Below, piece after piece: positions 1-64,000 of a DNA stretch of 64,000 bases. The notes under the pieces were generated by a model, which saw only the letters and a program-made list of their open reading frames with translations, did not search any database and was not told the DNA's origin. The stretch is taken from positions 9,300 through 73,299 of IMG/VR virus record IMGVR_UViG_3300034760_000025; one strand, given 5' to 3'. How positions within the stretch are numbered: the stretch's first letter is position 1; each line of letters starts with the position of its first letter. The DNA is from a virus. Both the position numbers and the translations under genes were made by a program.

Positions 1-879
1 CCCGGCGACCCGCTCAACGACCGCCTCACCAGGTGGATGCACACCGCCGACCCCACCACCGCCACCCTGCCCGGCCCGTGGCTGCTCACCACCCACACCA
101 TCGAACAAGACCCGCGCGTACACGGACCCGGCAGCCGGACCGTCGTAATCAGCCACGCCCCGCCGCCGGCCGACCTGCTCGCCGACCTCGCCACCGCCGG
201 GCACCTCGTGTGCGCATTCACATTCGACACCTTGCCGGCCCGTCCCGCCGGCCCGCCCCGGTGCCTCATCCTCGCCGACGCCACCGGCCGGCACCCCGGC
301 GAGCACACCGACGCCATATACCGATGGGACAACCACGACACCCTCCCTTCCGCACCGCCCGCGCCACGCCGCCGCGGTGTCGTCGCCATCGGAGAGAGCG
401 ACCTGGCCCGCCTCGTACGCCCCGGCCCCGGGCAACGCATCATCGGACTCCGCTACGACGTGCTCCGCCTCGCCGTCCTCGTCCACCTCGAAGGCCCGGG
501 CCTCCCCGAAGTCCCCGAAGGCGGCGACCCGCCGCTGATCCGCACCAGCTACGCCCCACCGCCGACGTTCGACCGCGTCGACGTCACCAACCTCCCACCC
601 CAGCAGCAGCACGACACCGTCCTCGCCCAGCTCGCCGACGCCCTCGAACACACCGCCCCCGCCGCGACCCTCCTCACCTCCGACATCAGCGTCCCGGCAC
701 ACGCCACCTGGACCGGCGCCGACAGCCTCATCCGCCGCCACCACCCCGGCGAACCCTGGTACGGCCGCCTCGAGTGCGCGCACTGCGGCCCGCCGGCCGA
801 CGGACCCGTGTTCTGGCCCTGCCCCGACTACGTCGACATCGCCACCGGCGTCGTCACCGGCCTACAGGCAGCCCAATGA
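1..879 (+). CDS. Hypothetical protein with C-terminal H-x-P...CxxC...WPC motif; probably 5'-truncated (first ATG at 37)
   Basis: Frame is open from base 1; ends ...LECAHCG...WPCPDYVDIA; stop overlaps the next ATG (ATGA). Confidence 0.7.
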   Translation, partial: PGDPLNDRLTRWMHTADPTTATLPGPWLLTTHTIEQDPRVHGPGSRTVVISHAPPPADLLADLATAGHLVCAFTFDTLPARPAGPPRCLILADATGRHPGEHTDAIYRWDNHDTLPSAPPAPRRRGVVAIGESDLARLVRPGPGQRIIGLRYDVLRLAVLVHLEGPGLPEVPEGGDPPLIRTSYAPPPTFDRVDVTNLPPQQQHDTVLAQLADALEHTAPAATLLTSDISVPAHATWTGADSLIRRHHPGEPWYGRLECAHCGPPADGPVFWPCPDYVDIATGVVTGLQAAQ

Positions 880-1181
880 CCACCCCCGGCCGACCCGACG
901 TCACCGGCCTGCCACCCGCCCAGCAGCACACCGCCGTCCTCGCCAGCCTCAACGCCCTCGACCAGGCCGTCGCCGACCTCTCCGAAGCCATCACCCAGGA
1001 CCAGGCGGCAACCGCCCTGCCAGTCGCCCCGGGCCGGCGCCGCATCGTCGAACGCCACGCCCCGCTCAGCGACCAGACCGACCCGATATGCGCCAGCCCC
1101 ACCAGCATCGGCGAACGGTGGCCATGCCCCGACTACCTTGACGCCGCCGACGGCCTCGTAGACGGACTGGAGACACCATGA
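876..1181 (+). CDS. Small WPC-motif paralogue
   Basis: ATG 876 overlaps the upstream TGA; DVTGLPPAQQH...RIVERHAP...WPCPDYLDAA. Confidence 0.75.
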   Translation: MTTPGRPDVTGLPPAQQHTAVLASLNALDQAVADLSEAITQDQAATALPVAPGRRRIVERHAPLSDQTDPICASPTSIGERWPCPDYLDAADGLVDGLETP

Positions 1182-1540
1182 ACCCGCCCCCCACCCTGCG
1201 CGTAGACGTCACCGGCCTCACCCCGGCCGACGCGCACGCGGCAATCCTCGCCAACCTCGACGACATCGCCGCCGGGCCAACCCCGGCGACCGGAGGCGAC
1301 ATCGCGGCCGCAATGGCCGCCCTGTTCGCCGGCGTCCGCCGCATCATCGAACGCCACGCACCCACGATGACCGAAGCCCTACCCTGGCGCCCCTCCACGC
1401 CCCAATGCGAAACATGCGCCGCCCTCTGCCACTCCAGTAGCGGAATCCTGTGCGAGCAGCCCGTCGACGGCCCGTGGCCCTGCGCCGACTACCTCGACGC
1501 CGCCGCGATGCTCGCCACCGGGCTACCGACGGGAGTCTGA
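1178..1540 (+). CDS. Small WPC-motif paralogue
   Basis: ATGA overlap; DVTGLTPADAH...RIIERHAP...CETC...WPCADYLDAA. Confidence 0.8.
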   Translation: MNPPPTLRVDVTGLTPADAHAAILANLDDIAAGPTPATGGDIAAAMAALFAGVRRIIERHAPTMTEALPWRPSTPQCETCAALCHSSSGILCEQPVDGPWPCADYLDAAAMLATGLPTGV

Positions 1541-1542
1541 AC

Positions 1543-1788
1543 ATGGAACCCCGCTACTACGTGCACCGCGACGTCCTGGCCGCCCTCGACCGGCTCGGCG
1601 CACTGCCGGCCGACACGACAGCCGGCCGCCGGCGCATCCTCGAGCGGCACACCCCCGCCGGGACCGCCACCATCACGTACTGCGTGCACTGCCACCCGCG
1701 CCGGCCGACCGGGGCCGACCCGGTCATGTGGCCGTGCCACGAGTACGTCGACGCCGCCGCTGACCTACTGCCGACCGACCCCTCATGA
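1543..1788 (+). CDS. Small WPC-motif paralogue
   Basis: ATG 1543; RILERHTP...CVHC...WPCHEYVDAA. Confidence 0.75.
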   Translation: MEPRYYVHRDVLAALDRLGALPADTTAGRRRILERHTPAGTATITYCVHCHPRRPTGADPVMWPCHEYVDAAADLLPTDPS

Positions 1789-2150
1789 CCAAACGCGGAT
1801 ACCTCACCACCGACCCGGCCGGCGCCGCAGCGGTGCCACCGCCGGCCGTCGCGGTCCCACCGCCCCCACCACCGGCCGGCGGCATCCCACCCGTCGCCGC
1901 ACACCCACCCGACCCCGACGAACAGCTATCGAAGTACATCCGACAAGCCGTCGAACGCGCCGCAGACGAGTGCGACCACACCGACCCCGCCGGGCCCATC
2001 TACCCCACCACCAGGGCCTGCTCTACGTGCACCACCACCGCCGTACTCAACCTGTTCCACACCGCCGACGCCCTCGACGCATGGCGCCGCCGCTACGTCC
2101 CACCCACCGTCGGCAAGTGGGAATACCCCGGCCCGGCCTTCGTCAGCTAG
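1785..2150 (+). CDS. Hypothetical Pro-rich protein
   Basis: ATGA overlap with the previous gene; GC3-rich codons. Confidence 0.65.
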   Translation: MTKRGYLTTDPAGAAAVPPPAVAVPPPPPPAGGIPPVAAHPPDPDEQLSKYIRQAVERAADECDHTDPAGPIYPTTRACSTCTTTAVLNLFHTADALDAWRRRYVPPTVGKWEYPGPAFVS

Positions 2151-2195
2151 CCCACCCCATGCCACTAGTGCCACCAGTGCCACCGGAGGGACCCC

Positions 2196-2615
2196 ATGAG
2201 TGCCAGCACGCCTACGAGTGCCGCCAGTGCCGCAGCGCGCCCGGACCCTGGAACCCCCCGAGTGGCTCACTCAGTGGCTCACTCGACGCCCGGGCCGGCC
2301 GGTTACCCGGACGTCAACCCGATCCCCGCTGACGCCCGGGCCGCGCTCGCCGCCGAGTGCACGGAGTTCGCCATCAGCCGGGCCGCGGTCGAGGCGCCGT
2401 CGGGGCCGGCGCTGACGTACGCCGGGCTGGTCGACGCCCTCGACCGGGTCCGGGCGGCGCGGGAACCCCAGGGCCCGCCGGGCGGCCTCCCCCGGTACCT
2501 GATGGTGACCGACCTGGCCCGTGTCGGCGTCGGGGACCTGGTCGACATGTACGAGTGGGTCGACGGCGCGTACCGGCGTATGCGGGGGGAGCCCTACCGT
2601 GTCGTCGAAGGCTGA
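2196..2615 (+). CDS. Hypothetical protein
   Basis: GGAGG upstream of ATG 2196; C-terminal half looks coding. Confidence 0.55.
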   Translation: MSASTPTSAASAAARPDPGTPRVAHSVAHSTPGPAGYPDVNPIPADARAALAAECTEFAISRAAVEAPSGPALTYAGLVDALDRVRAAREPQGPPGGLPRYLMVTDLARVGVGDLVDMYEWVDGAYRRMRGEPYRVVEG

Positions 2616-3396
2616 ACGCCCGGAGGACTTCCCCCAGCACAAGTGTGGGCGTTGGGGCGGCCGGAACAAGGCTGGGGCGTTGTGCGGGCAGAACGTGATC
2701 GAGGGGACGAAGCGGTGCCGGAACCACGCGGGTAAGGCGACCGAGGTGGCCCGGGCCGAGGGGGCGATCCGGATCGAGGCGTCGCGGTGGAGCCTCGACT
2801 CGCACGACGGCACCGACATCGACCCGAAGGTCGAAATCCTCCGCATGATCACCTTCTGGAAATGCCGGGCGAACATGTACGGCGGGCTACTCGGGCAGGC
2901 GTACGACGCGGCGGAGCGGCTGCAACGCACCGTCCAGGCCGAGAGCATCGTCGAGCTGACCCTCGCCGAGCCTGAATGCGAAATCCGCGACGACAAGGGC
3001 ACCGTGCTGCACGAACACCCGGCGCTGCAGACCGCCCGGCAGGACCTGCAACGGGTATTCGCGATGGGCGGGGTGACCGCCCTGGTCGGCCACAAGTACG
3101 ACGTCGACCGCGACGGGCGGATCTTCGCCGTCGACGAGGGCATCCGCGCGCTCGTCACCCTCGAAGAGCGGGCCCACGACATGCTCGGGAAGATGTGCAA
3201 GCTGGCGATCAGCGCGAAGGTCGCCGAGTCGCGTATCCAGCTCGCCGAGACAACCGGGTTCATGATCCAGGCGGTGATCGTGGGGGTGCTCCGCGACTCC
3301 GGCGTCACCGTCAACGAGGCCCGGGTGCACGACCTGATCGTCCACCACATCGACCAGGTCGTCGGCGGCGGCGGGCCGTTGGGTATCGCGGCCTGA
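2599..3396 (+). CDS. terS: Probable terminase small subunit
   Basis: GTG 2599; N-terminal CGRWGGRNKAGALC...RCRNHAG resembles the HGG-type motif of actinophage small terminases; helical C-terminus; lies upstream of TerL. Confidence 0.6.
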   Translation: MSSKAERPEDFPQHKCGRWGGRNKAGALCGQNVIEGTKRCRNHAGKATEVARAEGAIRIEASRWSLDSHDGTDIDPKVEILRMITFWKCRANMYGGLLGQAYDAAERLQRTVQAESIVELTLAEPECEIRDDKGTVLHEHPALQTARQDLQRVFAMGGVTALVGHKYDVDRDGRIFAVDEGIRALVTLEERAHDMLGKMCKLAISAKVAESRIQLAETTGFMIQAVIVGVLRDSGVTVNEARVHDLIVHHIDQVVGGGGPLGIAA

Positions 3397-3414
3397 TGAC
3401 CGGAGGTGCGCAGC

Positions 3415-3660
3415 ATGGCGAACGTCGCCCAGATCGACCACGGCCCCGGCGGTGAAGAACGCAACATCGTCGACCGGGACATTTGCGCCCTCACGACCGG
3501 CTACTCGGCGGAGACGATCCGGAAACGGTGCCGGCCCTGCGACTACGACCCGGACACCGGTCGGGCGTTGTACGACCGCGACGCTGTCCTCGTGCAACTC
3601 CGGGCCGCCGGGGTCCAACCACGCCCCGACACCCGCCGGCCACGCCGGCGTGGTGCTTGA
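3415..3660 (+). CDS. Small putative DNA-binding (HTH-like) protein
   Basis: GGAGG RBS; ALTTGYSAETIRKR...GRALYD pattern. Confidence 0.55.
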   Translation: MANVAQIDHGPGGEERNIVDRDICALTTGYSAETIRKRCRPCDYDPDTGRALYDRDAVLVQLRAAGVQPRPDTRRPRRRGA

Positions 3661-3685
3661 CAAACCCCCGTACCACCCCCAACCT
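3657..3685 (+). promoter_or_regulatory. Candidate late promoter
   Basis: TTGACA at 3657-3662, 17 bp spacer, CAACCT at 3680-3685, upstream of the packaging genes; -10 box is imperfect. Confidence 0.4.
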
Positions 3686-3927
3686 GTCAGTGTTGCGCTC
3701 AGTGGCCCACCGGCCCCGGGGCGCTTCCTGCGTATGCGGGAGGCGGCCCACGCTGCGCTTCTGACTCCTGACGCGACGGCCGGTACGCCTGCCGTCGCTC
3801 ACCGCCCCGCGCGGGGCCCCGCCGGTTCCACCGTGCCGGCCGGGCCCACCACCACGCGCCGGGGCCTCCCCGCGCGCAGCGCCGACCCGGACGTCGAGCA
3901 CCCGGGCCGGCGCTGCGCGCGTACCCC

Positions 3928-4059
3928 ATGAGCGAGCGCCTGCCGCGACAGCGGGCGGCCGGAGCGCCGAGCCCGTCCGCGCGGGGTCGGCACCGTCCGC
4001 GCGGGGCCACAACCCCGCCAGGCGCGCCCATGAACAACCGGCACGGGGGCGGCCCATGA
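3928..4059 (+). CDS. Possible 43-aa ORF coupled to the TerL start
   Basis: ATG 3928; its TGA overlaps ATG 4056 (ATGA). Confidence 0.3.
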   Translation: MSERLPRQRAAGAPSPSARGRHRPRGATTPPGAPMNNRHGGGP

Positions 4060-5553
4060 GCCTCATCGACATGGCCGCGGCGTGGCGCACCACCCGCGCG
4101 CAGTTCGCCCCCCGTGCCGGCCTGGCCCACACCCGGCGCGATGGCGATGGAACTCGACCTGACCACCGTGCAGACCCCGGCCCTGGAGCTGATCGACGCG
4201 GACCTCGCCGACGTCGCCGCCGGCCGCTGCAACCGCCTGATGATTTCCCTCGCACCGCAAGAGGGCAAAAGTGAGCGAACGTCGCGTCGGTTTCCGACGT
4301 GGATGCTGCACCGCAACCCGTCCCTGCGGATCGCGATCGTGTCCTACTCCCACAGCATGGCCCGCCGGTGGGGCCGGGAGATCCGCAACGACATCGTCGC
4401 GCACGCCCACCGGCTGAACATTGACGTCGACCCCGAAGCGGCGGTCGACGACTGGAAATTGAATGGGCACCGCGGCGGGGTCTACTGTACTGGAATCGGG
4501 GGTCCGCTCACTGGGCGTGCTGTCGATCTATTGATTATCGACGATCCCTATAAGGATTCAAAGCAATGCGATTCGTTCGCCTGGCGGGAGCGGGTTGAGG
4601 AATGGTGGACGAAAGTCGCCATTCCCCGACTCGGTAACCAGGTCGCCGCGGTCATCATCCAAACCCGGTGGCGTGACGACGACCTCACCGGGTGGCTACA
4701 GGAACGCGACAAGGCCGACGGCGTCAAACGGTGGCGGGTCATCAACATCCCCGCCCAGGCCGACCACGACCCAGCGAAAGGGCAGACGGACCCGCTGGGC
4801 CGCGAACCCGGCGAGTACCTCCTGTCAGCGCGCGGGCGGACCGTCGCCGACTGGGACGAACGCAAGCGGGAAGCCGGCTCACGGTCATGGCTGGCCCTGT
4901 TCCAAGGCCGCCCCTCCCCCGCCGGCGGGAACATCTTCAACGAAGAATGGTGGCAGTTCTACGAGGGCCCGCAGTGGTCGGTACGCGCCGACGGGGCGCA
5001 CATCCCGATCGGTTTCGACCAGGTCCTGATCTCCGTCGACTGCTCCTTCAAGGACACCGACAGCGCTGACTACGTCTGCCTGCAGGTCTGGGGCCGGCGA
5101 GGCGCCCAGGCGTACCTACTCGACCAGGTCCACGACCGCATGTCGTTCACGGCCACCCTGACCCGGTTCCGGGCCCTGTGCGGGAAGTGGCCCACCGTCA
5201 TCCTCAAGCTTGTCGAGGACAAGGCCAACGGCACCGCCGTGATCAACATGCTGCACCGGGAGATCGGCGGGATCGTCCCCGTCGAACCCGAAGGCGGGAA
5301 GGTCGAACGCGCCGCCGCCGTCAGCCCGTTCGTCGAGGCCGGCAACGTGTTCCTGCCCAACCCGAAACACGCCCCGTGGGTCGGCGCCCTCATCGAAGAG
5401 GCCAAGGCCTTCCCCAAGGCCCCGAACGACGACCGGGTCGACACCTTCAGCCAAGCCCTGAACCGGCTACTGCTGAACCCGCTGATCCTCGACGACACGA
5501 TCATCGAAGACGACGAGGACGGCGAACCCGAGGGATCAATCAGCCTCTGGTGA
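4056..5553 (+). CDS. terL: Terminase large subunit with an apparent +1 frameshift in the C6 run at 4108-4113 (intact frame 4114-5553)
   Basis: Walker A-like ISLAPQEGKS, Walker B LLIIDDPYKD, C-terminal nuclease with SVDCSFKD and PNDDRVD. Confidence 0.92.
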
Positions 5554-5573
5554 CCGGGAAGGGGGCGGCCCCG

Positions 5574-5795
5574 ATGCCCGACCTGGCAAACCCCGCCCCC
5601 GACTGCCCGACCCGGCCCGTCGAGCACGTCGACGGGTACGCCGTGCACCACCACATCCCCGACGATAGGGCCCCCCACGCCCGAACGTCCGAGTGCTGCT
5701 GCGGCCCCGACCTGCGCCAGTCACCAACCGTGCTGATCTACACCCACCGCGACCTACGCGGCGACGTCGGGCACCCGGAGGTGAGCGGACCATGA
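5574..5795 (+). CDS. Small His/Cys-rich hypothetical protein
   Basis: ATG 5574; HHH...H...CCCGP; ATGA overlap with the portal start. Confidence 0.55.
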   Translation: MPDLANPAPDCPTRPVEHVDGYAVHHHIPDDRAPHARTSECCCGPDLRQSPTVLIYTHRDLRGDVGHPEVSGP

Positions 5796-7909
5796 CGACC
5801 CCCACGAAGCGCCGCCGCCGGGGCACCCCCGGGCCCGCCCCCGCCTCCACCGCGACCGTCGAGGCCGAGCTGCGCCGCGAGTTGACCGTCACCACGAACA
5901 ACCTGGAGCTGCTCGCCGACCGCCTCAACCGCGCCGCCGGCGGGGAACTGGCCGAAGCCGGCGTCGCTGACCTCGAACGGCAGGTCACCGGCGACCCCGG
6001 GTGGCGGGTGTTCGCCGTCGTCCAGGAACGCGAGTTCTCCCCCGAAGGCATGATCCAGATGCGGGCCGTGTGCCGGCTCATGGCCATCGCCAACCCGCTG
6101 ATGAAACGCGGTCTCGACCTACGCGCCGTGTACGTCCACGGGCAGGGCTACGAGATCCGGGCGCGGGCCACCGGCCGGGCACCCGCCGAAGGTCAGGACG
6201 AGGAACAGGACGTCAACGCGGTCATCGACGCGTTCATCCGCGACCCCGCGAACCAGCGCTCCGTGTTCGGCCAGCAGGCCGCCACCGAACAGGAAAGGGC
6301 CCTGGGCACCGACGGCGAGGTCTTCGTCGCCCTGTTCACCCGCCCCCGCTCCGGATGGGTCCAAGCCCGCACGGTCGCCGCCGACGAGATCACCGAGGTC
6401 ATCTGCAACCCCGACGACAAGTCGGAGCCCTGGTTCTACCGCCGGGTGTGGCAACGCCACACGTACGGCAGCAACGGCGTCGCCACGCCCGAACGGCAGG
6501 AGATGCTGTACCCCGACGTCGACTACCGGCCGAAGGTCCGCCCGAGCACCTTCGCCGGGATCCGCGTCGACTGGCACGCCCCTGTCGTTCACACCGCCGT
6601 GAACCGGCCGCTGGGCTGGCTACGGGGCATCCCCGACGCGTACGCGGCGATCAACTGGGCCAGGGCGTACACCCAATTCCTGGAGCAGTGGGCGACGCTG
6701 ATGAAGTCGCTGGCCCGCTTCGCGTGGAAACTCACCGCCGAAGGCCGCAACCGCACCCAGGCCCGCGCCGCGATCGCCGCGGCGAACGCCACCGCGGCCA
6801 ACCCCCGAACCGCCGCCGGGGAAACCACCGACATCGGCGGGACCGCTATCACCCCGATCGGGGCGAACCTCGAGGCGATCCCGAAGACCGGCGCGACGAT
6901 CGACGCCGAGTCGGGCCGCCCCCTGGGCATGATGGTCGCCGCCGCCCTGGGCGTCCCCGTGACCATGCTCCTCGCCGACCCCGGCCAGACCGGCGCCCGG
7001 GCCACCGCCGAAACCCTCGACTGGCCAACCGAACTGATCATGAAGGACCGGCGGGAGATCGTCGGCTCCGCCCGGCTGCGGATCTGCCGCTACGTCATCA
7101 CCGAAAGCGTCCGCGCGCCTAAGGGCCGCCTCAAAGGGACCATCACCCGCGACGAGCACACCGACCGGGAAGTCGTCACCCTCACCGGCGACACCGACGA
7201 CACCATCGAAATCATCTGGCCGGACCTCGACGACGTCGAAGCCAAGGAAATCATCGACGGTGTCGTCGCCGCGAACGCCACCGGTGTCCTGCCCCCAGAG
7301 CTGGTGCTCCGGCACCTACTCACCGCGCTGGGTGTCCGCGACGTCGAATCGATCGTCGAAGAGATGGAAGACGACGACGGTAACTTCCAATGGCCGCAGA
7401 CCGCGCAGTCCGTCGGCCAGCAGGCCGCCGGCCTCGCGGCCACCGGCGGGGACCCCGCCGCCGCCGGCACCGGCCTGATGGGCCCCGACGGCGAACCCGC
7501 CGACCCGCCCACCGCCGGCGCACCAGGGGTGCCCGGGCAGACCGGCACCGCCCTGATCCCCACAGACGGGCCCCTCGCCCGGATGGCCGACGCCGACTTC
7601 GGCCTGTTCGGCGGCGGGAACACCCCCAACCCCGCCGCAGCGACCGTAGCGGCCGGCGAACAACCCGACAACGGGTTCGACGCCGACTTCTACGCGGTCA
7701 GCACCGGCGACACCCAGGAGACCAACGTGCCCGACGACGAACCGGCCCGCCGGGCCGCACCGACCACCGAAGCCGCCGGCCGGCAAGCCGACGCCGACTA
7801 CGGCCTAGGCCCAAGCCACCGCGAACACCGGGGACGCGTCCCCATCAAGCCCGAACCCGCCGGGGAACAGCCCGCCGGGGAGTACGACCCGGAGTTCTTC
7901 ACCATCTGA
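5792..7909 (+). CDS. Portal protein with a long acidic C-terminal extension
   Basis: Follows TerL; ALGTDGEVF, GIPDAYAAINW, AALGVPVTMLLADPGQTGARATAETLD resemble actinophage portals. Confidence 0.85.
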   Translation: MTTPTKRRRRGTPGPAPASTATVEAELRRELTVTTNNLELLADRLNRAAGGELAEAGVADLERQVTGDPGWRVFAVVQEREFSPEGMIQMRAVCRLMAIANPLMKRGLDLRAVYVHGQGYEIRARATGRAPAEGQDEEQDVNAVIDAFIRDPANQRSVFGQQAATEQERALGTDGEVFVALFTRPRSGWVQARTVAADEITEVICNPDDKSEPWFYRRVWQRHTYGSNGVATPERQEMLYPDVDYRPKVRPSTFAGIRVDWHAPVVHTAVNRPLGWLRGIPDAYAAINWARAYTQFLEQWATLMKSLARFAWKLTAEGRNRTQARAAIAAANATAANPRTAAGETTDIGGTAITPIGANLEAIPKTGATIDAESGRPLGMMVAAALGVPVTMLLADPGQTGARATAETLDWPTELIMKDRREIVGSARLRICRYVITESVRAPKGRLKGTITRDEHTDREVVTLTGDTDDTIEIIWPDLDDVEAKEIIDGVVAANATGVLPPELVLRHLLTALGVRDVESIVEEMEDDDGNFQWPQTAQSVGQQAAGLAATGGDPAAAGTGLMGPDGEPADPPTAGAPGVPGQTGTALIPTDGPLARMADADFGLFGGGNTPNPAAATVAAGEQPDNGFDADFYAVSTGDTQETNVPDDEPARRAAPTTEAAGRQADADYGLGPSHREHRGRVPIKPEPAGEQPAGEYDPEFFTI

Positions 7910-7965
7910 CCCAGCGACCAGTAGCGCGCCGCTCGCCGCGGCCCGACAGCAGAGGGGCGGCAGTA

Positions 7966-10900
7966 GTGGCACGCACGACGAAGTGGAACCCCGCGCACCA
8001 CCCGAGAGACGCCCGCGGCCGGTTCACCAAATCAGCGACCAGGGTCCTCAAGGCCGTCGACGCGAAGCGGGCCCGTGCCGCCGTCCAGGGTTTCAAGCCC
8101 GTCGACCTCGGGGCTGGTGCCGGTGCCGGCCGGGAATGGCTCGACAAGCAGACTCCCGCGAAGGCCACCGCCGGCGACGCTGTGGCCCGGTACTTCGCCG
8201 GCGAGTGGAAGACCATCAACGGGGACCTGCGGACCAAGAAGGACGCCGCGCAGACCCCCGACGTCGTCGCGATCGACAAGGCGATGACCGGGCTGACCGA
8301 CGACGTGATGCTCGAACGGCGTATCCCCCTGCGGATGTTCGCGCACATCCCGATGGATCAGCTCAAGGGGATGAAGGTCCGCGACGCCGCGTACGCCTCC
8401 ACGATGCTGCAGGGCGCCGCCGGGGACGCCCCCGACGGCATGGTCACCCTGCACATCGCCGCGCCGGCCGGCACCCGCGCCATCGTCAACCCCGGCGATG
8501 GTGAGGTGCTGCTGGACCGGGACACCGAGGTTGCGATCAGCCGTGTGGAGCCCGACGGGCGCGGCGGGTACGACCTGTACGGTGTCGCCATCTCGAAGGC
8601 CGGCGCTGTGCGGGCCGGTCGTCCCGCCGGCGACCCCGCCGACCAGGAAGGCGCCGAAGACCCCGACGCCACCGCCGACCCAGCCCCCGCCCCCGCCCCG
8701 GCGGCGGACGCCGACGACACGGACCCCGCGATCGCCGGCACCCCGCCGCGCAAGGCCGCGCCCAAGAAGGCGGCCCCAGCCGCCCGCCCGGCCGACGAGC
8801 CCGCCCAGGACGGCCCCGACCCGGCGGCTGGCACCCGTGCACCCTCCGCGCCCCGCAAGGCCGCCCAGGACGGCCAGGATGCCCGGCAGGCCGGCGAGGA
8901 TGACGACCTGATCGGCGCGGCCGCCGCCGCGGCGGCGCTCGAGGACGCCGGCGAACCCGTGCCGATCGAAGCCGCTGTCGCTGACCTGCAGCCCGGGGCG
9001 TACGCCCGCGTCACCGGCACCGACCAGTACGGGGCCCCGGCCAGCGCAACCGGCTACGTCGGCGCCGCCACCCCCGTCACCGTCCGGAAGAACCGCCGCA
9101 GCAAAGCCAAAGGCACCGACAAGTTGGCGGTCTACATGACCGAGACACCCAACGGTGCCAACGGGTGGCGCTACCAGATCCTGACCGACCCCGACGCGAC
9201 CGCTGAGATCGTTCCCGACCCGGCGAGTGTCCCGCCGACCCCCGCCGACCGCACCCCACCGGCGACCGTCGCTGACCTGCAGCGCGGCGACTACGTGTCG
9301 GTACGCGACGTCGACGGTGTCGAGCGGACCGGCTGGATCACCACCCCCGGCGACGTCCGCGACGGCAAGGTCGCTTTCGCCGTCACCGCGTACCCGGGCG
9401 GGAAGGGCTTCCGGGCGATGGTCTACGCCCGCCCCGATGACCCCGTCACCCCCCGCACCGTCGACCCGAACATGAACGTCGTGCTGTGGCGCGACGTCAA
9501 GACGAAGCGCCCGGCGCCGCGCGCCGACCAGCCCGAGATCGTCCGCGGGCAGGTGGAGCGGGACCCGCAGGCCGAGGCCGAGGTCCGCACCGCGCTGGCC
9601 GCCCTCGCCGCCGACCAGGGCCCGCCGACGCCGCTCGACGCCGACGAGCAACGCGCCGCGGTCGCCGGCCGCACGTTCGCCCGCACCGAAGGCATGACCG
9701 TCGCCGACGACGAGACCCGGTTCCGGATGCGTAAGGCCCGGGTCGGCGCCCGGATCGTCGACGTCCACAACGCCCAGGGTGTGAAGATCGGCACCGCGAC
9801 CCAGGGCCGCGACGGGTGGTCGCTCGTCGACGGCGACGGCAACGCCCAGGGCGACGCGCCCGCGTTCGCCAACGCGGTGGCGGTGCTCGACGACGTCGCC
9901 GCCAGCCCCGACACGCCCGACGACCGCGGCGGCGAGGTGTCGCCGCTGGGCGAGGATCTCGACGCCCCGCCGCCGGCGGCCGACCCGTTCTCCGCGGCCG
10001 CGACCAGCCCGTCGCGTAACGACTGGTTCGGGCACGGGTCGCCCGACGAGGTCCTGTGGTTCGGCAACGGGTCCGCACCGGGCCCGGCCGGTACCCGCGC
10101 CACGGTCCGGCGTAACGGCGGCCGCGGGAAGAACGCCGGCCTTGTCGTAAGGTCCACCGGCCCCGACGGGGAAATCCTCGCCCGCATCGCCATGGACGAC
10201 CAGGTGTGGCTCGCTGACGTCCCCGGGGCGTCTCCCGCACCCGGCCGGCGCGCCGACGGGACGTTCGAACCCGACGGCACCCCCGCCGACCAGGGCGCCC
10301 AGGACGGGCCCACCCCGGCACCGAAGCAGCTCGACGCGATGATGACCGCGCTGGTGTTCGGCGACGCCCGCCTCGCCCCCGGCCGGCAGATGCGCGCCCA
10401 GATGCTGCGCATGGGCTGGGCCGACGCCACCGGGAAACTCACCCCCGACGGGCACGCAGCCGCCCGGCGCACCGACCCGGCCCGGTACCGCGACCGGACC
10501 GCCGGCGGTGACGACCGTGGCCTACTGGACACCCCCGTCCGCCCGGCGGCGCCGACGGCTGGCACCCGTCCGCCCGCCGCCGGCGCCGCCGTGGCCGGCG
10601 ATGACCAGGACGGCATGACCGTCGTGCGGACCAAGTCCGGGTGGGCCGTCTCCGGCCGGCAGCCGTACTACCTGCACGACGCGAAGAGCAAAAAGGCCGC
10701 TCAGCAGTGGATCGACGACGCGATGGCGACCCGGCGGAAGTTGGCCGACGCGAAGCAGGCCAGCGCGGCCGCCGAACAGGCCCACCTCGACCGGCACGGC
10801 CTCGACCGCGTCGACGCCGGCGACCTCAAGCCCGCCGACGTCTACGTCTACCGGCTGGGCGGGCACACCCGCACCGTCACCCAGGTCGACACCCTGGACA

Positions 10901-13900
10901 GCGGCGCCGTCATGGTTCACGACCAGCCCGGCCCCGACGCCCAGGACGACCCGCTGCCTCACCTGCTGTTCACCCGCAGCGGCGGACCGACCGGCACCGC
11001 ACTACGGTTCCGCGACCCCGCCCGGGCCGATGCGTACCGCACCCACATGGCCGCCGAAGAGGCCGAAGCCCGGGCGGAGCTGGCCCGGCTCGACGCCGCT
11101 GACGAAGCCGCCCGGGTTACCCGGATCGCCGAAGTGCAGGCCCTGCAGGCCGCTCACACCCCGGCCGCGGTCGCCGCGGCCGCCGCGCATGACCCGGCGG
11201 AGTTCGACACCCTCGACCCGGCCGCGCCGATCGCCGTGGGCGACCTGGTGATGCTGCGCGCGTACAGCAAGGTCCGCACCGGTGTCGCCACCGAGGTCAC
11301 CGGCGGGCGGGTGCAGGCCATCGTCGCGAAACCCGGCGACGAGTACGCCGGGCTGTTCGCCGGTGCCGCCGGCGTCGACGTCCGGAAGATTGCCGACAGC
11401 GGCGAGATCACCAACCCCGCCGGCGACACCATCGGCTACGTCCAACGCCGCCGTAACGGCACGTGGGACGCCAACCAGGCCGGTCACACCGGCCGCCGCG
11501 TCAACCGGCCTACCCGCGCCGAAGCCGAGGCTGAGCTCCGCGCGCAGATGGCCGACGAAGACGCCCGGTACGCGGCGATGCGCGCCCGCAACGACCCGAC
11601 CGCAGGCACCAGCACGCCCGCGCCGGTGCCTGCGGTCGACGTCGACGACGTCCGCGTCGGTGACATGGTGCGGCTCGACGACGCCCCCGGCTGGGTAATC
11701 GTCACCCGCAAGACGCCGGCCGCCGGCACCCTACCGACGATGGTCCAAGTCCGACACGGCGACGACGACCACGAGTGGGTTGAGGACCCGGCCCGGGTCG
11801 TTGGCCACGAACGCCGCCCCGCCCAGGACGGCCCCGACCCGGCGGCTGGCACCCGTGCGCCCGCGGCCCCGCCCGCGCCGGCTGCCCCGGCGGTCGACCC
11901 GGCCCGGATCAACGTCGACGACCGGGTGCGGGTCGCCGGGCAGTGGGCCACCGTCACCGCGAAGGTCGGCGACCAGCTCCGGGTGCGGTTTCCCGGCGCC
12001 CGGCTCGCCCTGGTCGCCCCGGGCGACGTCCGCCAGCACGAGGCCCGCGCCGTCGAGCTGGACATGTTCGGCGGGTCCCGCACGTTCGCCGGCGACGACC
12101 GGGCCGCGATCGGCGTGGCCGCGCGCGGCACCGTGGGCCGTGACACCGGCGCCCTGGTGCAGCAGCTCGGGATGTTCGACGTGTCCGACCAGAAGCAGAT
12201 GGCCGGGCAGACCGCGCTACTCGACGCCCTGATGGAGATGCCGACCGCCCCGCCGCCCGTGTCGGTGCCGATCGCCGCGCCGGACGCCCCCGACGAGCCG
12301 ACCCGGGTGCCCGACGACCTCACCGGCTGGTCCGACGAGCAACTCTCCGGGCTGTTCTCGGAGCTGTCCGACGCCCCAGACGACCAGCTCGACGAGGCCG
12401 GGATGTCCCGGATCGTCGCCGAGTGGGAACGCCGCGAAGCGGAGATGACCGCGATCGTCAACGCGGTCCCCGACGACCTGGGAACCCTCGACGACGACCA
12501 GGTCGCGCGGGCGTACGCCGACGTCACCGCGACCGTCGGATCCCTACACCCCGACGTGGTCGCCCGCCTCGAGGCCGAGCTGGACCGGCGCGACGCGGCC
12601 CGGGTCGCCGCCGTGCACGACCTGCAGATCAAGCGGGACCTGCTGGCGACCAGCCCGACGTCGATGACCGACCAGGAGGTCGAGCAGGCCGCGCAGTGGG
12701 CCGCCGACCTGGGCGACGAGCAGGCCCTGGAACGGGTGTACGAGGAGTGGGGGCGGCGGGAAGACGCCGAACGGGCCCGCCTCGAACAGGCCGAAGCCGA
12801 ACGGGTCCACTCCGAAGAGGCCAGCGCGGTCGCCGCGACGGCCCTGATTCAGCGGGTCGCGGCGGAGCGGGCCGCGGAGAACGCGGCCGCGCAGGTCGCC
12901 GAGGCGGAACCCGGGTTCGACTTCCTGCAGCAGCTCATCAACCGGGTCGGGACCGGGCCCGACGTGGCGCGGGTCATCGGTGACGCCGACCGGGCCGACG
13001 ACGAGCGGATGGCCACGTTCCGGGAGCGGTCCGAGAAGGAAATGCCGGTCCTGGTGGACATGTTCCGCGACCAGTCCGACGCCGAACTGAATAGCACATT
13101 TGTTCGGAACTGGTTTTCGGGTGACCCGCGGACCAAAGAGCAGGCCCGGCTCGCGAAGACCGAACAGCAGCGCCGGGAAGCGGTCCGCCTCGCCGAGCAG
13201 GCCGACGCCGCCGCCCGCCGCGACCGACGCCGGCTGATCCACGCCGACGTGGCCGAACTGTCCGACACGGACCTGCAGAAGTTCCCCGCCCTGCTGGACG
13301 CCCTACCGGGAACAGCGGCCGACCGGCTACGCGAAGACCGGATCCCGCAGATCCGGGCGGAGGTAGCCGCCCGGCAGGCCCGGATGGACACCATGGCCGC
13401 CGAGCGGGCCGCCGGCCCCGCCGGCCCCGTGCGGCTGGAAAACCCGATGGAGGCGTACGGCACCACCGAACGGTGGATCGCCCAGGGCAGCAGCTCCCGG
13501 TATTACCGGGCGCAACTGCGGTGGGCGGAGGCGAAGGCCACCGTCTACGGCCTACCCGCCGGTGCGTCGGACAAGGACGTCAACGCCGCTGAGCGGACCG
13601 ACCCCCGGCCGATGCCGGACCGGGCCGCTCTGATCCTGGCGTGGTACCGGCACCTGGCCCAGTTCGACCAGGGAGCCGCCGGCGACCCCGACGAGTTCAT
13701 CCGCGGGTACGACGACACCCCGGACGTCGCGGACACGGTCACCCCGACCCGCCCGGCGAAGATCGTCAAGGCCGATGAGGTGTGGGCGGCCCTGCAACAG
13801 CAGGCCATCGCGGACCGTAACGCCGGCGACGAGTCCGGCGCCGACCGGTTCTACCGGGCGCTGGCCCGCACCTACCGCATCGCTTACGACGACAACCTCC

Positions 13901-14571
13901 GCGGTGTCGAACTACAGAAGTCGATCGCACCCCGCACCAGCGCCGCCCTGGGCGCGGACACCCGCACCCCCAAGGTGAGGGCGCTCAACTTCGTCGCCGA
14001 GTGGCGCCGCCTCGCCGCCGAGGACGGCGTCGACCTGACCGACACCGCCCGGTTCGGGCCACCCGACAAGGGCCACCCGAAAGCCACCGGCGGGCGGGCG
14101 CACTGGGCCGCCGCCGACCCCGACCAGGAGAAGACCATCGACGCCCTCGTCGCCCGGGGCCGCGACTGGATCGACGCGTACGCCGAAGTCATGGGCTACG
14201 ACGTCGACACGCTGCGCCGGGAGGAGGCCGCATCGGCCGCCCGGGCGAACAGCACCACCCGCCGCGGTGCGTCGGAAGCCGCGATACGGCAGCACTACGA
14301 CGAGCTGGTCCTCGCCCAGTGGCAGGAAGCCGAGACCGCGACACGCGGGAACCTGCTCACCAAGCAGGCCCAGGCCCGCGGTGTCGACGCCCGCAGACTG
14401 TTCTCCGGGCCGGCGGCAACAGCCCTCGCGAACGCCAGCGAGGAACTGAAACGGTGGTGGGGCGAAAACCCCCGGCTGACGTACGCGCAGTACAAAGCCC
14501 AGCTCACCGGCGGGGCGAAACAGGCCCGGGACAAAGCCCTGGCCGGTAGTAAGGGGAACGAGTTCGCATGA
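7966..14571 (+). CDS. Giant (~2,200 aa) multidomain virion-type protein with an N-terminal VIP2/Alt-like ADP-ribosyltransferase domain
   Basis: GTG 7966; WNPAHHPRDARGRF leader; Y..INGDLR, LERR, YAST, PAG, DGEVLL at about 8190-8590; C-terminal ASEELKRWW domain. Confidence 0.8.
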   Translation: MARTTKWNPAHHPRDARGRFTKSATRVLKAVDAKRARAAVQGFKPVDLGAGAGAGREWLDKQTPAKATAGDAVARYFAGEWKTINGDLRTKKDAAQTPDVVAIDKAMTGLTDDVMLERRIPLRMFAHIPMDQLKGMKVRDAAYASTMLQGAAGDAPDGMVTLHIAAPAGTRAIVNPGDGEVLLDRDTEVAISRVEPDGRGGYDLYGVAISKAGAVRAGRPAGDPADQEGAEDPDATADPAPAPAPAADADDTDPAIAGTPPRKAAPKKAAPAARPADEPAQDGPDPAAGTRAPSAPRKAAQDGQDARQAGEDDDLIGAAAAAAALEDAGEPVPIEAAVADLQPGAYARVTGTDQYGAPASATGYVGAATPVTVRKNRRSKAKGTDKLAVYMTETPNGANGWRYQILTDPDATAEIVPDPASVPPTPADRTPPATVADLQRGDYVSVRDVDGVERTGWITTPGDVRDGKVAFAVTAYPGGKGFRAMVYARPDDPVTPRTVDPNMNVVLWRDVKTKRPAPRADQPEIVRGQVERDPQAEAEVRTALAALAADQGPPTPLDADEQRAAVAGRTFARTEGMTVADDETRFRMRKARVGARIVDVHNAQGVKIGTATQGRDGWSLVDGDGNAQGDAPAFANAVAVLDDVAASPDTPDDRGGEVSPLGEDLDAPPPAADPFSAAATSPSRNDWFGHGSPDEVLWFGNGSAPGPAGTRATVRRNGGRGKNAGLVVRSTGPDGEILARIAMDDQVWLADVPGASPAPGRRADGTFEPDGTPADQGAQDGPTPAPKQLDAMMTALVFGDARLAPGRQMRAQMLRMGWADATGKLTPDGHAAARRTDPARYRDRTAGGDDRGLLDTPVRPAAPTAGTRPPAAGAAVAGDDQDGMTVVRTKSGWAVSGRQPYYLHDAKSKKAAQQWIDDAMATRRKLADAKQASAAAEQAHLDRHGLDRVDAGDLKPADVYVYRLGGHTRTVTQVDTLDSGAVMVHDQPGPDAQDDPLPHLLFTRSGGPTGTALRFRDPARADAYRTHMAAEEAEARAELARLDAADEAARVTRIAEVQALQAAHTPAAVAAAAAHDPAEFDTLDPAAPIAVGDLVMLRAYSKVRTGVATEVTGGRVQAIVAKPGDEYAGLFAGAAGVDVRKIADSGEITNPAGDTIGYVQRRRNGTWDANQAGHTGRRVNRPTRAEAEAELRAQMADEDARYAAMRARNDPTAGTSTPAPVPAVDVDDVRVGDMVRLDDAPGWVIVTRKTPAAGTLPTMVQVRHGDDDHEWVEDPARVVGHERRPAQDGPDPAAGTRAPAAPPAPAAPAVDPARINVDDRVRVAGQWATVTAKVGDQLRVRFPGARLALVAPGDVRQHEARAVELDMFGGSRTFAGDDRAAIGVAARGTVGRDTGALVQQLGMFDVSDQKQMAGQTALLDALMEMPTAPPPVSVPIAAPDAPDEPTRVPDDLTGWSDEQLSGLFSELSDAPDDQLDEAGMSRIVAEWERREAEMTAIVNAVPDDLGTLDDDQVARAYADVTATVGSLHPDVVARLEAELDRRDAARVAAVHDLQIKRDLLATSPTSMTDQEVEQAAQWAADLGDEQALERVYEEWGRREDAERARLEQAEAERVHSEEASAVAATALIQRVAAERAAENAAAQVAEAEPGFDFLQQLINRVGTGPDVARVIGDADRADDERMATFRERSEKEMPVLVDMFRDQSDAELNSTFVRNWFSGDPRTKEQARLAKTEQQRREAVRLAEQADAAARRDRRRLIHADVAELSDTDLQKFPALLDALPGTAADRLREDRIPQIRAEVAARQARMDTMAAERAAGPAGPVRLENPMEAYGTTERWIAQGSSSRYYRAQLRWAEAKATVYGLPAGASDKDVNAAERTDPRPMPDRAALILAWYRHLAQFDQGAAGDPDEFIRGYDDTPDVADTVTPTRPAKIVKADEVWAALQQQAIADRNAGDESGADRFYRALARTYRIAYDDNLRGVELQKSIAPRTSAALGADTRTPKVRALNFVAEWRRLAAEDGVDLTDTARFGPPDKGHPKATGGRAHWAAADPDQEKTIDALVARGRDWIDAYAEVMGYDVDTLRREEAASAARANSTTRRGASEAAIRQHYDELVLAQWQEAETATRGNLLTKQAQARGVDARRLFSGPAATALANASEELKRWWGENPRLTYAQYKAQLTGGAKQARDKALAGSKGNEFA
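8800..8840 (+). repeat. 41-bp exact direct repeat, copy 1 (AQDGPDPAAGTRA)
   Basis: Identical to 11818-11858. Confidence 0.9.
11818..11858 (+). repeat. 41-bp exact direct repeat, copy 2
   Basis: Identical to 8800-8840. Confidence 0.9.
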
Positions 14572-14855
14572 CGACAGTCGACCAGGCCACGGCGGCCGCG
14601 CGGCGCCTCGCGCGGTCCGCCGCCGCCGCGAACACCGGTACCGGGTCCTGCCCGTACCCGGCCGACGGGGCACCCGTGCAGTCCGCGGCCCGCCGGGCGT
14701 GGCTACGGACGTACCTCCACATCCGCCCACCGAAGCCGGGCGACGTGTCCTACGACGACGACCTCGCGGCCCTCGCCGCCGGCGACGACAGCACCGACGA
14801 CCCCACCACCACCGTCGCCGACCAGGGCGCCCTCACGACAACCCAGCAGCAGTGA
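14568..14855 (+). CDS. Rmf/CrpP-fold-like small protein
   Basis: ATGA-coupled to the giant gene; SCPY...ARRAWLRTY resembles the Rmf CPY...R..WL.GW signature. Confidence 0.55.
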   Translation: MTTVDQATAAARRLARSAAAANTGTGSCPYPADGAPVQSAARRAWLRTYLHIRPPKPGDVSYDDDLAALAAGDDSTDDPTTTVADQGALTTTQQQ

Positions 14856-14893
14856 CAGCGGCCCCGGCCGCCCCCACGGAAGGCGGCCCGACG

Positions 14894-15241
14894 ATGCTCG
14901 GCACAGTGCAGGTATGGCGGCGCGGCGACGGCACCATCGAACTGGGTGAGGCCGCCCCGATGATCGGCGTGTCTCTGGGGCTGCTCAACGATCGGGCCGC
15001 CCACGAATTCCTGACCGTCCGGGAAGGGCTGGTGACCTTCGCCGGCACTGGCCCCGACCAGGAACCCCGCGAAGTCCGGTACCGGGCGGTCGGCTTCCAA
15101 GCCGCGGGCATCGCCCCGGCCGTCGGCGACGCCGCAATGAAACTCCCCGAAGAGGAGCGGGACGCCCGCCTCGACGGGGAGCTGTTCGCCGCCCTCGCCG
15201 CCGCCGAAGGCGGGTACGTCCTCCTACAACGGGTCACCTGA
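14894..15241 (+). CDS. Hypothetical protein
   Basis: ATG 14894 after GAAGG; coding-like codon use. Confidence 0.65.
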   Translation: MLGTVQVWRRGDGTIELGEAAPMIGVSLGLLNDRAAHEFLTVREGLVTFAGTGPDQEPREVRYRAVGFQAAGIAPAVGDAAMKLPEEERDARLDGELFAALAAAEGGYVLLQRVT

Positions 15242-15283
15242 CCCAGGCAGGCAACCCCGCAGGCGACCGGAAGGGACCACGGC

Positions 15284-16372
15284 GTGATCACCTCCCGAAC
15301 CCTGTGGTTGCTGCGGGAACTACGCGCGGCCATCGGCAGCGAAACCGACCAGGTCGTCCGGCAGCTCGCCGGCGCATGGGTCACCGCGTGGGCCACCCTC
15401 GACACCGTGTGGCAGCACGCCGTCGCCGACATCCTCGACGACATGGCCAGCACCGGCCAGTGGCCGGCCCCGTACCGGCTGGCCCGGTTGCACCGGCTCG
15501 CCGCGGCGGCCACGCAGACCCGGGCCGCGCTCGACGCCCTCGCCGCCCAGACCGCGACCGCGGCGACAACCGGCGCCGGGAACATCGTCGCCGCGACCGC
15601 CGCCGCCGAACCGGCCATCATGGCCTCCCAACTCCCCGCCGCCGTCGCCGCAGCCGCTATCGAGGGGTACGCCGCGGCGGTCGCACCGTCCGCCCTCGAA
15701 GCGATCGTTCTACGCGCGCAGCAGCAGATCCACGCGGTGACGTGGCCGCTGTCCGCCGACGCGATCGAGTCGCTACGCCGGGCCCTGATCGCCGGCGTCG
15801 CCACCGGAATGCACCCCCGAGACACCGCCCGGGCCATGCTCCGCAACGTCCAAGGGGCATTCAACGGCGGACTCACCCGGGCCATCAACCTGGCCCGGAC
15901 CGAGATGCTCGACGCGTACCGCGACACCAGCGCCCAGGTCCACCAGGCCAACGCCGACGTCGTCGACTGCTGGGTGTGGATTTCAGATCTTGGCACTAGG
16001 TGTTGTGCATCATGTTGGTCGATGCATGGCACTGAACACCCCGTCGAAACCCCCGGCCCCCTAGATCACCAGTCGGGTCGATGCAGTCGCATGGCCAAGC
16101 TGAAAAGCTGGGCTGAGCTGGGCATCCCCGGGATGGAGTCCGACGAAGACCTCATCCCGAAGGCTGCCGACCGGTTCGCCGCCCTCAGCCCGGCGGACAA
16201 ACGGCGGGTCATGGGCCCACGCCGGCTGGCGCTGCTCACCAGCGGCCGCGTTGACCTGGCCGACCTCGCCATGCGCCGCACCACGATCGGATGGCGCCCG
16301 TCGTACGTCCCCCGACCCGTCGGGCAACTCGAACAGATCGCCGCCCGCCGCCGACGAGACACCACCACGTAA
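15284..16372 (+). CDS. MuF-like minor head protein
   Basis: RAINLARTEMLDAYR, WVW...RCCASCWSMHG...DHQSGRC, C-terminal GPRR motif. Confidence 0.88.
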   Translation: MITSRTLWLLRELRAAIGSETDQVVRQLAGAWVTAWATLDTVWQHAVADILDDMASTGQWPAPYRLARLHRLAAAATQTRAALDALAAQTATAATTGAGNIVAATAAAEPAIMASQLPAAVAAAAIEGYAAAVAPSALEAIVLRAQQQIHAVTWPLSADAIESLRRALIAGVATGMHPRDTARAMLRNVQGAFNGGLTRAINLARTEMLDAYRDTSAQVHQANADVVDCWVWISDLGTRCCASCWSMHGTEHPVETPGPLDHQSGRCSRMAKLKSWAELGIPGMESDEDLIPKAADRFAALSPADKRRVMGPRRLALLTSGRVDLADLAMRRTTIGWRPSYVPRPVGQLEQIAARRRRDTTT

Positions 16373-16376
16373 CTCA
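16362..16376 (+). repeat. CCACCACGTAACTCA at the MuF stop, repeated in the moron array
   Basis: Exact copy at 16779-16793; first 12 nt repeated at 17711-17722. Confidence 0.8.
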
Positions 16377-16390
16377 CAAAGGAGAACACC

Positions 16391-16654
16391 ATGCAGAAGC
16401 CCAGTCTCGCCCGGATGGTCCTGGCGGTCGGCGGTAAGGCCAAGGCCAACGGCAACGAGCTGGCCCCGGCTGTGATCACCCGTGTGTGGTCCGAGCGGGA
16501 GGACGGCAGCTGGCTGGTCAACGCCACGCTGCTCCCGGACGCCAGCGCCCCGGCCGTGATCACCTCGGTCTACCTGTTCGAGGACGAGCAGGCCGCCCGC
16601 GACTCGCTGCAACACGAGACCTCGACGGCGCTCTTCTGGCCGCCGCGCGTCTGA
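16391..16654 (+). CDS. Small hypothetical protein
   Basis: AAAGGAG RBS; PAVITRVW...VN...L...WPPRV. Confidence 0.8.
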   Translation: MQKPSLARMVLAVGGKAKANGNELAPAVITRVWSEREDGSWLVNATLLPDASAPAVITSVYLFEDEQAARDSLQHETSTALFWPPRV

Positions 16655-16750
16655 TGCGTGAAGGCCCGCCCTCGCCAGATGGAGCGGCTTACGCGCCGCA
16701 AGGACGCTGCGGCCATCCCGGCGAGGACGGGCCTACCGGCCAGAGTAACG

Positions 16751-16790
16751 GTGATTCGTCAGCGTAGGCGCGGCGCCGCCACCACGTAAC
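16751..16790 (+). repeat. 40-bp direct repeat, copy 1
   Basis: GTGATTCGTCAGCGTAGGCGCGGCGCCGCCACCACGTAAC; 37/40 identical to 17683-17722. Confidence 0.9.
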
Positions 16791-17039
16791 TCAGTAGCGG
16801 TCACCGATCGACTCCTGCGTCTCACGCTGAGGATCACGCGGTGCAGACCCCAGCCATGCGCCGTCCCAGTGCACGGGGAAGTAGACATACCGCTCGGTCC
16901 AAACCAGGACCGGCGGGGCGGTGTACGACGTCGCCTCTGCGTCAAGGACATCCGCGGATGGGGCTACGGCCACGATGGGGGACGTGTCGCCGTTCTGCTT
17001 GCGCCGGAATTCCAGGTCTTCGCGCCAGTAGCCAATCAT
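16791..17039 (-). CDS. Antisense small hypothetical protein
   Basis: ...VWTERYVYFPVHWDGAWLGSAPRDP looks protein-like; lies between the repeats. Confidence 0.6.
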   Translation of the reverse strand: MIGYWREDLEFRRKQNGDTSPIVAVAPSADVLDAEATSYTAPPVLVWTERYVYFPVHWDGAWLGSAPRDPQRETQESIGDRY

Positions 17040-17420
17040 GGCTTGATCGTCCCATACCGGGGGAAGACGAATACGTCAGAGTAAATGGCGGGGCCGGGCC
17101 GGGCGTGTGCGCCGGCGCTGTCCGGACACTGCATCAGCACTTCCGGCCCCGCGCTCCGTCAGCGTAACCGGCAGGAGGCGCGATGCCCGGTCTGGGAGTC
17201 ACCCCGCCGGCGCCGGTCGATGAGCATCCGGTGACGTGCCCGTGCACCTGGTGCTGGGAGCGCCGCACCGGCGCGACACCGTGGGCGTAGAGCGGACGCC
17301 CGGTTGGCCCGACTCGAACGGCGCTTTCGTCCAACGCCCCGGCCTGCCCCGGGGCCTTTCCCACTTCCCGGGCGCCCGCGCGGCCAGCCTATGCCGCGCC
17401 CCACCACGAAGGAGGTCGCC

Positions 17421-17699
17421 ATGGCCGACGAGACACAAACGTGCCCGCGGCGGCTGAGCGACGCGTCCAGATTCGCCGGGCCGCCCGAAGCCGTCGTCGA
17501 GCGGCCCGGGCGCTGGAGATACCGCGTGTACGTGCGGGATGGGTGGGTGCTGTGGGGGCCGAATGGGTACGGCTGGGCCGTCTTCGGCCGGCAGCGGGCC
17601 GCTCGCAAGGCTGGCCGGGTCATCGCCGGCTACGTACGGGACCGGGAGCGCCGTGCCGATGTCTTCGTGGTGCGCCGGCTGGGTGACACGTCAGCGTAG
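17421..17699 (+). CDS. Small hypothetical protein
   Basis: AAGGAGG RBS before ATG 17421; stop lies inside repeat copy 2. Confidence 0.65.
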   Translation: MADETQTCPRRLSDASRFAGPPEAVVERPGRWRYRVYVRDGWVLWGPNGYGWAVFGRQRAARKAGRVIAGYVRDRERRADVFVVRRLGDTSA

Positions 17700-17722
17700 G
17701 CGCGGCGCCACCACCACGTAAC
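17683..17722 (+). repeat. 40-bp direct repeat, copy 2
   Basis: Matches 16751-16790 with 3 mismatches. Confidence 0.9.
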
Positions 17723-17787
17723 CCTCACGGCTAATCCGTGGCTAGCCACGCCAGATTTAGCCACCGGCCTAAACGGAGGTCAGCATC

Positions 17788-18144
17788 GTGAGTACGGGGA
17801 TGCCGGCGGGGATCTGGCTGGGCAAGTTCGGCACGATCGTTCGCGACTACTTCGGCCACGTGCCGTATCACGTCGGCTCGTCGCTCAACTCGAAGCAGTG
17901 GCGCGACGTCGACGTCCGGCTCATCCTGCCCGACGACGAGTTCGCCGAGCGGTTCGGCGACAACCTCAGCGCCTGCACCAACCGGAAGCTCGCCGCGATC
18001 ACACTGGCGTTCGCTGCGTTGGGCAAGGAGATGACCGGCCTCCCGATTGACTTCCAGATCCAGCAGCAGACCCACGCCAACAAGGCGTACTCCGGCACGC
18101 GCAGCGCGCTATTCGAGCTGGACCCTCCGGATTCGTCAGCGTAA
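17788..18144 (+). CDS. Minimal Pol-beta-superfamily nucleotidyltransferase-like protein
   Basis: YHVGSS...WRDVDVRLIL (GS + DxD), third acidic residue in IDFQIQ; GGAGG RBS. Confidence 0.65.
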   Translation: MSTGMPAGIWLGKFGTIVRDYFGHVPYHVGSSLNSKQWRDVDVRLILPDDEFAERFGDNLSACTNRKLAAITLAFAALGKEMTGLPIDFQIQQQTHANKAYSGTRSALFELDPPDSSA

Positions 18145-18233
18145 TCGCCGACCCGCTCATGTCCGTGATCAGCAAGATGATGAACATGCTCACCGGAGGC
18201 ATGTCAGTGAACTGCCACCTGAGGGGGGACCGC

Positions 18234-18458
18234 ATGACCGCCGACCTGTCTCCCCGTGCCCGCCGCGAGCTTGACGCCCTGGCTCAGGTCCGCGGGCCTC
18301 AGCGGGCCGAAGCCGTCCTGATCGCCCACCAGCGACGTGACATCGGCAGCTGCCTGTGCGGCTGGGCCGAGCTGGGCAAGTCCCACGCCGGGCACCAGGT
18401 CGCCAAGCTTCGCGAGGCCGGGCTACTGGTCCAAGGCGAGTCGGACTCGACACCGTAA
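18234..18458 (+). CDS. Small His/Cys (Zn-binding-like) protein
   Basis: HQRR...CLCGW...HAGH; GAGGGGG RBS. Confidence 0.6.
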   Translation: MTADLSPRARRELDALAQVRGPQRAEAVLIAHQRRDIGSCLCGWAELGKSHAGHQVAKLREAGLLVQGESDSTP

Positions 18459-18461
18459 CCG

Positions 18462-18635
18462 TCAGCTGTCGGTCCTGACCTCGATCAGAAACATCCCGAA
18501 GTCGACGAACTGCTGGCCATCGCAGTGGTGTAGACGGGCCGGGCTGATGGCCGGCTCGCCGTCGCGGCCTTCGAACGGGAACTCCCCGTTGTGCCAGACG
18601 TACACCTCAAGGCAGTCCCCCGGCCGTGTTGCCAC
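18462..18635 (-). CDS. 57-aa antisense ORF not in the supplied ORF track
   Basis: Hand-translated VATRPGDCLEVYVWHNGEFPFEGRDGEPAISPARLHHCDGQQFVDFGMFLIEVRTDS*. Confidence 0.5.
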   Translation of the reverse strand: MATRPGDCLEVYVWHNGEFPFEGRDGEPAISPARLHHCDGQQFVDFGMFLIEVRTDS

Positions 18636-18657
18636 TCGCGCCGGTTGTACCAGTCGA

Positions 18658-18852
18658 TCACGGCCCGGCCGCTGAGTTGATCGCCGCGATCCGGCACGGC
18701 GGGCAGACGTCGCGCCCGGTGGTATGGCGCTGCACTTCCCACCCGACCGCCGCCGCGTCGACGCGTACCGCCTTCGCTGTCCCCGCCACCGGCGCCGGCG
18801 GGAACACCGCGCCGCATCCGCACACGATTTGCACGGTGAAGATCGCCGTCAT
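18658..18852 (-). CDS. Small Cys-rich protein (CxC...GW...DVCPPC), probably leaderless
   Basis: TACGGT -10-like box 6 nt before the ATG. Confidence 0.6.
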   Translation of the reverse strand: MTAIFTVQIVCGCGAVFPPAPVAGTAKAVRVDAAAVGWEVQRHTTGRDVCPPCRIAAINSAAGP

Positions 18853-18892
18853 GGCGTCACCGTACCCACCTGCCCAGAAAGGGGCCCCCGGG

Positions 18893-19066
18893 ATGGACGA
18901 CTTCGCAGACGCCGTCGTGCTCTACCAGGCGTACGGCGATTCCGCTGACTGGCGTAACTTCCGCGGCGACGCGATGCCGACGTGGCCGAACCTGCCCGAC
19001 ACCACCAAGGAACACTGGCGCGCCGCAGCGGAAGCGCTCCGCGGGCGCGTCGAGGCGCGGAACTAG
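18893..19066 (+). CDS. Small hypothetical protein
   Basis: LYQAY...NFRGDAMPTWPNLP...HW; GAAAGGGG upstream. Confidence 0.65.
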   Translation: MDDFADAVVLYQAYGDSADWRNFRGDAMPTWPNLPDTTKEHWRAAAEALRGRVEARN

Positions 19067-19089
19067 CCGGCCGGGCCCGGGGCGCCGTC

Positions 19090-19734
19090 ATGCTCACCGT
19101 CCGTACCGTCGCCGACCTGCAGCCCGGCGACCTCGGCTTCACCAGCATCGCCGGGCGGGCCGGCGCGGGTGTCCTCGCCGGGCAGACCGCTATCGACGTC
19201 GCCGCGCTGCTGCGGGCCCGGCGGGCCGAAAACGCCGGGTGGATCACCCACGCGTACATCGTCACGACCACCGGTCGGCACCTCACCAGCGGCGCGCCGT
19301 GGGCGGAGATCGTCGAGGCGGTCCCCGCCGGCGCCCGCCGGGTCCTACTCACCGGCGCCGACCGGACCGGCCACGGGTACGCGTACGTCCGCCTCGGCGG
19401 GGATGCCGGGCCGGCCGGTTGGCAGACCCGGGCCGGCGCGGCCGCCGGCCGGATGGTCGGCACCCCGTACGGATGGGGGCAGTACGCGGCGATCGCCGGG
19501 CTGACCCTCTCCGGTGGTGCCGCCGCCGACGCGTGCGGGCCGCTGGCCCGCTACGTCAACCGGCGTGACGCCGGAACCGGGCTGCCCGTGCAAGTCATCT
19601 GCTCCCAGCTCGCCGACGAGGCGTTACGCCTCGCCGGGGTGGCCCTGTTCGTCGACGGCCGCCCCCCGCAGTACGTGACGCCCGGTGGGCTGTTCTGGCG
19701 CGCCGCGCATCTCGGCGACGTCGCCGTCTGCTGA
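19090..19734 (+). CDS. Permuted papain-like (YiiX/YebB-type NlpC/P60) amidase
   Basis: LQPGDL, THAYIV, IVEA, GTPYG, VICSQLA, VTPGGL: His before Cys, as in permuted NlpC/P60. Confidence 0.75.
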   Translation: MLTVRTVADLQPGDLGFTSIAGRAGAGVLAGQTAIDVAALLRARRAENAGWITHAYIVTTTGRHLTSGAPWAEIVEAVPAGARRVLLTGADRTGHGYAYVRLGGDAGPAGWQTRAGAAAGRMVGTPYGWGQYAAIAGLTLSGGAAADACGPLARYVNRRDAGTGLPVQVICSQLADEALRLAGVALFVDGRPPQYVTPGGLFWRAAHLGDVAVC

Positions 19735-19750
19735 CCCCCGCCCCTGGATC

Positions 19751-19777
19751 TCCGCACCCCCACCGTGGGGGTGCGGA
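19751..19777 (+). terminator. 12-bp perfect hairpin, possible terminator (no U tract)
   Basis: TCCGCACCCCCA ccg TGGGGGTGCGGA directly after the stop. Confidence 0.45.
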
Positions 19778-19805
19778 CGACCACGCCCTAGAGAGGCATC
19801 CGCCC

Positions 19806-20843
19806 ATGCTTCACACCACCAAACTCACCGGGACAACCTCCGAGGGTCTCCCGATGACCATCACCCTTGAGGTTGAGCAGCCCGACCCGCCGCCGCTGCC
19901 GGTTGGCCCGCCGACCCCGCTGACCGTGATCGGGACGAACGTCAACACGCCCGACCTGGGGCTACTCGCCCCCGGTGGGCGCAACGCCGGGTCGCGGTTC
20001 GTCCGCACGTTCTCCGCCCCCGGGCAGGCCATCCTGCCGTGGTCCGTGGGTAAGCGCGCCGTACCCACCGGGGTTGTCGACTTCCACTCCTGGAAGGACT
20101 GGCCCTCGGACACCGACGCCGTGGCCCTGGTCACCAGGATGCTCGACACCATGCCCGCGCAGCTCCTCGCCGACGAGCCGCTGCTCCCGGAGCTGGGAAT
20201 CTACGACCCCGACGGGTACAGCGACGGGCAACCCGAATGCGACGGCATCAGCTTCCTGGTGACGTACTTCCACGAGGGCGAGCCCGATTTCATCAGGGCC
20301 GGGCTGACGGCGGCGGAGTGGCGGCGCCGGCACCGGCTGGTGTACCGCACCATCCGCCAGCACCACAACGGCCGCCGGGTCGCGTACGTGCCAATCCAAA
20401 CGCTGACGTGGACCGACGCGGTCAGCACCCCCACCAACCCGAAGGGTGACCGGGACCCGGTCGCGTGGTGGGCCGGTGTCGGTGACTACGCCGGGTGGGA
20501 CTGCTACGCCCCGTCGGTCACGACGAAACCACCGGCGCCCGGCCTGTACCCGCCGCCGGCGAAGTTCCTGACGGTGCCGCTGGACGGGGCGCGGGCCACC
20601 GGTCGGCAACTGTTCGTCCCCGAACTGGGCGTCATCCGCCAAGGGGCACCGGTGGACCTCGGTGCGTTCCGCGCCGCGTGGATGGTCCAGGTCGCCGCGT
20701 ACCTCGCCGACCAGGGCACCGCTGGGGTCGGCTGGTGGGACGCGGTCGGCAACCCGACGTCGACCAGCCCGGCGCGCGACTTCCGGCTGGTCGACTCGCC
20801 GTCACGCGCCGCGTGGCAGGAGATCATCGCCGGCCGGTACTGA
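19806..20843 (+). CDS. GH26/clan GH-A-like glycoside hydrolase domain protein
   Basis: FHSWK, TYFHEGE, DYAGWDCY, LFVPELG, VGWWD; start could be 19854. Confidence 0.55.
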   Translation: MLHTTKLTGTTSEGLPMTITLEVEQPDPPPLPVGPPTPLTVIGTNVNTPDLGLLAPGGRNAGSRFVRTFSAPGQAILPWSVGKRAVPTGVVDFHSWKDWPSDTDAVALVTRMLDTMPAQLLADEPLLPELGIYDPDGYSDGQPECDGISFLVTYFHEGEPDFIRAGLTAAEWRRRHRLVYRTIRQHHNGRRVAYVPIQTLTWTDAVSTPTNPKGDRDPVAWWAGVGDYAGWDCYAPSVTTKPPAPGLYPPPAKFLTVPLDGARATGRQLFVPELGVIRQGAPVDLGAFRAAWMVQVAAYLADQGTAGVGWWDAVGNPTSTSPARDFRLVDSPSRAAWQEIIAGRY

Positions 20844-20888
20844 GCAGCGGACCCGCACCGGGCCGGGTGGACAGCAAAGGGGGCGTGG

Positions 20889-21122
20889 ATGCGCCGTGCG
20901 TGGCGGTGGTGGCGGTCCCGTGACAAGCGGGTCCGTCTGGCGTGGGCGTTGCTCGCCTGCGTCCTACTCGGCTGGCCGACGACGTCGACCCTCGTCGCGG
21001 TCGGCGTCCCGATCTTCGAGCAGACGATGCTCGCCCTGTCCTGGATCGCGCCGGCTATCACCGCGCTGGACCTGCTGTTCACCTCGCAGCTCCACGAGAA
21101 ACACGACGCCGCCGGGTCCTGA
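20889..21122 (+). CDS. Small membrane protein (about 2 hydrophobic segments)
   Basis: LAWALLACVLLGWP...TMLALSWIAPAITALDLL. Confidence 0.65.
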   Translation: MRRAWRWWRSRDKRVRLAWALLACVLLGWPTTSTLVAVGVPIFEQTMLALSWIAPAITALDLLFTSQLHEKHDAAGS

Positions 21123-21183
21123 TCATTCGCCGGGGTCGCCGCCCCGCCGCGGTGGGCGGGTGTCCGTGCGGGTCGCGGTGGCC

Positions 21184-21212
21184 CCCGGCGGTGGGCGCCG
21201 CCCACCGCCGGG
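21184..21212 (+). terminator. 13-bp hairpin closing the moron island
   Basis: CCCGGCGGTGGGC gcc GCCCACCGCCGGG. Confidence 0.45.
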
Positions 21213-21314
21213 CAGCAGGTGCGGGGGCTCCGATGAGGGCTCCGGTCGATCATCCCGGGCGCATTCGTTGTCATACATCAATCAATTGATACCCGAAGCT
21301 CGGGAGGTTTCGCC

Positions 21315-23195
21315 ATGTCCAATCGTCGACGCCCACGCGTCCCTGGCCGGTACGAGCGGGCCCCCGAACTCCGGGCGCCGTTGGGTGACCACGCCGGCGA
21401 GGCCGGTATCCGGGCCGGGTTCCGGGCCGCCCTGCACGCCAATGCCACCGCCCGCAGGGTCGCGACTGTCGAGGCGGCCGACACCCTGGAGCGGGTCACG
21501 GTCACCGAGGCCACCTCGGGTGGTGTCCGCCCGGTCAGGGGCAAGCCGGCGGAGATCACCGTCGACATCATCCGGTCGGGGTGGAACAGGTCCGGGACCC
21601 GGTACTACCCGGCCGAGGTGCTTGAGCGGGACATCCCGGTCTGCTACCCGGCCGGCACGCACATGTACGTGAACCACCCCGGTCAGGTCGAGGCTGAGGA
21701 CCGACCGGAGCGGTCCCTGTACGACCTCGCCGCGGTGTTCACCAGCACCCCGTACGCGGTCCGTGAAGGCGACCAGACCGTCATGCGGGTGACCGCCCGG
21801 GCGTACTCCCGACACCGGGAGTTCCTCGCCGAGGCGGCCGGGGACATCGGCGTCAGCATCAACGGCAACGGCGACGGGTCGATCACCGAGCGGGAAGGCC
21901 GCACCGGGCTGGTCCTCGAACGGCTCACCCACGGCCAGTCGGTCGACTTCGTCACCAAGCCCGGCGCCGGCGGTCGCATCGTCGCCCTCCTCGAGGCGCA
22001 CCGCGGCGATGTGCTGCGGGAAGCCGCGAGCCTGGGCGGCTGGCTCGAATCGCGTATCCACCTCGGATTCACCCAGCTCGCCGACGACCTGTACGGCGAC
22101 GGGCGCCTCAGCCGCGACGAGCGGATCGCCGCGTCCAGCGCGGTCGGTGACGCCCTGGCCGCGTTCGTCAAGGCCGTCGAGGACAAAGCCCCCGCGCTGT
22201 ACCAGCGGTCCCGGTGGGCGAACCCCGACACCGCCGGCACCCCCGCCGCCGCGACCCGGGAGGCGGCCGTCGAGGCACAGCGGGAGGCCCTCGACCGGGC
22301 GCTACAGAGCGCGTACGGCGGCGACGACCGGTACGCGTGGCTGCACGACTTCGACCCCGACGCCGGCGTCGCCTGGTTCCGCAGCAGCGGGAAGGACACC
22401 CCTTCGGCGCTGTGGCAGCAGAAGTACACCCGCGGCGCGGCCGGTGTCATCACCCTCGACGGCGCTCGCGTCGAGGTCCGCGCCCGCACGGTCTACGACC
22501 CCGTAGACCCCGGCGTGCCCACCCAGGAGGCCCAGCCGGGCCCCACCACACAGACCCCCGACGGTGCGCAAACACCGCCGGGCCCACCGGCCGACGAGGC
22601 CACCACCGCGAAGGAGACAGCTATGACCGACACCACGGTCAAGGACGCTGCGGCGCGCGAGGCCGACGAGGCCACCCGCATCCGTGAGGCCATCCGCACC
22701 CAGGAGGCCACCGAGCTGGCCCAGTACCGGCAGGCCGACAAGGCCCGCGGCGTGCTGGACAGCAAGCTCGCTGAGAGCACTCTCCCGGCGCTCTCGCAGA
22801 GCCGGATCCGGGCCGAGTTCCCCGCGACCCGGCTCCCGCTGATCGAGTCGGACCGCACCCTCGACGTCGCCGCGTTCACCCGGACCGTCGAGGCCGCGAT
22901 CGCCGCCGAGAGCGACTACGTCACGTCGATCCTCGAGGCGGCCGGCGTCGGGAAGGTCACCGGCAACGGTGCCGCCCCTGGTGCTGGTGCGGGCGCCCCC
23001 ACGTCCCTGTTCGGCACCCCGCCGCTGACCGGCGGGGTGCTGTTCGGCGCCGCCGCCGGCGGCGTGTTCGGCGCCCCGGTCACGGAGGCCCAGGCGGTCC
23101 AGGACAAGCAGCTCCGCGAGGCGCTCATCGACACGTACGTGCGGCGCGGGCAGACCCGCGAGGCCGCCGAGCGGGCCGTCGACGCCCGGATCTAA
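21315..23195 (+). CDS. Capsid maturation protease / scaffold fusion
   Basis: IIRSGW...YYPAEVL, HMYVNHP, GVSIN, SVDFVTKPGAGG, then an Ala/Glu-rich helical tail; GGGAGG RBS. Confidence 0.82.
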   Translation: MSNRRRPRVPGRYERAPELRAPLGDHAGEAGIRAGFRAALHANATARRVATVEAADTLERVTVTEATSGGVRPVRGKPAEITVDIIRSGWNRSGTRYYPAEVLERDIPVCYPAGTHMYVNHPGQVEAEDRPERSLYDLAAVFTSTPYAVREGDQTVMRVTARAYSRHREFLAEAAGDIGVSINGNGDGSITEREGRTGLVLERLTHGQSVDFVTKPGAGGRIVALLEAHRGDVLREAASLGGWLESRIHLGFTQLADDLYGDGRLSRDERIAASSAVGDALAAFVKAVEDKAPALYQRSRWANPDTAGTPAAATREAAVEAQREALDRALQSAYGGDDRYAWLHDFDPDAGVAWFRSSGKDTPSALWQQKYTRGAAGVITLDGARVEVRARTVYDPVDPGVPTQEAQPGPTTQTPDGAQTPPGPPADEATTAKETAMTDTTVKDAAAREADEATRIREAIRTQEATELAQYRQADKARGVLDSKLAESTLPALSQSRIRAEFPATRLPLIESDRTLDVAAFTRTVEAAIAAESDYVTSILEAAGVGKVTGNGAAPGAGAGAPTSLFGTPPLTGGVLFGAAAGGVFGAPVTEAQAVQDKQLREALIDTYVRRGQTREAAERAVDARI

Positions 23196-23240
23196 CCGGA
23201 CCGGTCACCGGCCCGCACAACCCCAGAAGGAGAACAAGCG

Positions 23241-23618
23241 ATGGCGCTTCGCGACTACATCGTCCACGAGCTGGGCGACCAGCTCGACCGTAAGCCGACC
23301 CTGCCCGCGTCCGGCGGGAAGGTCGGCGACCCGTGCATGTTCGGCCGCCGGCCCGGAGTCCTCAAGACCGATCAGGACGCGGTCACGAACCGGGCCACGA
23401 TCAAGTTCAACGGGTCGCACCGCTTCAACGTTCACGCGGTCACCGCCGGCGGCAACTCGGCGATCGCCCCCGGCGACGACCTGTTCTACGACCCGTCCCC
23501 CGGGGCGACCAACCCCAACATCAACAAGGACGTGACGAACGGCCAGTTCTTCGGCGTAGCGGCGGAAGCCGTCGCGTCCGGGGGCAAGGCCGTCATCGTC
23601 GTGGACTTCGTGAGCTGA
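23241..23618 (+). CDS. DUF2190-like capsid cement protein
   Basis: GDPCMFG..GV, GDDLFY, FFGVAAEAVASG; lies between protease and capsid. Confidence 0.75.
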   Translation: MALRDYIVHELGDQLDRKPTLPASGGKVGDPCMFGRRPGVLKTDQDAVTNRATIKFNGSHRFNVHAVTAGGNSAIAPGDDLFYDPSPGATNPNINKDVTNGQFFGVAAEAVASGGKAVIVVDFVS

Positions 23619-23635
23619 GCGGAGAACCGACCAAG

Positions 23636-24832
23636 ATGACAAGCACCCTGTTCGCCCCGGTCGTCGAGACCCTCGACGCCTCCCAGGCCGGCACCCCGGC
23701 CCTGTTCGGCTCCGACGGCATGGCCAAGAAGGCCAGCTTCGCGGCCGGCATGATGCACCCCCGGATCGGCGGCGACCCCCGCAAGTACAAGATGGCGATG
23801 TACGAGGCCGAAGAGCTCGTCGGCGACGTCATCGCCGGCCGCCGGCCGATCTGGCGTTTCACCGAGGCCATGACCACGGACCTGTTCCCCCTCGTCCACG
23901 CCGACAGCCTCGACCGGCAGATGTACGGCGCCTACTCCGCTGCGCCGGTGTCGTGGTCGCGGTACGCCCGCCGGGGCAAGGTCAACGACTTCCGGGAGGT
24001 GAAGCGGTTCGCGAACACGGGCATCCGCGGCCTGCTGAAGATCGTTCCGGAGCTGGCCGAGCATGAGCGGCGCACTACCGAGGAAGCCGTCTACAAGTAC
24101 TCGGTCAACAAGTACGAGGCCGGTTTCGGCATGTCGTTCGAGCTGATGGTCAACGACGATCTGGACCAATTTGCGCGGCTGCCGCAGGACCTGGCGCAGT
24201 CTGCGATCGACACCGAAGAGAACTTTGTGGCCACGCTCATCGCGGGCCCGTCCGGCCCGAACGCCACGTACTACAACCTCGCCAACGACAACGTGGCGAC
24301 GTCGAACGCGCCGCTGACCCGGGGCAGCCTCCAGGACGCGCTCACCCGCCTCTTGAAGCGCAAGGATGAGCGGGGCAACCCGATCACCGTGTCCGCGGTG
24401 GAGCTGGTCGTCGCGCCCGGTCTGATGATGACCGCCAACGAGATCATCGGTGCGACGCAGTACCGGATCGTGGGCGACAACGGCAACGTCACGATCATCT
24501 CCGGGAACGGCGTCGCGGTGAACCTCACCCTGTCGGTCAACTACCAGATCGGGGCGGTGGCGACCACCGCGAACGCTGACACGTCATGGTGGTTGTTCGC
24601 CAACCCGGGCAGCGCCCGGCCGGCCCTCGAGGTGGGTTTCCTGCGCGGCTACGAGCAGCCCGCCCTGTACGAGAAGATCCCGGACATGCGCCGGTTCGGC
24701 GGCGGCGCCGAGGTCGCGTGGTCCTTCGAGCACGGCGACGCCCACAAGAAGGTCCAGCACGTGCTGGGCGGGTCGTTCGTCGACGCGAAGATGACGATCG
24801 CCAGCCGAGGGGACGGGTCCACCGTCTCCTGA
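23636..24832 (+). CDS. Major capsid protein (Mu gpT-like)
   Basis: EAMTTDLFP, VNDFREVKR, YSVNKYE..FGMSFELMVNDDL, LEVGFLRG; ATG 23636. Confidence 0.88.
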   Translation: MTSTLFAPVVETLDASQAGTPALFGSDGMAKKASFAAGMMHPRIGGDPRKYKMAMYEAEELVGDVIAGRRPIWRFTEAMTTDLFPLVHADSLDRQMYGAYSAAPVSWSRYARRGKVNDFREVKRFANTGIRGLLKIVPELAEHERRTTEEAVYKYSVNKYEAGFGMSFELMVNDDLDQFARLPQDLAQSAIDTEENFVATLIAGPSGPNATYYNLANDNVATSNAPLTRGSLQDALTRLLKRKDERGNPITVSAVELVVAPGLMMTANEIIGATQYRIVGDNGNVTIISGNGVAVNLTLSVNYQIGAVATTANADTSWWLFANPGSARPALEVGFLRGYEQPALYEKIPDMRRFGGGAEVAWSFEHGDAHKKVQHVLGGSFVDAKMTIASRGDGSTVS

Positions 24833-25371
24833 TGACGGAGATCAGCAGCAAGGCCCGTGAGGCACTCGCCGCGCTGACCGCCTACGAACGCGAGACGAAC
24901 CGGGTTCTCGTGATCCTGGCAGAGCTACTCGTCGAGCAGAACGACCTGCTCCGCGAGCAGCTCGAGGAACAGCGCAACAGCGCCGCTGTCACGGTCAACA
25001 ACGCCGCGCCGGCCGACACCCCCGCGGGTGCCGGCCGGCCGGCCGCCGGGCACACCCCGGCCGCCGGGCACACCCCGGCAGGGAAGAAGGAAGCCGCTGT
25101 GCGACTCACCGAACCCGACGTACCCCCGGCCGACGACGACGGCCACGGTGGCCGGCCACGCCCCGGGACCAGCTCCCCGCCGGCGGACCCCGACGATGCG
25201 CCGGCCCCCGCCCCGGCCCGTGTGGCCGCCAAGGCCACCGAGCCGACCACCGACAAGCCCACCACCGGCGCCGCGCCCGACGGGCCGGCCCGCCCGGCCG
25301 CCAAGGCCAAGGCTGCCCCGGCCAAGACCACCAAGGCCGCAACCAAGGCAGGGAAGGCGGGCAGCCGATGA
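24832..25371 (+). CDS. Low-complexity Ala/Pro/Lys-rich head-associated protein
   Basis: Overlaps the MCP stop; coiled N-terminus, PAAGHT tandem repeat. Confidence 0.65.
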   Translation: MTEISSKAREALAALTAYERETNRVLVILAELLVEQNDLLREQLEEQRNSAAVTVNNAAPADTPAGAGRPAAGHTPAAGHTPAGKKEAAVRLTEPDVPPADDDGHGGRPRPGTSSPPADPDDAPAPAPARVAAKATEPTTDKPTTGAAPDGPARPAAKAKAAPAKTTKAATKAGKAGSR

Positions 25372-25619
25372 CAGCCAAGACCCGCGCGGCGTACGTCGGT
25401 GACCTCGCGATCGCCGGCAGGGCCATCCTGGTCGGCGGGACGGTCACCGTGCCGAACACCAAAGTCACCGCCGCGTCTTTGATCATCCCGGCTATCCAGA
25501 TCCCGGGTGGCACCCCCGGCGCGGTGTACGTGTCAGCTCGCGTCCCGGGCGTCTCGTTCACACTCACGTCGACATCGAGCGCCGACACCAGCACTGTCGG
25601 CTACTCGATCGAGCCGTAA
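25368..25619 (+). CDS. Small head decoration/fibre-like protein with RAAYVGD N-terminus
   Basis: GGTVTVPNTKVTAAS...GAVYVSARVPGVSFTLTSTSSADTSTV beta-rich domain. Confidence 0.7.
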   Translation: MTAKTRAAYVGDLAIAGRAILVGGTVTVPNTKVTAASLIIPAIQIPGGTPGAVYVSARVPGVSFTLTSTSSADTSTVGYSIEP

Positions 25620-25674
25620 CGCCGGCCGCTTTTCACCCTTCCCGCGGGCCGGGCCCCGCACCAACCACCCATGT

Positions 25675-25744
25675 GCGGCGCCCGGCGCCGGAAAGGCGGC
25701 ACCTCATGCCCGGACCCCGCAGCCGCGCGGCGTACCTTGGCGAC
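25675..25744 (+). repeat. Shared leader/start element, copy A
   Basis: GCGGCGCCCGGCGCCGGAAAGGCGGCACCTCATGCCC then the RAAYLGD codons. Confidence 0.85.
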
Positions 25745-27500
25745 CTCGCCCCGTACCTCGACGACCCGTCATCGATCAACCCCCGGGACGTCAAGTACGG
25801 AGCGGCAGGCACCGGCACGAAAGACGACACCGCCGCCCTGGTGAAGGCCCACGCCGCTGCGGTCGCCGCAGGCGGGTTCGTCCAGCTCCCGGCCCGGCAC
25901 GTACCTGCACACCGGGTTTTCGATCACCTCGTCGCTGCGCGGCTCACCGCTGGGCAAGACGGTCCTACGCGGCCCACAGATCACCCTGTCGACGTCGGGT
26001 ATCGAGCTGTCCGACCTGAAGATCGTGTCGTCGACGTCAACAGCGGTGATATCCGCGCACTGCGCCGATGTCCGGTGGCAGCGGGTCGAGGTCAGCCACG
26101 AAAACGGGGTGACGGACCACCTCGCGTGGAACGCGTACAACGTCGACCGGCTGCAGGTCATCGGTTGCAAATTCGGCATCGGGGGGTTGCAACTCAGCCT
26201 GTGCGACGACTTCGTCATCAACAACAACTTTTGGGACGCGCAGTACCTCAACACCAACGAGCCGTGTCACATCAGTACGCAAAGCTCGGGTGTTTTCACG
26301 AACAATACGGTGACGAACACAGCGACGGACGCGGTTGACCTTTACTCGTCAGGTCACCGGTGCGTGGTCGCCAACAACCGCTTTATCGGGCTGCGGGGCG
26401 GCGCCGGTCTTGAATGCAAAGTCACCATGTCGGACATCCCTGGTAACTCGTCGTCGCCCGGGAATGTGTTCGAGTCGACGGTTATCGCGAACAACGTTTT
26501 CCGGGACTTCAACGGCTCGGTGACGTCGACGCGGACCGGGATCTACGCGTCGTATGTCGACAGCCGGGCGGCGCCGGCGTTCGCGATCGCCGAGGCCAAC
26601 CGGGGCATCATCATCACCGGGAACATCTTGGCCGACTTCAACGAGACGGACCCCGGTAACGGGGCCATCGTGTCGTACCAGGCCATCGTGTTCCACGGCA
26701 GCAACGGCATCGTCGCGAACAACATCGTCCGGAACATGCGGGCGTGGAACGCGGCCACCCCCGTCGGCATCGCGCTGTTCTCCGAGAACGCGGATGTCAC
26801 CGCCGGGGCGAAGTGCATCGGTGTGACCGTGCAGGGCAACAACATCGCCGGGCTGGAAGGCGTCACCAGCTACGGCATCCGGGCCGGGAACCTCGACTAC
26901 TGCAACATCACCGGGAACACGATCCGGACCGATGACGTCGCCGGGCGGTCCCCGAAGTACGGCATCGGCATAACCAACGGTGCGTCGCTGAACCACTGCA
27001 GGATCTCCGACAACATCATTCAGTGCAACCAGACCAACGCCCAGGCCATTGTGGCGACGAGCACCACCACCACGTTTACCGAGTGCGACATATCGGGGAA
27101 CATGATCCGGGACTGCGGGATCAGCATCTACAAGGCGATCCGGTGCAGCTTCACAAATAACACGTTCAACAACGCGACAAACGGTGGGGCTTTCAACCTC
27201 GGCATCGCCGGGGTGACGTGCCTCGACATCCGCATCATCGGTAATCACTTCACGATGAACGGGGCGGCCAGCGCTATCGTCCTGACGAACGTCGACGGGT
27301 TCATCGCGAACGGGAATACGTTCAAATCGGTTACCCGGTCAATCTTCGCATTCAGCGTGACGAAGAACGGGGTCGTAACGGGGAACATCGCCCGCACCCA
27401 GTCGGTCGGCTCCACCGTCCTCATCTTCGACGCCAGTGTCAGCGGCGGCGACCAGGCCACCACGTACATCGACGCCAGCTCAAACAAGATCCTCACCTGA
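25706..27500 (+). pseudogene. Right-handed beta-helix (pectate-lyase-like) spike/depolymerase with one extra C at about 25893-25895
   Basis: YGAAGTGTKDDTAAL..QLPA continues as GTYL... only in the +1 frame, which runs into ORF 26025-27500 with N-x-I/F beta-helix repeats; could be a sequencing error. Confidence 0.8.
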
Positions 27501-27530
27501 TGGAACCGCGGCCCAACGCGACCCACCACG

Positions 27531-27568
27531 CGCGGCGCCCGGCGCCGGGAAGGTAAGGCACCCACATG
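27531..27568 (+). repeat. Shared leader element, divergent copy B
   Basis: CGCGGCGCCCGGCGCCGGGAAGGTAAGGCACCCACATG. Confidence 0.7.
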
Positions 27569-27886
27569 GCGCGCTGCGAATCCGGCACGCTCACCCCAAC
27601 CACCCCGGCCACGGTCGTCATCGACGACTCATGGCCGGGCGGCGTGAGCATTTCCCGCCTCAACGAGGGCCCGATCGCGACGATCTGGTACCGCCTCGAC
27701 GGCACAGACCCCACCGTCGGTGGGGATGACAGTTTCCCCTGCCTCGACACCGTCCACATACCCCACCCGGCAGACGGTGAGGCCGGGCTTCCCCGAAACG
27801 AGCAGGTCGAAGTCCGGATCATCTCGTCCGCCGCTGTGCAGTACACGGTTGAGGGCAACCCGGTGTGGAAGCGGGTGACGTCATGA
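27566..27886 (+). CDS. Small beta-rich hypothetical protein
   Basis: IWYRLDGTDPTVGGDD...VRIIS; follows leader copy B. Confidence 0.75.
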   Translation: MARCESGTLTPTTPATVVIDDSWPGGVSISRLNEGPIATIWYRLDGTDPTVGGDDSFPCLDTVHIPHPADGEAGLPRNEQVEVRIISSAAVQYTVEGNPVWKRVTS

Positions 27887-30561
27887 CCGCCCGGCACCAG
27901 GTACGGACTACGCCCGGCGCGGGCGCCGTGACGCCGGAGCAGCTCGCCGTCAAGGCGGAGCGGCTGACGACGACTGGCACGAAGACGGGGGCGTACACCG
28001 CGGCGGCGAACGAGCTGGTGCCGTGCAACCCCGCCGCCGGCGCGTTCACGGTCACCCTTCCCGACTCGACGGCAGCCGGTGTCGGCGGGACGGTGGTGGT
28101 CCGGAAGACGGACGCGACGGCTAACGCGGTTACCGTGCAGCGGGCGGGGACCGACACCATCAACGCGGTGACCACGCCGGTCACGCTGACCCTCGCCGAC
28201 GAAACCGTCGTGTTCACGTCGAACGGGGCCGGGAAATGGGCGATCTCAGCCGGGCACAAGTCCACGGCGGCGCTCGACGGCCGGTTTGCCGCACTCACCG
28301 GTTACACCTACGAGCGAGCCTTCCCGGTGTTTTTCACCAATACGGCAAGCGAGAAAGCGGACCTGTATTTCACCGGCGCAGTCAGCGCCGAGATCGAGGT
28401 AACCCTGGTCGGGCAGTTCAACGCCGCGAACGCTAACGGTGTGCTCCGGGTGATCTACAGCCTCGCCGGTTCGGCGGCCGGGGTGGTGTACGACAACACC
28501 GCTACGGTCGTCGCCGCGCAGGGCAGCCTCCCGGCCCATTTCGGCCTCGTCGGTCCGGTCTGGGACGCCACCAACTCCCGGTGGAAGATCACCATAGTTC
28601 ATCGCACCGCGTCGGCTAACTCCGTTGCTGTGCGGGTGCGCTGGCTGACCCAGAACACCACGCAGAGCGCATCTATCCGGGACTCGATCGGTGTGTCGTC
28701 GGTCTACACCACCGACACCAGCACGATCCCGGCGCCGACGCCCAGCGCCGTGCAGAAAGGCGAGCTGTTCATCGACCCGCGCGCCGCCGTCTACGGGGCT
28801 GTCGGTGACGGCGTGGCCGATGACACGGCCGCCGTGCTGGCCGCGTTCACCGCGGCGAACGCGACTACCAGGGCCGGCGTCGCCGGCACGATCCTGCACC
28901 CGGGCGCCACCGTCATCCTGCGGGGGAAGTTCAACCTGGCCAGCATCGCCAGCGCGATCCCTGTACGGTGCAATGTCCTGTCGGCCGGGGCTGAATTCAT
29001 CATTCCGGCCGCGTACGCCGGGACGGCCGTGCTCGTCGGGCACTCGACGTCGGGCAGCATCTTGCAGGCCGCCCGGATCGTGCTGCCAGACGTCATCAAG
29101 CCGACCGGGTCCGCGGTGGTGGCCAGCTCCGTCGGTGTGGTTGTGCAGAACGTGTACAGCTCCGAGATGACTTTCGGGCGGGTCGCGTACTTCGAGACCG
29201 GCATCTGGATGACCGGCCTGGGCAACGGAACGGTGTACAACCGCGTGCACCTGGGGTGGATCTCCTACTGCAAGGTGTCGATTCAGCTCAAGCCGCAAGC
29301 CGCCGGTTGGGTCAATCAGAACGCGTTCGTCGGCGGCGGCATTCAGCAATCGGTGGGCTTCCACGGCGGCACCCGTCTCGCCGGTTTCCGGCACCTGGTC
29401 ATGGACGGTAACGGCATCGCCGCGATCGACGGAAACATCTTCACCGGCGTGTCGTTTGAAGGCGACGTTTCCGCGGAGTGTTTTTACATCCACCACGCAT
29501 TTCAGAACACATTCAACGGATGTCGATTTGAGGCCGGCACGCTAGGCAAGGCCATGACCGTATCCGGGAACACCATCACCTCGACGGCGCACGGGCTGGC
29601 CGTCGGCGACATGATCATTCCCACGTCGTCAGTCGAGCCGACCGGGATGGTCAACCTGACCCCGTACTACGTGGTGTCGGTGCCCGACGCCAACACGTTT
29701 ACGATGGCCCGCAGCAAGGGCGGCACGGCCATCGTGTTCGGGTCGTCCGGCACCGCGGTCACGTTCGCCCGACCGCACCGCATCTACATCGACACCAGCG
29801 GCATCGGTACAGCGGACAATGTGATCCGCGACATGGTCAACCCGCTGTACTGGCTGGACATGGTGCACAGCACCCCGATCGCCTCGGGCAACAAGGTCGA
29901 GACGTCGTCGCTACACATCGCGAGCCGGTACGCGCCCGAGGACCTGCCGCTGTACCGGGCCCGAAATTCAGCCGGCGTGCTCGCCACGGTCCGGCCGCTG
30001 TTCGCGACGTACGCGCCGGGTGTCAACCCGCAGGAAGCCCCGGACGGTTGGGCGGTGGCCCTGTCCGACCGCGGGATCCTGTGGCGCAACGGGCAGCTCA
30101 TCGGCGCGGGTACCGGTTCACCGGAGGGGGTCGTCACCGCACCGCCCGGGTCGGAGTACCTCAACGCCAGCGGCGGCACCGGTAGCACCAAATGGCTCAA
30201 GGAGTCCGGGACCGGCAACACCGGATGGGCCCCGGTGCCGGGCCTCGCCCCCCGGACGACGTCGGTGACAACGTCAGCGGCACCGACACCCTCGGCGGCG
30301 ACCGACGACGTGTACCTGCTGACCGCGTTGGCGCAGTCGGCGACGTTCGGCGCACCGACCGGGTCGCCCGGGTCCGGACAGCGGCTACTCATCCGGATCA
30401 AGGACAACGGCACCGCCCGCACGTTGGCGTGGAATGCGATCTGGCGGCCGATCGGTGTGCTGCTGCCCACGACCACGGTGGCTACCAAACTGCTGTACGT
30501 CGGGGCGGTCTACAACGCCGCCGACACGAAGTGGGACGTCATCGCCGTGACGCAGGAATAG
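27883..30561 (+). CDS. Multidomain spike/fibre protein with a pectate-lyase-3-like beta-helix
   Basis: YGAVGDGVADDTAA; TAHGLAVGD...YYVVSV module; GSPEGVVTAPPGSEY...GTGNTGW; C-terminal KWDVIAV. Confidence 0.8.
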   Translation: MTARHQVRTTPGAGAVTPEQLAVKAERLTTTGTKTGAYTAAANELVPCNPAAGAFTVTLPDSTAAGVGGTVVVRKTDATANAVTVQRAGTDTINAVTTPVTLTLADETVVFTSNGAGKWAISAGHKSTAALDGRFAALTGYTYERAFPVFFTNTASEKADLYFTGAVSAEIEVTLVGQFNAANANGVLRVIYSLAGSAAGVVYDNTATVVAAQGSLPAHFGLVGPVWDATNSRWKITIVHRTASANSVAVRVRWLTQNTTQSASIRDSIGVSSVYTTDTSTIPAPTPSAVQKGELFIDPRAAVYGAVGDGVADDTAAVLAAFTAANATTRAGVAGTILHPGATVILRGKFNLASIASAIPVRCNVLSAGAEFIIPAAYAGTAVLVGHSTSGSILQAARIVLPDVIKPTGSAVVASSVGVVVQNVYSSEMTFGRVAYFETGIWMTGLGNGTVYNRVHLGWISYCKVSIQLKPQAAGWVNQNAFVGGGIQQSVGFHGGTRLAGFRHLVMDGNGIAAIDGNIFTGVSFEGDVSAECFYIHHAFQNTFNGCRFEAGTLGKAMTVSGNTITSTAHGLAVGDMIIPTSSVEPTGMVNLTPYYVVSVPDANTFTMARSKGGTAIVFGSSGTAVTFARPHRIYIDTSGIGTADNVIRDMVNPLYWLDMVHSTPIASGNKVETSSLHIASRYAPEDLPLYRARNSAGVLATVRPLFATYAPGVNPQEAPDGWAVALSDRGILWRNGQLIGAGTGSPEGVVTAPPGSEYLNASGGTGSTKWLKESGTGNTGWAPVPGLAPRTTSVTTSAAPTPSAATDDVYLLTALAQSATFGAPTGSPGSGQRLLIRIKDNGTARTLAWNAIWRPIGVLLPTTTVATKLLYVGAVYNAADTKWDVIAVTQE

Positions 30562-30571
30562 GAGGCCACCC

Positions 30572-32095
30572 GTGTCAACGATCACCGCGGCCCCCGGCGG
30601 CGGCAACTGGTCGGCCGGCGCCACCTGGGTTGGTGGCGTCGCGCCGACCGCAGCCGATGACGTCGTCCTCGACGCCACGGCGAACGGCGCCACCAACGTC
30701 GTCATCGACGCCGGCGCTGTCGCCCGGTCCCTCGACTGCACCGGGTACCCGGGCATCCTTACCCACACCGCCGGCGTAGCTCTGACCCTGGGCGATGCCA
30801 CCGCGGGCGCCGGCTCGGTGGCGCTCAAGATGGTCGCCGGGATGACGTACACCCTGGGCAGCGCGACCACCTCAACGGTGGCGTTCGTGTCGACGTCGGC
30901 GACGCAGCAGAGCATCACCACCGGCGGTAAAACCCTCGGCAACTGGACGATCAACGCCCCCGGGGGCAGCTACATCCTGGGCGACGCGAACACCGTCGGT
31001 ACCACCTCAACGGTCACCGTCACCGCGGGCACCTTCAACACGGGCACCTTCGGCTGTTCGTGGGGAAACTTCGCGTCGAGTAACACGAACACCCGGTCGT
31101 TGATCTTCGGCACGGCGGCTATCACGCTGACCGGCGGGGGCGGCACGTTCGACGTTCTGACCACGACCGGGCTGACGCTGAGCGCCCTGTCGTCAACGAT
31201 CAACATGCCGGCAAACGGCTACTTCAAGGCGCTCGGCTCGTACGGCACGGTGACGTGGCTGGCGCTCGGGCCGAACGGCCAGTCACAGCCCTTCACCTGT
31301 GTCAACCTGACCATCGTCGGTGGGTCCGCAAAGACCGGCGACTTCAACACCGCCGGGAACATCACGATCACCGGCACGCTGACCCTGGCCGGGAACTCGG
31401 CAGTCAACCGGATCAAGGTGCACTCGTCGTTGCCCGGCAACCCCCGGTCGCTCATCGCGGCGAACGTGGCGGTCAGCAGCACCGACTTCCTCGACATCGC
31501 CGGCGCCGGCGCCGGCAACTGGGACCTGTCGGCGGCCACCGGCGGGGTCGGCAACTGCGGCGGGAACACCGGCATCATCTTCACCCCGGCGGCAACCCAG
31601 ACGCACGTGGCCGGGGCGGGCGGCAACTGGTCAGACGCCGCCCAGTGGACCAGCCGGGTGCCGCTGCCCCAGGACGACGTCGTGGTCGACGTCAACACCA
31701 CGGGCACCCTGGTCGCGGACATGCCCCGTTTGGGCCGCAGCATCGACTTCACGGGGTTCGCCGGCACCGCGGCGTTCACCTCACAGATCACTCAAATGTT
31801 CGGGTCGCTGATCCTCGACGCCGCTATGACGATCACCGGGACGTTCGCGTTGAGCTTGTCCGGCCGCGGTAGCCACACGGTCACGTCGAACGGCAAGACC
31901 CTCACGCAACCGCTGACAGTCAACGCGCCGGCTATGGGCACCTACACGCTGCGCGACGCCCTCACCACCGCGGGCGCGCTCACGCTGACGCTGGGGACGC
32001 TGGCCACCGCTGGCCACCCGGTGGGTTACCTGTCTCTCGTGGTCACGGGCGGCGTTCTGCGGGCCGGCGCCGGCCCGTTCGCCGCGTTCTTCTGA
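30572..32095 (+). CDS. Gly/Thr-rich beta-solenoid virion protein
   Basis: Two GGNWS...W...P...DDVV motifs; GGAGG RBS before GTG. Confidence 0.75.
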   Translation: MSTITAAPGGGNWSAGATWVGGVAPTAADDVVLDATANGATNVVIDAGAVARSLDCTGYPGILTHTAGVALTLGDATAGAGSVALKMVAGMTYTLGSATTSTVAFVSTSATQQSITTGGKTLGNWTINAPGGSYILGDANTVGTTSTVTVTAGTFNTGTFGCSWGNFASSNTNTRSLIFGTAAITLTGGGGTFDVLTTTGLTLSALSSTINMPANGYFKALGSYGTVTWLALGPNGQSQPFTCVNLTIVGGSAKTGDFNTAGNITITGTLTLAGNSAVNRIKVHSSLPGNPRSLIAANVAVSSTDFLDIAGAGAGNWDLSAATGGVGNCGGNTGIIFTPAATQTHVAGAGGNWSDAAQWTSRVPLPQDDVVVDVNTTGTLVADMPRLGRSIDFTGFAGTAAFTSQITQMFGSLILDAAMTITGTFALSLSGRGSHTVTSNGKTLTQPLTVNAPAMGTYTLRDALTTAGALTLTLGTLATAGHPVGYLSLVVTGGVLRAGAGPFAAFF

Positions 32096-32100
32096 CCCAC

Positions 32101-32175
32101 CCCCACCCGCGGCGCCCGGCGCCGGAAAGGCGGCACCTCATGCCCCCACGTACCCGCGCCGCGTACGTCGGCGAC
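32101..32175 (+). repeat. Shared leader/start element, copy C
   Basis: 66 bp identical to 34818-34883, then 1 mismatch and 8 further matches. Confidence 0.95.
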
Positions 32176-33954
32176 TACAGCCGGATTCCCGTCAGTCAGG
32201 ACCAGGTGACCGGGCTGCCGACGTCGCTCGGCAGCAAGGTCGATCGGGACAGCATCGTCGTGAACGTGGCAGACCACGGCGTCGACGCCACCGGCGCCAC
32301 CGACTGCACCACCGCGCTACGCACGATCCTGCAGAGCGGCGCGAAGCGGATCCTGATGCGCGGGACGTTCCTGGTGAACATTCCCAATGGTGGGAGCCTG
32401 GCGTCGTTCACCGGGGTCACGGGCCTGCACATCGACGCGAGTAGCGCAACGATCAACAACCCGGTCGACTACGGCAGCCAAGCCTTCACGTCGGTTTTCC
32501 TGCTGAATGGCTGCACCAACACCCGTATCGAGATCGGCCAGTTCACCGGGTTCCACCTGGCTGATCTCTACACGAACCTCGGCCGGCAGGGCGTCATCGT
32601 GGTCCGGGCGATCAACGGATGCGCCGGGGTCACCGTCAAGGCCAACATCACCAACGCGCGGTATGGGGTGCAGTCCGGGGAGTACGCCGACCCGACCAAA
32701 GGCGGGTGCACCGACTTCGATTTGGACATCCGCGGCTCGTATATGGGATACCCGATTGCCCTGTACCGCGCTGAGGGCCTGCGAGGGCGGGTGCGGGTGG
32801 ACAACTTCGACCGGGCGGTCTACATCGCCGGGGTCAGCAACGTCGACCTCGACGTGCAGTTCAAGAATCCGATCAGCGGCGGCGACACCGTCTGCCTGAT
32901 CACCGACGCCATGACCGGGGTGGGCACGTCGAAGGGGTGCTCCAACGTCGACATCCGGGCCACGGACATGGGATCCACCACCATGCCGGTGTCGTGCATG
33001 GTCGCCGGAATCATGCTGAGCCGCGTCGACCCGGGCACCGAATTCGAGAACGTTCGGGTCCATGTGTCGGTCCGATCGTCGGACACCGTCGCGTACCAGA
33101 TCGGCGCTTTCCGGGTCCACTCCGGTGCGAACCAGGTTCAGCCGTCGTACCCGTTCAACTGGGAACAGACGATTGTGCTGCGCAATATCACCGTGTCCGG
33201 GATCATCGACCGGTCCGGGCAGTCGATGGCGTCCGAGTCGGTCGGCCCGCTGTACGTCAACACGTGGGACACCGGTACGCACTACGCCACGGTGACAGGG
33301 CTGTCGATCGAGGACCTGACGATCATTCCCGCTGCCACCGGCGGCGTGAATGCCCGGATCACCTGCCCGGGGTTGCAGGACAAGATTTCGTTCCGCAACT
33401 TCACAGCGCCTAGGGTGCCCATCGTCATCAACACGGGCCTCGACGCCACTGTCGAATTCATCGGATCCGCGATGGGCCCCATGTCCACCGACGGGTCGGC
33501 AGTGGTTTCCCTGATCGGCAGCACTGTTGCGTCGGTCGACACGAACATCGCCGCGAACCTGCGGCACGTCAACTCCACGGTCGCCGGCGGCGGCGCCCTG
33601 ATCCGCACCAAGCAGATCGAGCTGACCCTGACCGGCACGTCCGTCACGTGGGCCGCGGCCATCCCGGCCGGTGCGATCGTGCTGGGCGTCACCGGCCGGA
33701 TCACCCAGGCCATCACCGGGGCCACCGGCTACAAGGCAGGGGTGTCCGGCGACGACGACCGGTTCGTTGGCCGTCCGGATACCACTCTCGGGGCGACGTT
33801 CGACCCGGCGAACATGGCTGTGGAGGAGACATTTCTCCGGTACTACCTGGTCAGCACCGCGATCCTCGTCGGCGGCCTGGCGGGCACCACGTTCACCGGC
33901 GGGAAGATCCGGCTCACGCTGCACTACATCCTGCTGTCCGCCGCGACAAGCTGA
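32140..33954 (+). CDS. Beta-helix spike/depolymerase-like protein, paralogue 1
   Basis: MPPRTRAAYVGD; HGVDATGATDCTTA; C-terminal IPAGAIVLGV..RITQAITGATGY (DUF2793-like, from memory). Confidence 0.8.
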   Translation: MPPRTRAAYVGDYSRIPVSQDQVTGLPTSLGSKVDRDSIVVNVADHGVDATGATDCTTALRTILQSGAKRILMRGTFLVNIPNGGSLASFTGVTGLHIDASSATINNPVDYGSQAFTSVFLLNGCTNTRIEIGQFTGFHLADLYTNLGRQGVIVVRAINGCAGVTVKANITNARYGVQSGEYADPTKGGCTDFDLDIRGSYMGYPIALYRAEGLRGRVRVDNFDRAVYIAGVSNVDLDVQFKNPISGGDTVCLITDAMTGVGTSKGCSNVDIRATDMGSTTMPVSCMVAGIMLSRVDPGTEFENVRVHVSVRSSDTVAYQIGAFRVHSGANQVQPSYPFNWEQTIVLRNITVSGIIDRSGQSMASESVGPLYVNTWDTGTHYATVTGLSIEDLTIIPAATGGVNARITCPGLQDKISFRNFTAPRVPIVINTGLDATVEFIGSAMGPMSTDGSAVVSLIGSTVASVDTNIAANLRHVNSTVAGGGALIRTKQIELTLTGTSVTWAAAIPAGAIVLGVTGRITQAITGATGYKAGVSGDDDRFVGRPDTTLGATFDPANMAVEETFLRYYLVSTAILVGGLAGTTFTGGKIRLTLHYILLSAATS

Positions 33955-33993
33955 GCCGCCCGTCCCACGTCCTCACAGGAAAGGGGCCCCCTG

Positions 33994-34350
33994 GTGGCCG
34001 CCACCGCAGAGCAAATCAGCACCATGCGGCTTCTCGCCGCGGACACCTACGCACCTGGGTACCTACTCACCGACGGGCAGTACGGGGAGCTGTTCGACCT
34101 GGAGGGCGGCAACGTCAAGCTCGGTGCGGCGGCCGCTCTGGAGACCATCGCGACGTCCGAGGTGCTGGTAGCGAAGAAGATCACCACCCAGGACCTGAGC
34201 GTCGACGGGCCGGCGGTCGCGGAGGCGTTGCGCAAGTCGGCGGCGTTGCTCCGCTCCCAGGTCGCCGGGGTCGACGAGGCAGCCGCCGCGGAAGCGGACG
34301 GGTTCGGGTTCGACTACGTCGATTTCCCCGTCTACGGCGGGTGGGGGTGA
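33994..34350 (+). CDS. Head-to-tail adaptor
   Basis: MRLLAADT...LLTD...AAAALETIATSEVLVAKKITTQDLSVDGPAVA. Confidence 0.75.
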   Translation: MAATAEQISTMRLLAADTYAPGYLLTDGQYGELFDLEGGNVKLGAAAALETIATSEVLVAKKITTQDLSVDGPAVAEALRKSAALLRSQVAGVDEAAAAEADGFGFDYVDFPVYGGWG

Positions 34351-34354
34351 CCTG

Positions 34355-34792
34355 GTGCCGTTGCCGAACACGCGGGTGATCCACCCCCGTTTCCTGCAGC
34401 ACCATGCAGCGTCGGTCGCGGGTGGGATGACAGCGCGGGTGCGGCTACGCCGGCCCGACACGGTCGAGGTCCGGGACGTTGAGACGGGCCGGACCGGGTT
34501 CGAGTCGGTCGCCGCGTACTACGACGGGCCGGCGCGGGTCCAGGCCGGCGGCGGCGGGCCACCGCAGCAGACCGGATCCGACCAGCGGATCGCGACCGGC
34601 AGCTACCTGGTCGCGGTGCCGATCGGGGCCGGGGTGCCGGAGCACGACGACCTGGTCGACGTCTACGAGTGCCCCGATGACCCGGTCGCGGTCGGGCTGA
34701 CCCTGCACGTCGTCGACATCCCCACGGCCAGCATCGTCCTACAGCGCAACCTCCGCTGTGAGGTACACACTCCAGCGCCTGCCACCTCCTGA
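34355..34792 (+). CDS. Head-to-tail stopper (DUF6093-like)
   Basis: YYDGPARVQ, YLVAVP, DDLVDV..CPDDP..VG..L.V. Confidence 0.75.
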   Translation: MPLPNTRVIHPRFLQHHAASVAGGMTARVRLRRPDTVEVRDVETGRTGFESVAAYYDGPARVQAGGGGPPQQTGSDQRIATGSYLVAVPIGAGVPEHDDLVDVYECPDDPVAVGLTLHVVDIPTASIVLQRNLRCEVHTPAPATS

Positions 34793-34817
34793 CCAACCTC
34801 CGGGCGCACGCCCAATC

Positions 34818-34892
34818 CCCCACCCGCGGCGCCCGGCGCCGGAAAGGCGGCACCTCATGCCCCCACGTACCCGCGCCGCGTACCTCGGCGAC
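34818..34892 (+). repeat. Shared leader/start element, copy D
   Basis: 74/75 identical to 32101-32175. Confidence 0.95.
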
Positions 34893-36647
34893 CTGAACCC
34901 GTTCCGTAACAGTGCCGACGGGAGCGTCAATGTCACGAATGCTCCGTACAACGCCGACCCGACCGGGGCGGTCGACGCCACTGCGGCGTTCCGGGCCGCG
35001 GCGGCGTCGGGGGCGTCGCGCATCGTCGTTCCGGCCGGCAACTACCTGGTGTCGAGCGTCGCCAGCGGCACGCCGCTGCTGAATTTCGTGAACCGGGACG
35101 GAGTCACGATCGACGCCGGCGAGGCGACGATCACCAACCCGACGTCGTACACCCTGGACACGATCACGCCAATGTTCCTGTTCGACAACTGCCGCAACGT
35201 GCGCGTGACCCTGGGCGCCTACGTCGGGTACACCCTGCCGACGCCGGAGACGCACCACGGCTACCGCGGTGGCACCCTGGTCAGGCTGATCAACGGGTGC
35301 GACACCGTCAAGGTCGAGGCGAAGATCACGAACGCCCGGTACGGCATCCAGGCCGGCGAATACGCCGACCAGACGAAGGGCTACAACCGCAACATCGACG
35401 TCAAGCTCCGCTGTTTCTTCGTCGGCTACCCGGTGGCGCTGTACCTGGCCGACAATGTGCGGTACGACGTCGACGCGGACAGCGTCCACCGCGCCGTGTA
35501 CCTCGCCGGGTGCCAGGACGTCCGCGGCGTTGCCCGGTGGAAAGACCAGTACATCGCCGATATCGCGACTCTGATCACCGACGCGAAGACGGGCACCGGG
35601 ACGTCGAGGGGGTGTTCCAACCTTGACGTCACGTCGATCGACAAGGGCTCGACGGTCACGACCGCGTCGACGACGTGCTCCGGCATCGCGCTGTCCCGGG
35701 TCGACCCGGGCATCGTGTACGAGAACATCAAGATCAAGGTGCACGCTAAGAGTACCGACGCGGTGTCGCCCCGCACCGGCGGATTCACCATGGTATCGGG
35801 CGCGAAGGCGCTCACCACCCCGGTCGCTGACTACAACTGGGAACCGTCGATCACCATCCGCAACGTGAGTGTGTCGGGGGTCCTCGACCACTCAGAACAG
35901 ACCACCGAAGGCAACACCGCCGGCGACGTGTTCGTACGCGCCTACGACACCCTCGTGGCGCATTCCGCCACCATCGAGAACCTGTCCTTCGAGGACCTCA
36001 TCATCCGGCAGTCGTCGGGGAACACCCGCGCGCTGTGGCTCGAGGCCCCCGGCATCGTCAACAGCGGGGTGCAGTTCCGCAACGTGCAGGCCCCGAACGC
36101 GAAGCTTGTCCTGCTGACGAACGCGACCGTCCCGACGACCTTCGAGGGCTGCAAGCTCAAGGAACTCAACGTCGTGGGGGTGACCGCCGGCAGCCGTGTC
36201 GTGCTGCTCCGGTCGAGCATTGACGCGCTCACGGGCACGACCGGCGACAACATGAACACCGACACCGTCGGGAGTTCTATCGGCGGGGCCGGCGCGTTCA
36301 TCCGGCAGAAGCAAATCACCCTCGACCTGGTCGGCGCCTCGACGACCTGGTCGGCGGCCATCCCCACCGGCGCCCTGGTCCTCGGTGTGCAGGGCATCGT
36401 CAAAGAGGCGGTCACCGGCGCGTCGGGCTACCAGGTCGGCCCGTCCGCCGAGCTGACCCGCTACGTCAACACGAACACGGTCACGCTCAATAGCACGTTC
36501 GGGCCGACCAACCAGTCAGCCACCGAGACGCCCCGGTACTACCTCGCCACCACCGACCTGGTCGTAACCGCGAAAACGGCGCCGTTCACCGATGGGCAAC
36601 TGCGGCTGATCGTGACGTACCTAGTTTTCCCCGCTCCCACGTCCTGA
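34857..36647 (+). CDS. Beta-helix spike/depolymerase-like protein, paralogue 2
   Basis: MPPRTRAAYLGD; ADPTGAVDATAAF...VPAGNY; colinear with 32140-33954 (ITNARYG.Q.GEYAD.TKG, GCSN, LSRVDPG, NWE). Confidence 0.82.
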   Translation: MPPRTRAAYLGDLNPFRNSADGSVNVTNAPYNADPTGAVDATAAFRAAAASGASRIVVPAGNYLVSSVASGTPLLNFVNRDGVTIDAGEATITNPTSYTLDTITPMFLFDNCRNVRVTLGAYVGYTLPTPETHHGYRGGTLVRLINGCDTVKVEAKITNARYGIQAGEYADQTKGYNRNIDVKLRCFFVGYPVALYLADNVRYDVDADSVHRAVYLAGCQDVRGVARWKDQYIADIATLITDAKTGTGTSRGCSNLDVTSIDKGSTVTTASTTCSGIALSRVDPGIVYENIKIKVHAKSTDAVSPRTGGFTMVSGAKALTTPVADYNWEPSITIRNVSVSGVLDHSEQTTEGNTAGDVFVRAYDTLVAHSATIENLSFEDLIIRQSSGNTRALWLEAPGIVNSGVQFRNVQAPNAKLVLLTNATVPTTFEGCKLKELNVVGVTAGSRVVLLRSSIDALTGTTGDNMNTDTVGSSIGGAGAFIRQKQITLDLVGASTTWSAAIPTGALVLGVQGIVKEAVTGASGYQVGPSAELTRYVNTNTVTLNSTFGPTNQSATETPRYYLATTDLVVTAKTAPFTDGQLRLIVTYLVFPAPTS

Positions 36648-36719
36648 CCTTCGCCACCTCGACCAACACGGCCGGCGCCGACGCGCGCCGGCCGTTCCGC
36701 GTACCTGGGGGTGATCAGC

Positions 36720-37103
36720 GTGGTGACTGTGTGGTTCGACGGCGTTGACGAGATGAACACGGTGCGCCGGGAGATGCGGGCCGCTACGGGCCGGGTCGGC
36801 GCCCTTGGTGCGGCGGTCGTCCGGAAGAGCGGCCTGCAGGTCGAGGCGACCGCGAAGCTGTTCTCCCCGGTCGACACCGGCCACCTCAAAGCGACCATCG
36901 GCGCCCGGTTCGAGGGCGACGGCCGGCACGGGGAGATGGAAGCGGTCATCTCGGCGACCGCTGAATACGCGCGGTATCAGGAATTTGGCACCAGCAGGCA
37001 GGCCCCTCAGGCATTCATGGGCCCGGCGCTCGACCGGGTCGCCCCGGGGTTCGTGGCGGCCTGCGAAGCGCTGGGCGGCATTATCGGCGGCGGTTCGGGC
37101 TGA
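36720..37103 (+). CDS. HK97 gp10-like neck protein
   Basis: AKLFSPVDTGHLK...AEYARYQEFGT...PQAFMGPA. Confidence 0.85.
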   Translation: MVTVWFDGVDEMNTVRREMRAATGRVGALGAAVVRKSGLQVEATAKLFSPVDTGHLKATIGARFEGDGRHGEMEAVISATAEYARYQEFGTSRQAPQAFMGPALDRVAPGFVAACEALGGIIGGGSG

Positions 37104-37109
37104 CGCGAA

Positions 37110-37934
37110 CTACAACAGGGCGGTGGCCAGCCGCCGATGCCACGTCGGCCGGTTGAAGGCCCACGCGGGCAACTCGACCAGGGGCAGGCCGTACTCCTCG
37201 TAGAGGCGGGTCTTGCGCTGGCGGCGTGCGGTGTAGGTCGACGAGTTGAGCACGCCCCACACCTCGATGTAGGTGCCTCCGACGAGGAAGTCAGCGCGGT
37301 ACCGGCGGTCGAAGGGCAGCGGAGGCTCGACCTCGTGAGCGAGGCTCTGGGAGGTCAGCCAGTCGTCGACGCGGCGCTCGTAGTCTGACCTGGCTTGGTG
37401 GCCGTCGGTGCATGTCCACCGGCGGCCGCCCGCCCAGCCGCCGGGCCGCACCTCGATGCCGTGTTCGCGGCACAGCTCGCCGATTAGCGAAGCGCTCACG
37501 CCGTGTCGTTTGGCGATCCGCGTCAACGACGCGCCGCCGTCGTACGCGGCTTGGAGCTGTTCGGGTGTCGGTAGGACGACTTCGCGGCCGCGGCGGCGGG
37601 TGCCCCAAACGGTGGGCGCGGTGATGTCGTGCCGGTTCAACCAGGCCGGTACGGCGGTGTGGTCGACGCCGTACCGGCCGGCGATCGCCCGGTAACTGAG
37701 GTGTTCGTCGTGCACCATCCGCTGCAGGTCGGCCCTGGTCGGTGGGTCGATGCCGCGGTTCGCCAGCCCGCGGTCGGCGCTGCGCCGTGGGATCCCGTGC
37801 GCGGCAAGCCATCTGCGGATGGTGATGTGCCGCACGCCAAAGCGGCGGCCGATATCCCTGGTGGTCATGCGCTGGTCGATGTAGAGAGCGCGCAAAGCGG
37901 CTGCGTCCGGCCTGTTGGGTGTCACTGGTGCCAT
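37110..37934 (-). CDS. Free-standing triple-HTH plus PD-(D/E)xK-type endonuclease
   Basis: Three HTH repeats, then RSDYERRVDDWL...EP...ADFLV...IEVWG...RK..Y; TAGGAT -10-like box 7 nt before the ATG. Confidence 0.72.
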   Translation of the reverse strand: MAPVTPNRPDAAALRALYIDQRMTTRDIGRRFGVRHITIRRWLAAHGIPRRSADRGLANRGIDPPTRADLQRMVHDEHLSYRAIAGRYGVDHTAVPAWLNRHDITAPTVWGTRRRGREVVLPTPEQLQAAYDGGASLTRIAKRHGVSASLIGELCREHGIEVRPGGWAGGRRWTCTDGHQARSDYERRVDDWLTSQSLAHEVEPPLPFDRRYRADFLVGGTYIEVWGVLNSSTYTARRQRKTRLYEEYGLPLVELPAWAFNRPTWHRRLATALL

Positions 37935-37983
37935 GAGGTCAATCCTATGTCTAGTGCGGAACATGCCGCAGTTGGGGGGCGGC

Positions 37984-38439
37984 GTGGCCCGTTCTGACCT
38001 TGAACCGGAGGTGCTGCACGCGGACGGTATCGCCGTGCTGCTGCGGGCCCGGCTCGACGAGCTGGGGTGCGACTTTCCCGTGTACCGCGATGGGCGGATC
38101 CCCGCGACCCCGTCGTACCCGTACTACGTCGTGTGGGGGTCCGCGGGGACCCCGTACGCGCCCGCTGACCGGCTCGCCGGGTACGGCGGGGAGGTCACCA
38201 GCACCCACCAGATCACCGCGGCCGGTTTGAGCGTCGACGACGTGATCGGCGCCGTGGGCCGGGCCCGGTTCGCGTTGCACCGCCGGCGGCCGGTCGTGCC
38301 GGGGCGTCGGGGTGGGGAGCTGACCCACGACGGGACACCGGGCCGGCCCGTGCCGGACCCGCAGCGGGAGGCCGGCGGCCAGCAGGTGCTGGCGCTGCCG
38401 ATGTTCTTCCGTCTCACCACATCACCGAAACGAGTATGA
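37984..38439 (+). CDS. Tail terminator-like protein
   Basis: VYRDG..P....PYYVVW, QITAAG; position before the major tail gene. Confidence 0.65.
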   Translation: MARSDLEPEVLHADGIAVLLRARLDELGCDFPVYRDGRIPATPSYPYYVVWGSAGTPYAPADRLAGYGGEVTSTHQITAAGLSVDDVIGAVGRARFALHRRRPVVPGRRGGELTHDGTPGRPVPDPQREAGGQQVLALPMFFRLTTSPKRV

Positions 38440-38456
38440 GGGAGCGTGACCCGGCG

Positions 38457-38912
38457 ATGGCCGACACGAAAAAGAGCAGCAAGCCGGGCCACGACGGCAA
38501 GGCGAAGGTCAGCGAGGGCGGCACGGTCGACACCGGCGGCAGGCCCGGGTGGGTGTGGGTCACCGACGACGTCTCCGGGCACCGGTTCGACATTCGGTCG
38601 AACCGGCTTCCCCGGGCGGGGTTGACCCCGGTCGAGGGCTACCCGATCAACTACAAGCAGTTCGCCCGGCCGGGGAAGACCCGCGCGGAGTTGGGGTCGG
38701 ACGTGGCGCCGGCCCCGGTCGACGCCGGGGAGCTGGTGCCGGGTGAGCACCCGTCGGGTGACGCGGTCGCCGAGACCGCGGTGGTCGAGAAGAAGGCCAG
38801 CGAGGCGAAGGCGTCGGGTGACGCCGCGCAGAAGGCCGACGCGGCCGCGAAGAACCAGACCGCGGGCGCCGCCGGCGGTAAGAGCACCACCGCGAAGGGG
38901 GCCCAGAAGTGA
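38457..38912 (+). CDS. Hypothetical low-complexity tail-region protein
   Basis: WVWVTDDVSGHRFD; Ala/Lys tail. Confidence 0.65.
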   Translation: MADTKKSSKPGHDGKAKVSEGGTVDTGGRPGWVWVTDDVSGHRFDIRSNRLPRAGLTPVEGYPINYKQFARPGKTRAELGSDVAPAPVDAGELVPGEHPSGDAVAETAVVEKKASEAKASGDAAQKADAAAKNQTAGAAGGKSTTAKGAQK

Positions 38913-39409
38913 CCCAGCCAGCCGCAGTCGAAACGAACGGCACCGTCCTGGTCAAGTTCATGCCGGTCGTTGCGAACCCGCAGGCGCCGACGATGGCCGA
39001 GATCAACGCGGCGGGGGCGCTCGACCTGTCGTGCTACCTCACCGGCGACGGTCTGAACACCGACACCAGCGAGAACAACATCGAGGACGCGCGGCTGTGT
39101 TCCAAGCAGACGTACGAGTCTCCGGGTGACTTCACCCGGACCCTCGAATTGACGTACGTGTACAACCCGGAAAGCCCGTCGGACGACGAGGCGCGCCTGG
39201 AGCTGCCCCGGGGCACGGTCGGGTGGATCGGGATCCGGTGGGCGGTCGACTCCGCGCAGGCCGAGGCCGCCGGTGACATCTGGGACCTGTACCCGGTCAA
39301 GATGGGCGCGCAGCGTAAGCAGACCCCCGGCCGTAACGGGGTGCACCGGATCACGCAGAAGCCGTTCGTGACCGGGGAGATGGCCGAGGACGTCGTCGCG
39401 GTCGCCTGA
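38909..39409 (+). CDS. Major tail protein
   Basis: PTMAEINA..LDLSCYLT...EDARLCS...G....L.Y; followed by a terminator and the chaperones. Confidence 0.85.
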   Translation: MTQPAAVETNGTVLVKFMPVVANPQAPTMAEINAAGALDLSCYLTGDGLNTDTSENNIEDARLCSKQTYESPGDFTRTLELTYVYNPESPSDDEARLELPRGTVGWIGIRWAVDSAQAEAAGDIWDLYPVKMGAQRKQTPGRNGVHRITQKPFVTGEMAEDVVAVA

Positions 39410-39425
39410 CCCGGCGCCCTGTTCC

Positions 39426-39511
39426 GCTGGCCGTGGCCCTTCGGGCGGGAAGGGCCACGGCCAGCACCCCCGCACCACCGCAGCCCGACCTCATGAGGGG
39501 TCGGGTTTTTT
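39426..39511 (+). terminator. Double hairpin ending in a Rho-independent terminator
   Basis: 16-bp perfect IR 39426-39441/39450-39465; CCCGACC...GGTCGGG followed by T6 at 39484-39511. Confidence 0.8.
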
Positions 39512-39547
39512 CGTGTCGCCCCGCGGGGCAGAAGGTGAGCACCACCG

Positions 39548-40150
39548 ATGATCGACATGCCGTTGGCCCTGGACGACATCCTCGACGAGGCGTCGCTGCC
39601 CGAGCAGACCGTCCTGCTGTGCCTCAATGGGAAGCTGCGCGCCCAGTACGACCAGATGAAGGCCCGGATCGATGCGCGGGCCGAAGAGGCGGAGCAGGCC
39701 CGTCTCGCCGCCACCGCGGCCCGGACGGTCGCCGACGACCGGTTGGGCGCGAAGACCCCGGCGGCCCTGGTGGCGGTGCCGGACCCGGAGCAGCCGGCCC
39801 TCGACGCCCTGGTCGTGAAGATGCGCCGGTACACCATCGGGTGCGTGCTGCGGGCCATCCCGTCGCAGGACTGGAACCGGTTGGTGGAGAAGCACCCGCC
39901 GCGCAAGCTCGCCGACAACGGCCGGTTCGACCCCCGCGACGGCGACGGGGTGAACAGTCGGACGTTCTACCCGGAGCTGGTGCGGCTGTCGCTGGCTGAG
40001 CCGGCCATGACCGACGCCCAGTACGAGAAGTTGATGGGGAAGGTCACCGACGCGATGTTCGACCGGCTGGCGCAGGCCGCCGCGGATGTGAATCGGCGGG
40101 ATGAGGACATCCCTTTCTCGCTGGGCGGATCGGAGAGTCCCCGGAGCTGA
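39548..40150 (+). CDS. Tail assembly chaperone (G)
   Basis: Between major tail and tape measure; ends DEDIPF near the slippery site. Confidence 0.82.
   Translation: MIDMPLALDDILDEASLPEQTVLLCLNGKLRAQYDQMKARIDARAEEAEQARLAATAARTVADDRLGAKTPAALVAVPDPEQPALDALVVKMRRYTIGCVLRAIPSQDWNRLVEKHPPRKLADNGRFDPRDGDGVNSRTFYPELVRLSLAEPAMTDAQYEKLMGKVTDAMFDRLAQAAADVNRRDEDIPFSLGGSESPRS
40111..40117 (+). other. Programmed -1 ribosomal frameshift site C CCT TTC producing the GT chaperone
   Basis: X XXY YYZ heptamer in the correct phase; the -1 frame is open to 40587 (PFLAGRIGESPELRRRL...). Confidence 0.75.
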
Positions 40151-40587
40151 GGCGGCGGCTGGTCGCCGCCCGGGCCATGAACATGGCCCTGAAACGGCTC
40201 GATGGTTGGGAGCCGAAGACCACGACGACGGTCACCAAGTTCGACGGGGCTGGTCGGGCGGTGCGGTGGGAGACGGTCACCGAACCGGAGTGGGACACCC
40301 GGGAACGGTCGCTGATGCTCGCCCTCGCGTACTGGGAGGCCGGGCTGTGTCGCCGCTGCGGTGAACACATGTCGAAGACCCTCGACCCGATGACGGACCC
40401 GGACCGGCCGGAGGCAACCCGCCGGTGGGTCGCTGAGGGCCCCGACGAGTGCCATTGCTGTAAGGCGATGGTCCGCGCTGAGCGGAAACTCGCCGACGAC
40501 GAGAACGCCGGCGGGATGGCCGCCTGGGCGTTCCACACCCCCGCGCTGATCGCCGTGAAACCGCGGCTGCGTAGGAAACGACGCTAG
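40111..40587 (+). CDS. Tail assembly chaperone, frameshifted C-terminal part (T)
   Basis: RLDGWEP...EPEWD..ER..MLAL...CRRCG...CHCC. Confidence 0.75.
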   Translation, partial: PFLAGRIGESPELRRRLVAARAMNMALKRLDGWEPKTTTTVTKFDGAGRAVRWETVTEPEWDTRERSLMLALAYWEAGLCRRCGEHMSKTLDPMTDPDRPEATRRWVAEGPDECHCCKAMVRAERKLADDENAGGMAAWAFHTPALIAVKPRLRRKRR

Positions 40588-40603
40588 GAAGGGCGGGCCG
40601 GGT

Positions 40604-43600
40604 ATGACCGAGCGCAACGTCACCGTGAGGCTGGGTCTGTCGGTCCGCGACTACATCTCCGGTGGGACTGCCGCCGATGCGATGAACCGCCGCATGACGG
40701 AGTCGATGCGGGACCTGGGCGCCGAGGCCGACCGGACCGCGGGGAAGCTGACCGGGGCGGGTAACGCCGCCGAGCGGTCCGGGAAGCGGATGGGCCGGGG
40801 CGCGTTGTACGGGGCGGCTGGCGTCGCTGCGCTCGCGGCGGCCGGTGGTGGGCTGAAAATCCTGCCGCCGCTGCTGGCCGCGACCGCGACGGCGGGGGCG
40901 GCGCTGCCGGGGATCCTCGGTGGTGCCGCGACCGGCGCCGCGGTCCTCAAGATCGCCCTGAGTGGTGTCGGGGACGCGCTGGGTGACATCTATTCGACCG
41001 ATGACCCGTTCTCCCGGCTGACGCCGAACGCGCGCAAGTTCCTCGCCGTCGCGGATCAGGTGAAGCCGAAGCTGCTGGGGTTGCAGGCCGGGTTGCAGCA
41101 GCGGGTCATGCAGGGCACCGCGGCGGACCTGAAACTGTTCACCGACGTGACCGTCCCGGCTGTCACGGCCGGGTTGGAGCGGATCGCTGACGACTGGGCG
41201 GACACGTTCGCTGAGCTGGCCCTGGCGGCGGCTGACCCGCAGGTCACGGGGGCGTTCAACACCGTCGCCGAGTCCGCTGACCGGTTTTTCGACCAGTTCA
41301 ACGACCGGATCCGGCCGACGGCGAAGGCCGTGGCGTCGCTGGTGGAGTCCGCTGACCCGGTCGCCCGGGCGGTTGGTGACAGCCTCGTCGGGATGATCGA
41401 CCGGTTCACCGCCCGGGTCGCCGTAGCGAAGCGGTCCGGCAGCCTCGACGAGCTGTTCGCCGGCGGTGCGGAAGCGGCCCGCGATCTGGCCAGCATCACC
41501 GGGAACGTGCTGCGGCTGACGGGGCAGACCATAGCCGCGGTCAATCGGCAGGGCACCGGGTTCGGTGACATGGCCGACCGGCTCGACCAGTACATCGCGT
41601 CCGGCCGGTCGATCAAGGACATCACCGGGATTGTGAACACGCTGACCACCGCCTATGAGGGGGTGGCGTCGGTGCTGGGCCCGCTGGGTGCGTTGGCCCG
41701 TGACGCTTTCGCTGACCCGGGGACGATGCAGTCGATCCAGTCGACGTTTCAGATCCTGGCGGCCGGGTCGCAGGTCCTCGCCGAGGTCGCCCGGCTGTTC
41801 CTGGCGTTGAACGGTGCCACCGGTGGGATGCTGCTGACCGTTGTGGCGCTGGGGCTGATCGTGTCGAAGGCCACCGCCGGTATCACGCTGATGGGCGTCG
41901 CGGCGGGGAAGGCGTCGACCAGGTTGGCGACGATGGGGCCGGCCGGCGCTCAGGCCGGCAGGGGGCTGAACGCGGTAGCTGCGGGCGCTGGGCGGGCGTT
42001 GGGTGCGCTGATCGCCCTGCAGGTCATCGACGACGTGCTCGGGTCGCTGCAGGGCGACCTGAACCCGCAGATTGAGGCCGTCGGGTCGGGGCTGGTGCAG
42101 TGGGCGAAGGACGGGAAACTCGCCGGTGAGGCGGCCCGGGTGCTGGGCTCCGACTTTGAGGACCTCAAGGTCGGGTTCGCGTTCCTCGCCGATGAGGACA
42201 GCAAACGCCGGGGTGCTGTCCGGGCGCTGCAGGGCGGCCTCGAGGCGATCGTGCCGGGTCTTGACGGGACCAGCACGTCGTTGACGAAGACCGGTGAGCG
42301 GATCGTCGCTATGGACGCGTCCCTGGCCGGGTTGGTCCAGGGTGGGCACACCGCGCAGGCGGCGGGGGCCTTCCAGGACCTTGCCGACGTCCTGGCCGTC
42401 GACGGGGTGTCGCTGGACGAGTTCAAGGCGAAGTTCCCGCAGTATGCGGCCGCGATGGAGGTGGCCACGTCCGCGACGGGTGGGGCGTCGGCGGCTGTGT
42501 CCGATCACTCCGAGCGGACGCGGCTCCTCGCGGGGTCTTTCCAGGAAGCGTCGGCGGCGGGTAAGGACCTCGCTACGACGATGGCGTTGCTGAACGGGAC
42601 CAGCCTGACCGCGTTTCAGGCGGAGGTTGCCCTCGAACAGGCGTACGACGCCGCCCGGGAGGCGATCGGGAAGAACGGGAGGACGGTCAACAAGGCCACC
42701 GGGGAGATCGACAAGAGTACGAAAGCGGGCCAGGAGAACGCGCTGAGCCTCGCGAAGATCGTCGAGGTGTCGACGGCGGCGGCGGACGCGGCGAACAAGC
42801 GGGCCGGGAACGAAAAGGCCGGGATCCCGATCCTGATCGCCGCCCGGGAAGAGTTCGTGAAGCTGGCCACCAAGGCCACCGGTTCCGCTGCGGCGGCGAA
42901 GCGGCTGGCCGACGAAATCTTCAACATCCCCAACAAGGATGTCCAGATCGCCGCGAAGACGGAGAAGGCCCTCGCGAAGGTCGAGGCGCTGGGGTTCAAG
43001 GTCAAGCGGATGCCTGACGGCAGGTTCGTCATCGACGCTGGCACCGAAGCGGCCCGGGCGAAGCTCGAATCGTTGGGGTACCGGGTCAAGACCATGCCCG
43101 ACGGCACCGTCCAGGTCATCGCCGAGACCGAAGCGGCGAAGCGGCGCATCGCGGAGGCCCGCGCGCAACTGGCCGCGCTGAACGGGAAGACGGCGACAAC
43201 GTACGTCGTGACGAAGGCCAACTACATCGGCCCCGTCGGCCCCAAATCCCCGTACGCGAAGAAGGCGCAGGGTGGTGTCAGCATCCCCCGGCAGCACGGC
43301 GGGGTGCGGGCGGCCGCGCAGGGGCTCCTCCAGCCGGAGATCGCCCCGCCGGGCACCCGCTACCAGTGGGCGGAGCCGGAAACCGGTGGGGAGCTGTTCC
43401 TGCCCCGTCGGGGTATCAACATGCGGCGGGGTCGGGAGCTGCTCGGCGTCGCCGCCGGCTGGTACAACGGTGTGTTCCTGCCGATGGCCCGCGGTGGGGT
43501 TCGGCGGGCCGCGGCCGGGTTGGTGAACATGGCACCGCGGGAGACACCGGCGGCGCCGGCCAGGGCGACCCGGCTCGACTACGCCGAGTCGTACCTACAG

Positions 43601-44593
43601 GCCCGTACCGCGGTGCAGGGCCTCAACGCGGCCCTCAAGGAGAACGGGCGCTGGTTCGGCACGTCGACGGTCAAGGGGCAGGAGAACACGGGGGCGCTGT
43701 ACGCGGCGATCCGCGCCGCGCAGGACGCCGCGAAGACCAAATTTGAGGAGACCGGGTCGGTCAAGCAGGCCAACGCGGCGTACGCGGCGCACATCGCCCG
43801 GCTGCGGGCCACCCTGCAGCAGCAGAAAGTCAACAGTGCCACCGTGCGGCAGTTGCTGGCGTTGGCGACCCGCCCGGTGTACGACCCGCCGGCCACGACG
43901 CCGGCGGCGCCGCAGAACAGCCTGGGTGCGATCGCCTGGGCGAAGTCGGCGATCACGGCGGCGGGCGGGATTGAGGACCTGCGGGACAAGCTGTCCCTCA
44001 ACCGGCCGGGGATCAGCCTGGGAACCCCTGAGGGGCGGGAGAACCTGTCGGGGATCATCGGGTTCCTGGAGCAGGCCGCGGCGGCGGCGCAGGACCGGTA
44101 CGCGCAGAGCGGCAGCGCGAAGACCGCGACGGCGCTCTACAACGGGTACGTCGCCCAGCTGCGGCAGGCCTTGGCCGCGAACGGGTTCACCCCGGCGGTC
44201 GTCGCGGGGATTCTGTCGGCGTACGGGCGGATCACGTTGCAGCCCAACGCCCGCGGTGGGGTGTACATGGCCGCCCGGGGTGCGATGTCGCTGTCCGATC
44301 CGACGCTGTTCCCGTCGGCGGGCCGGACCTTGTACGGCTTCGCTGAGCGGGGCACCGGCGGGGAGGCGTTCATCCCCCGCAACGGGGAGCAGAAACGGGG
44401 CCGGGAGCTCGTCGACACCACCGCACGGTGGTACGGGGGGCGTTTCACACCGGCCGGCGGTGGCGGCACCACATCCACGGTCATCAACAACAACCTGAAC
44501 GTGACGCCGCTGTCGTACAACCCCACCACCGCCGAACTGCTCGGTTTCCAGAAAGCGATGGATGCCCAGGCGCGGGTGGGGCGGCGGCGTTGA
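40604..44593 (+). CDS. Tape measure protein
   Basis: 1,329 aa, Ala/Gly-rich helical; RNVTVRL N-terminus; follows the chaperones. Confidence 0.93.
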   Translation: MTERNVTVRLGLSVRDYISGGTAADAMNRRMTESMRDLGAEADRTAGKLTGAGNAAERSGKRMGRGALYGAAGVAALAAAGGGLKILPPLLAATATAGAALPGILGGAATGAAVLKIALSGVGDALGDIYSTDDPFSRLTPNARKFLAVADQVKPKLLGLQAGLQQRVMQGTAADLKLFTDVTVPAVTAGLERIADDWADTFAELALAAADPQVTGAFNTVAESADRFFDQFNDRIRPTAKAVASLVESADPVARAVGDSLVGMIDRFTARVAVAKRSGSLDELFAGGAEAARDLASITGNVLRLTGQTIAAVNRQGTGFGDMADRLDQYIASGRSIKDITGIVNTLTTAYEGVASVLGPLGALARDAFADPGTMQSIQSTFQILAAGSQVLAEVARLFLALNGATGGMLLTVVALGLIVSKATAGITLMGVAAGKASTRLATMGPAGAQAGRGLNAVAAGAGRALGALIALQVIDDVLGSLQGDLNPQIEAVGSGLVQWAKDGKLAGEAARVLGSDFEDLKVGFAFLADEDSKRRGAVRALQGGLEAIVPGLDGTSTSLTKTGERIVAMDASLAGLVQGGHTAQAAGAFQDLADVLAVDGVSLDEFKAKFPQYAAAMEVATSATGGASAAVSDHSERTRLLAGSFQEASAAGKDLATTMALLNGTSLTAFQAEVALEQAYDAAREAIGKNGRTVNKATGEIDKSTKAGQENALSLAKIVEVSTAAADAANKRAGNEKAGIPILIAAREEFVKLATKATGSAAAAKRLADEIFNIPNKDVQIAAKTEKALAKVEALGFKVKRMPDGRFVIDAGTEAARAKLESLGYRVKTMPDGTVQVIAETEAAKRRIAEARAQLAALNGKTATTYVVTKANYIGPVGPKSPYAKKAQGGVSIPRQHGGVRAAAQGLLQPEIAPPGTRYQWAEPETGGELFLPRRGINMRRGRELLGVAAGWYNGVFLPMARGGVRRAAAGLVNMAPRETPAAPARATRLDYAESYLQARTAVQGLNAALKENGRWFGTSTVKGQENTGALYAAIRAAQDAAKTKFEETGSVKQANAAYAAHIARLRATLQQQKVNSATVRQLLALATRPVYDPPATTPAAPQNSLGAIAWAKSAITAAGGIEDLRDKLSLNRPGISLGTPEGRENLSGIIGFLEQAAAAAQDRYAQSGSAKTATALYNGYVAQLRQALAANGFTPAVVAGILSAYGRITLQPNARGGVYMAARGAMSLSDPTLFPSAGRTLYGFAERGTGGEAFIPRNGEQKRGRELVDTTARWYGGRFTPAGGGGTTSTVINNNLNVTPLSYNPTTAELLGFQKAMDAQARVGRRR

Positions 44594-44617
44594 CGATGAT
44601 CGGGAGAGGGGTCCGCT

Positions 44618-45601
44618 GTGCCGGTCGCGAGAGGTAATAATCCGGGGCTGCCGGTCGTCCCGGACAGCGGGCCGGTTGCCCGGGTCATCCCCCCGGTCGG
44701 GGTGTTCACCCCGGAGTGGTGGTCGCCGGCGCCACCGGGTGAGGAGCCGACCCGGTTGGCGCTCAACCCGCCCGGTAACTCGCTGTTCTCGCTGCGGTCC
44801 GTCGCCGGGCTCGGCGCGGCGCCGGTCGACATCGTGTCGACTCCGGCGGCGGACGGCGGCGTCATCGTCGAGTTCGTCCGGCCGAAGGAACGCACGATCC
44901 TGTGGCCGATCCGGTTGCGCGCCGACACCCACGACGCGTTCGTCGAGCTGTGGCGGGCGACGGTGGAGCGGTTCACCGTCACCCGGCAGTGGGGGCCGGG
45001 CCGGCTGCGGCTGACCCGCCCCGATGGGACCGCCCGGGAGATCCCCGCCGTGTATTCGTCGGGTTTCGAGATGGACCCGGAAGAGGGGGCGTGGACGCAG
45101 GTAACCGCGGTGGTCAACCTGTTGTGCCCGTCGCCGTTCTGGCGGGCGACCGCACCGACGGGGCGGGTGTGGGAGGAAGAGGCGCAACCGGACTACCTCG
45201 CCCCGTACCCGACGATCTCGTCGGGGCAGGTCATCGGGTCTACGGAGATCCGCAACGACGGGCATGAGGACGCGTGGCCTTTCTGGACGGTCCGGGGGCC
45301 GCTGACCTCCTTGGTCGCGGCGAACACCACGAGGGGTGAGTCGTTCACGCTGACGCACACCCTGACCGCTGGGCAGACGATGACGATGTCGTCGCGGCCG
45401 ATCCAGGTGCGGGGCCCGGCTGGTGAGCGGCTCACCGGTGCGTTGAACCTGCTGGCTGGTGGGATCCCGTGGCGGATCAACGCCCGGTCCGTCGCCGATA
45501 TCGTGTTCACCGCGAACGGGTCGGAACCGGAGAGCGCCCCGGGGGAGCATGACGGCACGTCGATCGGCGTGTCGTTCCATGAGCAGTACGAGACCGCGTG
45601 A
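44618..45601 (+). CDS. Distal tail (Dit-like) protein
   Basis: First gene after TMP; GRLRL.RPDG..R.I, CPSPFW, NDG...AWP.WTV.GP. Confidence 0.8.
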   Translation: MPVARGNNPGLPVVPDSGPVARVIPPVGVFTPEWWSPAPPGEEPTRLALNPPGNSLFSLRSVAGLGAAPVDIVSTPAADGGVIVEFVRPKERTILWPIRLRADTHDAFVELWRATVERFTVTRQWGPGRLRLTRPDGTAREIPAVYSSGFEMDPEEGAWTQVTAVVNLLCPSPFWRATAPTGRVWEEEAQPDYLAPYPTISSGQVIGSTEIRNDGHEDAWPFWTVRGPLTSLVAANTTRGESFTLTHTLTAGQTMTMSSRPIQVRGPAGERLTGALNLLAGGIPWRINARSVADIVFTANGSEPESAPGEHDGTSIGVSFHEQYETA

Positions 45602-46836
45602 TGGGCCGGGCGGACTACACCCTGCTGATTACCAACCCGGCGGGGTCGAGCATCGTCGCTGACCCGGTCGGGTCGGCCGATCCGACGACGGGCACCCCCG
45701 GACACACCATGATCGACCTCAAGCCGCGGCACCTCGAGGCCGGGTTCGGGGAGTTCAGCACCGCCGCGGACCCGGACCTACTCGCCGCGGTCAACGACCC
45801 GGACAACCGGGTAGTTGTCCGGCGGGCGCTGGACGACGGGACGGGCACCACCATCGAGATGGCCGGGCCGATCGAGTTGCCGGAGAACGGCTACCAGGCC
45901 GCCCGGGACGGCTCCGGCGGGCTGGGCACGCTGACGGTGAAGTTCGCCGACGACCTGGTCGTGCTCGCCGACCGGCTGGTCTACCCGGATCCGGCGGCCG
46001 CGTCGACAGCGCAGACCACCACCACCCGGTACGTCATCACCGCCCAGAACCCGGAGAACGCGCTGCGGGCGTTGGTGAACCTCAACGCCGGCCCGGGCGC
46101 CCTGACGGCCCGGCGGGTTCCGGGGCTGGTGCTGGGCCCGGACAACAACCTGATGCCCGGGGTGACGGTGTCGACGTCGTTCGACCGGGCGATGGTCCTC
46201 ACCGACGCGCTTCGGGAAGTCGCCCGCCTCCCCGGCGGGCTCGGGCTCGGGTTCCGCATCGTGCAAGTCGGCGGCACCCTGCAGTTCGACGTGTTCCAAC
46301 CGCAGGACCTCAGCAACGAGATCGTTTTCAGCCGGTCGATGGGCAACATCGCCGAGCTGGGCTACTCGAGGGCGGCGCCGACCGCAACGGTCGCGATCGT
46401 GGGTGACGCGACCGCGGGTGTCGGGCGGATCGTCAGCGAGCGGGTCAACACGGTTGCGCACACGGCGGGTTGGCGGCGGCGGGAGGTGTTCGTCGACGCC
46501 CGGGGGGTGTCGAACGCGACCGAGCGGGACCAGGCCGGCGACGAGGCCCTGGCCGAGGGGGCGTCGAAGACCAGGGCGGCGGTGACCGCCCTGGAGACCC
46601 CCGACACCCGCTACGGGTACGACTACGGCCGCGGTGACCTGGTGTCGGTGCAGCCGTACGACGGCGGGCCGTTCATCACCGCGCTGGTGCTGGGTGCGGA
46701 CATCACCGTCACCCCCGACAAGGGCGAGACGGTCGTCCCGGTCATCGGCACCGACAACGACGTCATCGTCGACGCGAAAGCCGCCGAGATCCGCAAGCTG
46801 TGGCGCACCATCGCCCGACTGCAGGGTGCGTTATGA
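45598..46836 (+). CDS. Minor tail protein (ReqiPepy6 Gp37-like / Tal hub)
   Basis: Second gene after TMP; RRREVFVDAR, YGYDY..GDLVSV. Confidence 0.78.
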   Translation: MMGRADYTLLITNPAGSSIVADPVGSADPTTGTPGHTMIDLKPRHLEAGFGEFSTAADPDLLAAVNDPDNRVVVRRALDDGTGTTIEMAGPIELPENGYQAARDGSGGLGTLTVKFADDLVVLADRLVYPDPAAASTAQTTTTRYVITAQNPENALRALVNLNAGPGALTARRVPGLVLGPDNNLMPGVTVSTSFDRAMVLTDALREVARLPGGLGLGFRIVQVGGTLQFDVFQPQDLSNEIVFSRSMGNIAELGYSRAAPTATVAIVGDATAGVGRIVSERVNTVAHTAGWRRREVFVDARGVSNATERDQAGDEALAEGASKTRAAVTALETPDTRYGYDYGRGDLVSVQPYDGGPFITALVLGADITVTPDKGETVVPVIGTDNDVIVDAKAAEIRKLWRTIARLQGAL

Positions 46837-46867
46837 AACCGATCAGGAGAATGGGGGGTGAATAGCG

Positions 46868-47830
46868 GTGGCATACGATTCGTTTCCGAATAACGCGCAC
46901 AATAACCGCGCGATTTCGCTGGCCGAGCAAGAACAACTGTTGGCCCCGCACGGGTTCTCCGGCCTGATCGGGTTCACCGGGGTCACACCGGTGTACGCGA
47001 ACAGCACCGGGCTACACGCCAAGCTACGGGCCGGAGTCGCCGCCGCGGTGCGCGGCACCCGGTTCAACAACGCCACGGAGACGATCGTGGCGTTGGGGGC
47101 GAACACGTCCGGGTCACCGCGGATCGACCTGATCGTGCTGCGGCTGAACCGGGCCGCGACCGCCCCGAACGCGTTCACGGTCACCCCGGTTGTCGTCGCC
47201 GGGACACCGGCGGCGGTGCCGCTGGCACCGCAACCGGTGCGTAACAACACCCTCGACGGCACGGGCGTGTGGGACATCCCGGTCGCTGAGGCTGACGTGC
47301 CGCACGGGGCGGCGAGTATCCCGTCGACGGCGGTCCGGAACCGGGCGTGGTGGCTCACCGGCAGCGGTTACACCGGGTTCGACGCGGTCAGGCCGCCCGT
47401 CGAGCCGGGTGTGTTCTTCCGGGCCAACGATTCGGGGGTCACGTACGTCGGGACGTCCGGCGGGACGTGGCAGCGGGTGTACTACAACACCGGGTGGTCG
47501 TCGCTGCCGATCCCCGCCGGTGCGGGCTGGTCGGGGCAGGCTTTCCACTTCAACCGGTGCGGCGACCTGGTCGTGATGAACGCCCGGCTGATCCGGACGG
47601 GGGCGACGATGCCGGCGACGGCGTCGGCGGTTTTCGGGACCCTGTCTGACATTTTCCGGCCGACGATGGCGATGTCGGGGACGTACCACTGCACCCTGCC
47701 GGACCACTCCGGGCACGTCGGTGTCAGCACCGGCGGCACCATCACATTCGTCGGTACGAACACCACGGCCCAGAACATTCAGAACGGCGCGACGCTGATA
47801 TCCAACATGGTTTGGCCGGCCGCGGCCTAA
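46868..47830 (+). CDS. Minor tail protein
   Basis: AYDSFP, N.SG.PRIDLIVLRL, WDIPVA, C-terminal beta domain. Confidence 0.75.
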   Translation: MAYDSFPNNAHNNRAISLAEQEQLLAPHGFSGLIGFTGVTPVYANSTGLHAKLRAGVAAAVRGTRFNNATETIVALGANTSGSPRIDLIVLRLNRAATAPNAFTVTPVVVAGTPAAVPLAPQPVRNNTLDGTGVWDIPVAEADVPHGAASIPSTAVRNRAWWLTGSGYTGFDAVRPPVEPGVFFRANDSGVTYVGTSGGTWQRVYYNTGWSSLPIPAGAGWSGQAFHFNRCGDLVVMNARLIRTGATMPATASAVFGTLSDIFRPTMAMSGTYHCTLPDHSGHVGVSTGGTITFVGTNTTAQNIQNGATLISNMVWPAAA

Positions 47831-47846
47831 TAGGGGGCAGACAGAC

Positions 47847-49013
47847 ATGGGACAACGGCACCCTTTTGGTGGCGGCGTAGCCGAGTGGGTCATGGAAGGC
47901 AACGATTCCGATGTGCCCATCCTGCAGGGCGGCGCGAGCCTGACGTTCTGGAACGCGAAGGACGGCGGGCTGCAGCACACCGACCTGTCGCTCGACGCGG
48001 CCGGGGAAACACCCCTGACGGGGCTACTCAGCAGCGACGGAACCGGCGGGTACCGCAAAGGGCAGGTCCCGAGCTTTTTCGGCCCGCCTGACGTCACGTA
48101 CATGTGGATGTCCGCCGATGGTGGTGAGCGGGTCCTGATCGTCGCCGTTGACACGGCTGACATCGCCGGGGCGATCGCCCAGCAGTTCTCCAACCACCTC
48201 AGTCAGAGCAACGGGCACAACACCACCATGGGCGACCTGTCCGATGTGGATTTTCCCGCGACGATCCCACCCGGGTCGGTGCCGGTGTGGAACGACACAG
48301 AGCAGAAGTGGGAGGCGGCGACCGCGACGGGGCTCAACCCGAACTCGTTCGTGAAGACCGCAGGCGGGAGCGTCGTTCGGATCCCCGACGGGGACACCAC
48401 CACCGTCGGGCAGGAGGTACGCGCCCCGGCGGGAAGCCGGGTCGGCGCGGCGAACACCTTCCAGGGGGCATGGAACAGCGGCAGCAACGCGGTCCCGGTG
48501 TGGGCGTTGGGTTTCTACCTCAACGGGTACGCCGAGGGCAGGGCCCGGGCCACCGCCGACGACCGGGTCGCGTTCCGCGTCGAGCGGCGCACCGCCGGCG
48601 CCACCGGTGACCTTTTCCAGGCCGTGAACGAGTCCGGCAACCCCCTGGCGTGGATCAACTCGAAGGGGCATATCCGGGCGGCGAACCTGGGCCGGTCGGT
48701 CACGTTCACCGCCGTCGGGGCGCTGAGCACGGGCGTCGGCAAATTTGTTTGGTTCAACGACACCGGTGCGGATCTGATCCTGCGGTCGTTGCGGTTCTGG
48801 CTGGACACGGTCGGTAGCACGCCGAGTGTGTTCGACGTCAATCGTGACGGGGTGACGCTGTACGCGTCGGGTAAGCCGACCCTGGCCGCGAGCGCGCAGA
48901 CGTTACTCGTCGCGGCTTCGTTCACTGTCGCCGCCGGGCAGCGGCTGTCCGTTGACGTCGACAGCGCGGGCACCGGCGCGCAGAACCTCACCGCCCAGCT
49001 AGAGCTGTACTGA
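47847..49013 (+). CDS. Minor tail / fibre protein
   Basis: TFWNAKDGG.Q.TDL, PSFFGP; VPVWN..QKW motif. Confidence 0.72.
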   Translation: MGQRHPFGGGVAEWVMEGNDSDVPILQGGASLTFWNAKDGGLQHTDLSLDAAGETPLTGLLSSDGTGGYRKGQVPSFFGPPDVTYMWMSADGGERVLIVAVDTADIAGAIAQQFSNHLSQSNGHNTTMGDLSDVDFPATIPPGSVPVWNDTEQKWEAATATGLNPNSFVKTAGGSVVRIPDGDTTTVGQEVRAPAGSRVGAANTFQGAWNSGSNAVPVWALGFYLNGYAEGRARATADDRVAFRVERRTAGATGDLFQAVNESGNPLAWINSKGHIRAANLGRSVTFTAVGALSTGVGKFVWFNDTGADLILRSLRFWLDTVGSTPSVFDVNRDGVTLYASGKPTLAASAQTLLVAASFTVAAGQRLSVDVDSAGTGAQNLTAQLELY

Positions 49014-49032
49014 CCCGGACGGAGGCACCACC

Positions 49033-50721
49033 GTGGGCTCATGGGTCAACGACAGCAGTTCGGTCACCACCACCTCGGGTTTCACCTCCGTCGGGACCAT
49101 CCCGACCGGGGTAGCCGCCGGGGACCGGGTGTACGCGTTCGTCGGCAGTGGGTCCGCGAACCCGAACGCGCTCACCGGGCCGGCCGGGTGGGTGAAGTGC
49201 GCCGAGTACGCCCCGACCGGGTTTTTCAAGTCGGCGCTGTACTACCGCGACGTCGCCGCCGGTGGGGAGGCCGGGGCCACGGTCACGTGGACGTGGGCGG
49301 TCACCGGGCGCACCTGGGCGGTTCTGCAGGCGTACCGGGGTGTGGAGACAGCCCGGGCGCCGTTGTGGGCGACGGCGTCCGGGGTCGCGGACAGTCCGGG
49401 GCCTACGAACGTGCCCGTGCTGACCGTGCCTACGGATGACTGGCTGCTGATCCTCGCCGCGGCGCGGGAGTCGCCGGGCACCGACCTGGCGAAGACGTGG
49501 GCGCTGACCGGCGCCGGGACCGACGTCGAGCGGGTCGACGAGTACGGCAACAACGCGGGGACCGGGGTGAAGCTGACCGTCGCGGTGTACGACACCAACG
49601 GCCCCGACCCGGGTGTCGCCGGTGGTGGTGGCGGCGGGGGTGGCAGCGCGGTGACGTTGACGGGGGCACCGCCGCTGAACACGTACAACTCGATCGCGTT
49701 GACGTCGCCGCTGCGGATCGGGGCGACGCTCGACAAGGCGGCGATCTCCTACTGGGAGCCGAAGCTGCACGTCAACGGGTGGATGCGGATCTTCCCGGAT
49801 GGCTCGACGAAGATGCCGAACGACTGGGAGGACTCCCGCTACCAGTATTGCCGGCGGGTCGGTGCGCACCCGTTCATCAGCACGAAAATCGACGGCGATC
49901 CGGTGAAGTTGCAGCAGATGTACGACTACCTGATGACGATGCCGTCGTGGATCAAAGACGACCCGGACATGCTGTTGTGGATGACCGACCACCACGAACC
50001 GGAAAAAGAATTCACCCCAACAGGGTTCAAAAACAACTTTATTGCGTTCTGGAATAAGATAAACACGCTGCCGTCGAACATTCGCACGAAAATCAAATGC
50101 GGTCCGGCGCAGACGTCGCAATGGACGGAGTCGGCCAGTAAAGGCAACTTCAACTATTCGACGTACGACCCGCTGGTCGGTGACTTCTGGGGTGTCGACA
50201 CGTACGTCCTGAGCGCGTCCGGTGGGGCGGCGATCACGTCGTACCCGAACCCGGTCGCCTTCCTGCAGCACATCAAGGCGTACGTCCCGCCCGGCGGGCG
50301 GCCGAAGATTTTCCCGGAGTTCGGGGCGATCGGCGCCCCGTTCGACACCGACGGGACAGCCCGGGCCGCGTTCCTGCAGGGCTGCTACAACGAGCTGATC
50401 ACCTGGCCGGACTTCGGCGGGTTCATCTGGTGGAACGACGACGGGACGTCGTCCGACTCGCCGACGACCGGGATCGGCACCGCCCGGTACTTCCAGCTCA
50501 ACCGCCGGCACACCGGCACCGACAACTCCTACACGGAGATCCCGTCGCAGACGACGACGGTGACCGTCGGCAGCGGCGGCGGGTCCGGGACCGCCCGGTC
50601 CGTGACCCTGTCCCAACCCGCCGCGAGCACGCACCTGTGGTCCGTGACGGTGCCCATGGTCGCCCCTCCCCCGCCGGCGCCGGTCAACCCCTGGTCGCAC
50701 ATGGGCCGCCCCCAGAAGTAG
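49033..50721 (+). CDS. Tail-associated protein with a GH26-like catalytic domain inserted in a beta domain
   Basis: HPFISTK, TDHHEPE, FWGVDTY, IFPEFG, FIWWND. Confidence 0.65.
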   Translation: MGSWVNDSSSVTTTSGFTSVGTIPTGVAAGDRVYAFVGSGSANPNALTGPAGWVKCAEYAPTGFFKSALYYRDVAAGGEAGATVTWTWAVTGRTWAVLQAYRGVETARAPLWATASGVADSPGPTNVPVLTVPTDDWLLILAAARESPGTDLAKTWALTGAGTDVERVDEYGNNAGTGVKLTVAVYDTNGPDPGVAGGGGGGGGSAVTLTGAPPLNTYNSIALTSPLRIGATLDKAAISYWEPKLHVNGWMRIFPDGSTKMPNDWEDSRYQYCRRVGAHPFISTKIDGDPVKLQQMYDYLMTMPSWIKDDPDMLLWMTDHHEPEKEFTPTGFKNNFIAFWNKINTLPSNIRTKIKCGPAQTSQWTESASKGNFNYSTYDPLVGDFWGVDTYVLSASGGAAITSYPNPVAFLQHIKAYVPPGGRPKIFPEFGAIGAPFDTDGTARAAFLQGCYNELITWPDFGGFIWWNDDGTSSDSPTTGIGTARYFQLNRRHTGTDNSYTEIPSQTTTVTVGSGGGSGTARSVTLSQPAASTHLWSVTVPMVAPPPPAPVNPWSHMGRPQK

Positions 50722-50776
50722 CCGCCCAGGGGCCCCCGGGGCGGTGCAACCGAGCACCACGCCCCGGAGGTTCCCC

Positions 50777-51385
50777 GTGTTGGTCCCGCCGTCTGTCTAC
50801 ACCGTGCGCGTCAACGGGTTGGCGTCGCGCACGTCGGTCGACGCCGACGTCGACCTCGGGTTCGGGTACTGGCGCCGCGGCGTTCGGCTGCGGCTGGCCG
50901 GCGGGCCGGCCGGTTGGGCTACCGCCGGTCTGGCGCCGGGGGTGCGTCTGGTGGGCCGGGTGGCCCGGTACGGGGCCGGGTGGGCGGTGCACCCGACCGC
51001 CCCGGGGACCCGCCCGGCGCACGTGTACGCCGCGGTCCTGGGCGTCGGGCACGACGGCGACAACGTCCGCGCTGACATCGACCTGGGCGTCGACTGCTGG
51101 TTGGCTGGCCAGTCGGTCCGGTTGGCCGGGTGCAACGCCCGCGAGCTGCACGACGCCGGCGGGCCCGCGGCCCGCCTCAACATGGCGACGGCGGCGCCGG
51201 CCGGCACCGTGGTCGTGCTGACGTCGCTCAAGACCGACAAGTACGGCGGCCGGTACGTCGGCCGGATCGGCCTACCCGACGGCACGGACCTCGCCGCCCG
51301 GCTGATCGCCGACGGGTGGGCCGCCCCGTGGGACGGCCGCGGCACCCGACCCGTGCCGCCCTGGCCGCGCCCGGTAGCCGACTAG
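50777..51385 (+). CDS. Thermonuclease (SNase-like) protein with a duplicated N-terminal segment
   Basis: HDGDN..ADIDLG, VRLAGCNAREL, DKYGGRY, LIADGWA..WDG.G; GGAGG RBS. Confidence 0.78.
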   Translation: MLVPPSVYTVRVNGLASRTSVDADVDLGFGYWRRGVRLRLAGGPAGWATAGLAPGVRLVGRVARYGAGWAVHPTAPGTRPAHVYAAVLGVGHDGDNVRADIDLGVDCWLAGQSVRLAGCNARELHDAGGPAARLNMATAAPAGTVVVLTSLKTDKYGGRYVGRIGLPDGTDLAARLIADGWAAPWDGRGTRPVPPWPRPVAD

Positions 51386-51883
51386 GCCCCCCTGGTGCGG
51401 CTGGACGGCTGACGCGGCGGCGGCAATCTCATCCGTGACTTGGATGGTGTGACCGGCCCATGCGCCGGTCAGTACCAGGCCGGCGGGCCCGGGCCGTCCG
51501 GCCGTACGCACGAAGAGCTGCCCCGGGTGATCGTCCGGGACGAAGAACTCGGCGCCGGCCGGCACCTGAGTCACCAGGTCCCCATTCGTCAGCCTCACGA
51601 CCAGCGGGTTCCCGCCGACCATCTGGTAGAACAGCTCGATCGGCCCGCCGGTCGTCGGCGGCCGTGACGCCGCCCGGAGTAGTCGGGCGAGGCCCCGCAG
51701 ACCGGCCGGATCCTTGCCGTTGCGTTCGCGCCGGTCCGCGGCCTTGTCTACCCGGCTGGCCAGCTCGGCGAGCTCGTCGCTCGGTAGGTGCCCGCGGAAC
51801 GCTTCCGCGACCTGGTCGGCGGTGTGCGTCGGTTGGAACGCGCCGAAACTCGGGACCCGTCCGAGGGTCTCTCTCGTGCTCAT
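51272..51883 (-). CDS. Antisense hypothetical protein, probably leaderless; 3' end uncertain
   Basis: TACGCT 6 nt before ATG 51883; overlaps the thermonuclease 3' end by about 114 nt. Confidence 0.45.
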   Translation of the reverse strand: MSTRETLGRVPSFGAFQPTHTADQVAEAFRGHLPSDELAELASRVDKAADRRERNGKDPAGLRGLARLLRAASRPPTTGGPIELFYQMVGGNPLVVRLTNGDLVTQVPAGAEFFVPDDHPGQLFVRTAGRPGPAGLVLTGAWAGHTIQVTDEIAAAASAVQPHQGGLVGYRARPGRHGSGAAAVPRGGPPVGDQPGGEVRAVG

Positions 51884-51970
51884 GCGGCCAGCGTAGGCGC
51901 CCCCACTGATACCCCGCGTCGCCGGCGAGCTGCCGGCGGTGTGCGTTCCGCCCGAACGAAGGAGGCACTG

Positions 51971-52405
51971 ATGCCCGAAATCACCGAGCCGGTCGACGCC
52001 GGCGAGGACGCCGGCCCGTGGGAGGGCCCAGCTCGCGGTGGGCCGCTCGACGGCACGACGCAGACCAGCCGGTACCCGCGCGGGTTGCTGGCCGCTGACC
52101 GGCCCGCCGGCCTGGGCTGGCTGTACGACTGGACGGGCCGGGAGTTCGTCGCCCGTAACGCCGGCGTGCCGGTGCCGCTCATCGAGGACCCGGGCGCCCC
52201 GGACAACCGGTACCGGGCCGCGGAGGAGGGCGACTTCGACGTGATCGCGGTCCCGGACGCCGGCGATGACCCGGCCACGGTCGACGCGTACACCGAGGAC
52301 GACGGTGGGTTCGCCCTCGTCGTCGACGTCGACGACGCCGACCGGGGTGTCCAGCCCGACGACCAGGACGACGAGCAGGACGCGGGAGGGCCGAGCCATG
52401 TGTAG
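51971..52405 (+). CDS. Acidic hypothetical protein before the lysin
   Basis: AAGGAGG RBS; GGPLDG motif; Asp-rich tail. Confidence 0.7.
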   Translation: MPEITEPVDAGEDAGPWEGPARGGPLDGTTQTSRYPRGLLAADRPAGLGWLYDWTGREFVARNAGVPVPLIEDPGAPDNRYRAAEEGDFDVIAVPDAGDDPATVDAYTEDDGGFALVVDVDDADRGVQPDDQDDEQDAGGPSHV

Positions 52406-53438
52406 AGCAGCACCGCCGACCCGGTGGGTTGTCGACCAGGTCGAGAAGCGGTATTCCAGTGCGGTGATGGCCGGGATCGTCCCGGACCGGCGGCACCTGG
52501 CCAACGGGGGCCCGCACGTCTGCATGGATCACCTGTGGTCGGGTGGCAACGCCGATGACTACTCCAACCGTCACCGGCTCGACGAGTCGCCACCGGTGAG
52601 CGCGGCAGGCCGGCAGTACAGCGCCGCGTGTGACATCGGCCTGGGCCGGGCGGACATGATGCGGGTGCACGCGTCGGCCCGCCGGGTGTTCCTGGACCGG
52701 TCCGACCCCCGCCGTAAGTGGATCAAGGCGATCAACTGTTGGGACGGGTCGGGGGCGGCGGTCCGGTACGACTACGTCAACAACACCGCGACGTGGGCGA
52801 CGCCGGACCACTGTTCGCACACCCACGACGAGTGGTCGCGGCTGTACGTCGATTTCGACGCCGACCCCGCCCGGTGCTGGAAGGCGGCCCGGGCGATGGC
52901 GTCCGTGCTGTGCGCTGAGGCTGAGGCGGCGTGGGTCGCGCGGGAAGAGCCGAAGCCCGCCCCGAAGCCCGCCCCGAAGCCGGCCACCGCGGCGCCGGCG
53001 GCGGGCGGCCCGTCGGCGCCGGCGCCGATCACGCACCAGGTCAAGGCCGGCGACACCCTGTGGGACATCAGCCGCCGGTACCGGCTGACTGTGGCGAATC
53101 TCAAAGCGTGGAACCGGTTGGCCGGCGACGGGATCCGCCCGGGGCAGGTCCTGCGGCTGGCTGCCACTCCCGCCCCGGTGGTGAGAGCGCCGGGGTGGCC
53201 GGTCGGGGCCGGCGACTACTTCCGGCCGCGGGTCGGAGCCCCGCAGTACCCGACGGTCCGGGTGTGGCAGGCCCAGATGCGCAGGATCGGGTGGTCGATC
53301 GAGGTCGACGGGCAGCTCGGGCCGAAGAGCGGCGCGGTCCTGGTCGCGTTCCAACGGGCCGAAAAACTACGAGACACGGGGGTTCTTGACCGGGCAACGT
53401 TCCTGCGGGCGTGGTCGACTACCCGCCGGGGTCGGTAG
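52398..53438 (+). CDS. Endolysin: N-terminal catalytic domain, LysM, PG-binding domain
   Basis: LysM HQVKAGDTLWDISRRY...N...IRPGQVL; PG-binding VWQ..M...DGQLGP....FQ...G; His/Asp/His residues suggest a Zn peptidase (uncertain). Confidence 0.85.
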   Translation: MCRAAPPTRWVVDQVEKRYSSAVMAGIVPDRRHLANGGPHVCMDHLWSGGNADDYSNRHRLDESPPVSAAGRQYSAACDIGLGRADMMRVHASARRVFLDRSDPRRKWIKAINCWDGSGAAVRYDYVNNTATWATPDHCSHTHDEWSRLYVDFDADPARCWKAARAMASVLCAEAEAAWVAREEPKPAPKPAPKPATAAPAAGGPSAPAPITHQVKAGDTLWDISRRYRLTVANLKAWNRLAGDGIRPGQVLRLAATPAPVVRAPGWPVGAGDYFRPRVGAPQYPTVRVWQAQMRRIGWSIEVDGQLGPKSGAVLVAFQRAEKLRDTGVLDRATFLRAWSTTRRGR

Positions 53439-53447
53439 CCGCACGTC

Positions 53448-53600
53448 GTGTCCATCCAGGGCAGACGGGGGTTTACCCATCGGTAAGTGTTGACCGAGCG
53501 GGTGCGCGTTCCGTCGATCCGCACGGATGTACTATCCATAACGCGACATTCGTATCATTTCCAGTCGTTCAGGTATACCGGGTGCCTGGATGATTAACAC
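53448..53600. ncRNA. Candidate structured RNA or regulatory element
   Basis: Lower-GC segment closed by CATCCAGG/CCTGGATG with internal hairpins; not matched to any known family. Confidence 0.25.
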
Positions 53601-54177
53601 AACACACAGAGCGGCCGGGGCCGATCAGGCCCGGCCTTGTTGCAGCTTTGCTCGGAGGCGGCGGCGGCGACCGGTGGGGGGATCTCGAGGCAGCGCGCGG
53701 CACGCATCACGACCCGAGAATCCCTCCCACCGTGTCGCTGTCGGTGACTGGGAATTGCAGTCCCGGTCACAACAAGCGGGGCCGTCCCACATGTTGGGTC
53801 GGCCCCGCTACGCCGGGCGGTACAGTATTCGGCCAACGCCGACCCGCGCGCCCAGGGGCTTGTCTGGAGATCGCGGCCCGTCGTCGTCACCGCACCGCCG
53901 TAGGAGGTAACGAGGGGGACACGCAGGACGGCAGACGGTCTTGTCCGTCAGCTGGGCGTCGCCATCCGATCGCGGTCGAGCAGGCCGCGGGCAGGCTACC
54001 GCCGCCCGCTGCCGGCGGGTCGGCCGTCCATGTGTCCGTGACGCGACCTTAGCGTGACCTGAGTACACCAGGGACCGCCCCGACGTAGTTGGCGCATCGT
54101 GGTGGCCACGTTAGGGGTACAAGGGGGGCGAATTACCGCATCACGGTGAACACGTTAGGGTACAGGGAGAGCGCGAC

Positions 54178-54250
54178 GGGGCGCCCCGCGTGATGTCGGC
54201 ATCGGGCTGGGTAGCTCCGTCGACCCTCACGCGGGGCGCCCCCGCTTTTC
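54178..54250. terminator. 16-bp perfect inverted repeat, probable terminator between convergent operons
   Basis: GGGGCGCCCCGCGTGA 54178-54193 / TCACGCGGGGCGCCCC 54227-54242, followed by CGCTTTTC. Confidence 0.6.
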
Positions 54251-54255
54251 GCGTC

Positions 54256-54384
54256 TTACGTACCGATGGTGTCGTCGCTGACGTTCCGTAGGACATCCCA
54301 GGCCGCGCGACCGCAGCGCAACTCACGCGGTAGCGGGATGCCGATCGTGCGCACGTAGGCTGTGGGATCATCGATGACGCTCAC
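54256..54384 (-). CDS. 42-aa ORF coupled to the Dam stop
   Basis: GTGA overlap; VSVIDDPTAYVRTIGIPLPRELRCGRAAWDVLRNVSDDTIGT*. Confidence 0.4.
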   Translation of the reverse strand: MSVIDDPTAYVRTIGIPLPRELRCGRAAWDVLRNVSDDTIGT

Positions 54385-55256
54385 CCGACCTCACCGCCCG
54401 CATGCGTAGCGGTATTGGTGCTGAGCAGGTCGAACAAACCCGGCTGGAGGCCGAGCGGGCGGTTCGACCACAGCACCTCGGTGCGGTTGCCCCACTGGTT
54501 CGATCCCTGGCCGGTGCCGGTGGCCATGCTGTGCCGGTCCCACCCGCGGTACAGCTCGAGGTCGTACAAGTCTGAGGGGTACCCGGAGAGCACGACCGCA
54601 GCTCGAGCTGCGGTCAGCGCGGCGGCCAGGTCGCGGTGCGACTGCTCGTCGCGCATCTCGTGCCGGTAGCCGTCCACCGACTCGGCGCGCGAGGTGCCGA
54701 GGTACGGAGGGTCGACGTAGAGCAACACGTCCGGGTCGGCGCCGTACTTGGCGATGAGGTCGAGCGCCGGCATGGATTCCAGTGAGACCGCGGCGAGCCG
54801 CTCGACGGCCGGCGCGATGCGGTCGACGTAGCCGGCGAGGTAGCCGGGCAGGCTGAACGTCGACCCGCCGGGGTTGACGAAGTGCCGCCATCCGGTCCGG
54901 CGCAGCTTGGCCGAACGGCCTTGGGTGAGCCGGACGAACACACGCCGGGCCGTCTCCAGGTCGGTTTCTGCAGGTTCGTACGCCGCCTGGTGCTCAGCGC
55001 GTGAGTGCGGCGTCAGGGCGCAGACCCGGGCCAGGTCGTCAGGCTGCTCCCGCAAGACCCGCCAGAATGTCATGAGCTCGCCGTCGAGGTCGTTGACGGT
55101 CTCGTGCCCGCCCCGCGGCTTGGCGAGGAGCACGGCGAGGCTGCCGCAGAACGGCTCGACGTAGTGCTTGTGCTCGGGAAGCAGCGCCGCGATGACCGGG
55201 CCGAGCGTGATCTTGCCGCCGAAGTACGGGATCGGTGGCTTGATGGACGCGGTCAC
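54381..55256 (-). CDS. dam: DNA adenine methyltransferase (Dam/D12 class)
   Basis: IPYFGGK, YVEPFCGS, ETVNDLD, YVDPPY. Confidence 0.93.
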   Translation of the reverse strand: MTASIKPPIPYFGGKITLGPVIAALLPEHKHYVEPFCGSLAVLLAKPRGGHETVNDLDGELMTFWRVLREQPDDLARVCALTPHSRAEHQAAYEPAETDLETARRVFVRLTQGRSAKLRRTGWRHFVNPGGSTFSLPGYLAGYVDRIAPAVERLAAVSLESMPALDLIAKYGADPDVLLYVDPPYLGTSRAESVDGYRHEMRDEQSHRDLAAALTAARAAVVLSGYPSDLYDLELYRGWDRHSMATGTGQGSNQWGNRTEVLWSNRPLGLQPGLFDLLSTNTATHAGGEVG

Positions 55257-55489
55257 TGACCCTCACCGCCCGACGAGGACTGCGAACCGGTATCGCTCTG
55301 CTGCCGGGCAAGGCGGGAGCCGATCGGCGCGAAATGTAGCTGGTCCGGGCGCTCCCAGCCGTGTTCGGTGGTCACGGTAAGGAAGTCGCAGTGGCGTACG
55401 CTCAGCTCCACCTTGAAGCCGGTGACCTCGGGGATTTCGGTCACCAAGCCGTCCGGCGCTGTGATCTCGATCGTCATCGGCTCAGGCAT
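55253..55489 (-). CDS. Small hypothetical protein
   Basis: Overlapping start and stop with both neighbours. Confidence 0.55.
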   Translation of the reverse strand: MPEPMTIEITAPDGLVTEIPEVTGFKVELSVRHCDFLTVTTEHGWERPDQLHFAPIGSRLARQQSDTGSQSSSGGEGQ

Positions 55490-56084
55490 CGCGATCACCC
55501 GCATTTGGCGCGGTAGCACCGAACTCCTGGTCGCTCAGGCAGCCGGCCGCCTGGCAGCTAACGGAGCACTCGGTCGGCGCCCCGCAGGGCATCGGCTCAC
55601 CGCCCGCATTCGGACGGGTGTCACGCATTGCCTGCTCACGGGTCACGCCGATGACGCACCCGAGGGCGTCCCTGTATGTCCTTTGCCAGCGCTTGTAGTC
55701 ATCGCAGGCATAGACCGGATCACCCTCTTCGATGGCCTTGGCGCAAGGAGCGCAGCCGCCGGCCAGCACGTGACCGACGAAACCGTGCTGGCCGGTCATC
55801 GCCTGACGAAGTTGCCAAGCCACGGCCCGGAGTCGCTCGACCTCGGCGAGCAGGGTTGGCACGTCCTGTCGGGCGTGGGCGATGAACGCGGCGTCGGCCG
55901 TGCCGTTGCGGTCCGGCTGCAGCTCGACCATCCCGTGCTGGTGACTGATGACCACCTCGTGCGCGTGCATCACGTCGCTGTACTCCTGGTCCTGGTTTCC
56001 GGTCCACCATGGGCCAGGGCTGGCAGCGGCCAGGCGCTCGCGGATGGCATCGACGTCAAGATCGGGACTACGCATGTCAGGCAC
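55482..56084 (-). CDS. Ead/Ea22-like phage protein
   Basis: DAIRERLAAASPGPW...ADAAFIAHARQDVPTLLAEVERLR. Confidence 0.7.
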   Translation of the reverse strand: MPDMRSPDLDVDAIRERLAAASPGPWWTGNQDQEYSDVMHAHEVVISHQHGMVELQPDRNGTADAAFIAHARQDVPTLLAEVERLRAVAWQLRQAMTGQHGFVGHVLAGGCAPCAKAIEEGDPVYACDDYKRWQRTYRDALGCVIGVTREQAMRDTRPNAGGEPMPCGAPTECSVSCQAAGCLSDQEFGATAPNAGDRDA

Positions 56085-56658
56085 CTCCGGCCTGGTCGGA
56101 CGGACGGTTATCCACGTCGTCCTGGCCGCCGAGAGCCGCGAGCACCTGGTCGTACAGCTCGGCGAACGGCGCCCCGTCGTCGGCCTGCTCTCGCCAGCGC
56201 TGCCAGGTGTTCACCACGGTCACGACGCGGTTGACCTGGGTCAGGCGCTCGTCCAGCTCGAATTCGGCCTGACGGCGCAGCTCGTGCGGGGTCTTCTTGC
56301 CGGGCCGCTGGATCGTCAAGGTGTAGCGCTCGCCGGTCTCCCGGTCGTGGACGTGCTGCTCGACGTAGTTCTCCGCGCCTGTGGCGGTCAGGAACGTCTT
56401 GGCCGCGGTCACAAGTCCGGCGGCGGTCTCCAGCGCCATGCTGACCTGCAGGTCCGTGACACCGGCGTTCATGTTCCAGCCGAGGATGTTGGCTTGGGCG
56501 ACCTGCCCGTCGATGAACTCCTTGTCGGCGGCCTCCATGGTGGCCTCGACAGCGCGAGCGCCCCAGCGGGCGGTGCTTTCGCCCTCGACGCGCGGCAGGA
56601 TCTTGCTGGGGTCGGCGATGGCTCGGGCGAATAGGTCGGTGAAGTCAGAGTTGGACAC
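56077..56658 (-). CDS. Hypothetical protein
   Basis: AENYVEQ....GERYTLTIQRPGKKTPHELR; coupled to neighbours. Confidence 0.7.
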   Translation of the reverse strand: MSNSDFTDLFARAIADPSKILPRVEGESTARWGARAVEATMEAADKEFIDGQVAQANILGWNMNAGVTDLQVSMALETAAGLVTAAKTFLTATGAENYVEQHVHDRETGERYTLTIQRPGKKTPHELRRQAEFELDERLTQVNRVVTVVNTWQRWREQADDGAPFAELYDQVLAALGGQDDVDNRPSDQAGGA

Positions 56659-56661
56659 GGG

Positions 56662-57390
56662 TCATTCGCTTTCGCTTGTTGACGAACCGGCGCTGCGGCT
56701 GACAAGTGTCATCCCGCCGCGCATGGTGGGGACATCGCGGGCGGGCACCAGGCCGGGGCCGTCCGGCTCGTACAGCTCGACGTCGCCGTTCTCGTCGGTA
56801 CGGGCGTGCCAGTGCATACCGCCGGTGAGACTCGGTACGACGTCGTGCCAGACGTCGCCGGGTTGCGGGTCGATCGGGTCGGCGAGCCGGGGCGGCTCCG
56901 GCGTGTCGTGCCAGCCGTGGCCGCAGGGCCCGGTGCCGCCCACTGTGGGCATCACGAAGCGGTGGTGCCGGTACGGGCTGGCGCAGTGCGGGCACTGCTC
57001 GGCGCATCGGGTGTGCCACCGGCCGCCGGCCGCGCTGTCCTGTTCGGCGGTGTCGTCGGCGACGATTTCCTGCTGGCAGGTGATGCAGGTGTCGCTACCT
57101 GCCGGGCCGTTTTGGCTGGTAGCCCGGGTCTCCACCTCGTACGGCTTGTCACGGATCATGGAAATCGCCACTCCGGCAAGCTGCTCCCTGATGTTGGTTC
57201 GGCGTTTCCACGCCCACCAGGGCAGCGCGGCGAGGTTGTCGCGCATCGCGGCAATCGAAGCGGCGTGCAGGTTCACCATGTGCCCACGGAACGTGGTGCG
57301 GGCTTCCGCTGTTTCGTCGGTCAACGAGGGCTCTCGTCCGGTCTTGTCGCGCACAGGGGTGGTTACCTCTCCGGTGTGGGCGGCGGTCAT
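56662..57390 (-). CDS. Hypothetical Cys/His-containing protein
   Basis: ATG 57390; CITC, WHTRC, CPHC motifs. Confidence 0.55.
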   Translation of the reverse strand: MTAAHTGEVTTPVRDKTGREPSLTDETAEARTTFRGHMVNLHAASIAAMRDNLAALPWWAWKRRTNIREQLAGVAISMIRDKPYEVETRATSQNGPAGSDTCITCQQEIVADDTAEQDSAAGGRWHTRCAEQCPHCASPYRHHRFVMPTVGGTGPCGHGWHDTPEPPRLADPIDPQPGDVWHDVVPSLTGGMHWHARTDENGDVELYEPDGPGLVPARDVPTMRGGMTLVSRSAGSSTSESE

Positions 57391-58022
57391 GCCGTGCCCG
57401 CCGGGGCGGGCTCGGCGAGGTATGTCTGCCCGGGCCGGCGGGCGGCGAGCAACGCGACCAGGTCGGCCGTCAGGTTGTCCCGCATGGGGTAGGCGATCGT
57501 GACGGGCCACCGGCCGGCGCCGGACCGGCGGGCGGTGACGGCGTTGTACCGCAGGGCGAGGCGTGCGGGCCCGACCTCGAGATCAGCGTCGGCGCTGTAC
57601 GCGGCGGCGAGCGCCCCGGGGTCGACGACAACCATCATGATGCGGTGGGGACGCTGTTCGCTGTCGGCCATGACCGCGTGTGCGAGGTCGTGCATCTGCC
57701 GAACCCGGCCGGCGGACACACCCATGCCGGTACGGGCGATGCGAGTAGCCCGGCTCAGGACCGTGATCCACGGCACCACGGTCTGGCGTAGGACGGCGCC
57801 GATGTCCTCGCCGGTGGTAGTGGGGTCGGCGATCAGCGCCGCTACCACGCTTACCGGGCTGATCGCCGGGCCGGTGGTCTGCCGCCACCTACCCGACAGG
57901 CCCCTAGCCCACCGGTAGCCGCTGACCCGGTTGACCACGGTCGCGCCGGCCTTGCCGGGGTGGATCCAGTACGACACCGGGCTGGCTAGGGACCGCGCCG
58001 GTGCGATCACGTCCTGCGTCAT
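57387..58022 (-). CDS. Hypothetical protein
   Basis: ATG 58022 after a GGAGAG-like RBS; ATGA overlap. Confidence 0.6.
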   Translation of the reverse strand: MTQDVIAPARSLASPVSYWIHPGKAGATVVNRVSGYRWARGLSGRWRQTTGPAISPVSVVAALIADPTTTGEDIGAVLRQTVVPWITVLSRATRIARTGMGVSAGRVRQMHDLAHAVMADSEQRPHRIMMVVVDPGALAAAYSADADLEVGPARLALRYNAVTARRSGAGRWPVTIAYPMRDNLTADLVALLAARRPGQTYLAEPAPAGTA

Positions 58023-58123
58023 GGGGTTGCTCTCCGTCTTATCCGTCCCCGGGGCCGCGTACCCACGTCCAGGGCATTGATGCTGGTCTAACACGGGCGG
58101 GCGGTGGTGCGTTGCGTTGCGGC

Positions 58124-58810
58124 TCACTCGGCGCAGCAGCCGCAGCACCACTCACAGCCGCGTCGACAGTCGGCGTCACCGCGCGGAGACGCCGGTATCC
58201 GGCACTGCGGGTGATCACACTGGACCGGGTCGACGTCGTCGCACGCCTGGTGCTGGTGCAGCAGCCGGCACCGCCGGCGGTCGGCCGGGGTGTCGTCGAG
58301 GCACTCGCGGCACACGTCGGCGTGCACGGCGCCGATCAGCAGGGCCCCGCAGCGGCACAGCCCGTCAGGGTCGCCGGTGACCAGGGCGCCGTCGATGACG
58401 GCGACCGCGCGGCGGGCGGCCGCGCACCGGGCGGCGGCGTCCTCGGCGGACTCGGCGACCCGTTGGATCCGGCCGGCGACGAACGCGGTGACGATCGTGT
58501 CCGCGTGGCCGCCGCGGGTCACGACCTGGGCGGCGGACTGGCGCAGGAAGGCCACCGCGCGGGTCTCGTCGCCGGTCCACCGCCGCGCCGTGTTCAGGTT
58601 CCCGAAAATCTGTGTTTGGCCGGTGGGCAGGTATGTCACCTCCCACGGGGTCGACACCGTCTCGAGGCGTTCGTAGAGCCACCGGTGGTCTGCCGAGGTG
58701 GCCTGCCACGTCTCGTGCTGTCCCGGCGTGCCGCGGGTCAGCAGGGGGCGGCGTTGAGTCGATCTGTCATCGAGGGGTGTCAGTACCGCCCGGGTCATCG
58801 TTTGGGTCAT
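58124..58810 (-). CDS. Hypothetical protein with a C-terminal Cys-rich region
   Basis: ATG 58810, first gene of the leftward operon; CRCG, CREC, CEWCCGC. Confidence 0.6.
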   Translation of the reverse strand: MTQTMTRAVLTPLDDRSTQRRPLLTRGTPGQHETWQATSADHRWLYERLETVSTPWEVTYLPTGQTQIFGNLNTARRWTGDETRAVAFLRQSAAQVVTRGGHADTIVTAFVAGRIQRVAESAEDAAARCAAARRAVAVIDGALVTGDPDGLCRCGALLIGAVHADVCRECLDDTPADRRRCRLLHQHQACDDVDPVQCDHPQCRIPASPRGDADCRRGCEWCCGCCAE

Positions 58811-58891
58811 TGGGGTGCTCCCGCCTCTCAGGGGTCGGCTGTCCAGGCCGGCCCGGACCATCAACTTACCGCAAATCCTGCCGAATCGCGA

Positions 58892-58907
58892 GACGCGATG
58901 TCGCGTC
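58892..58907. promoter_or_regulatory. Operator-like palindrome in the divergent intergenic region
   Basis: GACGCGA-TG-TCGCGTC, with TAGCGT about 18 nt downstream. Confidence 0.4.
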
Positions 58908-58981
58908 GTTTTAGACCGGATGTTAGCGTGTGGAGGCAGCCCACCGACCCGGACGCGCAACCTCAACCAAGGGAGACCCGC

Positions 58982-59599
58982 ATGTTCGGCATCAAAACCC
59001 AGCACCGCGTACACCTGCTGTTCGCTACCGGCGAACGCCAGTACGTCGTCACCGACAACCAGCTCGCAGACCTGTATGACCGGGTGAAGATGAACCTGCC
59101 AGGCGCCATGGAACTCCGCCGCCCCGGCGCCGCCCACCCCGACCTGGTCGCCACCCGCAAAATCGAGGTCGTCGAACACACCACCGCACCGGACTACTCC
59201 AACGCCCACATCGGGCTGTCCGTCGACCCGCCCGGCGTCGTCTACCTCACCGACCCCGACCGCCCCAGCGAAGCGTGGCGCGTCACCGAATCCGGACGTA
59301 GGCGCCGCTTCGCCGACGAAGCGGAGGCACTCATCGAGGGTGAATACCTCACCCTCGCCGACCTCGCCAACGACTACGCCGCAGCCCGCGGCGGCGCAGA
59401 GCCGGAACCCTATTTCGTTCACACCACCGCCGTCGACGACCTCACACCGGTCGCCGTCTACTACCACCGCCGTGGCGACGCCCGCCTCCTCACCGAGGAC
59501 ACACCCGCCACCGCCGCCCGGTACATCGCCGGCGAACACGGCCACGGCCTGCCGAAAACGGGCGGCGCCCATCCATCCGACCAGGCCGGAGGTGCCTGA
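58982..59599 (+). CDS. Hypothetical protein
   Basis: AGGGAG RBS; first gene of the rightward early block. Confidence 0.7.
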   Translation: MFGIKTQHRVHLLFATGERQYVVTDNQLADLYDRVKMNLPGAMELRRPGAAHPDLVATRKIEVVEHTTAPDYSNAHIGLSVDPPGVVYLTDPDRPSEAWRVTESGRRRRFADEAEALIEGEYLTLADLANDYAAARGGAEPEPYFVHTTAVDDLTPVAVYYHRRGDARLLTEDTPATAARYIAGEHGHGLPKTGGAHPSDQAGGA

Positions 59600-59600
59600 C

Positions 59601-59846
59601 ATGCCCATCTCTGACGATGGCCCGCTGTACGTGATCGTGCACCGACGCCACGACTACGGCTCGCCCCGCGACCAGGTGTACGACATCCAGCCGGACGACA
59701 GCCTCGAAGACATCACCGAGCGGGCCGGCTACCTCCAGTACAACGCACAGGAAAAGTACGGCCGGACACGTGACACGTACCGAGTCGCCGAGCTGCGCAT
59801 GGTGGCTGCCCGTCCGAAGGCAACTGAGGGAGGCGAGGTTCGATGA
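59601..59846 (+). CDS. Small hypothetical protein
   Basis: GGAGG RBS; YRVAELR. Confidence 0.7.
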   Translation: MPISDDGPLYVIVHRRHDYGSPRDQVYDIQPDDSLEDITERAGYLQYNAQEKYGRTRDTYRVAELRMVAARPKATEGGEVR

Positions 59847-60496
59847 TCGACGTCGAAGCGGTCATCGCGGCGGGCAGGCTGGCGCTCGACTTCGGCCGAG
59901 TCGACCGGATCACCTACCACCCGGACGGCCTGACGCCGGAATCCGACACCGATCACACCGTCATGCTCGGACTGGTCGCATGCGCCGTCGCGCAGCGGCA
60001 CTTTCCGGACCTCAACGTCGGCCTGATCGCGCAGTACGCCCTCGTGCACGATGTGGTTGAGGTGTACGCCGGCGATACCCCGACGCTCCAAATGCCGACT
60101 GCCGACGCCAAAGCGGAGAAGCAGCATCGGGAGGAGCGGGCGCAGGAGCGGATCACCGAGGAGTTCGCCGACTCGCTGCCCTGGCTTCCCGGTCGGATCG
60201 CCTACTACGAAGCCCGGCTCGACCGTGAGGCTCGGTTCGTTAAGGCGCTCGACAAGCTGCTGCCGAAGATCACGCACCTGTGCAACGGCGCCGTGACCAT
60301 CCGCAAGCAGGGCATGAGTACCGCCGAGTTGGCCGCGCGCTACGAGACGCAGATCGGGGAGCTGGAGGCGTACGCAGCCGACTTCCCCGAGTTGTTCGAG
60401 CTGCGCGCCGCCCTCGTGGACCGGGTCCTTGCCGTGATGGCCGACCAGGACGACAGAGGCTCCGCGCCAAGTGCGACATCGGGCGGTGGGTCATGA
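59843..60496 (+). CDS. HD-domain phosphohydrolase (YfbR-like)
   Basis: ESDTDHT, LVHDVVEVYAGDTP, VKALDKL. Confidence 0.88.
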   Translation: MIDVEAVIAAGRLALDFGRVDRITYHPDGLTPESDTDHTVMLGLVACAVAQRHFPDLNVGLIAQYALVHDVVEVYAGDTPTLQMPTADAKAEKQHREERAQERITEEFADSLPWLPGRIAYYEARLDREARFVKALDKLLPKITHLCNGAVTIRKQGMSTAELAARYETQIGELEAYAADFPELFELRAALVDRVLAVMADQDDRGSAPSATSGGGS

Positions 60497-60617
60497 TCGT
60501 TGCCCGCATCGGTGACGTCCTGGCAGTGATCGCCATCCCCGTCGCGCTTGCCGTGGCCGCATGGCTCCGAGACCGCCGCAGGGCGGATACCGCGCCGCAG
60601 CCCCCGGCGGTGGAGTC

Positions 60618-60995
60618 GTGACCCCGGCCGAGCGGCACGCGCTGATCGCGCTGATCAAGTGGGCAAACTCCATGCCGGTCGGCATGGGTCCGGAGCACGA
60701 AGCCCTTTCCGACGCCTACGACGCGCTGGAGCACTGCATCATCTTCGAGGTCGGCCCGGTCGACCCCGAGGTTCGTGCTGCCTACTACGCGCCGCACCAG
60801 CTCACGCCCGGTACCCGGCCGTGCGACAACGAGCGCGAGCCGGACGGTGAGCTGTGCACCGGGACGCTGACGTTCGCGCTCGGCGACGTTCAGGCGAAGT
60901 GCCCGGTCTGCGGCGGGTGGACGGGGCGTCTCGCGCCCGGCCATGAGCGGGCCGTGATGCCTACCGGTTCGAAGCCCCCGGGCGGTGAGTCGTGA
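60618..60995 (+). CDS. Hypothetical protein with a Zn-ribbon-like C-terminus
   Basis: CDN...CTG...CPVCG. Confidence 0.55.
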   Translation: MTPAERHALIALIKWANSMPVGMGPEHEALSDAYDALEHCIIFEVGPVDPEVRAAYYAPHQLTPGTRPCDNEREPDGELCTGTLTFALGDVQAKCPVCGGWTGRLAPGHERAVMPTGSKPPGGES

Positions 60996-61420
60996 CCGCC
61001 TACACGATGATCAAGCTGCGCTGCGACTGGCCGGGATGCCACGCCCGGATCGAGACGCACAACTCCAAGATCACGGAAGCGAGGAAGTCCGCCTCCGCCC
61101 ATGGGTGGAGGGCCGCTGGCGGGCTCGACCTGTGCGGCTCACGTGACCAGGCGGAGGAGTACACCGACGACTACACCCTCTCGATGCTTCGCGGTCACGC
61201 AGCTCGCGAGGACCACGCGCCGGTGATCGAGCCAGCACGGAAGGGCTACGTCAAGCTGTCCTGCCGGTGCGGGTGGGCAGTGCCCGCCGAGCACTCCTGG
61301 GACCGCGCTGGCGAGTGCGCGCGGTCTACCGCCGACATGCGCTGGGGGAAGCACGTCAAAGCGGCCGAACGCGAAGTGGAGCCAACTGATACCGCTACAC
61401 CGCCGGGCGGTGAGGGCTGA
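60992..61420 (+). CDS. Cys/His-rich hypothetical protein
   Basis: CDWPGC...GW...DLC; CRCGW. Confidence 0.7.
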   Translation: MTAYTMIKLRCDWPGCHARIETHNSKITEARKSASAHGWRAAGGLDLCGSRDQAEEYTDDYTLSMLRGHAAREDHAPVIEPARKGYVKLSCRCGWAVPAEHSWDRAGECARSTADMRWGKHVKAAEREVEPTDTATPPGGEG

Positions 61421-61773
61421 TGGCCACCTTGGAGTTCGTCCTTCCTGAGGGCTCGAACGATCCGTGCCCGAACGCCTGTGGCGGCCTCACTGAGGACCCG
61501 TACGGCGGACCATGCAAGGCGTGCTGGAACGCGGTGGACGACGAGGGCGGTGGTTGCTCGCTCGGCGGGCCCCGCGCGGTCAGCACGTGCCTCTGCACCA
61601 ACCGCTTCGGGTGCAAGTCCCCAGACCCGGATGACGACATGCAGGAGTGCAGCCGGTGCGACGACCGCGTCTACACCGTGTCCTTCGACGGCCTGTGCGA
61701 CGGCTGCATCGAAGAGGACTACCAGCGGCTGAGCGTCACCGCGCCGAATTTGCCGGCGGTGGGTCGTGGCTGA
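61420..61773 (+). CDS. Cys-rich hypothetical protein
   Basis: CPNAC..TEDPYGGPCKAC; CSRC; CDGC. Confidence 0.65.
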   Translation: MATLEFVLPEGSNDPCPNACGGLTEDPYGGPCKACWNAVDDEGGGCSLGGPRAVSTCLCTNRFGCKSPDPDDDMQECSRCDDRVYTVSFDGLCDGCIEEDYQRLSVTAPNLPAVGRG

Positions 61774-62551
61774 CCCCTACTTCGCCGATGACACCACGAC
61801 CCTCTACCTCGGTGATATGCGCGCGGTGGTCCCGTCCCTCGAGGTCGAGGTGGACTGCGTGGTCACCGACCCGCCGTACGGCGAGACCTCGCTGGCTTGG
61901 GACCGGTGGCCGGAGGCATGGCCGGCGATTGCGGCCACTGTCGCCCGGTCGATGTGGTGCTTCGGCTCGATGCGAATGTTCCTGGACCGTCGCCCGGACT
62001 TCACGCCGTGGCAGATGAGCCAGGACATCGTCTGGGAGAAGCACAACGGCAGCGGGTTCGCCGTCGACCGCTTCAAGCGGGTCCACGAGCACGCCCTGCA
62101 CTGGTACCTGGGCCGATGGGACGACGTCTACCACGTCACCCCCACCACCCAGGACGCCACCGCGCGGCAGGTCCGCCGCAAGCAGCGCCCGACTCACATG
62201 GGCGCCATCGAGGCCGGCTCGTACGCGAGCGTTGACGGCGGGCCCCGGCTGATGCGTTCCGTCCTCGAGGTCCGCTCGATGCACGGCCGGGCCATCCACC
62301 CCACCGAGAAGCCCGTCGGCATCCTGGCGCCGCTCATTGAGTACGCCTGTCCGCCTGGCGGTCTGGTGCTCGACCCGTTCGCTGGGTCCGGATCAACCGG
62401 CCTCGCCGCTCGGTTGACCGGTCGTCGCGCCGTCCTGATCGAGGCCGACGAGGCGTACTGCGACGCGATCGCCCGCCGGATGTCGCAAGGCGACCTGTTC
62501 GGTGACCTGGCCGTCACGGCTAACGCTACGTCAGCCACGTCGGCGGGCTGA
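61766..62551 (+). CDS. DNA methyltransferase (N6/N4, beta class)
   Basis: VVTDPPY, HPTEKP, VLDPFAGSGST. Confidence 0.93.
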   Translation: MADPYFADDTTTLYLGDMRAVVPSLEVEVDCVVTDPPYGETSLAWDRWPEAWPAIAATVARSMWCFGSMRMFLDRRPDFTPWQMSQDIVWEKHNGSGFAVDRFKRVHEHALHWYLGRWDDVYHVTPTTQDATARQVRRKQRPTHMGAIEAGSYASVDGGPRLMRSVLEVRSMHGRAIHPTEKPVGILAPLIEYACPPGGLVLDPFAGSGSTGLAARLTGRRAVLIEADEAYCDAIARRMSQGDLFGDLAVTANATSATSAG

Positions 62552-62562
62552 CGGCCCTCCGG

Positions 62563-62602
62563 GGCGGAGTGAACCGGTAAATCTTTACCGGTTCACTCCG
62601 CC
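62563..62602. repeat. 19-bp perfect inverted repeat with a 2-nt spacer
   Basis: GGCGGAGTGAACCGGTAAA-TC-TTTACCGGTTCACTCCGCC. Confidence 0.9.
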
Positions 62603-62743
62603 TTCATTGTGGGTAGCCCCCCGGGGGGAACTTGCAACCGCTCAATTGGTCGCGACTCCGCGTTGTGTCATTCCGGCGGTCTCGGGTAGGGTCATGGTGC
62701 GCCACCGCGCGTCTACCCCAGCGACCATGAGGTGATCCACGTA

Positions 62744-63391
62744 ATGACGGCCCGATCCAGAACGCGCAGGCCGCGCCACGTACAGGAGGCCCGGCCGGTC
62801 ATCCAGCCGCCGGAGAAGTTCGCGCACCTGCAGGGCGAAGCCTTGTTCAGGGCGTTGACCACCGACACCGAGGAGTGGGACTCGGAGCGCTGCGCCGCCG
62901 AGTCGGGCCGGAGCCGTTCCCGGTTCTCGACGCTGGTGAGCAACTACTACGCCGTCGCCGACGGGCGCCGCCCCGCCGACGACAAGACGTTCATCAAACC
63001 GTTCGCGTACCGGGGTGCGTCGCCGGTGTGGCGGGCCGGTGACGCGCGGGCGTGGTTCATGCAGCACGGGATGATGCGTCGTGACGGGGTGTTCCGCCCG
63101 TTCAAGCCGGGTGGGCGGGCCCGCGGCGCCGTCGACGTTGTCCCTCGCCGCCGGCGGCCTACCGAGATGCAGAACCACGCGCCGGCGGTGCTGGGCCGCT
63201 ACCGGGAGCTGGTCACACCGGGGGCCGGTGCGACGTCGGGGGCGATGACGCCGAGGGATGCGCGGACCCAGCTCGCGCGGGAATTCGCAATCAGCGAGCG
63301 GCAGGTCATCCGCCGGTTGCAGGCCGCCCGCGACCTCGAGGCGGCGCGCGGCGCTGAGGCTTCCGGGCGGAACGTGAGCCCGCCGGGATAG
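62744..63391 (+). CDS. Putative DNA-binding protein with two HTH-like segments
   Basis: WDSERCAAESGRS..RF...PVW; QLAREFAISERQVIRRL; GAGGTGA RBS. Confidence 0.6.
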   Translation: MTARSRTRRPRHVQEARPVIQPPEKFAHLQGEALFRALTTDTEEWDSERCAAESGRSRSRFSTLVSNYYAVADGRRPADDKTFIKPFAYRGASPVWRAGDARAWFMQHGMMRRDGVFRPFKPGGRARGAVDVVPRRRRPTEMQNHAPAVLGRYRELVTPGAGATSGAMTPRDARTQLAREFAISERQVIRRLQAARDLEAARGAEASGRNVSPPG

Positions 63392-63540
63392 CAGATCGGC
63401 CCCTCGCTGCCGGCTAGCGGCTCGGACAAGCCGCCGTAATGCGCCAACCGCAGGGGCCGATCAGGACACGGACCGGAAAGGTTCCGTGTCGAGACGGAAG
63501 AACACCACTACCCGATCTCTCAAGCAGAAAGTGAACTTCT

Positions 63541-64000
63541 ATGACGGACGTTAGCAGCCCGCCCGCCGCACCGTCGAGCGCGCCGGTGCGACCCCCGGCG
63601 ATCACCGTGCCGATGCCGACCGTGATGACACCCGACCTCGCCCGGCTGTTGCGTGAGCCGTTCGCCCCGGAGTACACGGGCAAGCGGCCCCTGATCACCT
63701 GCCCGGCGTGCCGCGGCAGCCGCAACGGCAAGGTATGCGACTCGCACCGTAAGAGCCGGTGCGAGGGCTGCCACAACTACATCACCTCGGAACACATCCA
63801 CCTCGACTACGTCGGCCACGCCGAGGTAACCGACCGGTTGTTGGCCGTCGACCCGCTGTGGTCGTGGGAGCCGACGGCGTTCGACGCTGACGGGCTGCCG
63901 AAGCTCGACAGCATGGGCGGGCTGTGGATCCGCCTGACGGTCGCTGGTGTGCCCCGGCTCGGCTACGGGCACGCCGACGGGAAGACCGGACCCGACGCCG
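63541..64000 (+). CDS. Rad52/Sak-like single-strand annealing protein, 3'-truncated by the window
   Basis: Hand-translated LREPF...LDYVGHAEVTDRLLAVDPLWSWEP...LWIRLTVAGVPRLGYG. Confidence 0.7.
   Translation, partial: MTDVSSPPAAPSSAPVRPPAITVPMPTVMTPDLARLLREPFAPEYTGKRPLITCPACRGSRNGKVCDSHRKSRCEGCHNYITSEHIHLDYVGHAEVTDRLLAVDPLWSWEPTAFDADGLPKLDSMGGLWIRLTVAGVPRLGYGHADGKTGPDA

Follow-up and report, generated by a model that had tools for sequence, protein, structure and literature searches.

In the marker exclusion and intronless homing of T-even phages, a free-standing endonuclease cuts the conserved gene of a co-infecting relative, while sequence differences close to the endonuclease gene shield the allele of the carrier itself. 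The P-loop, Walker B and C-motif are the places where inteins of the large terminase (TerL) cluster, and their endonucleases cut intein-less TerL (Kelley et al. 2016, PMC5050341). Inteins are also known from the minor capsid gene, with endonucleases of non-canonical type (Gosselin et al., bioRxiv 10.1101/2025.01.02.630785), and target-site resistance of uninvaded phages is raised in that work, the latest survey of actinophage inteins, as a speculation for future study. Single wobble changes are tolerated by homing endonucleases, and escape needs many (PMC3943268). In the WHO element/FBA1 system of Torulaspora yeasts some synonymous changes give resistance (bioRxiv 10.64898/2026.08.13.744650). 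Most work on inteins and homing endonucleases looks at the invader; here we take the view of the uninvaded allele.

The sequence studied is a 64,000-nt window (the whole stretch of DNA that was analyzed, from whose first letter positions are counted) of a high-GC soil phage. In this genome ∼88% of the codons end in G or C. Because of this, and because two-fold degenerate codons offer solely an A/T-ending alternative, a synonymous departure from the consensus appears as an A/T-ending patch. A first-pass annotation had reported such patches in several genes, and its codon counts were exact: 13/20 A/T-ending codons in the gene of the MuF minor head protein (15980-16039), 13/25 and 7/17 in the TerL gene (4501-4575 and 4252-4300), 7/20 in gp10 and 6/28 in the capsid gene. 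The TerL and MuF genes and their five intein sites, with the junctions mapped by BLASTP, are as follows.

4114..5553, plus strand: large terminase (TerL), intein-free, Pfam Terminase_6N and Terminase_6C
4240..4299, plus strand: TerL site A patch at Walker A, insertion between GK and S, 4269/4270, residues 52/53
4462..4602, plus strand: TerL site B patch at Walker B, insertion between ..GRxxD and (C)LIIDDP, 4527/4528, residues 138/139
4633..4692, plus strand: TerL site C just before the TRW C-motif, 4662/4663, residues 183/184, no patch in the window
15284..16372, plus strand: MuF / SPP1 gp7-like minor head protein, intein-free, Pfam Phage_Mu_F (E=1.5e-4)
15974..16033, plus strand: MuF site 2 patch at the CxxC motif, insertion 16003/16004, residues 240/241
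16046..16105, plus strand: MuF site 1 patch, insertion between ..HQx and (C/G)RC, 16075/16076, residues 264/265

TerL (479 aa) and MuF (362 aa) are collinear with their intein-free homologues and contain no Hint or intein domain; no Hint/intein splicing domain was found in any window protein scanned. The Pfam match of the window MuF is below the curated cut-off, and its homologues carry PF04233. The true start of TerL is probably near 4056, since the record is without two G behind 4113; after addition of GG, as in the X1 and X2 contigs, the TerL N-terminus becomes homologue-like.

Significance was assessed by shuffling synonymous codons within amino-acid classes in each gene and scoring the strongest 20-codon window. 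This window held 13 A/T-ending codons in MuF (P<0.002), 11 in TerL (P=0.006) and 10 in the gene at 49033-50721 (P<0.002). The gene at 27865-30561 gave P=0.07; the gp10 patch (P=0.12) and the capsid patch at 24150-24230 (not significant) proved weak. When ranked over the whole 89.7-kb genome, the MuF CxxC patch came first (13 observed vs 1.9 expected) and the TerL Walker B patch third (11 vs 1.8). Low-quality assembly does not account for the patches: independent Logan contigs from soil and biocrust (three runs, three studies) showed no differences at the patches covered, with both TerL patches and MuF in X1, MuF in X3 and the 13085 patch in X2. The X1 run may be the source sample itself.

The patches had been described as lying on the most conserved motifs of core genes. 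This is the case for TerL and MuF and not for the others; of the patches listed, half have no connection to a conserved motif. Nor is there a general link to conservation: the A/T-ending frequency per codon is 0.097 at residues identical to G001 vs 0.095 at non-identical ones, and other conserved TerL motifs have a deficit of A/T-ending codons, not an excess. The 13085-13120 stretch is within an unconserved part of a giant protein, and 29430-29530 belongs to a gene that is conserved solely at residues 794-898, outside which the patch falls. No relatives could be detected for the gene with 50010-50160, and 46840-46930 takes in an intergenic gap together with a stop codon and a gene start. Since these four stretches are A/T-rich at codon positions 1 and 2 too (GC12 0.32-0.47), we regarded them as a different kind of thing. 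The variable that organizes the strong patches is the set of intein insertion sites, not protein conservation.

Site windows of 10 codons on either side of each junction were examined by Poisson-binomial tests; the intein sites were sought after the patches had been seen, but were located from independent data. A significant A/T-ending excess was found at four of the five sites, with P from 0.004 to 2e-9. At MuF site 2, 12/17 codons are A/T-ending vs 1.7 expected (P=2e-9), and at site 1, 7/19 vs 2.2 (P=0.004). TerL site B gave 10/20 vs 1.9 (P=3e-6; 19/47 over the whole of 4462..4602) and site A 8/19 vs 2.3 (P=7e-4). Site C has no excess in the window (3/19, P=0.26), which counts against our reading. 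When sites A, 2, and 1 were pooled, 27/55 codons were A/T-ending compared to 94/739 elsewhere in TerL and MuF (Fisher 6e-10), and random placement of these sites reached the pooled excess with P=0.002. TerL has at least five sites, and some overlap with patches by chance is likely. The motif residues at the recoded sites are unchanged.

Inteins with LAGLIDADG endonucleases (domains LAGLIDADG_3 and Hom_end) are found at site A in P0016, P0037, P0038, P0051, P0094, G005, and L036. Site B has an intein in ten representatives (e.g., P0297 and P0310), with none among the closest TerL homologues (≥60% identity), and site C has 11 junctions in 11 representatives (e.g., P0289 and P0297); both sites are known from representatives at 40-51% identity. 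In L248, the site B intein contains an out-of-frame HNH ORF and the site C intein an out-of-frame Endonuclease_7 ORF (E=8e-20). MuF site 2 inteins occur in P0268, P0280, and P0283, and an intein of roughly 335 aa occupies site 1 in about 24 homologues. The MuF-site inteins have a spanning antisense ORF of ∼325 aa with a weak PD-(D/E)xK-type match; the one across the L224 intein (325 aa) carries HTH domains and a weak REase_MTES_1575 match. Homing endonucleases, one of the drivers put forward in the first-pass annotation, are thus a close fit, as the endonuclease-bearing inteins of relatives coincide with the recoded places.

We concluded that the strong TerL and MuF patches probably represent intein-free alleles whose homing-endonuclease target sites have been diversified synonymously, and that the phage most likely alters its DNA, not its protein, evading cutting and invasion. 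In related phages and prophages, inteins at fixed TerL and MuF points each bring an endonuclease gene. The intein endonuclease would cut intein-free gene copies at the conserved motif, and the break would then be repaired from an intein-bearing copy, or be lethal if the genomes are too diverged to recombine. This phage has accumulated synonymous changes around four of the five known sites with no change to the residues of Walker A, Walker B, and CxxC, and the recoded nucleotides no longer resemble the G/C-ending consensus to which the endonucleases are presumably adapted. The cause would be selection for resistance to cleavage or invasion, the recoded sites being presumably uncuttable. Silent DNA change with a kept protein is expected under any sequence-directed defence, including CRISPR spacers or restriction systems aimed at conserved phage DNA. 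However, the usual escape from CRISPR is a single PAM/seed change or a deletion, whereas at least 10 silent changes per 60 nt are found here, and such defences do not explain why the patches of both genes, and those found family-wide, should centre on the points where inteins insert; we consider this origin very unlikely.

The TerL and MuF patches are mainly synonymous, and the earlier claim that the DNA was altered and the protein preserved was borne out for both. Since the patch amino acids are the consensus of the closest clade, the patches appear to have arisen in place. Patch recombination had been proposed, with reference to a gene that is indeed present:

63541..63999, plus strand: single-strand annealing protein gene (phrog_3290, E=2e-29), truncated by the window end

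Import of the patches from a donor is not supported: no donor came to light, the patch amino acids agree with the clade consensus, and intein-bearing alleles have G/C-ending extein flanks (the extein being the host protein into which an intein is inserted). When intein-free alleles were ranked by divergence from the intein-bearing flanks, the window was 3/55 at site B, 1/11 at site 2 and 1/10 at site 1. Over MuF residues 230-252, 13/19 codons are A/T-ending in the window, compared to 0-6 of 19-20 in twelve relatives. The window ranks 46/50 at site A, close to the intein-bearing alleles, which again counts against our reading; the A/T-ending codons GCA, CAA, and CGT are common to the window and to the flanks of intein-bearing L193, and shared ancestry or co-conversion is possible.

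The codons shared with L193, the coincidence of patches with intein sites and the in-frame A/T-ending frequency of inteins (0.31-0.39 vs 0.09-0.16 in exteins) could also be taken to mean that the patches are a by-product of homing, made by error-prone break repair or left as co-converted flanks after intein loss. But the flanks of the intein-bearing alleles examined are mostly G/C-ending, with 1/19 A/T-ending codons in L223, 2/20 in L224, 2/19 in L196 at site 2 and a similar figure in L248. The window patches, at 50-70% A/T-ending, exceed the level of the inteins themselves, where overlapping endonuclease ORFs, antisense or out-of-frame, account for the low in-frame GC3, and precise intein loss is rare. 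A by-product origin is therefore unlikely, although we rate it above the other alternatives to synonymous diversification of the target sites.

The coincidence of patches with intein sites recurs across the TerL and MuF families. We analyzed 84 TerL and 70 MuF high-GC homologues with amino-acid control, ignoring kinship among homologues. In TerL (84 high-GC3 homologues), the A/T-ending excess is greatest at residue 135 (1.48-fold, site B) and reaches 1.31-fold in another peak at residue 180 (site C); the nuclease domain, which is just as conserved, has a ratio of 0.67-0.8. MuF shows a 1.2-1.3-fold plateau at residues 235-285. The strongest patch lies over a site in 12/20 TerL homologues vs 15% expected (P=5e-6) and in 8/18 MuF homologues vs 13% expected (P=0.001), both P values again ignoring kinship. 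L254 has 14/20 A/T-ending codons at MuF site 1, with Arg as AGA/AGG. Codon entropy of conserved columns is higher near the sites (P=0.02 and 0.047), a modest excess, and among conserved TerL columns codon diversity is greatest at S53, the +1 residue of site A. Several listed patches are weak or off motifs, and this high-GC genome has other unexplained A/T-rich islands, as might be expected if chance clustering and selective attention to recognizable motifs had produced the link. Such an effect is opposed by the permutation and Poisson-binomial tests, by the first and third places in the genome-wide ranking and by the enrichment seen independently at family level; it was already disfavoured, and we give it very little credence.

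The patch codons are rare for the genome and several lineages show enrichment around Walker B, so the patches could be rare-codon clusters that slow translation at ATPase and zinc-motif segments and aid co-translational folding. Many homologues are without a patch, however, including G001-G004 and the intein-bearing alleles, and the A/T-ending positions show no conservation between the window and L196 (7 in common, about 5.5 estimated by chance). The deficit at other conserved motifs and the same pattern at intein sites of two unrelated proteins also speak against pausing, which we consider quite improbable. As a separate candidate, a position-specific conserved rare-codon cluster was rejected: the region recurs, the codon positions do not, and many homologues are patch-free.

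Three strong genome patches, at 29470, 50002, and 13078, are without a known intein link, which counts against synonymous diversification of homing sites. A further homing site could be represented by gp10 and its neighbor:

36960..37019, plus strand: weak patch of A/T-ending codons within gp10 (tail completion / Neck1)
37110..37964, minus strand: antisense gene with three HTH domains (Pfam HTH_23, HTH_38)

The gp10 patch is ∼100 nt from the inserted antisense gene, and relatives have 1-2 of 26 A/T-ending codons. The antisense gene is absent at the matching position in G001, where gp10 leads directly to the next tail gene. Its protein matched phrog_8446 'HNH endonuclease' (E=3e-22) via the HTH part, and its C-terminal 120 aa, with a DF..IEV motif, gave lead-level atlas matches to DUF559 / Vsr-like clusters (0.83-0.87). 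The product is a candidate free-standing homing endonuclease. It is conceivable, though we would sooner doubt it, that homing-endonuclease pressure generally leaves a sequence-readable footprint in the genes of high-GC phages, in the form of synonymous A/T-ending patches. With the same reserve, the patches might show where endonuclease target sites lie and roughly how far they extend, record an ongoing arms race of inteins with packaging or head-assembly genes, and let unknown homing sites be predicted; the gp10 patch beside the antisense HTH gene could then be a homing site, and 29470 and 50002 perhaps also.

The window and the family statistics provide a concrete testable case: five sites are mapped, four are recoded, and among natural alleles both susceptible-looking and resistant-looking ones exist for cleavage comparison. 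If our reading is true, phage competition via intein endonucleases would mould silent positions in the best-conserved phage genes, a cheap sequence signal would be available for locating homing sites in high-GC viral genomes, and caution would be needed against taking local GC3 dips as horizontal transfer or assembly error.

The closest described system is the intein cycle of actinobacteriophages (PMC5050341; bioRxiv 10.1101/2025.01.02.630785), which shares with our case the TerL and minor capsid host genes, the same or equivalent motifs (P-loop between GK and S/T, Walker B, C-motif) and overlapping endonuclease types (LAGLIDADG, HNH, out-of-frame EndoVII, antisense ORFs). Those papers describe the inteins, whereas the object here is the intein-free allele and the synonymous footprint at its empty sites. 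The WHO elements and FBA1 of Torulaspora (bioRxiv 10.64898/2026.08.13.744650) are similar in that an essential-gene target diversifies and evades cleavage. That system is eukaryotic, not intein-based and largely non-synonymous, and was shown by cleavage assays, whereas the changes in our phage structural genes are mainly synonymous and their role is deduced from sequence only. The arrangement of gp10 with its antisense HTH neighbor (36960-37964) resembles that of the T-even phages, although the gp10 patch is weak and the nuclease putative. Engineered homing gene drives (PMC6176634) operate in animals and are not natural phage-intein systems, but there, as proposed here, alleles arise that keep function and lose the recognition sequence, and in the drives such alleles are selected.

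The patches, short runs of A/T-ending codons in otherwise G/C-ending genes, are real and strong in TerL and MuF. They lie in an 89.7-kb IMG/VR virus genome (bases 9300-73299 make up the window) of 71% GC, in which ~88% of codons are G/C-ending. All codon counts of the first-pass annotation were reproduced exactly on recount. Clustering was assessed by shuffling synonymous codons within amino-acid classes, gene by gene. By this measure the strongest patches were 13/20 A/T-ending codons in MuF (P<0.002), 10/20 in the gene at 49033-50721 (P<0.002) and 11/20 in TerL (P=0.006). Clustering was weak in the gene at 27865-30561 (P=0.07) and in gp10 (P=0.12), and the patch suggested earlier for the capsid gene (24150-24230, 6/28) was not significant. 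A cleaned patch scan of the whole genome placed the MuF CxxC patch at rank 1 and the TerL Walker B patch at rank 3.

Assembly error as the source of the patches was excluded by matching Logan contigs. Contigs from three sequencing runs of three studies (soil and biocrust) showed zero differences across the patches that they covered, namely both TerL patches and MuF in run X1 (possibly the source sample), MuF in X3 and the 13085 patch in X2. The sole discrepancy between the record and the Logan contigs (X1 and X2) was a GG absent from the record behind 4113. With the GG restored, TerL reaches an upstream ATG near 4056 and its N-terminus then resembles those of homologues; the indel thus truncates the TerL ORF of the record (window 4056-4113). 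The patches are unique, with no second copies in the genome. Internal promoters or terminators are not a general explanation, given one antisense promoter-like site in the Walker B patch and zero in MuF. The former, a sigma-70-like match at 4534-4561 (-) (TTGAAT, 16 nt, GATAAT; 9/12), is probably a by-product of A/T-richness.

The window encodes TerL (Terminase_6N + 6C), portal, a MuF-like minor head protein, capsid protein and gp10, as well as tail and beta-helix genes, a lysin, methyltransferases and an SSAP; a tRNA scan found no tRNA genes in it. Two of these regions in more detail:

7390-14571: giant ORF (~2,390 aa) flanked by portal and MuF, with a weak ADPrib_exo_Tox (ADP-ribosyltransferase) match near the N-terminus
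54381-55256 (-), 59843-60496 (+) and 61766-62551 (+): two DNA methyltransferases (D12 N6-adenine; N6_N4 type) and an HD-domain protein, early region

The C-terminus of the giant ORF matches head morphogenesis and maturation protease PHROGs, and relatives carry proteins of 1,842-2,700 aa in its place, with a GP88-like gene just before. At TerL identities of at most 73%, the relatives comprise soil phages and prophages from Micromonosporaceae and other actinomycetes. The DNA of the TerL nuclease domain (4731-5484) had a sole match in the phage collection, the terminase gene of Microcystis phage MinS1 (73% identity over 754 nt); MinS1 also has a MuF relative.

The first-pass annotation had placed the patches on the most conserved motifs of core genes. 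This holds for TerL and MuF and fails for the stretches at 13085, 29430, 46840 and 50010. The 13085 stretch is unconserved; the 29430 patch lies outside the sole conserved part of its gene (27865-30561), the C-terminal part; 46840-46930 is a gene boundary; and the search detected no homologues of the gene at 49033-50721, which holds the 50010 patch. Nor are A/T-ending codons tied to conserved residues in general, as per codon they are equally frequent at residues that match those of relatives and at residues that differ. A general context effect was rejected as well: A/T-ending codons are not commoner in A/T-rich amino-acid contexts, and the trend is opposite. In TerL the patches are confined to the ATPase motifs, and the equally conserved nuclease domain shows a deficit of A/T-ending codons. 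Translational pausing, in which the A/T-ending codons would act on translation itself, is a less likely account of the patches.

In the four stretches the A/T-richness extends to codon positions 1 and 2 (GC12 0.32-0.47), whereas the TerL and MuF patches have GC12 of 0.55-0.60, near the gene averages. This contrast, together with the lack of conservation, separates two classes, the TerL and MuF patches, which are mainly synonymous, and generally A/T-rich islands. Intragenic islands in beta-helix, tail and low-complexity genes were noted at:

26215-27374: A/T-rich island
29433-29544: A/T-rich island
49972-50113: A/T-rich island
~66580-66760 (window numbering): A/T-rich island, past the window's end

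GC falls to 0.33 over 60 nt in the islands, which are A/T-rich at all codon positions and unique in the genome. Their density is ~2 per 10 kb in the window's own genome, compared with 0.2-1.1 in relatives. The island class sits in accessory and tail genes and is unexplained.

The common factor of the TerL and MuF patches, judged from sequence comparison, appears to be intein sites in relatives. These insertion points and the codon counts around them are listed below; each test took 10 codons on either side against a genome-wide, amino-acid-specific expectation, and the sites were mapped post hoc, after the patches were noticed.

Intein sites of relatives projected onto the window, with A/T-ending codons around each
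TerL site A, residues 52 and 53 (nt 4269 and 4270), between GK and S of Walker A: 8/19, P=7e-4
TerL site B, residues 138 and 139 (nt 4527 and 4528), just ahead of the Walker B strand LIIDDP: 10/20, P=3e-6
TerL site C, residues 183 and 184, before the TRW C-motif: 3/19, P=0.26, site not recoded in the window
MuF site 2, residues 240 and 241 (nt 16003 and 16004), immediately before the CxxC motif: 12/17, P=2e-9
MuF site 1, residues 264 and 265 (nt 16075 and 16076): 7/19, P=0.004

Site A is occupied in five proteins (812-829 aa) among the 120 TerL homologues nearest to the window's, in the related genome G005 and in a Dactylosporangium prophage, by inteins with LAGLIDADG_3 and Hom_end domains. 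Sites B and C were seen only in more distant TerL homologues, among cluster representatives at 50% identity; one additional TerL intein lies at ~186-189 and was entered as 187 in the tests. In a relative, L248, an HNH ORF (L248:1175-2143 (+)) lies out of frame in the site-B intein, and an Endonuclease_7 ORF (L248:2514-2975 (+)) likewise in that of site C. The homologue search returned ~27 intein-bearing MuF proteins, with the intein at site 1 in ~24 homologues and at site 2, the middle of the 13/20 patch reported in the first pass, in three. The contig of L196, the closest TerL relative, carries an intein in MuF. MuF inteins are spanned by antisense ORFs of ~325 aa (L224:10844-11821 (-) and L223:10889-11872 (-), both in related contigs) with weak REase_MTES_1575 (PD-(D/E)xK-type) matches and, in L224, HTH domains; antisense-encoded endonucleases in minor-capsid inteins are also reported by a recent actinophage survey (bioRxiv 10.1101/2025.01.02.630785). 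Another relative with an intein-bearing TerL, L195 (IMGVR_UViG_3300043357_000064, 88,991 bp), is heavily colonised by mobile nucleases: inside and adjoining its head module are two IS605 OrfB/Cas12f-like TnpB genes, a Y1 transposase, an HNH gene and an Endonuclease_7 gene.

Chance is a less likely explanation of the coincidence. Sites A, 2 and 1 pooled have 27/55 A/T-ending codons compared with 94/739 in the remainder of both genes, an excess that randomly placed sites reach with P=0.002. Of the two escape readings offered in the first-pass annotation, that from homing endonucleases was retained, with intein homing sites as its centre in place of conserved motifs and CRISPR; escape from CRISPR spacers is less likely.

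The same association was seen across the families, in tests that ignore relatedness among homologues. Among 84 distinct high-GC3 TerL homologues, the amino-acid-controlled excess of A/T-ending codons is greatest overall at residue 135 (1.48-fold), which is site B, with a second peak at residue 180 (1.31-fold), which is site C. A patch of 8/20 or more occurs in 20 TerL homologues, and in 12 of these the strongest one falls over an intein site (15% expected, P=5e-6, kinship ignored). For MuF, 70 IMG/VR homologues gave an excess plateau of 1.2-1.3 across residues 235-285, and the strongest patch covers a site in 8/18 (13% expected, P=0.001, kinship ignored). Among such MuF homologues, L254 has 14/20 A/T-ending codons at site 1, and two others, L303 and L269, write invariant arginines as AGA or AGG, or cysteines as TGT. 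Codon entropy of conserved columns is modestly raised near the sites (P=0.02 and 0.047, kinship ignored), and S53, the +1 residue of site A, is the conserved TerL column with the greatest codon diversity. A second A/T-ending patch cluster, off the known intein sites, was observed in the MuF N-terminal part (residues ~71-127, window numbering) of seven homologues (L260, L278, L302, L304, L307, L312 and L328); the window has no patch there. A further homing site or an effect of Ala/Thr-rich composition could account for this cluster.

The patches appear to have arisen in place. Their amino acids are the consensus of the closest clade, and the proposal of patch import from a donor found no support, as a blastn search of 50,697 phage records with the patches as queries gave chance-level or flanking matches only; both results argue against import from a low-GC relative. 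The related genomes G001-G004 are without the window's A/T-ending codons, and the closer relatives L196 and L193 have a Walker B patch at codon positions mostly different from the window's. The extein flanks of intein-bearing alleles are mostly G/C-ending. The inteins have an in-frame A/T-ending frequency of 0.31-0.39, a low GC3 attributable to their overlapping endonuclease ORFs (antisense, or on the sense strand in another frame). In divergence from the intein-bearing alleles, the window ranks near the top of the intein-free alleles at site B and both MuF sites and not at site A, where the evidence is ambiguous. A neutral by-product of homing, through mutagenic repair or through co-conversion followed by intein loss, is less likely than target-site evolution against homing endonucleases, the reading we prefer.

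About 100 nt separate the weak gp10 patch from an antisense gene that encodes three HTH domains:

37110-37964 (-): antisense HTH gene flanked by gp10 and the following tail gene; the related genome G001 has no gene at this position

Phage 'HNH endonuclease' PHROGs match this gene via its HTH part, and the C-terminal domain of the protein gave lead-level matches only, to DUF559/Vsr-like nucleases. BLASTP of the protein against the antisense intein ORFs gave no significant match. A free-standing homing endonuclease situated close to a protected target would be expected to show this layout, and on this thin evidence the gene may be considered a candidate.

Under target-site evolution, endonucleases from intein-bearing relatives would cut intein-free alleles at the TerL and MuF motifs. 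Homing endonucleases tolerate single wobble changes (PMC3943268), so many silent changes would be needed for escape. In a GC3-saturated genome such changes would necessarily be A/T-ending or switches of codon family (AGG Arg, TTG Leu, TCA Ser), and all three switches are present in the patches. The outcome would be an allele that keeps the motif in DNA no longer resembling the endonuclease target, and from the sequences we infer cleavage resistance of the window's sites. The literature searched gave no description of target-site evolution against phage-intein endonucleases. In mycobacteriophages, TerL intein endonucleases specifically cut the intein-less TerL of partner phages (PMC5050341), and target-site diversification under homing pressure has been demonstrated experimentally in a yeast system (bioRxiv 10.64898/2026.08.13.744650). 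The TerL and MuF patches may represent this known kind of process in a new form.

Follow-up and report, generated by a model that had tools for sequence, protein, structure and literature searches.

The locus considered here raises the question of why a siphovirus should carry a long run of fibre and spike genes between its capsid and neck genes, and why several of these genes begin with the same short peptide and are preceded by the same stretch of DNA. The material is an 89.7-kb viral contig (IMG/VR IMGVR_UViG_3300034760_000025) of a soil actinomycete phage, a siphovirus. The window, to which all coordinates refer, is the whole stretch analysed, 64,000 nt at positions 9,300 to 73,299 of that record; every feature described below lies on its plus strand.

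The region opens with a 125-aa cement or decoration protein (23241–23618) of the Phage_cement_2 family, formerly DUF2190 (Pfam PF09956, E 7e-5, slightly short of the curated cutoff), homologues of which (36–51% identity) are encoded 5′ of the capsid gene in nine related loci (L006–L013 and L040). The DUF2190 protein that a preliminary description had proposed for co-folding with the peptide is to be placed here, upstream of the capsid gene. The major capsid protein (23639–24832, 397 aa; Phage_capsid_4, E 1e-30) has relatives at 53–62% identity in IMG/VR and in actinomycete genomes; its reading frame is open from 23333, and the start is placed at Met 23639, as in the homologues. It is followed by a 178-aa protein (24835–25371), here called CC, in which a (V/I)x(L/I)xEP motif and a basic tail rich in Pro, Ala and Lys accompany a coiled-coil helix at the N-terminus, and which has no match in Pfam, PHROG or the atlas. 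The CC stop codon overlaps the start (ATGA) of an 83-aa gene, g83 (25368–25619), whose product carries TRAAYVGD at residues 5–12 (nt 25380–25403) followed by a K1-lyase_C beta-sandwich (PF24146, E 2e-22), and which is 51% identical to the tagged protein at the equivalent locus in L009. This protein had been taken as decoration-like, with a (T/S)RAAY start; the start stands, but on its profile match g83 is a K1-lyase_C tailspike tip domain at a head-fibre locus.

In plain relatives the gene order is cement, capsid, CC, tagged gene, adaptor, DUF6093 and gp10-like, and the spike insertions of the window lie 3′ of the tagged gene and 3′ of the DUF6093 gene. Spike 1 (25706–27500) is followed by a small untagged protein of 106 aa, g106 (27566–27886; phrog_32632, E 3e-9); an untagged 892-aa beta-helix fibre (27883–30561), for whose last 150 aa a related locus, L034, has a gene of its own, of 160 aa (residues 751–892, 60% identity); an untagged Gly/Thr-rich fibre protein of 507 aa (30572–32095); and spike 2 (32140–33954). 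A putative head-tail adaptor of 118 aa (33994–34350; phrog_18316) comes next, with homologues of 41–55% identity in L007, L009–L013, L039 and L040 that in plain relatives are encoded directly 3′ of the tagged gene, and then a 145-aa DUF6093 neck-region protein (34355–34792; PF19586, E 2e-21), spike 3 (34857–36647) and, at the end of the region, a Neck1/HK97 gp10-like tail-completion protein (36711–37103; PF04883, E 4e-8; phrog_5, E 8e-19). ORFs resembling g106 were judged by eye to be present at the corresponding place in L006 and L008; tblastn found none. About 10 kb of fibre and spike genes does therefore lie between the capsid and Neck1/gp10-like genes, as the preliminary description held, but not in place of genes after the tape measure, 3′ of which the usual Dit/Tal/minor-tail set is still found. 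The GC content of the spike region is 63–69%, against 70–75% for the genome.

Structure prediction makes the spikes look like tailspike-type right-handed beta-helices with a free N-terminal arm, and they are predicted to be of depolymerase type; they come from two unrelated families. In spike 2 (604 aa) the tag TRAAYVGD (nt 32152–32175) is joined by a disordered linker, which reaches about residue 34, to a tailspike beta-helix, and the C-terminus is formed by a tail-fibre domain. In its AF2 monomer model (pLDDT 90.7) residues 1–34 score below 50, the beta-helix begins at about residue 40, and there is no folded N-terminal particle-binding domain such as the homologues in L034 and L031 have. 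Foldseek matches the model to the Sf6, HK620, AM24 and Fri1 tailspikes with probability 1.0, and its C-terminal domain to the R4C baseplate chain 8gtc_T at 35% identity; its 33 homologues (33–46% identity) all have other N-termini. Spike 3 (596 aa), with the tag TRAAYLGD (nt 34869–34892) and a beta-helix, is a paralogue of spike 2 at 41% identity. Spike 1 carries SRAAYLGD (nt 25721–25744) and a Beta_helix body (PF13229, E 2e-11) but is frameshifted by a 1-nt insertion in the C run at 25893–25895: the tag and some 60 residues lie in the ORF 25706–26338, the frame changes between 25894 and 25896, and the beta-helix lies in a frame open from 25845 to 27500. The insertion was placed by comparison with the 61%-identical 683-aa spike of L034, which reads VVLPAGTYLH across the break; contigs from three metagenome runs are identical to the window over the stretches that each covers, the frameshift site included. 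The expectation of three beta-helix proteins of about 600 aa consequently holds for spikes 2 and 3 only, the gene at 25706 not being one open frame, and the notion of a three-spike enzyme arsenal is weakened by the frameshift in one of the three.

The peptide is confined to these genes and g83. In a six-frame translation of the whole contig R[AS][AS][YF][LVI]G[DE] occurs four times, always at a gene N-terminus (within residues 6–13) and in the genes beginning at 25368, 25706, 32140 and 34857, so that the four proteins with RAAY[VL]GD N-termini recognised at the outset are exactly the set. Tag and leader are separable, since g106 has the leader only and g83 the tag without the palindrome, its start region retaining partial similarity to the leader (47/76). 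Elsewhere, 19 further genes start with x[RKN]AAYYG[DT]KP, none of them with the leader: ten in IMG/VR relatives, four in metagenome contigs and five in actinomycete genomes (Dactylosporangium, Streptosporangium, Nonomuraea and Spirillospora). Relative to this clade consensus the window tag has V or L for Y and has lost the KP. Where context is available in the relatives the tagged gene is 3′ of the capsid gene and a coiled-coil gene (CC is 5′ of it in L006–L013, L039, L040 and L043), and it is directly 3′ of this pair in about 20 genomes. The synonymous codon differences inside the tag (GCG/GCC, GGC/GGT/GGA, TAC/TAT, CTT/CTC), together with its presence in the 19 leaderless genes, indicate that it is conserved by selection at the protein level. 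This bears out the earlier view of the peptide as a protein-level module distinct from the DNA leader, and by these comparisons it is an old protein-level signal.

What follows the tag varies. By sequence comparison there are at least four unrelated small payloads: the K1-lyase_C domain of g83 and L009; an 'LDFASIAAG' beta-sandwich (L007, L012, L039, L043, L103, L105 and L107) that resembles the C-termini of 650–800-aa PHROG proteins; a short coiled coil (L006, L010, L013, L040 and others) that matches phrog_6994/4366 'head fiber protein' and has atlas neighbours with PF11133; and a 192-aa protein of no assigned family (L008). The 'head fiber' matches are weak (E 1e-5 to 1e-8) and are to a coiled-coil motif also present in tail fibres; PF11133 itself has no Pfam match among the tagged proteins, the link being through weak PHROG matches and atlas neighbours of the relatives' coiled-coil payloads. 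Tagged proteins are 65–120 aa in plain relatives and 65–190 aa overall. The search for the tag before different payloads in other genomes, which the preliminary description had called for, thus recovered unrelated ones. Since the tag was found on a large spike in no other genome and one of the three spikes is frameshifted, the spike fusions could be recent and their function only putative.

The nearest homologues of the spikes are encoded in L034, at 61% identity for spike 3, likewise 61% for the body of spike 1, and 46% for spike 2; L034 also has a 504-aa protein that is 63% identical to the 507-aa protein over the full length. All three L034 spikes share an N-terminal domain of about 100–150 aa beginning MARVVGPAE, in place of the tag that is found on beta-helix spikes only in the phage of this contig; the 504-aa protein lacks that domain. 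Spike 3 aligns with the 684-aa L034 spike from residue 11, right past the tag, so that the junction of the swap is at residues 10–11 of spike 3 and residue 99 of the L034 spike. The same payload is thus found with different anchors and the same anchor with different payloads, a real modular exchange, and these alignments support the view that spike bodies have passed from one anchoring system to another.

The second shared element is the DNA leader. The whole contig has exactly four copies of its core, GGCGCCCGGCGCCGG, all of them inside the window (25677, 27534, 32111 and 34828). With up to two mismatches allowed there are 16 matches, against 6.8 ± 2.9 in shuffles. Each copy lies 16–57 nt past the stop codon of the preceding gene and comprises the palindrome GGCGCC-C-GGCGCC, then GG(A/G)AAGG, with ATG 9–12 nt further on. 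Copy A (25666–25705) has a C-rich tract, the palindrome at 25677–25689, GGAAAGG at 25690–25696 and a 9-nt spacer. The divergent copy B (27523–27565), alignable to the others over only about 45 nt, has the palindrome at 27534–27546, GGGAAGG at 27547–27553 and a 12-nt spacer. In copies C (32100–32139) and D (34817–34856) the palindromes are at 32111–32123 and 34828–34840 and GGAAAGG is at 32124–32130 and 34841–34847. Extended into the coding region, C (32100–32175) and D (34817–34892) are identical at 75 of 76 positions, and copy A at 54 of 76 to either; beyond these 76 nt the genes behind C and D fall to 57% DNA and 41% protein identity. A 37-nt leader unitig has about three times the depth of its flanks in the assembly graphs. 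The reported element of about 75 bp at three sites with a divergent fourth is therefore real and complete contig-wide, but the claim that it standardises expression finds no support: no promoter-like site is present within 23000–38000 and no T-tract terminator at the leaders, there is no Rfam match, and the leader folds with an energy no better than shuffles. As all hairpin copies are identical, there is no covariation. We infer that the leader is a phage-specific start cassette, made up of a palindrome of 13 bp, which can equally be read as a 6-bp hairpin, together with a strong Shine-Dalgarno sequence and ATG; it would probably supply each inserted gene block with its own translation start, and it may also be a regulator site or an RNA end. 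It would offer about 40–76 nt of homology, and gene conversion or block exchange may recently have run through copies C and D. A role in recombination is possible, on the basis of the C/D identity and the location at the 5′ edge of inserted blocks; no recombinant junctions were seen in the three metagenome runs.

With moderate confidence we propose that two modules meet here, an anchoring-arm peptide grafted on spikes and a leader cassette, resulting in the display of extra spikes on the head or neck. The peptide x[RK](A/S)AY[YVL]G[DT], 3–7 residues past the start Met, would be a virion-anchoring arm native to a variable small fibre or decoration gene 3′ of the capsid and coiled-coil genes in a clade of actinomycete siphoviruses and prophages. 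A payload, probably trimeric, would present the arm in three copies, which would dock to a conserved component of the head or neck. In this phage the three beta-helix tailspike genes have received the arm together with its ribosome-binding region, so that spikes that bind or cut polysaccharide would be mounted at the small-fibre site, besides the normal tail tip. The gene positions suggest, and do not prove, extra spikes on the head or neck. That the tag is more specifically a capsid-surface anchor at capsid symmetry sites, with the head coated in interchangeable depolymerase tailspikes, is possible but doubtful; a single co-folding run of g83 with the capsid protein pointed to no docking site either way.

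Several alternatives have to be weighed against head or neck display. The one that survives best, though we consider it unlikely, is that the tag serves to fasten the spikes to the tail tip or to some other fibre. This would make a branched receptor-binding complex as in K1-5/SP6/KP32-type phages, with the 892-aa fibre or a baseplate protein as possible hub, and the location of the spike genes among head genes would be incidental. Secondary depolymerase spikes are documented to attach to an anchor protein through N-terminal 'conserved peptides' of 7–11 residues (PMC6872550; PMC13352976), spikes 2 and 3 have at their C-terminus a domain similar to the baseplate-associated fibre chain of R4C, and the homologous spikes of L034 are encoded beside terminase genes, not among head genes. 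However, plain relatives have the tag on a 65–120-aa protein directly 3′ of the capsid gene and have no extra fibre gene before the adaptor to act as hub, and scanning the region and the tail genes with Pfam and PHROG turned up no T4gp10-like branching domain. It is more improbable still that the tagged spikes never join the virion and are set free at lysis as soluble enzymes, with an unrelated role for the small tagged protein. Free phage depolymerases exist, the decay of spike 1 suggests that the spikes are dispensable, and the lowered GC content of the spike region is as expected of recently acquired accessory genes; this leaves unexplained why in three spikes of two families a large N-terminal anchor is replaced by exactly the peptide of the neighbouring structural gene. 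There is very little to be said for the peptide as a functionless by-product of an initiation region, leader and first codons, spread by gene conversion. Copies C and D are indeed identical through codon 9, synonymous sites included, and a likeness to the 3′ half of the leader (47/76) persists at the end of the CC gene, 5′ of g83, as would fit DNA-level duplication of the g83 start region, but the peptide is kept with synonymous differences in the leaderless genes, the leader stands without it at g106, and spike 1 keeps RAAYLGD despite sharing only 54/76 nt with C and D. Equally remote is a capsid-targeting or processing signal in the style of the T4 capsid-targeting sequence, by which proteins would be directed into the prohead, or to its protease, and the peptide would not be an external anchor. 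The peptide is N-terminal, of about 10 residues and common to unrelated proteins encoded beside capsid and protease genes, and the basic tail of CC could bind DNA, but what the peptide carries (tailspike beta-helices, fibre tip domains, fibre coiled coil) is typical of the receptor-binding equipment on the outside of phages, and trimeric spikes of about 190 kDa, as estimated from about 600 aa per chain, are implausible inside a head.

If the tag does anchor to the head or neck, it would be a display signal of natural origin and minimal size (about 9 residues), which evolution has used for at least six unrelated payloads, full-size depolymerase spikes included. A siphovirus would then be able to add host-surface enzymes away from the tail tip, and there would be a testable handle for engineering actinomycete phages; were the capsid-surface reading true, the clade would own a natural 9-residue plug-and-play display tag for any trimeric payload. 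The docking site is open to experiment, since related prophages are carried by culturable hosts (Dactylosporangium fulvum NRRL B-16292, D. salmoneum JCM 3272, and Nonomuraea, Streptosporangium and Spirillospora strains). The locus is in addition a clean case in which one anchor has been swapped for another between phage lineages, at a junction that is defined.

Parts of this arrangement have counterparts in known systems. The head fibre gp8.5 of phi29 (PF11133) is a trimeric fibre encoded beside the capsid gene, and the coiled-coil payloads of the relatives resemble PF11133-type clusters; for binding to the capsid gp8.5 has a folded base at its N-terminus, in contrast to the 9-residue peptide here. 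The phi29 pre-neck appendage gp12 is a neck-mounted beta-helix spike, and spikes 2 and 3 weakly match phrog_4775 'pre-neck appendage', but phi29 is a podovirus and its proteins have no significant sequence relation to those of the window. In adenovirus a conserved aromatic N-terminal peptide of the trimeric fibre docks to a capsid component, the penton base, while shaft and knob vary; this likeness to a eukaryotic virus is one of principle, an analogy and not homology.

For the leader, there is a parallel with the Start Associated Sequences (SASs) and extended SASs of Cluster K mycobacteriophages (PMC3203893), a 13-bp consensus GGGATAGGAGCCC found 3–7 bp before start codons in 11–19 copies and at non-structural genes only, of which about half are preceded by an inverted repeat; they have one orientation and their function is not known. 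Like SASs, the leader is repeated, specific to a phage group, placed over the ribosome-binding position shortly before ATG and in a single orientation. It differs in its sequence, in having GGAAAGG 9 nt before the ATG, in its four copies, and in being only before inserted structural or fibre genes, with three copies running into the coding region. PeSL cassettes of T4-type phages (PMC2839356, PMC4122927) are stem-loop repeats that flank accessory genes in plastic regions and provide homology for modular shuffling, but they consist of a sigma-70-like early promoter and a working terminator, neither of which has a counterpart found in the leader.

The nearest relation of the peptide is to the conserved N-terminal docking peptides on secondary tailspikes of K1-5/K1E/SP6 and of Klebsiella KP32-, KP34-, Menlow- and phiK64-1-type phages (PMC6872550; validated in PMC13352976). 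There too a short group-specific peptide, of 7–11 aa or somewhat longer, stands at the N-terminus of several beta-helix depolymerase spikes with exchangeable payloads, and RAAY[VL]GD is such a peptide in the sense of being short, N-terminal and common to at least two spikes of one phage. The docking partner there is at the tail, a T4gp10-like branching domain or an adapter, and no such domain came out of the scans here; this phage, by contrast, is a siphovirus, its peptide is native to a protein encoded right after the capsid gene, and its spike genes lie among head and neck genes. By this analogy we rate the spikes of the contig as a probable variation on the known docking-peptide spike systems.

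The window covers bases 9300–73299 of a linear IMG/VR viral contig of 89.7 kb, with about 70% G+C and an estimated completeness of 89%, and three metagenome runs (one of soil, two of biocrust), each belonging to a different study, contain near-identical contigs. Family scans reveal a siphovirus-type gene map, beginning with the large terminase (4114), portal (5693), a 2393-aa ORF (7390–14571), MuF (15284), a protease (21315), a DUF2190 cement protein (23241), whose gene lies upstream of the capsid gene (a correction to the preliminary description), and the capsid itself (23639–24832). There follow a gene for a coiled-coil, Pro-rich protein (CC, 24835–25371), g83 (an 83-aa protein, 25368), spike 1 (25706), g106 (a 106-aa protein, 27566), an 892-aa fibre (27883–30561), a 507-aa fibre (30572), spike 2 (32140), a 118-aa adaptor-like gene (33994), DUF6093 (34355), spike 3 (34857) and a Neck1/gp10-like gene (36711), and then the major tail protein (38909), tape measure (40604), Dit (44618), Tal (45598), three further tail genes (46868–50721) and the lysin (52266). 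The neck-tail gene row is broken by an HNH/HTH endonuclease gene on the antisense (−) strand (37110–37964; phrog_8446, E 2e-22). As first described, the head-neck module contains about 10 kb of genes for fibres and spikes; the usual tail-tip set is also found, after the tape measure. The G+C content is 63% at 26001–28000 (spike 1 and g106) and 66–69% across the remaining spike region, against 70–75% elsewhere in the genome, which fits recent acquisition; a megablast comparison of the region with 50,697 phage records gave no match.

Two repeated elements mark these genes. The first is a peptide tag, R-A-A-Y-[VL]-G-D, with exactly four occurrences in a six-frame translation of the contig, each at residues 6–13 of its gene (g83 and spikes 1, 2 and 3), so that all four N-terminal tags reported previously are borne out. 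The second is a leader containing the core GGCGCCCGGCGCCGG, of which there are exactly four copies in the window and in the entire contig, all on the plus strand (palindromes starting at 25677, 27534, 32111 and 34828; copies A to D) and all followed by GG(A/G)AAGG and then, 9–12 nt further on, by an ATG; these copies too are real. The occurrence of both leader and tag is far beyond chance, and the two are separable: g106 has the leader and an N-terminus unrelated to the tag, and g83 has the tag with no palindrome upstream. The four tag copies vary synonymously (GCG/GCC, GGC/GGT, CTT/CTC) and the sole residue change is L/V; the tag is thus selected as a peptide. A Tat or Sec signal was dropped as a reading of the tag, there being no hydrophobic region after it.

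The proteins behind the tag are of several kinds. The g83 product, initially thought to be decoration-like, is a K1-lyase_C domain (PF24146, E 2e-22), a tailspike tip domain. In its AF2 model (pLDDT 90.7) spike 2 folds as a right-handed beta-helix that matches the tailspikes of Sf6 and HK620, with residues 1–34 disordered and no N-terminal domain, and its C-terminal domain is 35% identical to an R4C baseplate fibre chain. Homologues of spike 2 in a set of 5.8 billion proteins (n=33, 33–46% identity) align from about residue 40, and all 33 differ from it at the N-terminus. A tblastn search with spike 2 found only distant tailspikes and a C-terminal fibre domain, and related-locus searches gave no relatives for either spike 2 or DUF6093. 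Since spike 1 (Beta_helix) and spikes 2 and 3 belong to unrelated families, the tag must have been grafted repeatedly.

Exchange is seen in L034, a locus at one end of a 130-kb metagenome contig that encodes homologues of four window fibre proteins: spike 3 (61% identical), the spike 1 body (61%), spike 2 (46%) and the 507-aa protein (63%). Four L034 spikes, including the three homologues of the window spikes, share an N-terminal domain of about 100–150 aa (MARVVGPAE..). The alignment with spike 3 starts at spike 3 residue 11, right after the tag, and at L034 residue 99, with G-D-L at the junction in both. A single payload thus occurs on two different anchors, and a single anchor on many different payloads, which is direct evidence of modular exchange. 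L034 differs from the window in the 892-aa fibre (27883–30561, compared with L034 932–3480), the last ~150 residues of which are a separate gene there; residues 751–892 are 60% identical to this 160-aa gene, a gene fusion or fission inside a conserved spike / 160-aa / ~505-aa cassette. At L034 9146–13477 a small terminase gene and a large-terminase-like gene, the latter with a faint LAGLIDADG match (possible intein), are interspersed among the four homologous spikes. The position of the spikes is not unique to the window phage, because at 10001–15114 of an unrelated 88-kb phage contig (L031) a spike of 1018 aa and a GDSL-lipase fibre of 681 aa are likewise encoded between capsid and neck genes. 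This spike is a homologue of spikes 2 and 3, and shares with the GDSL-lipase fibre a larger MxxARLVGPDE-type N-domain. Large ADP-ribosyltransferase-domain proteins are encoded upstream in L031, as in the window.

The tag is also found in related genomes. The capsid protein is 56–62% identical in eight IMG/VR contigs, and in all of these except L011 the gene after capsid and CC starts with the tag motif, which has the clade consensus M-x(2-6)-[RKN]AAYYG[DT]KP; translational coupling of this gene to CC is usual. Pattern scans added three IMG/VR and four metagenome contigs with a tagged gene. The AAYYGxKP metagenome scan gave 57 loci, most being unrelated Sel1-repeat/tannase-like proteins with an internal match, and new tagged N-termini only in L048, L081, L089 and L096 (L085 repeats the L010 contig). 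In a reference-genome scan the same capsid gene turned up in seven actinomycete chromosomes, and in five it is accompanied by the tagged gene (Dactylosporangium fulvum, Streptosporangium sp., two Nonomuraea sp. and Spirillospora sp.). The 19 tagged genes outside the window encode 65–192 aa where complete (that of L043 is cut by the contig end), with payloads of at least four unrelated classes: K1-lyase_C; a second beta-sandwich matching the C-termini of 650–800-aa PHROG proteins; a short coiled coil matching PHROG 'head fiber protein' families and PF11133-type atlas clusters; and a 192-aa protein of unknown function. The expectation that the tag precedes other payloads elsewhere therefore holds. 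A codon-restricted search of IMG/VR for RAAY[LV]GD gave 16 matches with none at an N-terminus. In none of the relatives is the tag on a large protein.

In plain relatives the tagged gene is followed by the adaptor-like gene, DUF6093 and the gp10-like gene, and the window therefore follows this layout, apart from insertions of blocks behind the tagged gene and behind DUF6093. The slot between tagged gene and adaptor is also an insertion hot spot in L006 (11769–17985), L008 (12093–19136) and L011 (11766–13458), where it is occupied by g106-lookalike ORFs and by large fibre-like genes that lack the tag (in L006, of 716 and 1247 aa). The L006 fibre had no tblastn match in phages, and PDB sequence searches with it and the capsid protein gave nothing useful.

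Each leader stands at the 5′ edge of an inserted block: copy A before spike 1, copy B before the block made up of g106 and the genes for the 892-aa and 507-aa fibres, copy C before spike 2 and copy D before spike 3. Between copies C and D, 75 of 76 positions are identical, whereas the flanks and gene bodies have about 57% DNA and 41% protein identity, which points to gene conversion or copying in the recent past. Upstream of g83 stands the 3′ end of the CC gene, which lacks the palindrome but has 47/76 similarity to the leader, and this partial resemblance to the leader's 3′ half suggests that the cassette arose through duplication of the g83 start region. The single exact match in IMG/VR is a chance one within a coding region, and the leader is absent from all related contigs and genomes carrying the tagged gene; as judged from these sequences, it is confined to the window phage. 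Folded as RNA, the four leaders are not more stable than shuffled sequences (z +0.25 to +0.79), an Rfam scan finds no family at them, and a promoter/terminator scan finds no promoter-like site and no T-tract terminator. As a 6-1-6 DNA palindrome, the core is no less plausible as a binding site for a protein than as an RNA hairpin. In Logan assembly graphs a 37-nt leader (25675–25711) is its own unitig in all three runs, at about 3x the flanking depth in the best-covered run (X1), and the contigs of the three runs end there, as an exact repeat in three copies would lead one to expect; these graphs show no novel recombinant junctions at the leader.

Spike 1 was presented as an intact protein of ~600 aa, but it is frameshifted: the frame that encodes the tag and about 60 residues is not that of the beta-helix. 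The L034 homologue (61% identical) reads ..VVLPAGTYLH.. across the break, which places one extra C in the run at 25893–25895. The contigs of the three runs match the window without any difference over covered stretches, this site among them, which rules out a private assembly error; the broken allele is the one circulating in the samples of those three studies. A programmed frameshift was dropped, as CCG-GCC-CGG needs a +1 shift and has neither slippery motif nor stop codon.

The reading we favour is that the tag serves as an arm by which a small trimeric fibre or decoration protein docks to the virion, and that the window phage has probably reused this arm for spikes 2 and 3, and in the past for spike 1 as well, so that they would sit where the small protein does. 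That tagged proteins form trimers we infer from their payloads (tailspikes, fibre tips, a coiled coil). The capsid is the leading candidate for the site, though tentatively so; surface decoration is favoured by the location of the tagged gene immediately behind the capsid gene and by the very small size of the coiled-coil versions (65–70 aa). A neck collar is a less probable site, suggested by adjacency to the adaptor genes and by the analogy to podovirus adaptor spikes and phi29 gp12, and docking elsewhere, or none, is somewhat unlikely. A single co-fold of the capsid protein with g83 scored 0.00, was run without controls and is counted for neither side. The CC protein could be the tag's partner or scaffold-like. 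Its gene is conserved between capsid and tagged gene (window, L006–L013, L039, L040, L043), with its stop coupled to the start of the tagged gene, and the product combines an N-terminal helix (..QNELL..) with a basic tail and a disordered, Pro-rich region that contains one or two short (V/I)x(L/I)xEP motifs; neither family scans nor an atlas search gave a match. Of the initial interpretation, the tag and modular swapping stand, and head display and a function for the leader remain candidates.

There are similarities to several known systems. The leader looks like the ESAS/SAS elements of Cluster K mycobacteriophages (PMC3203893) but falls outside their definition. We infer that it may combine a start signal with portable homology, a role that would work like that of the PeSL cassettes of T4-type phages (PMC2839356), although it is not a PeSL as defined. 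It is established for K1-5/SP6 and several Klebsiella phage groups that exchangeable depolymerase spikes carry short docking peptides at the N-terminus (PMC6872550, PMC13352976). The window phage differs from these in three respects. First, no branching domain is found in it. Second, its spike genes lie in the head-neck module. Finally, the peptide of its clade, a siphovirus clade, is native to a head-module gene.
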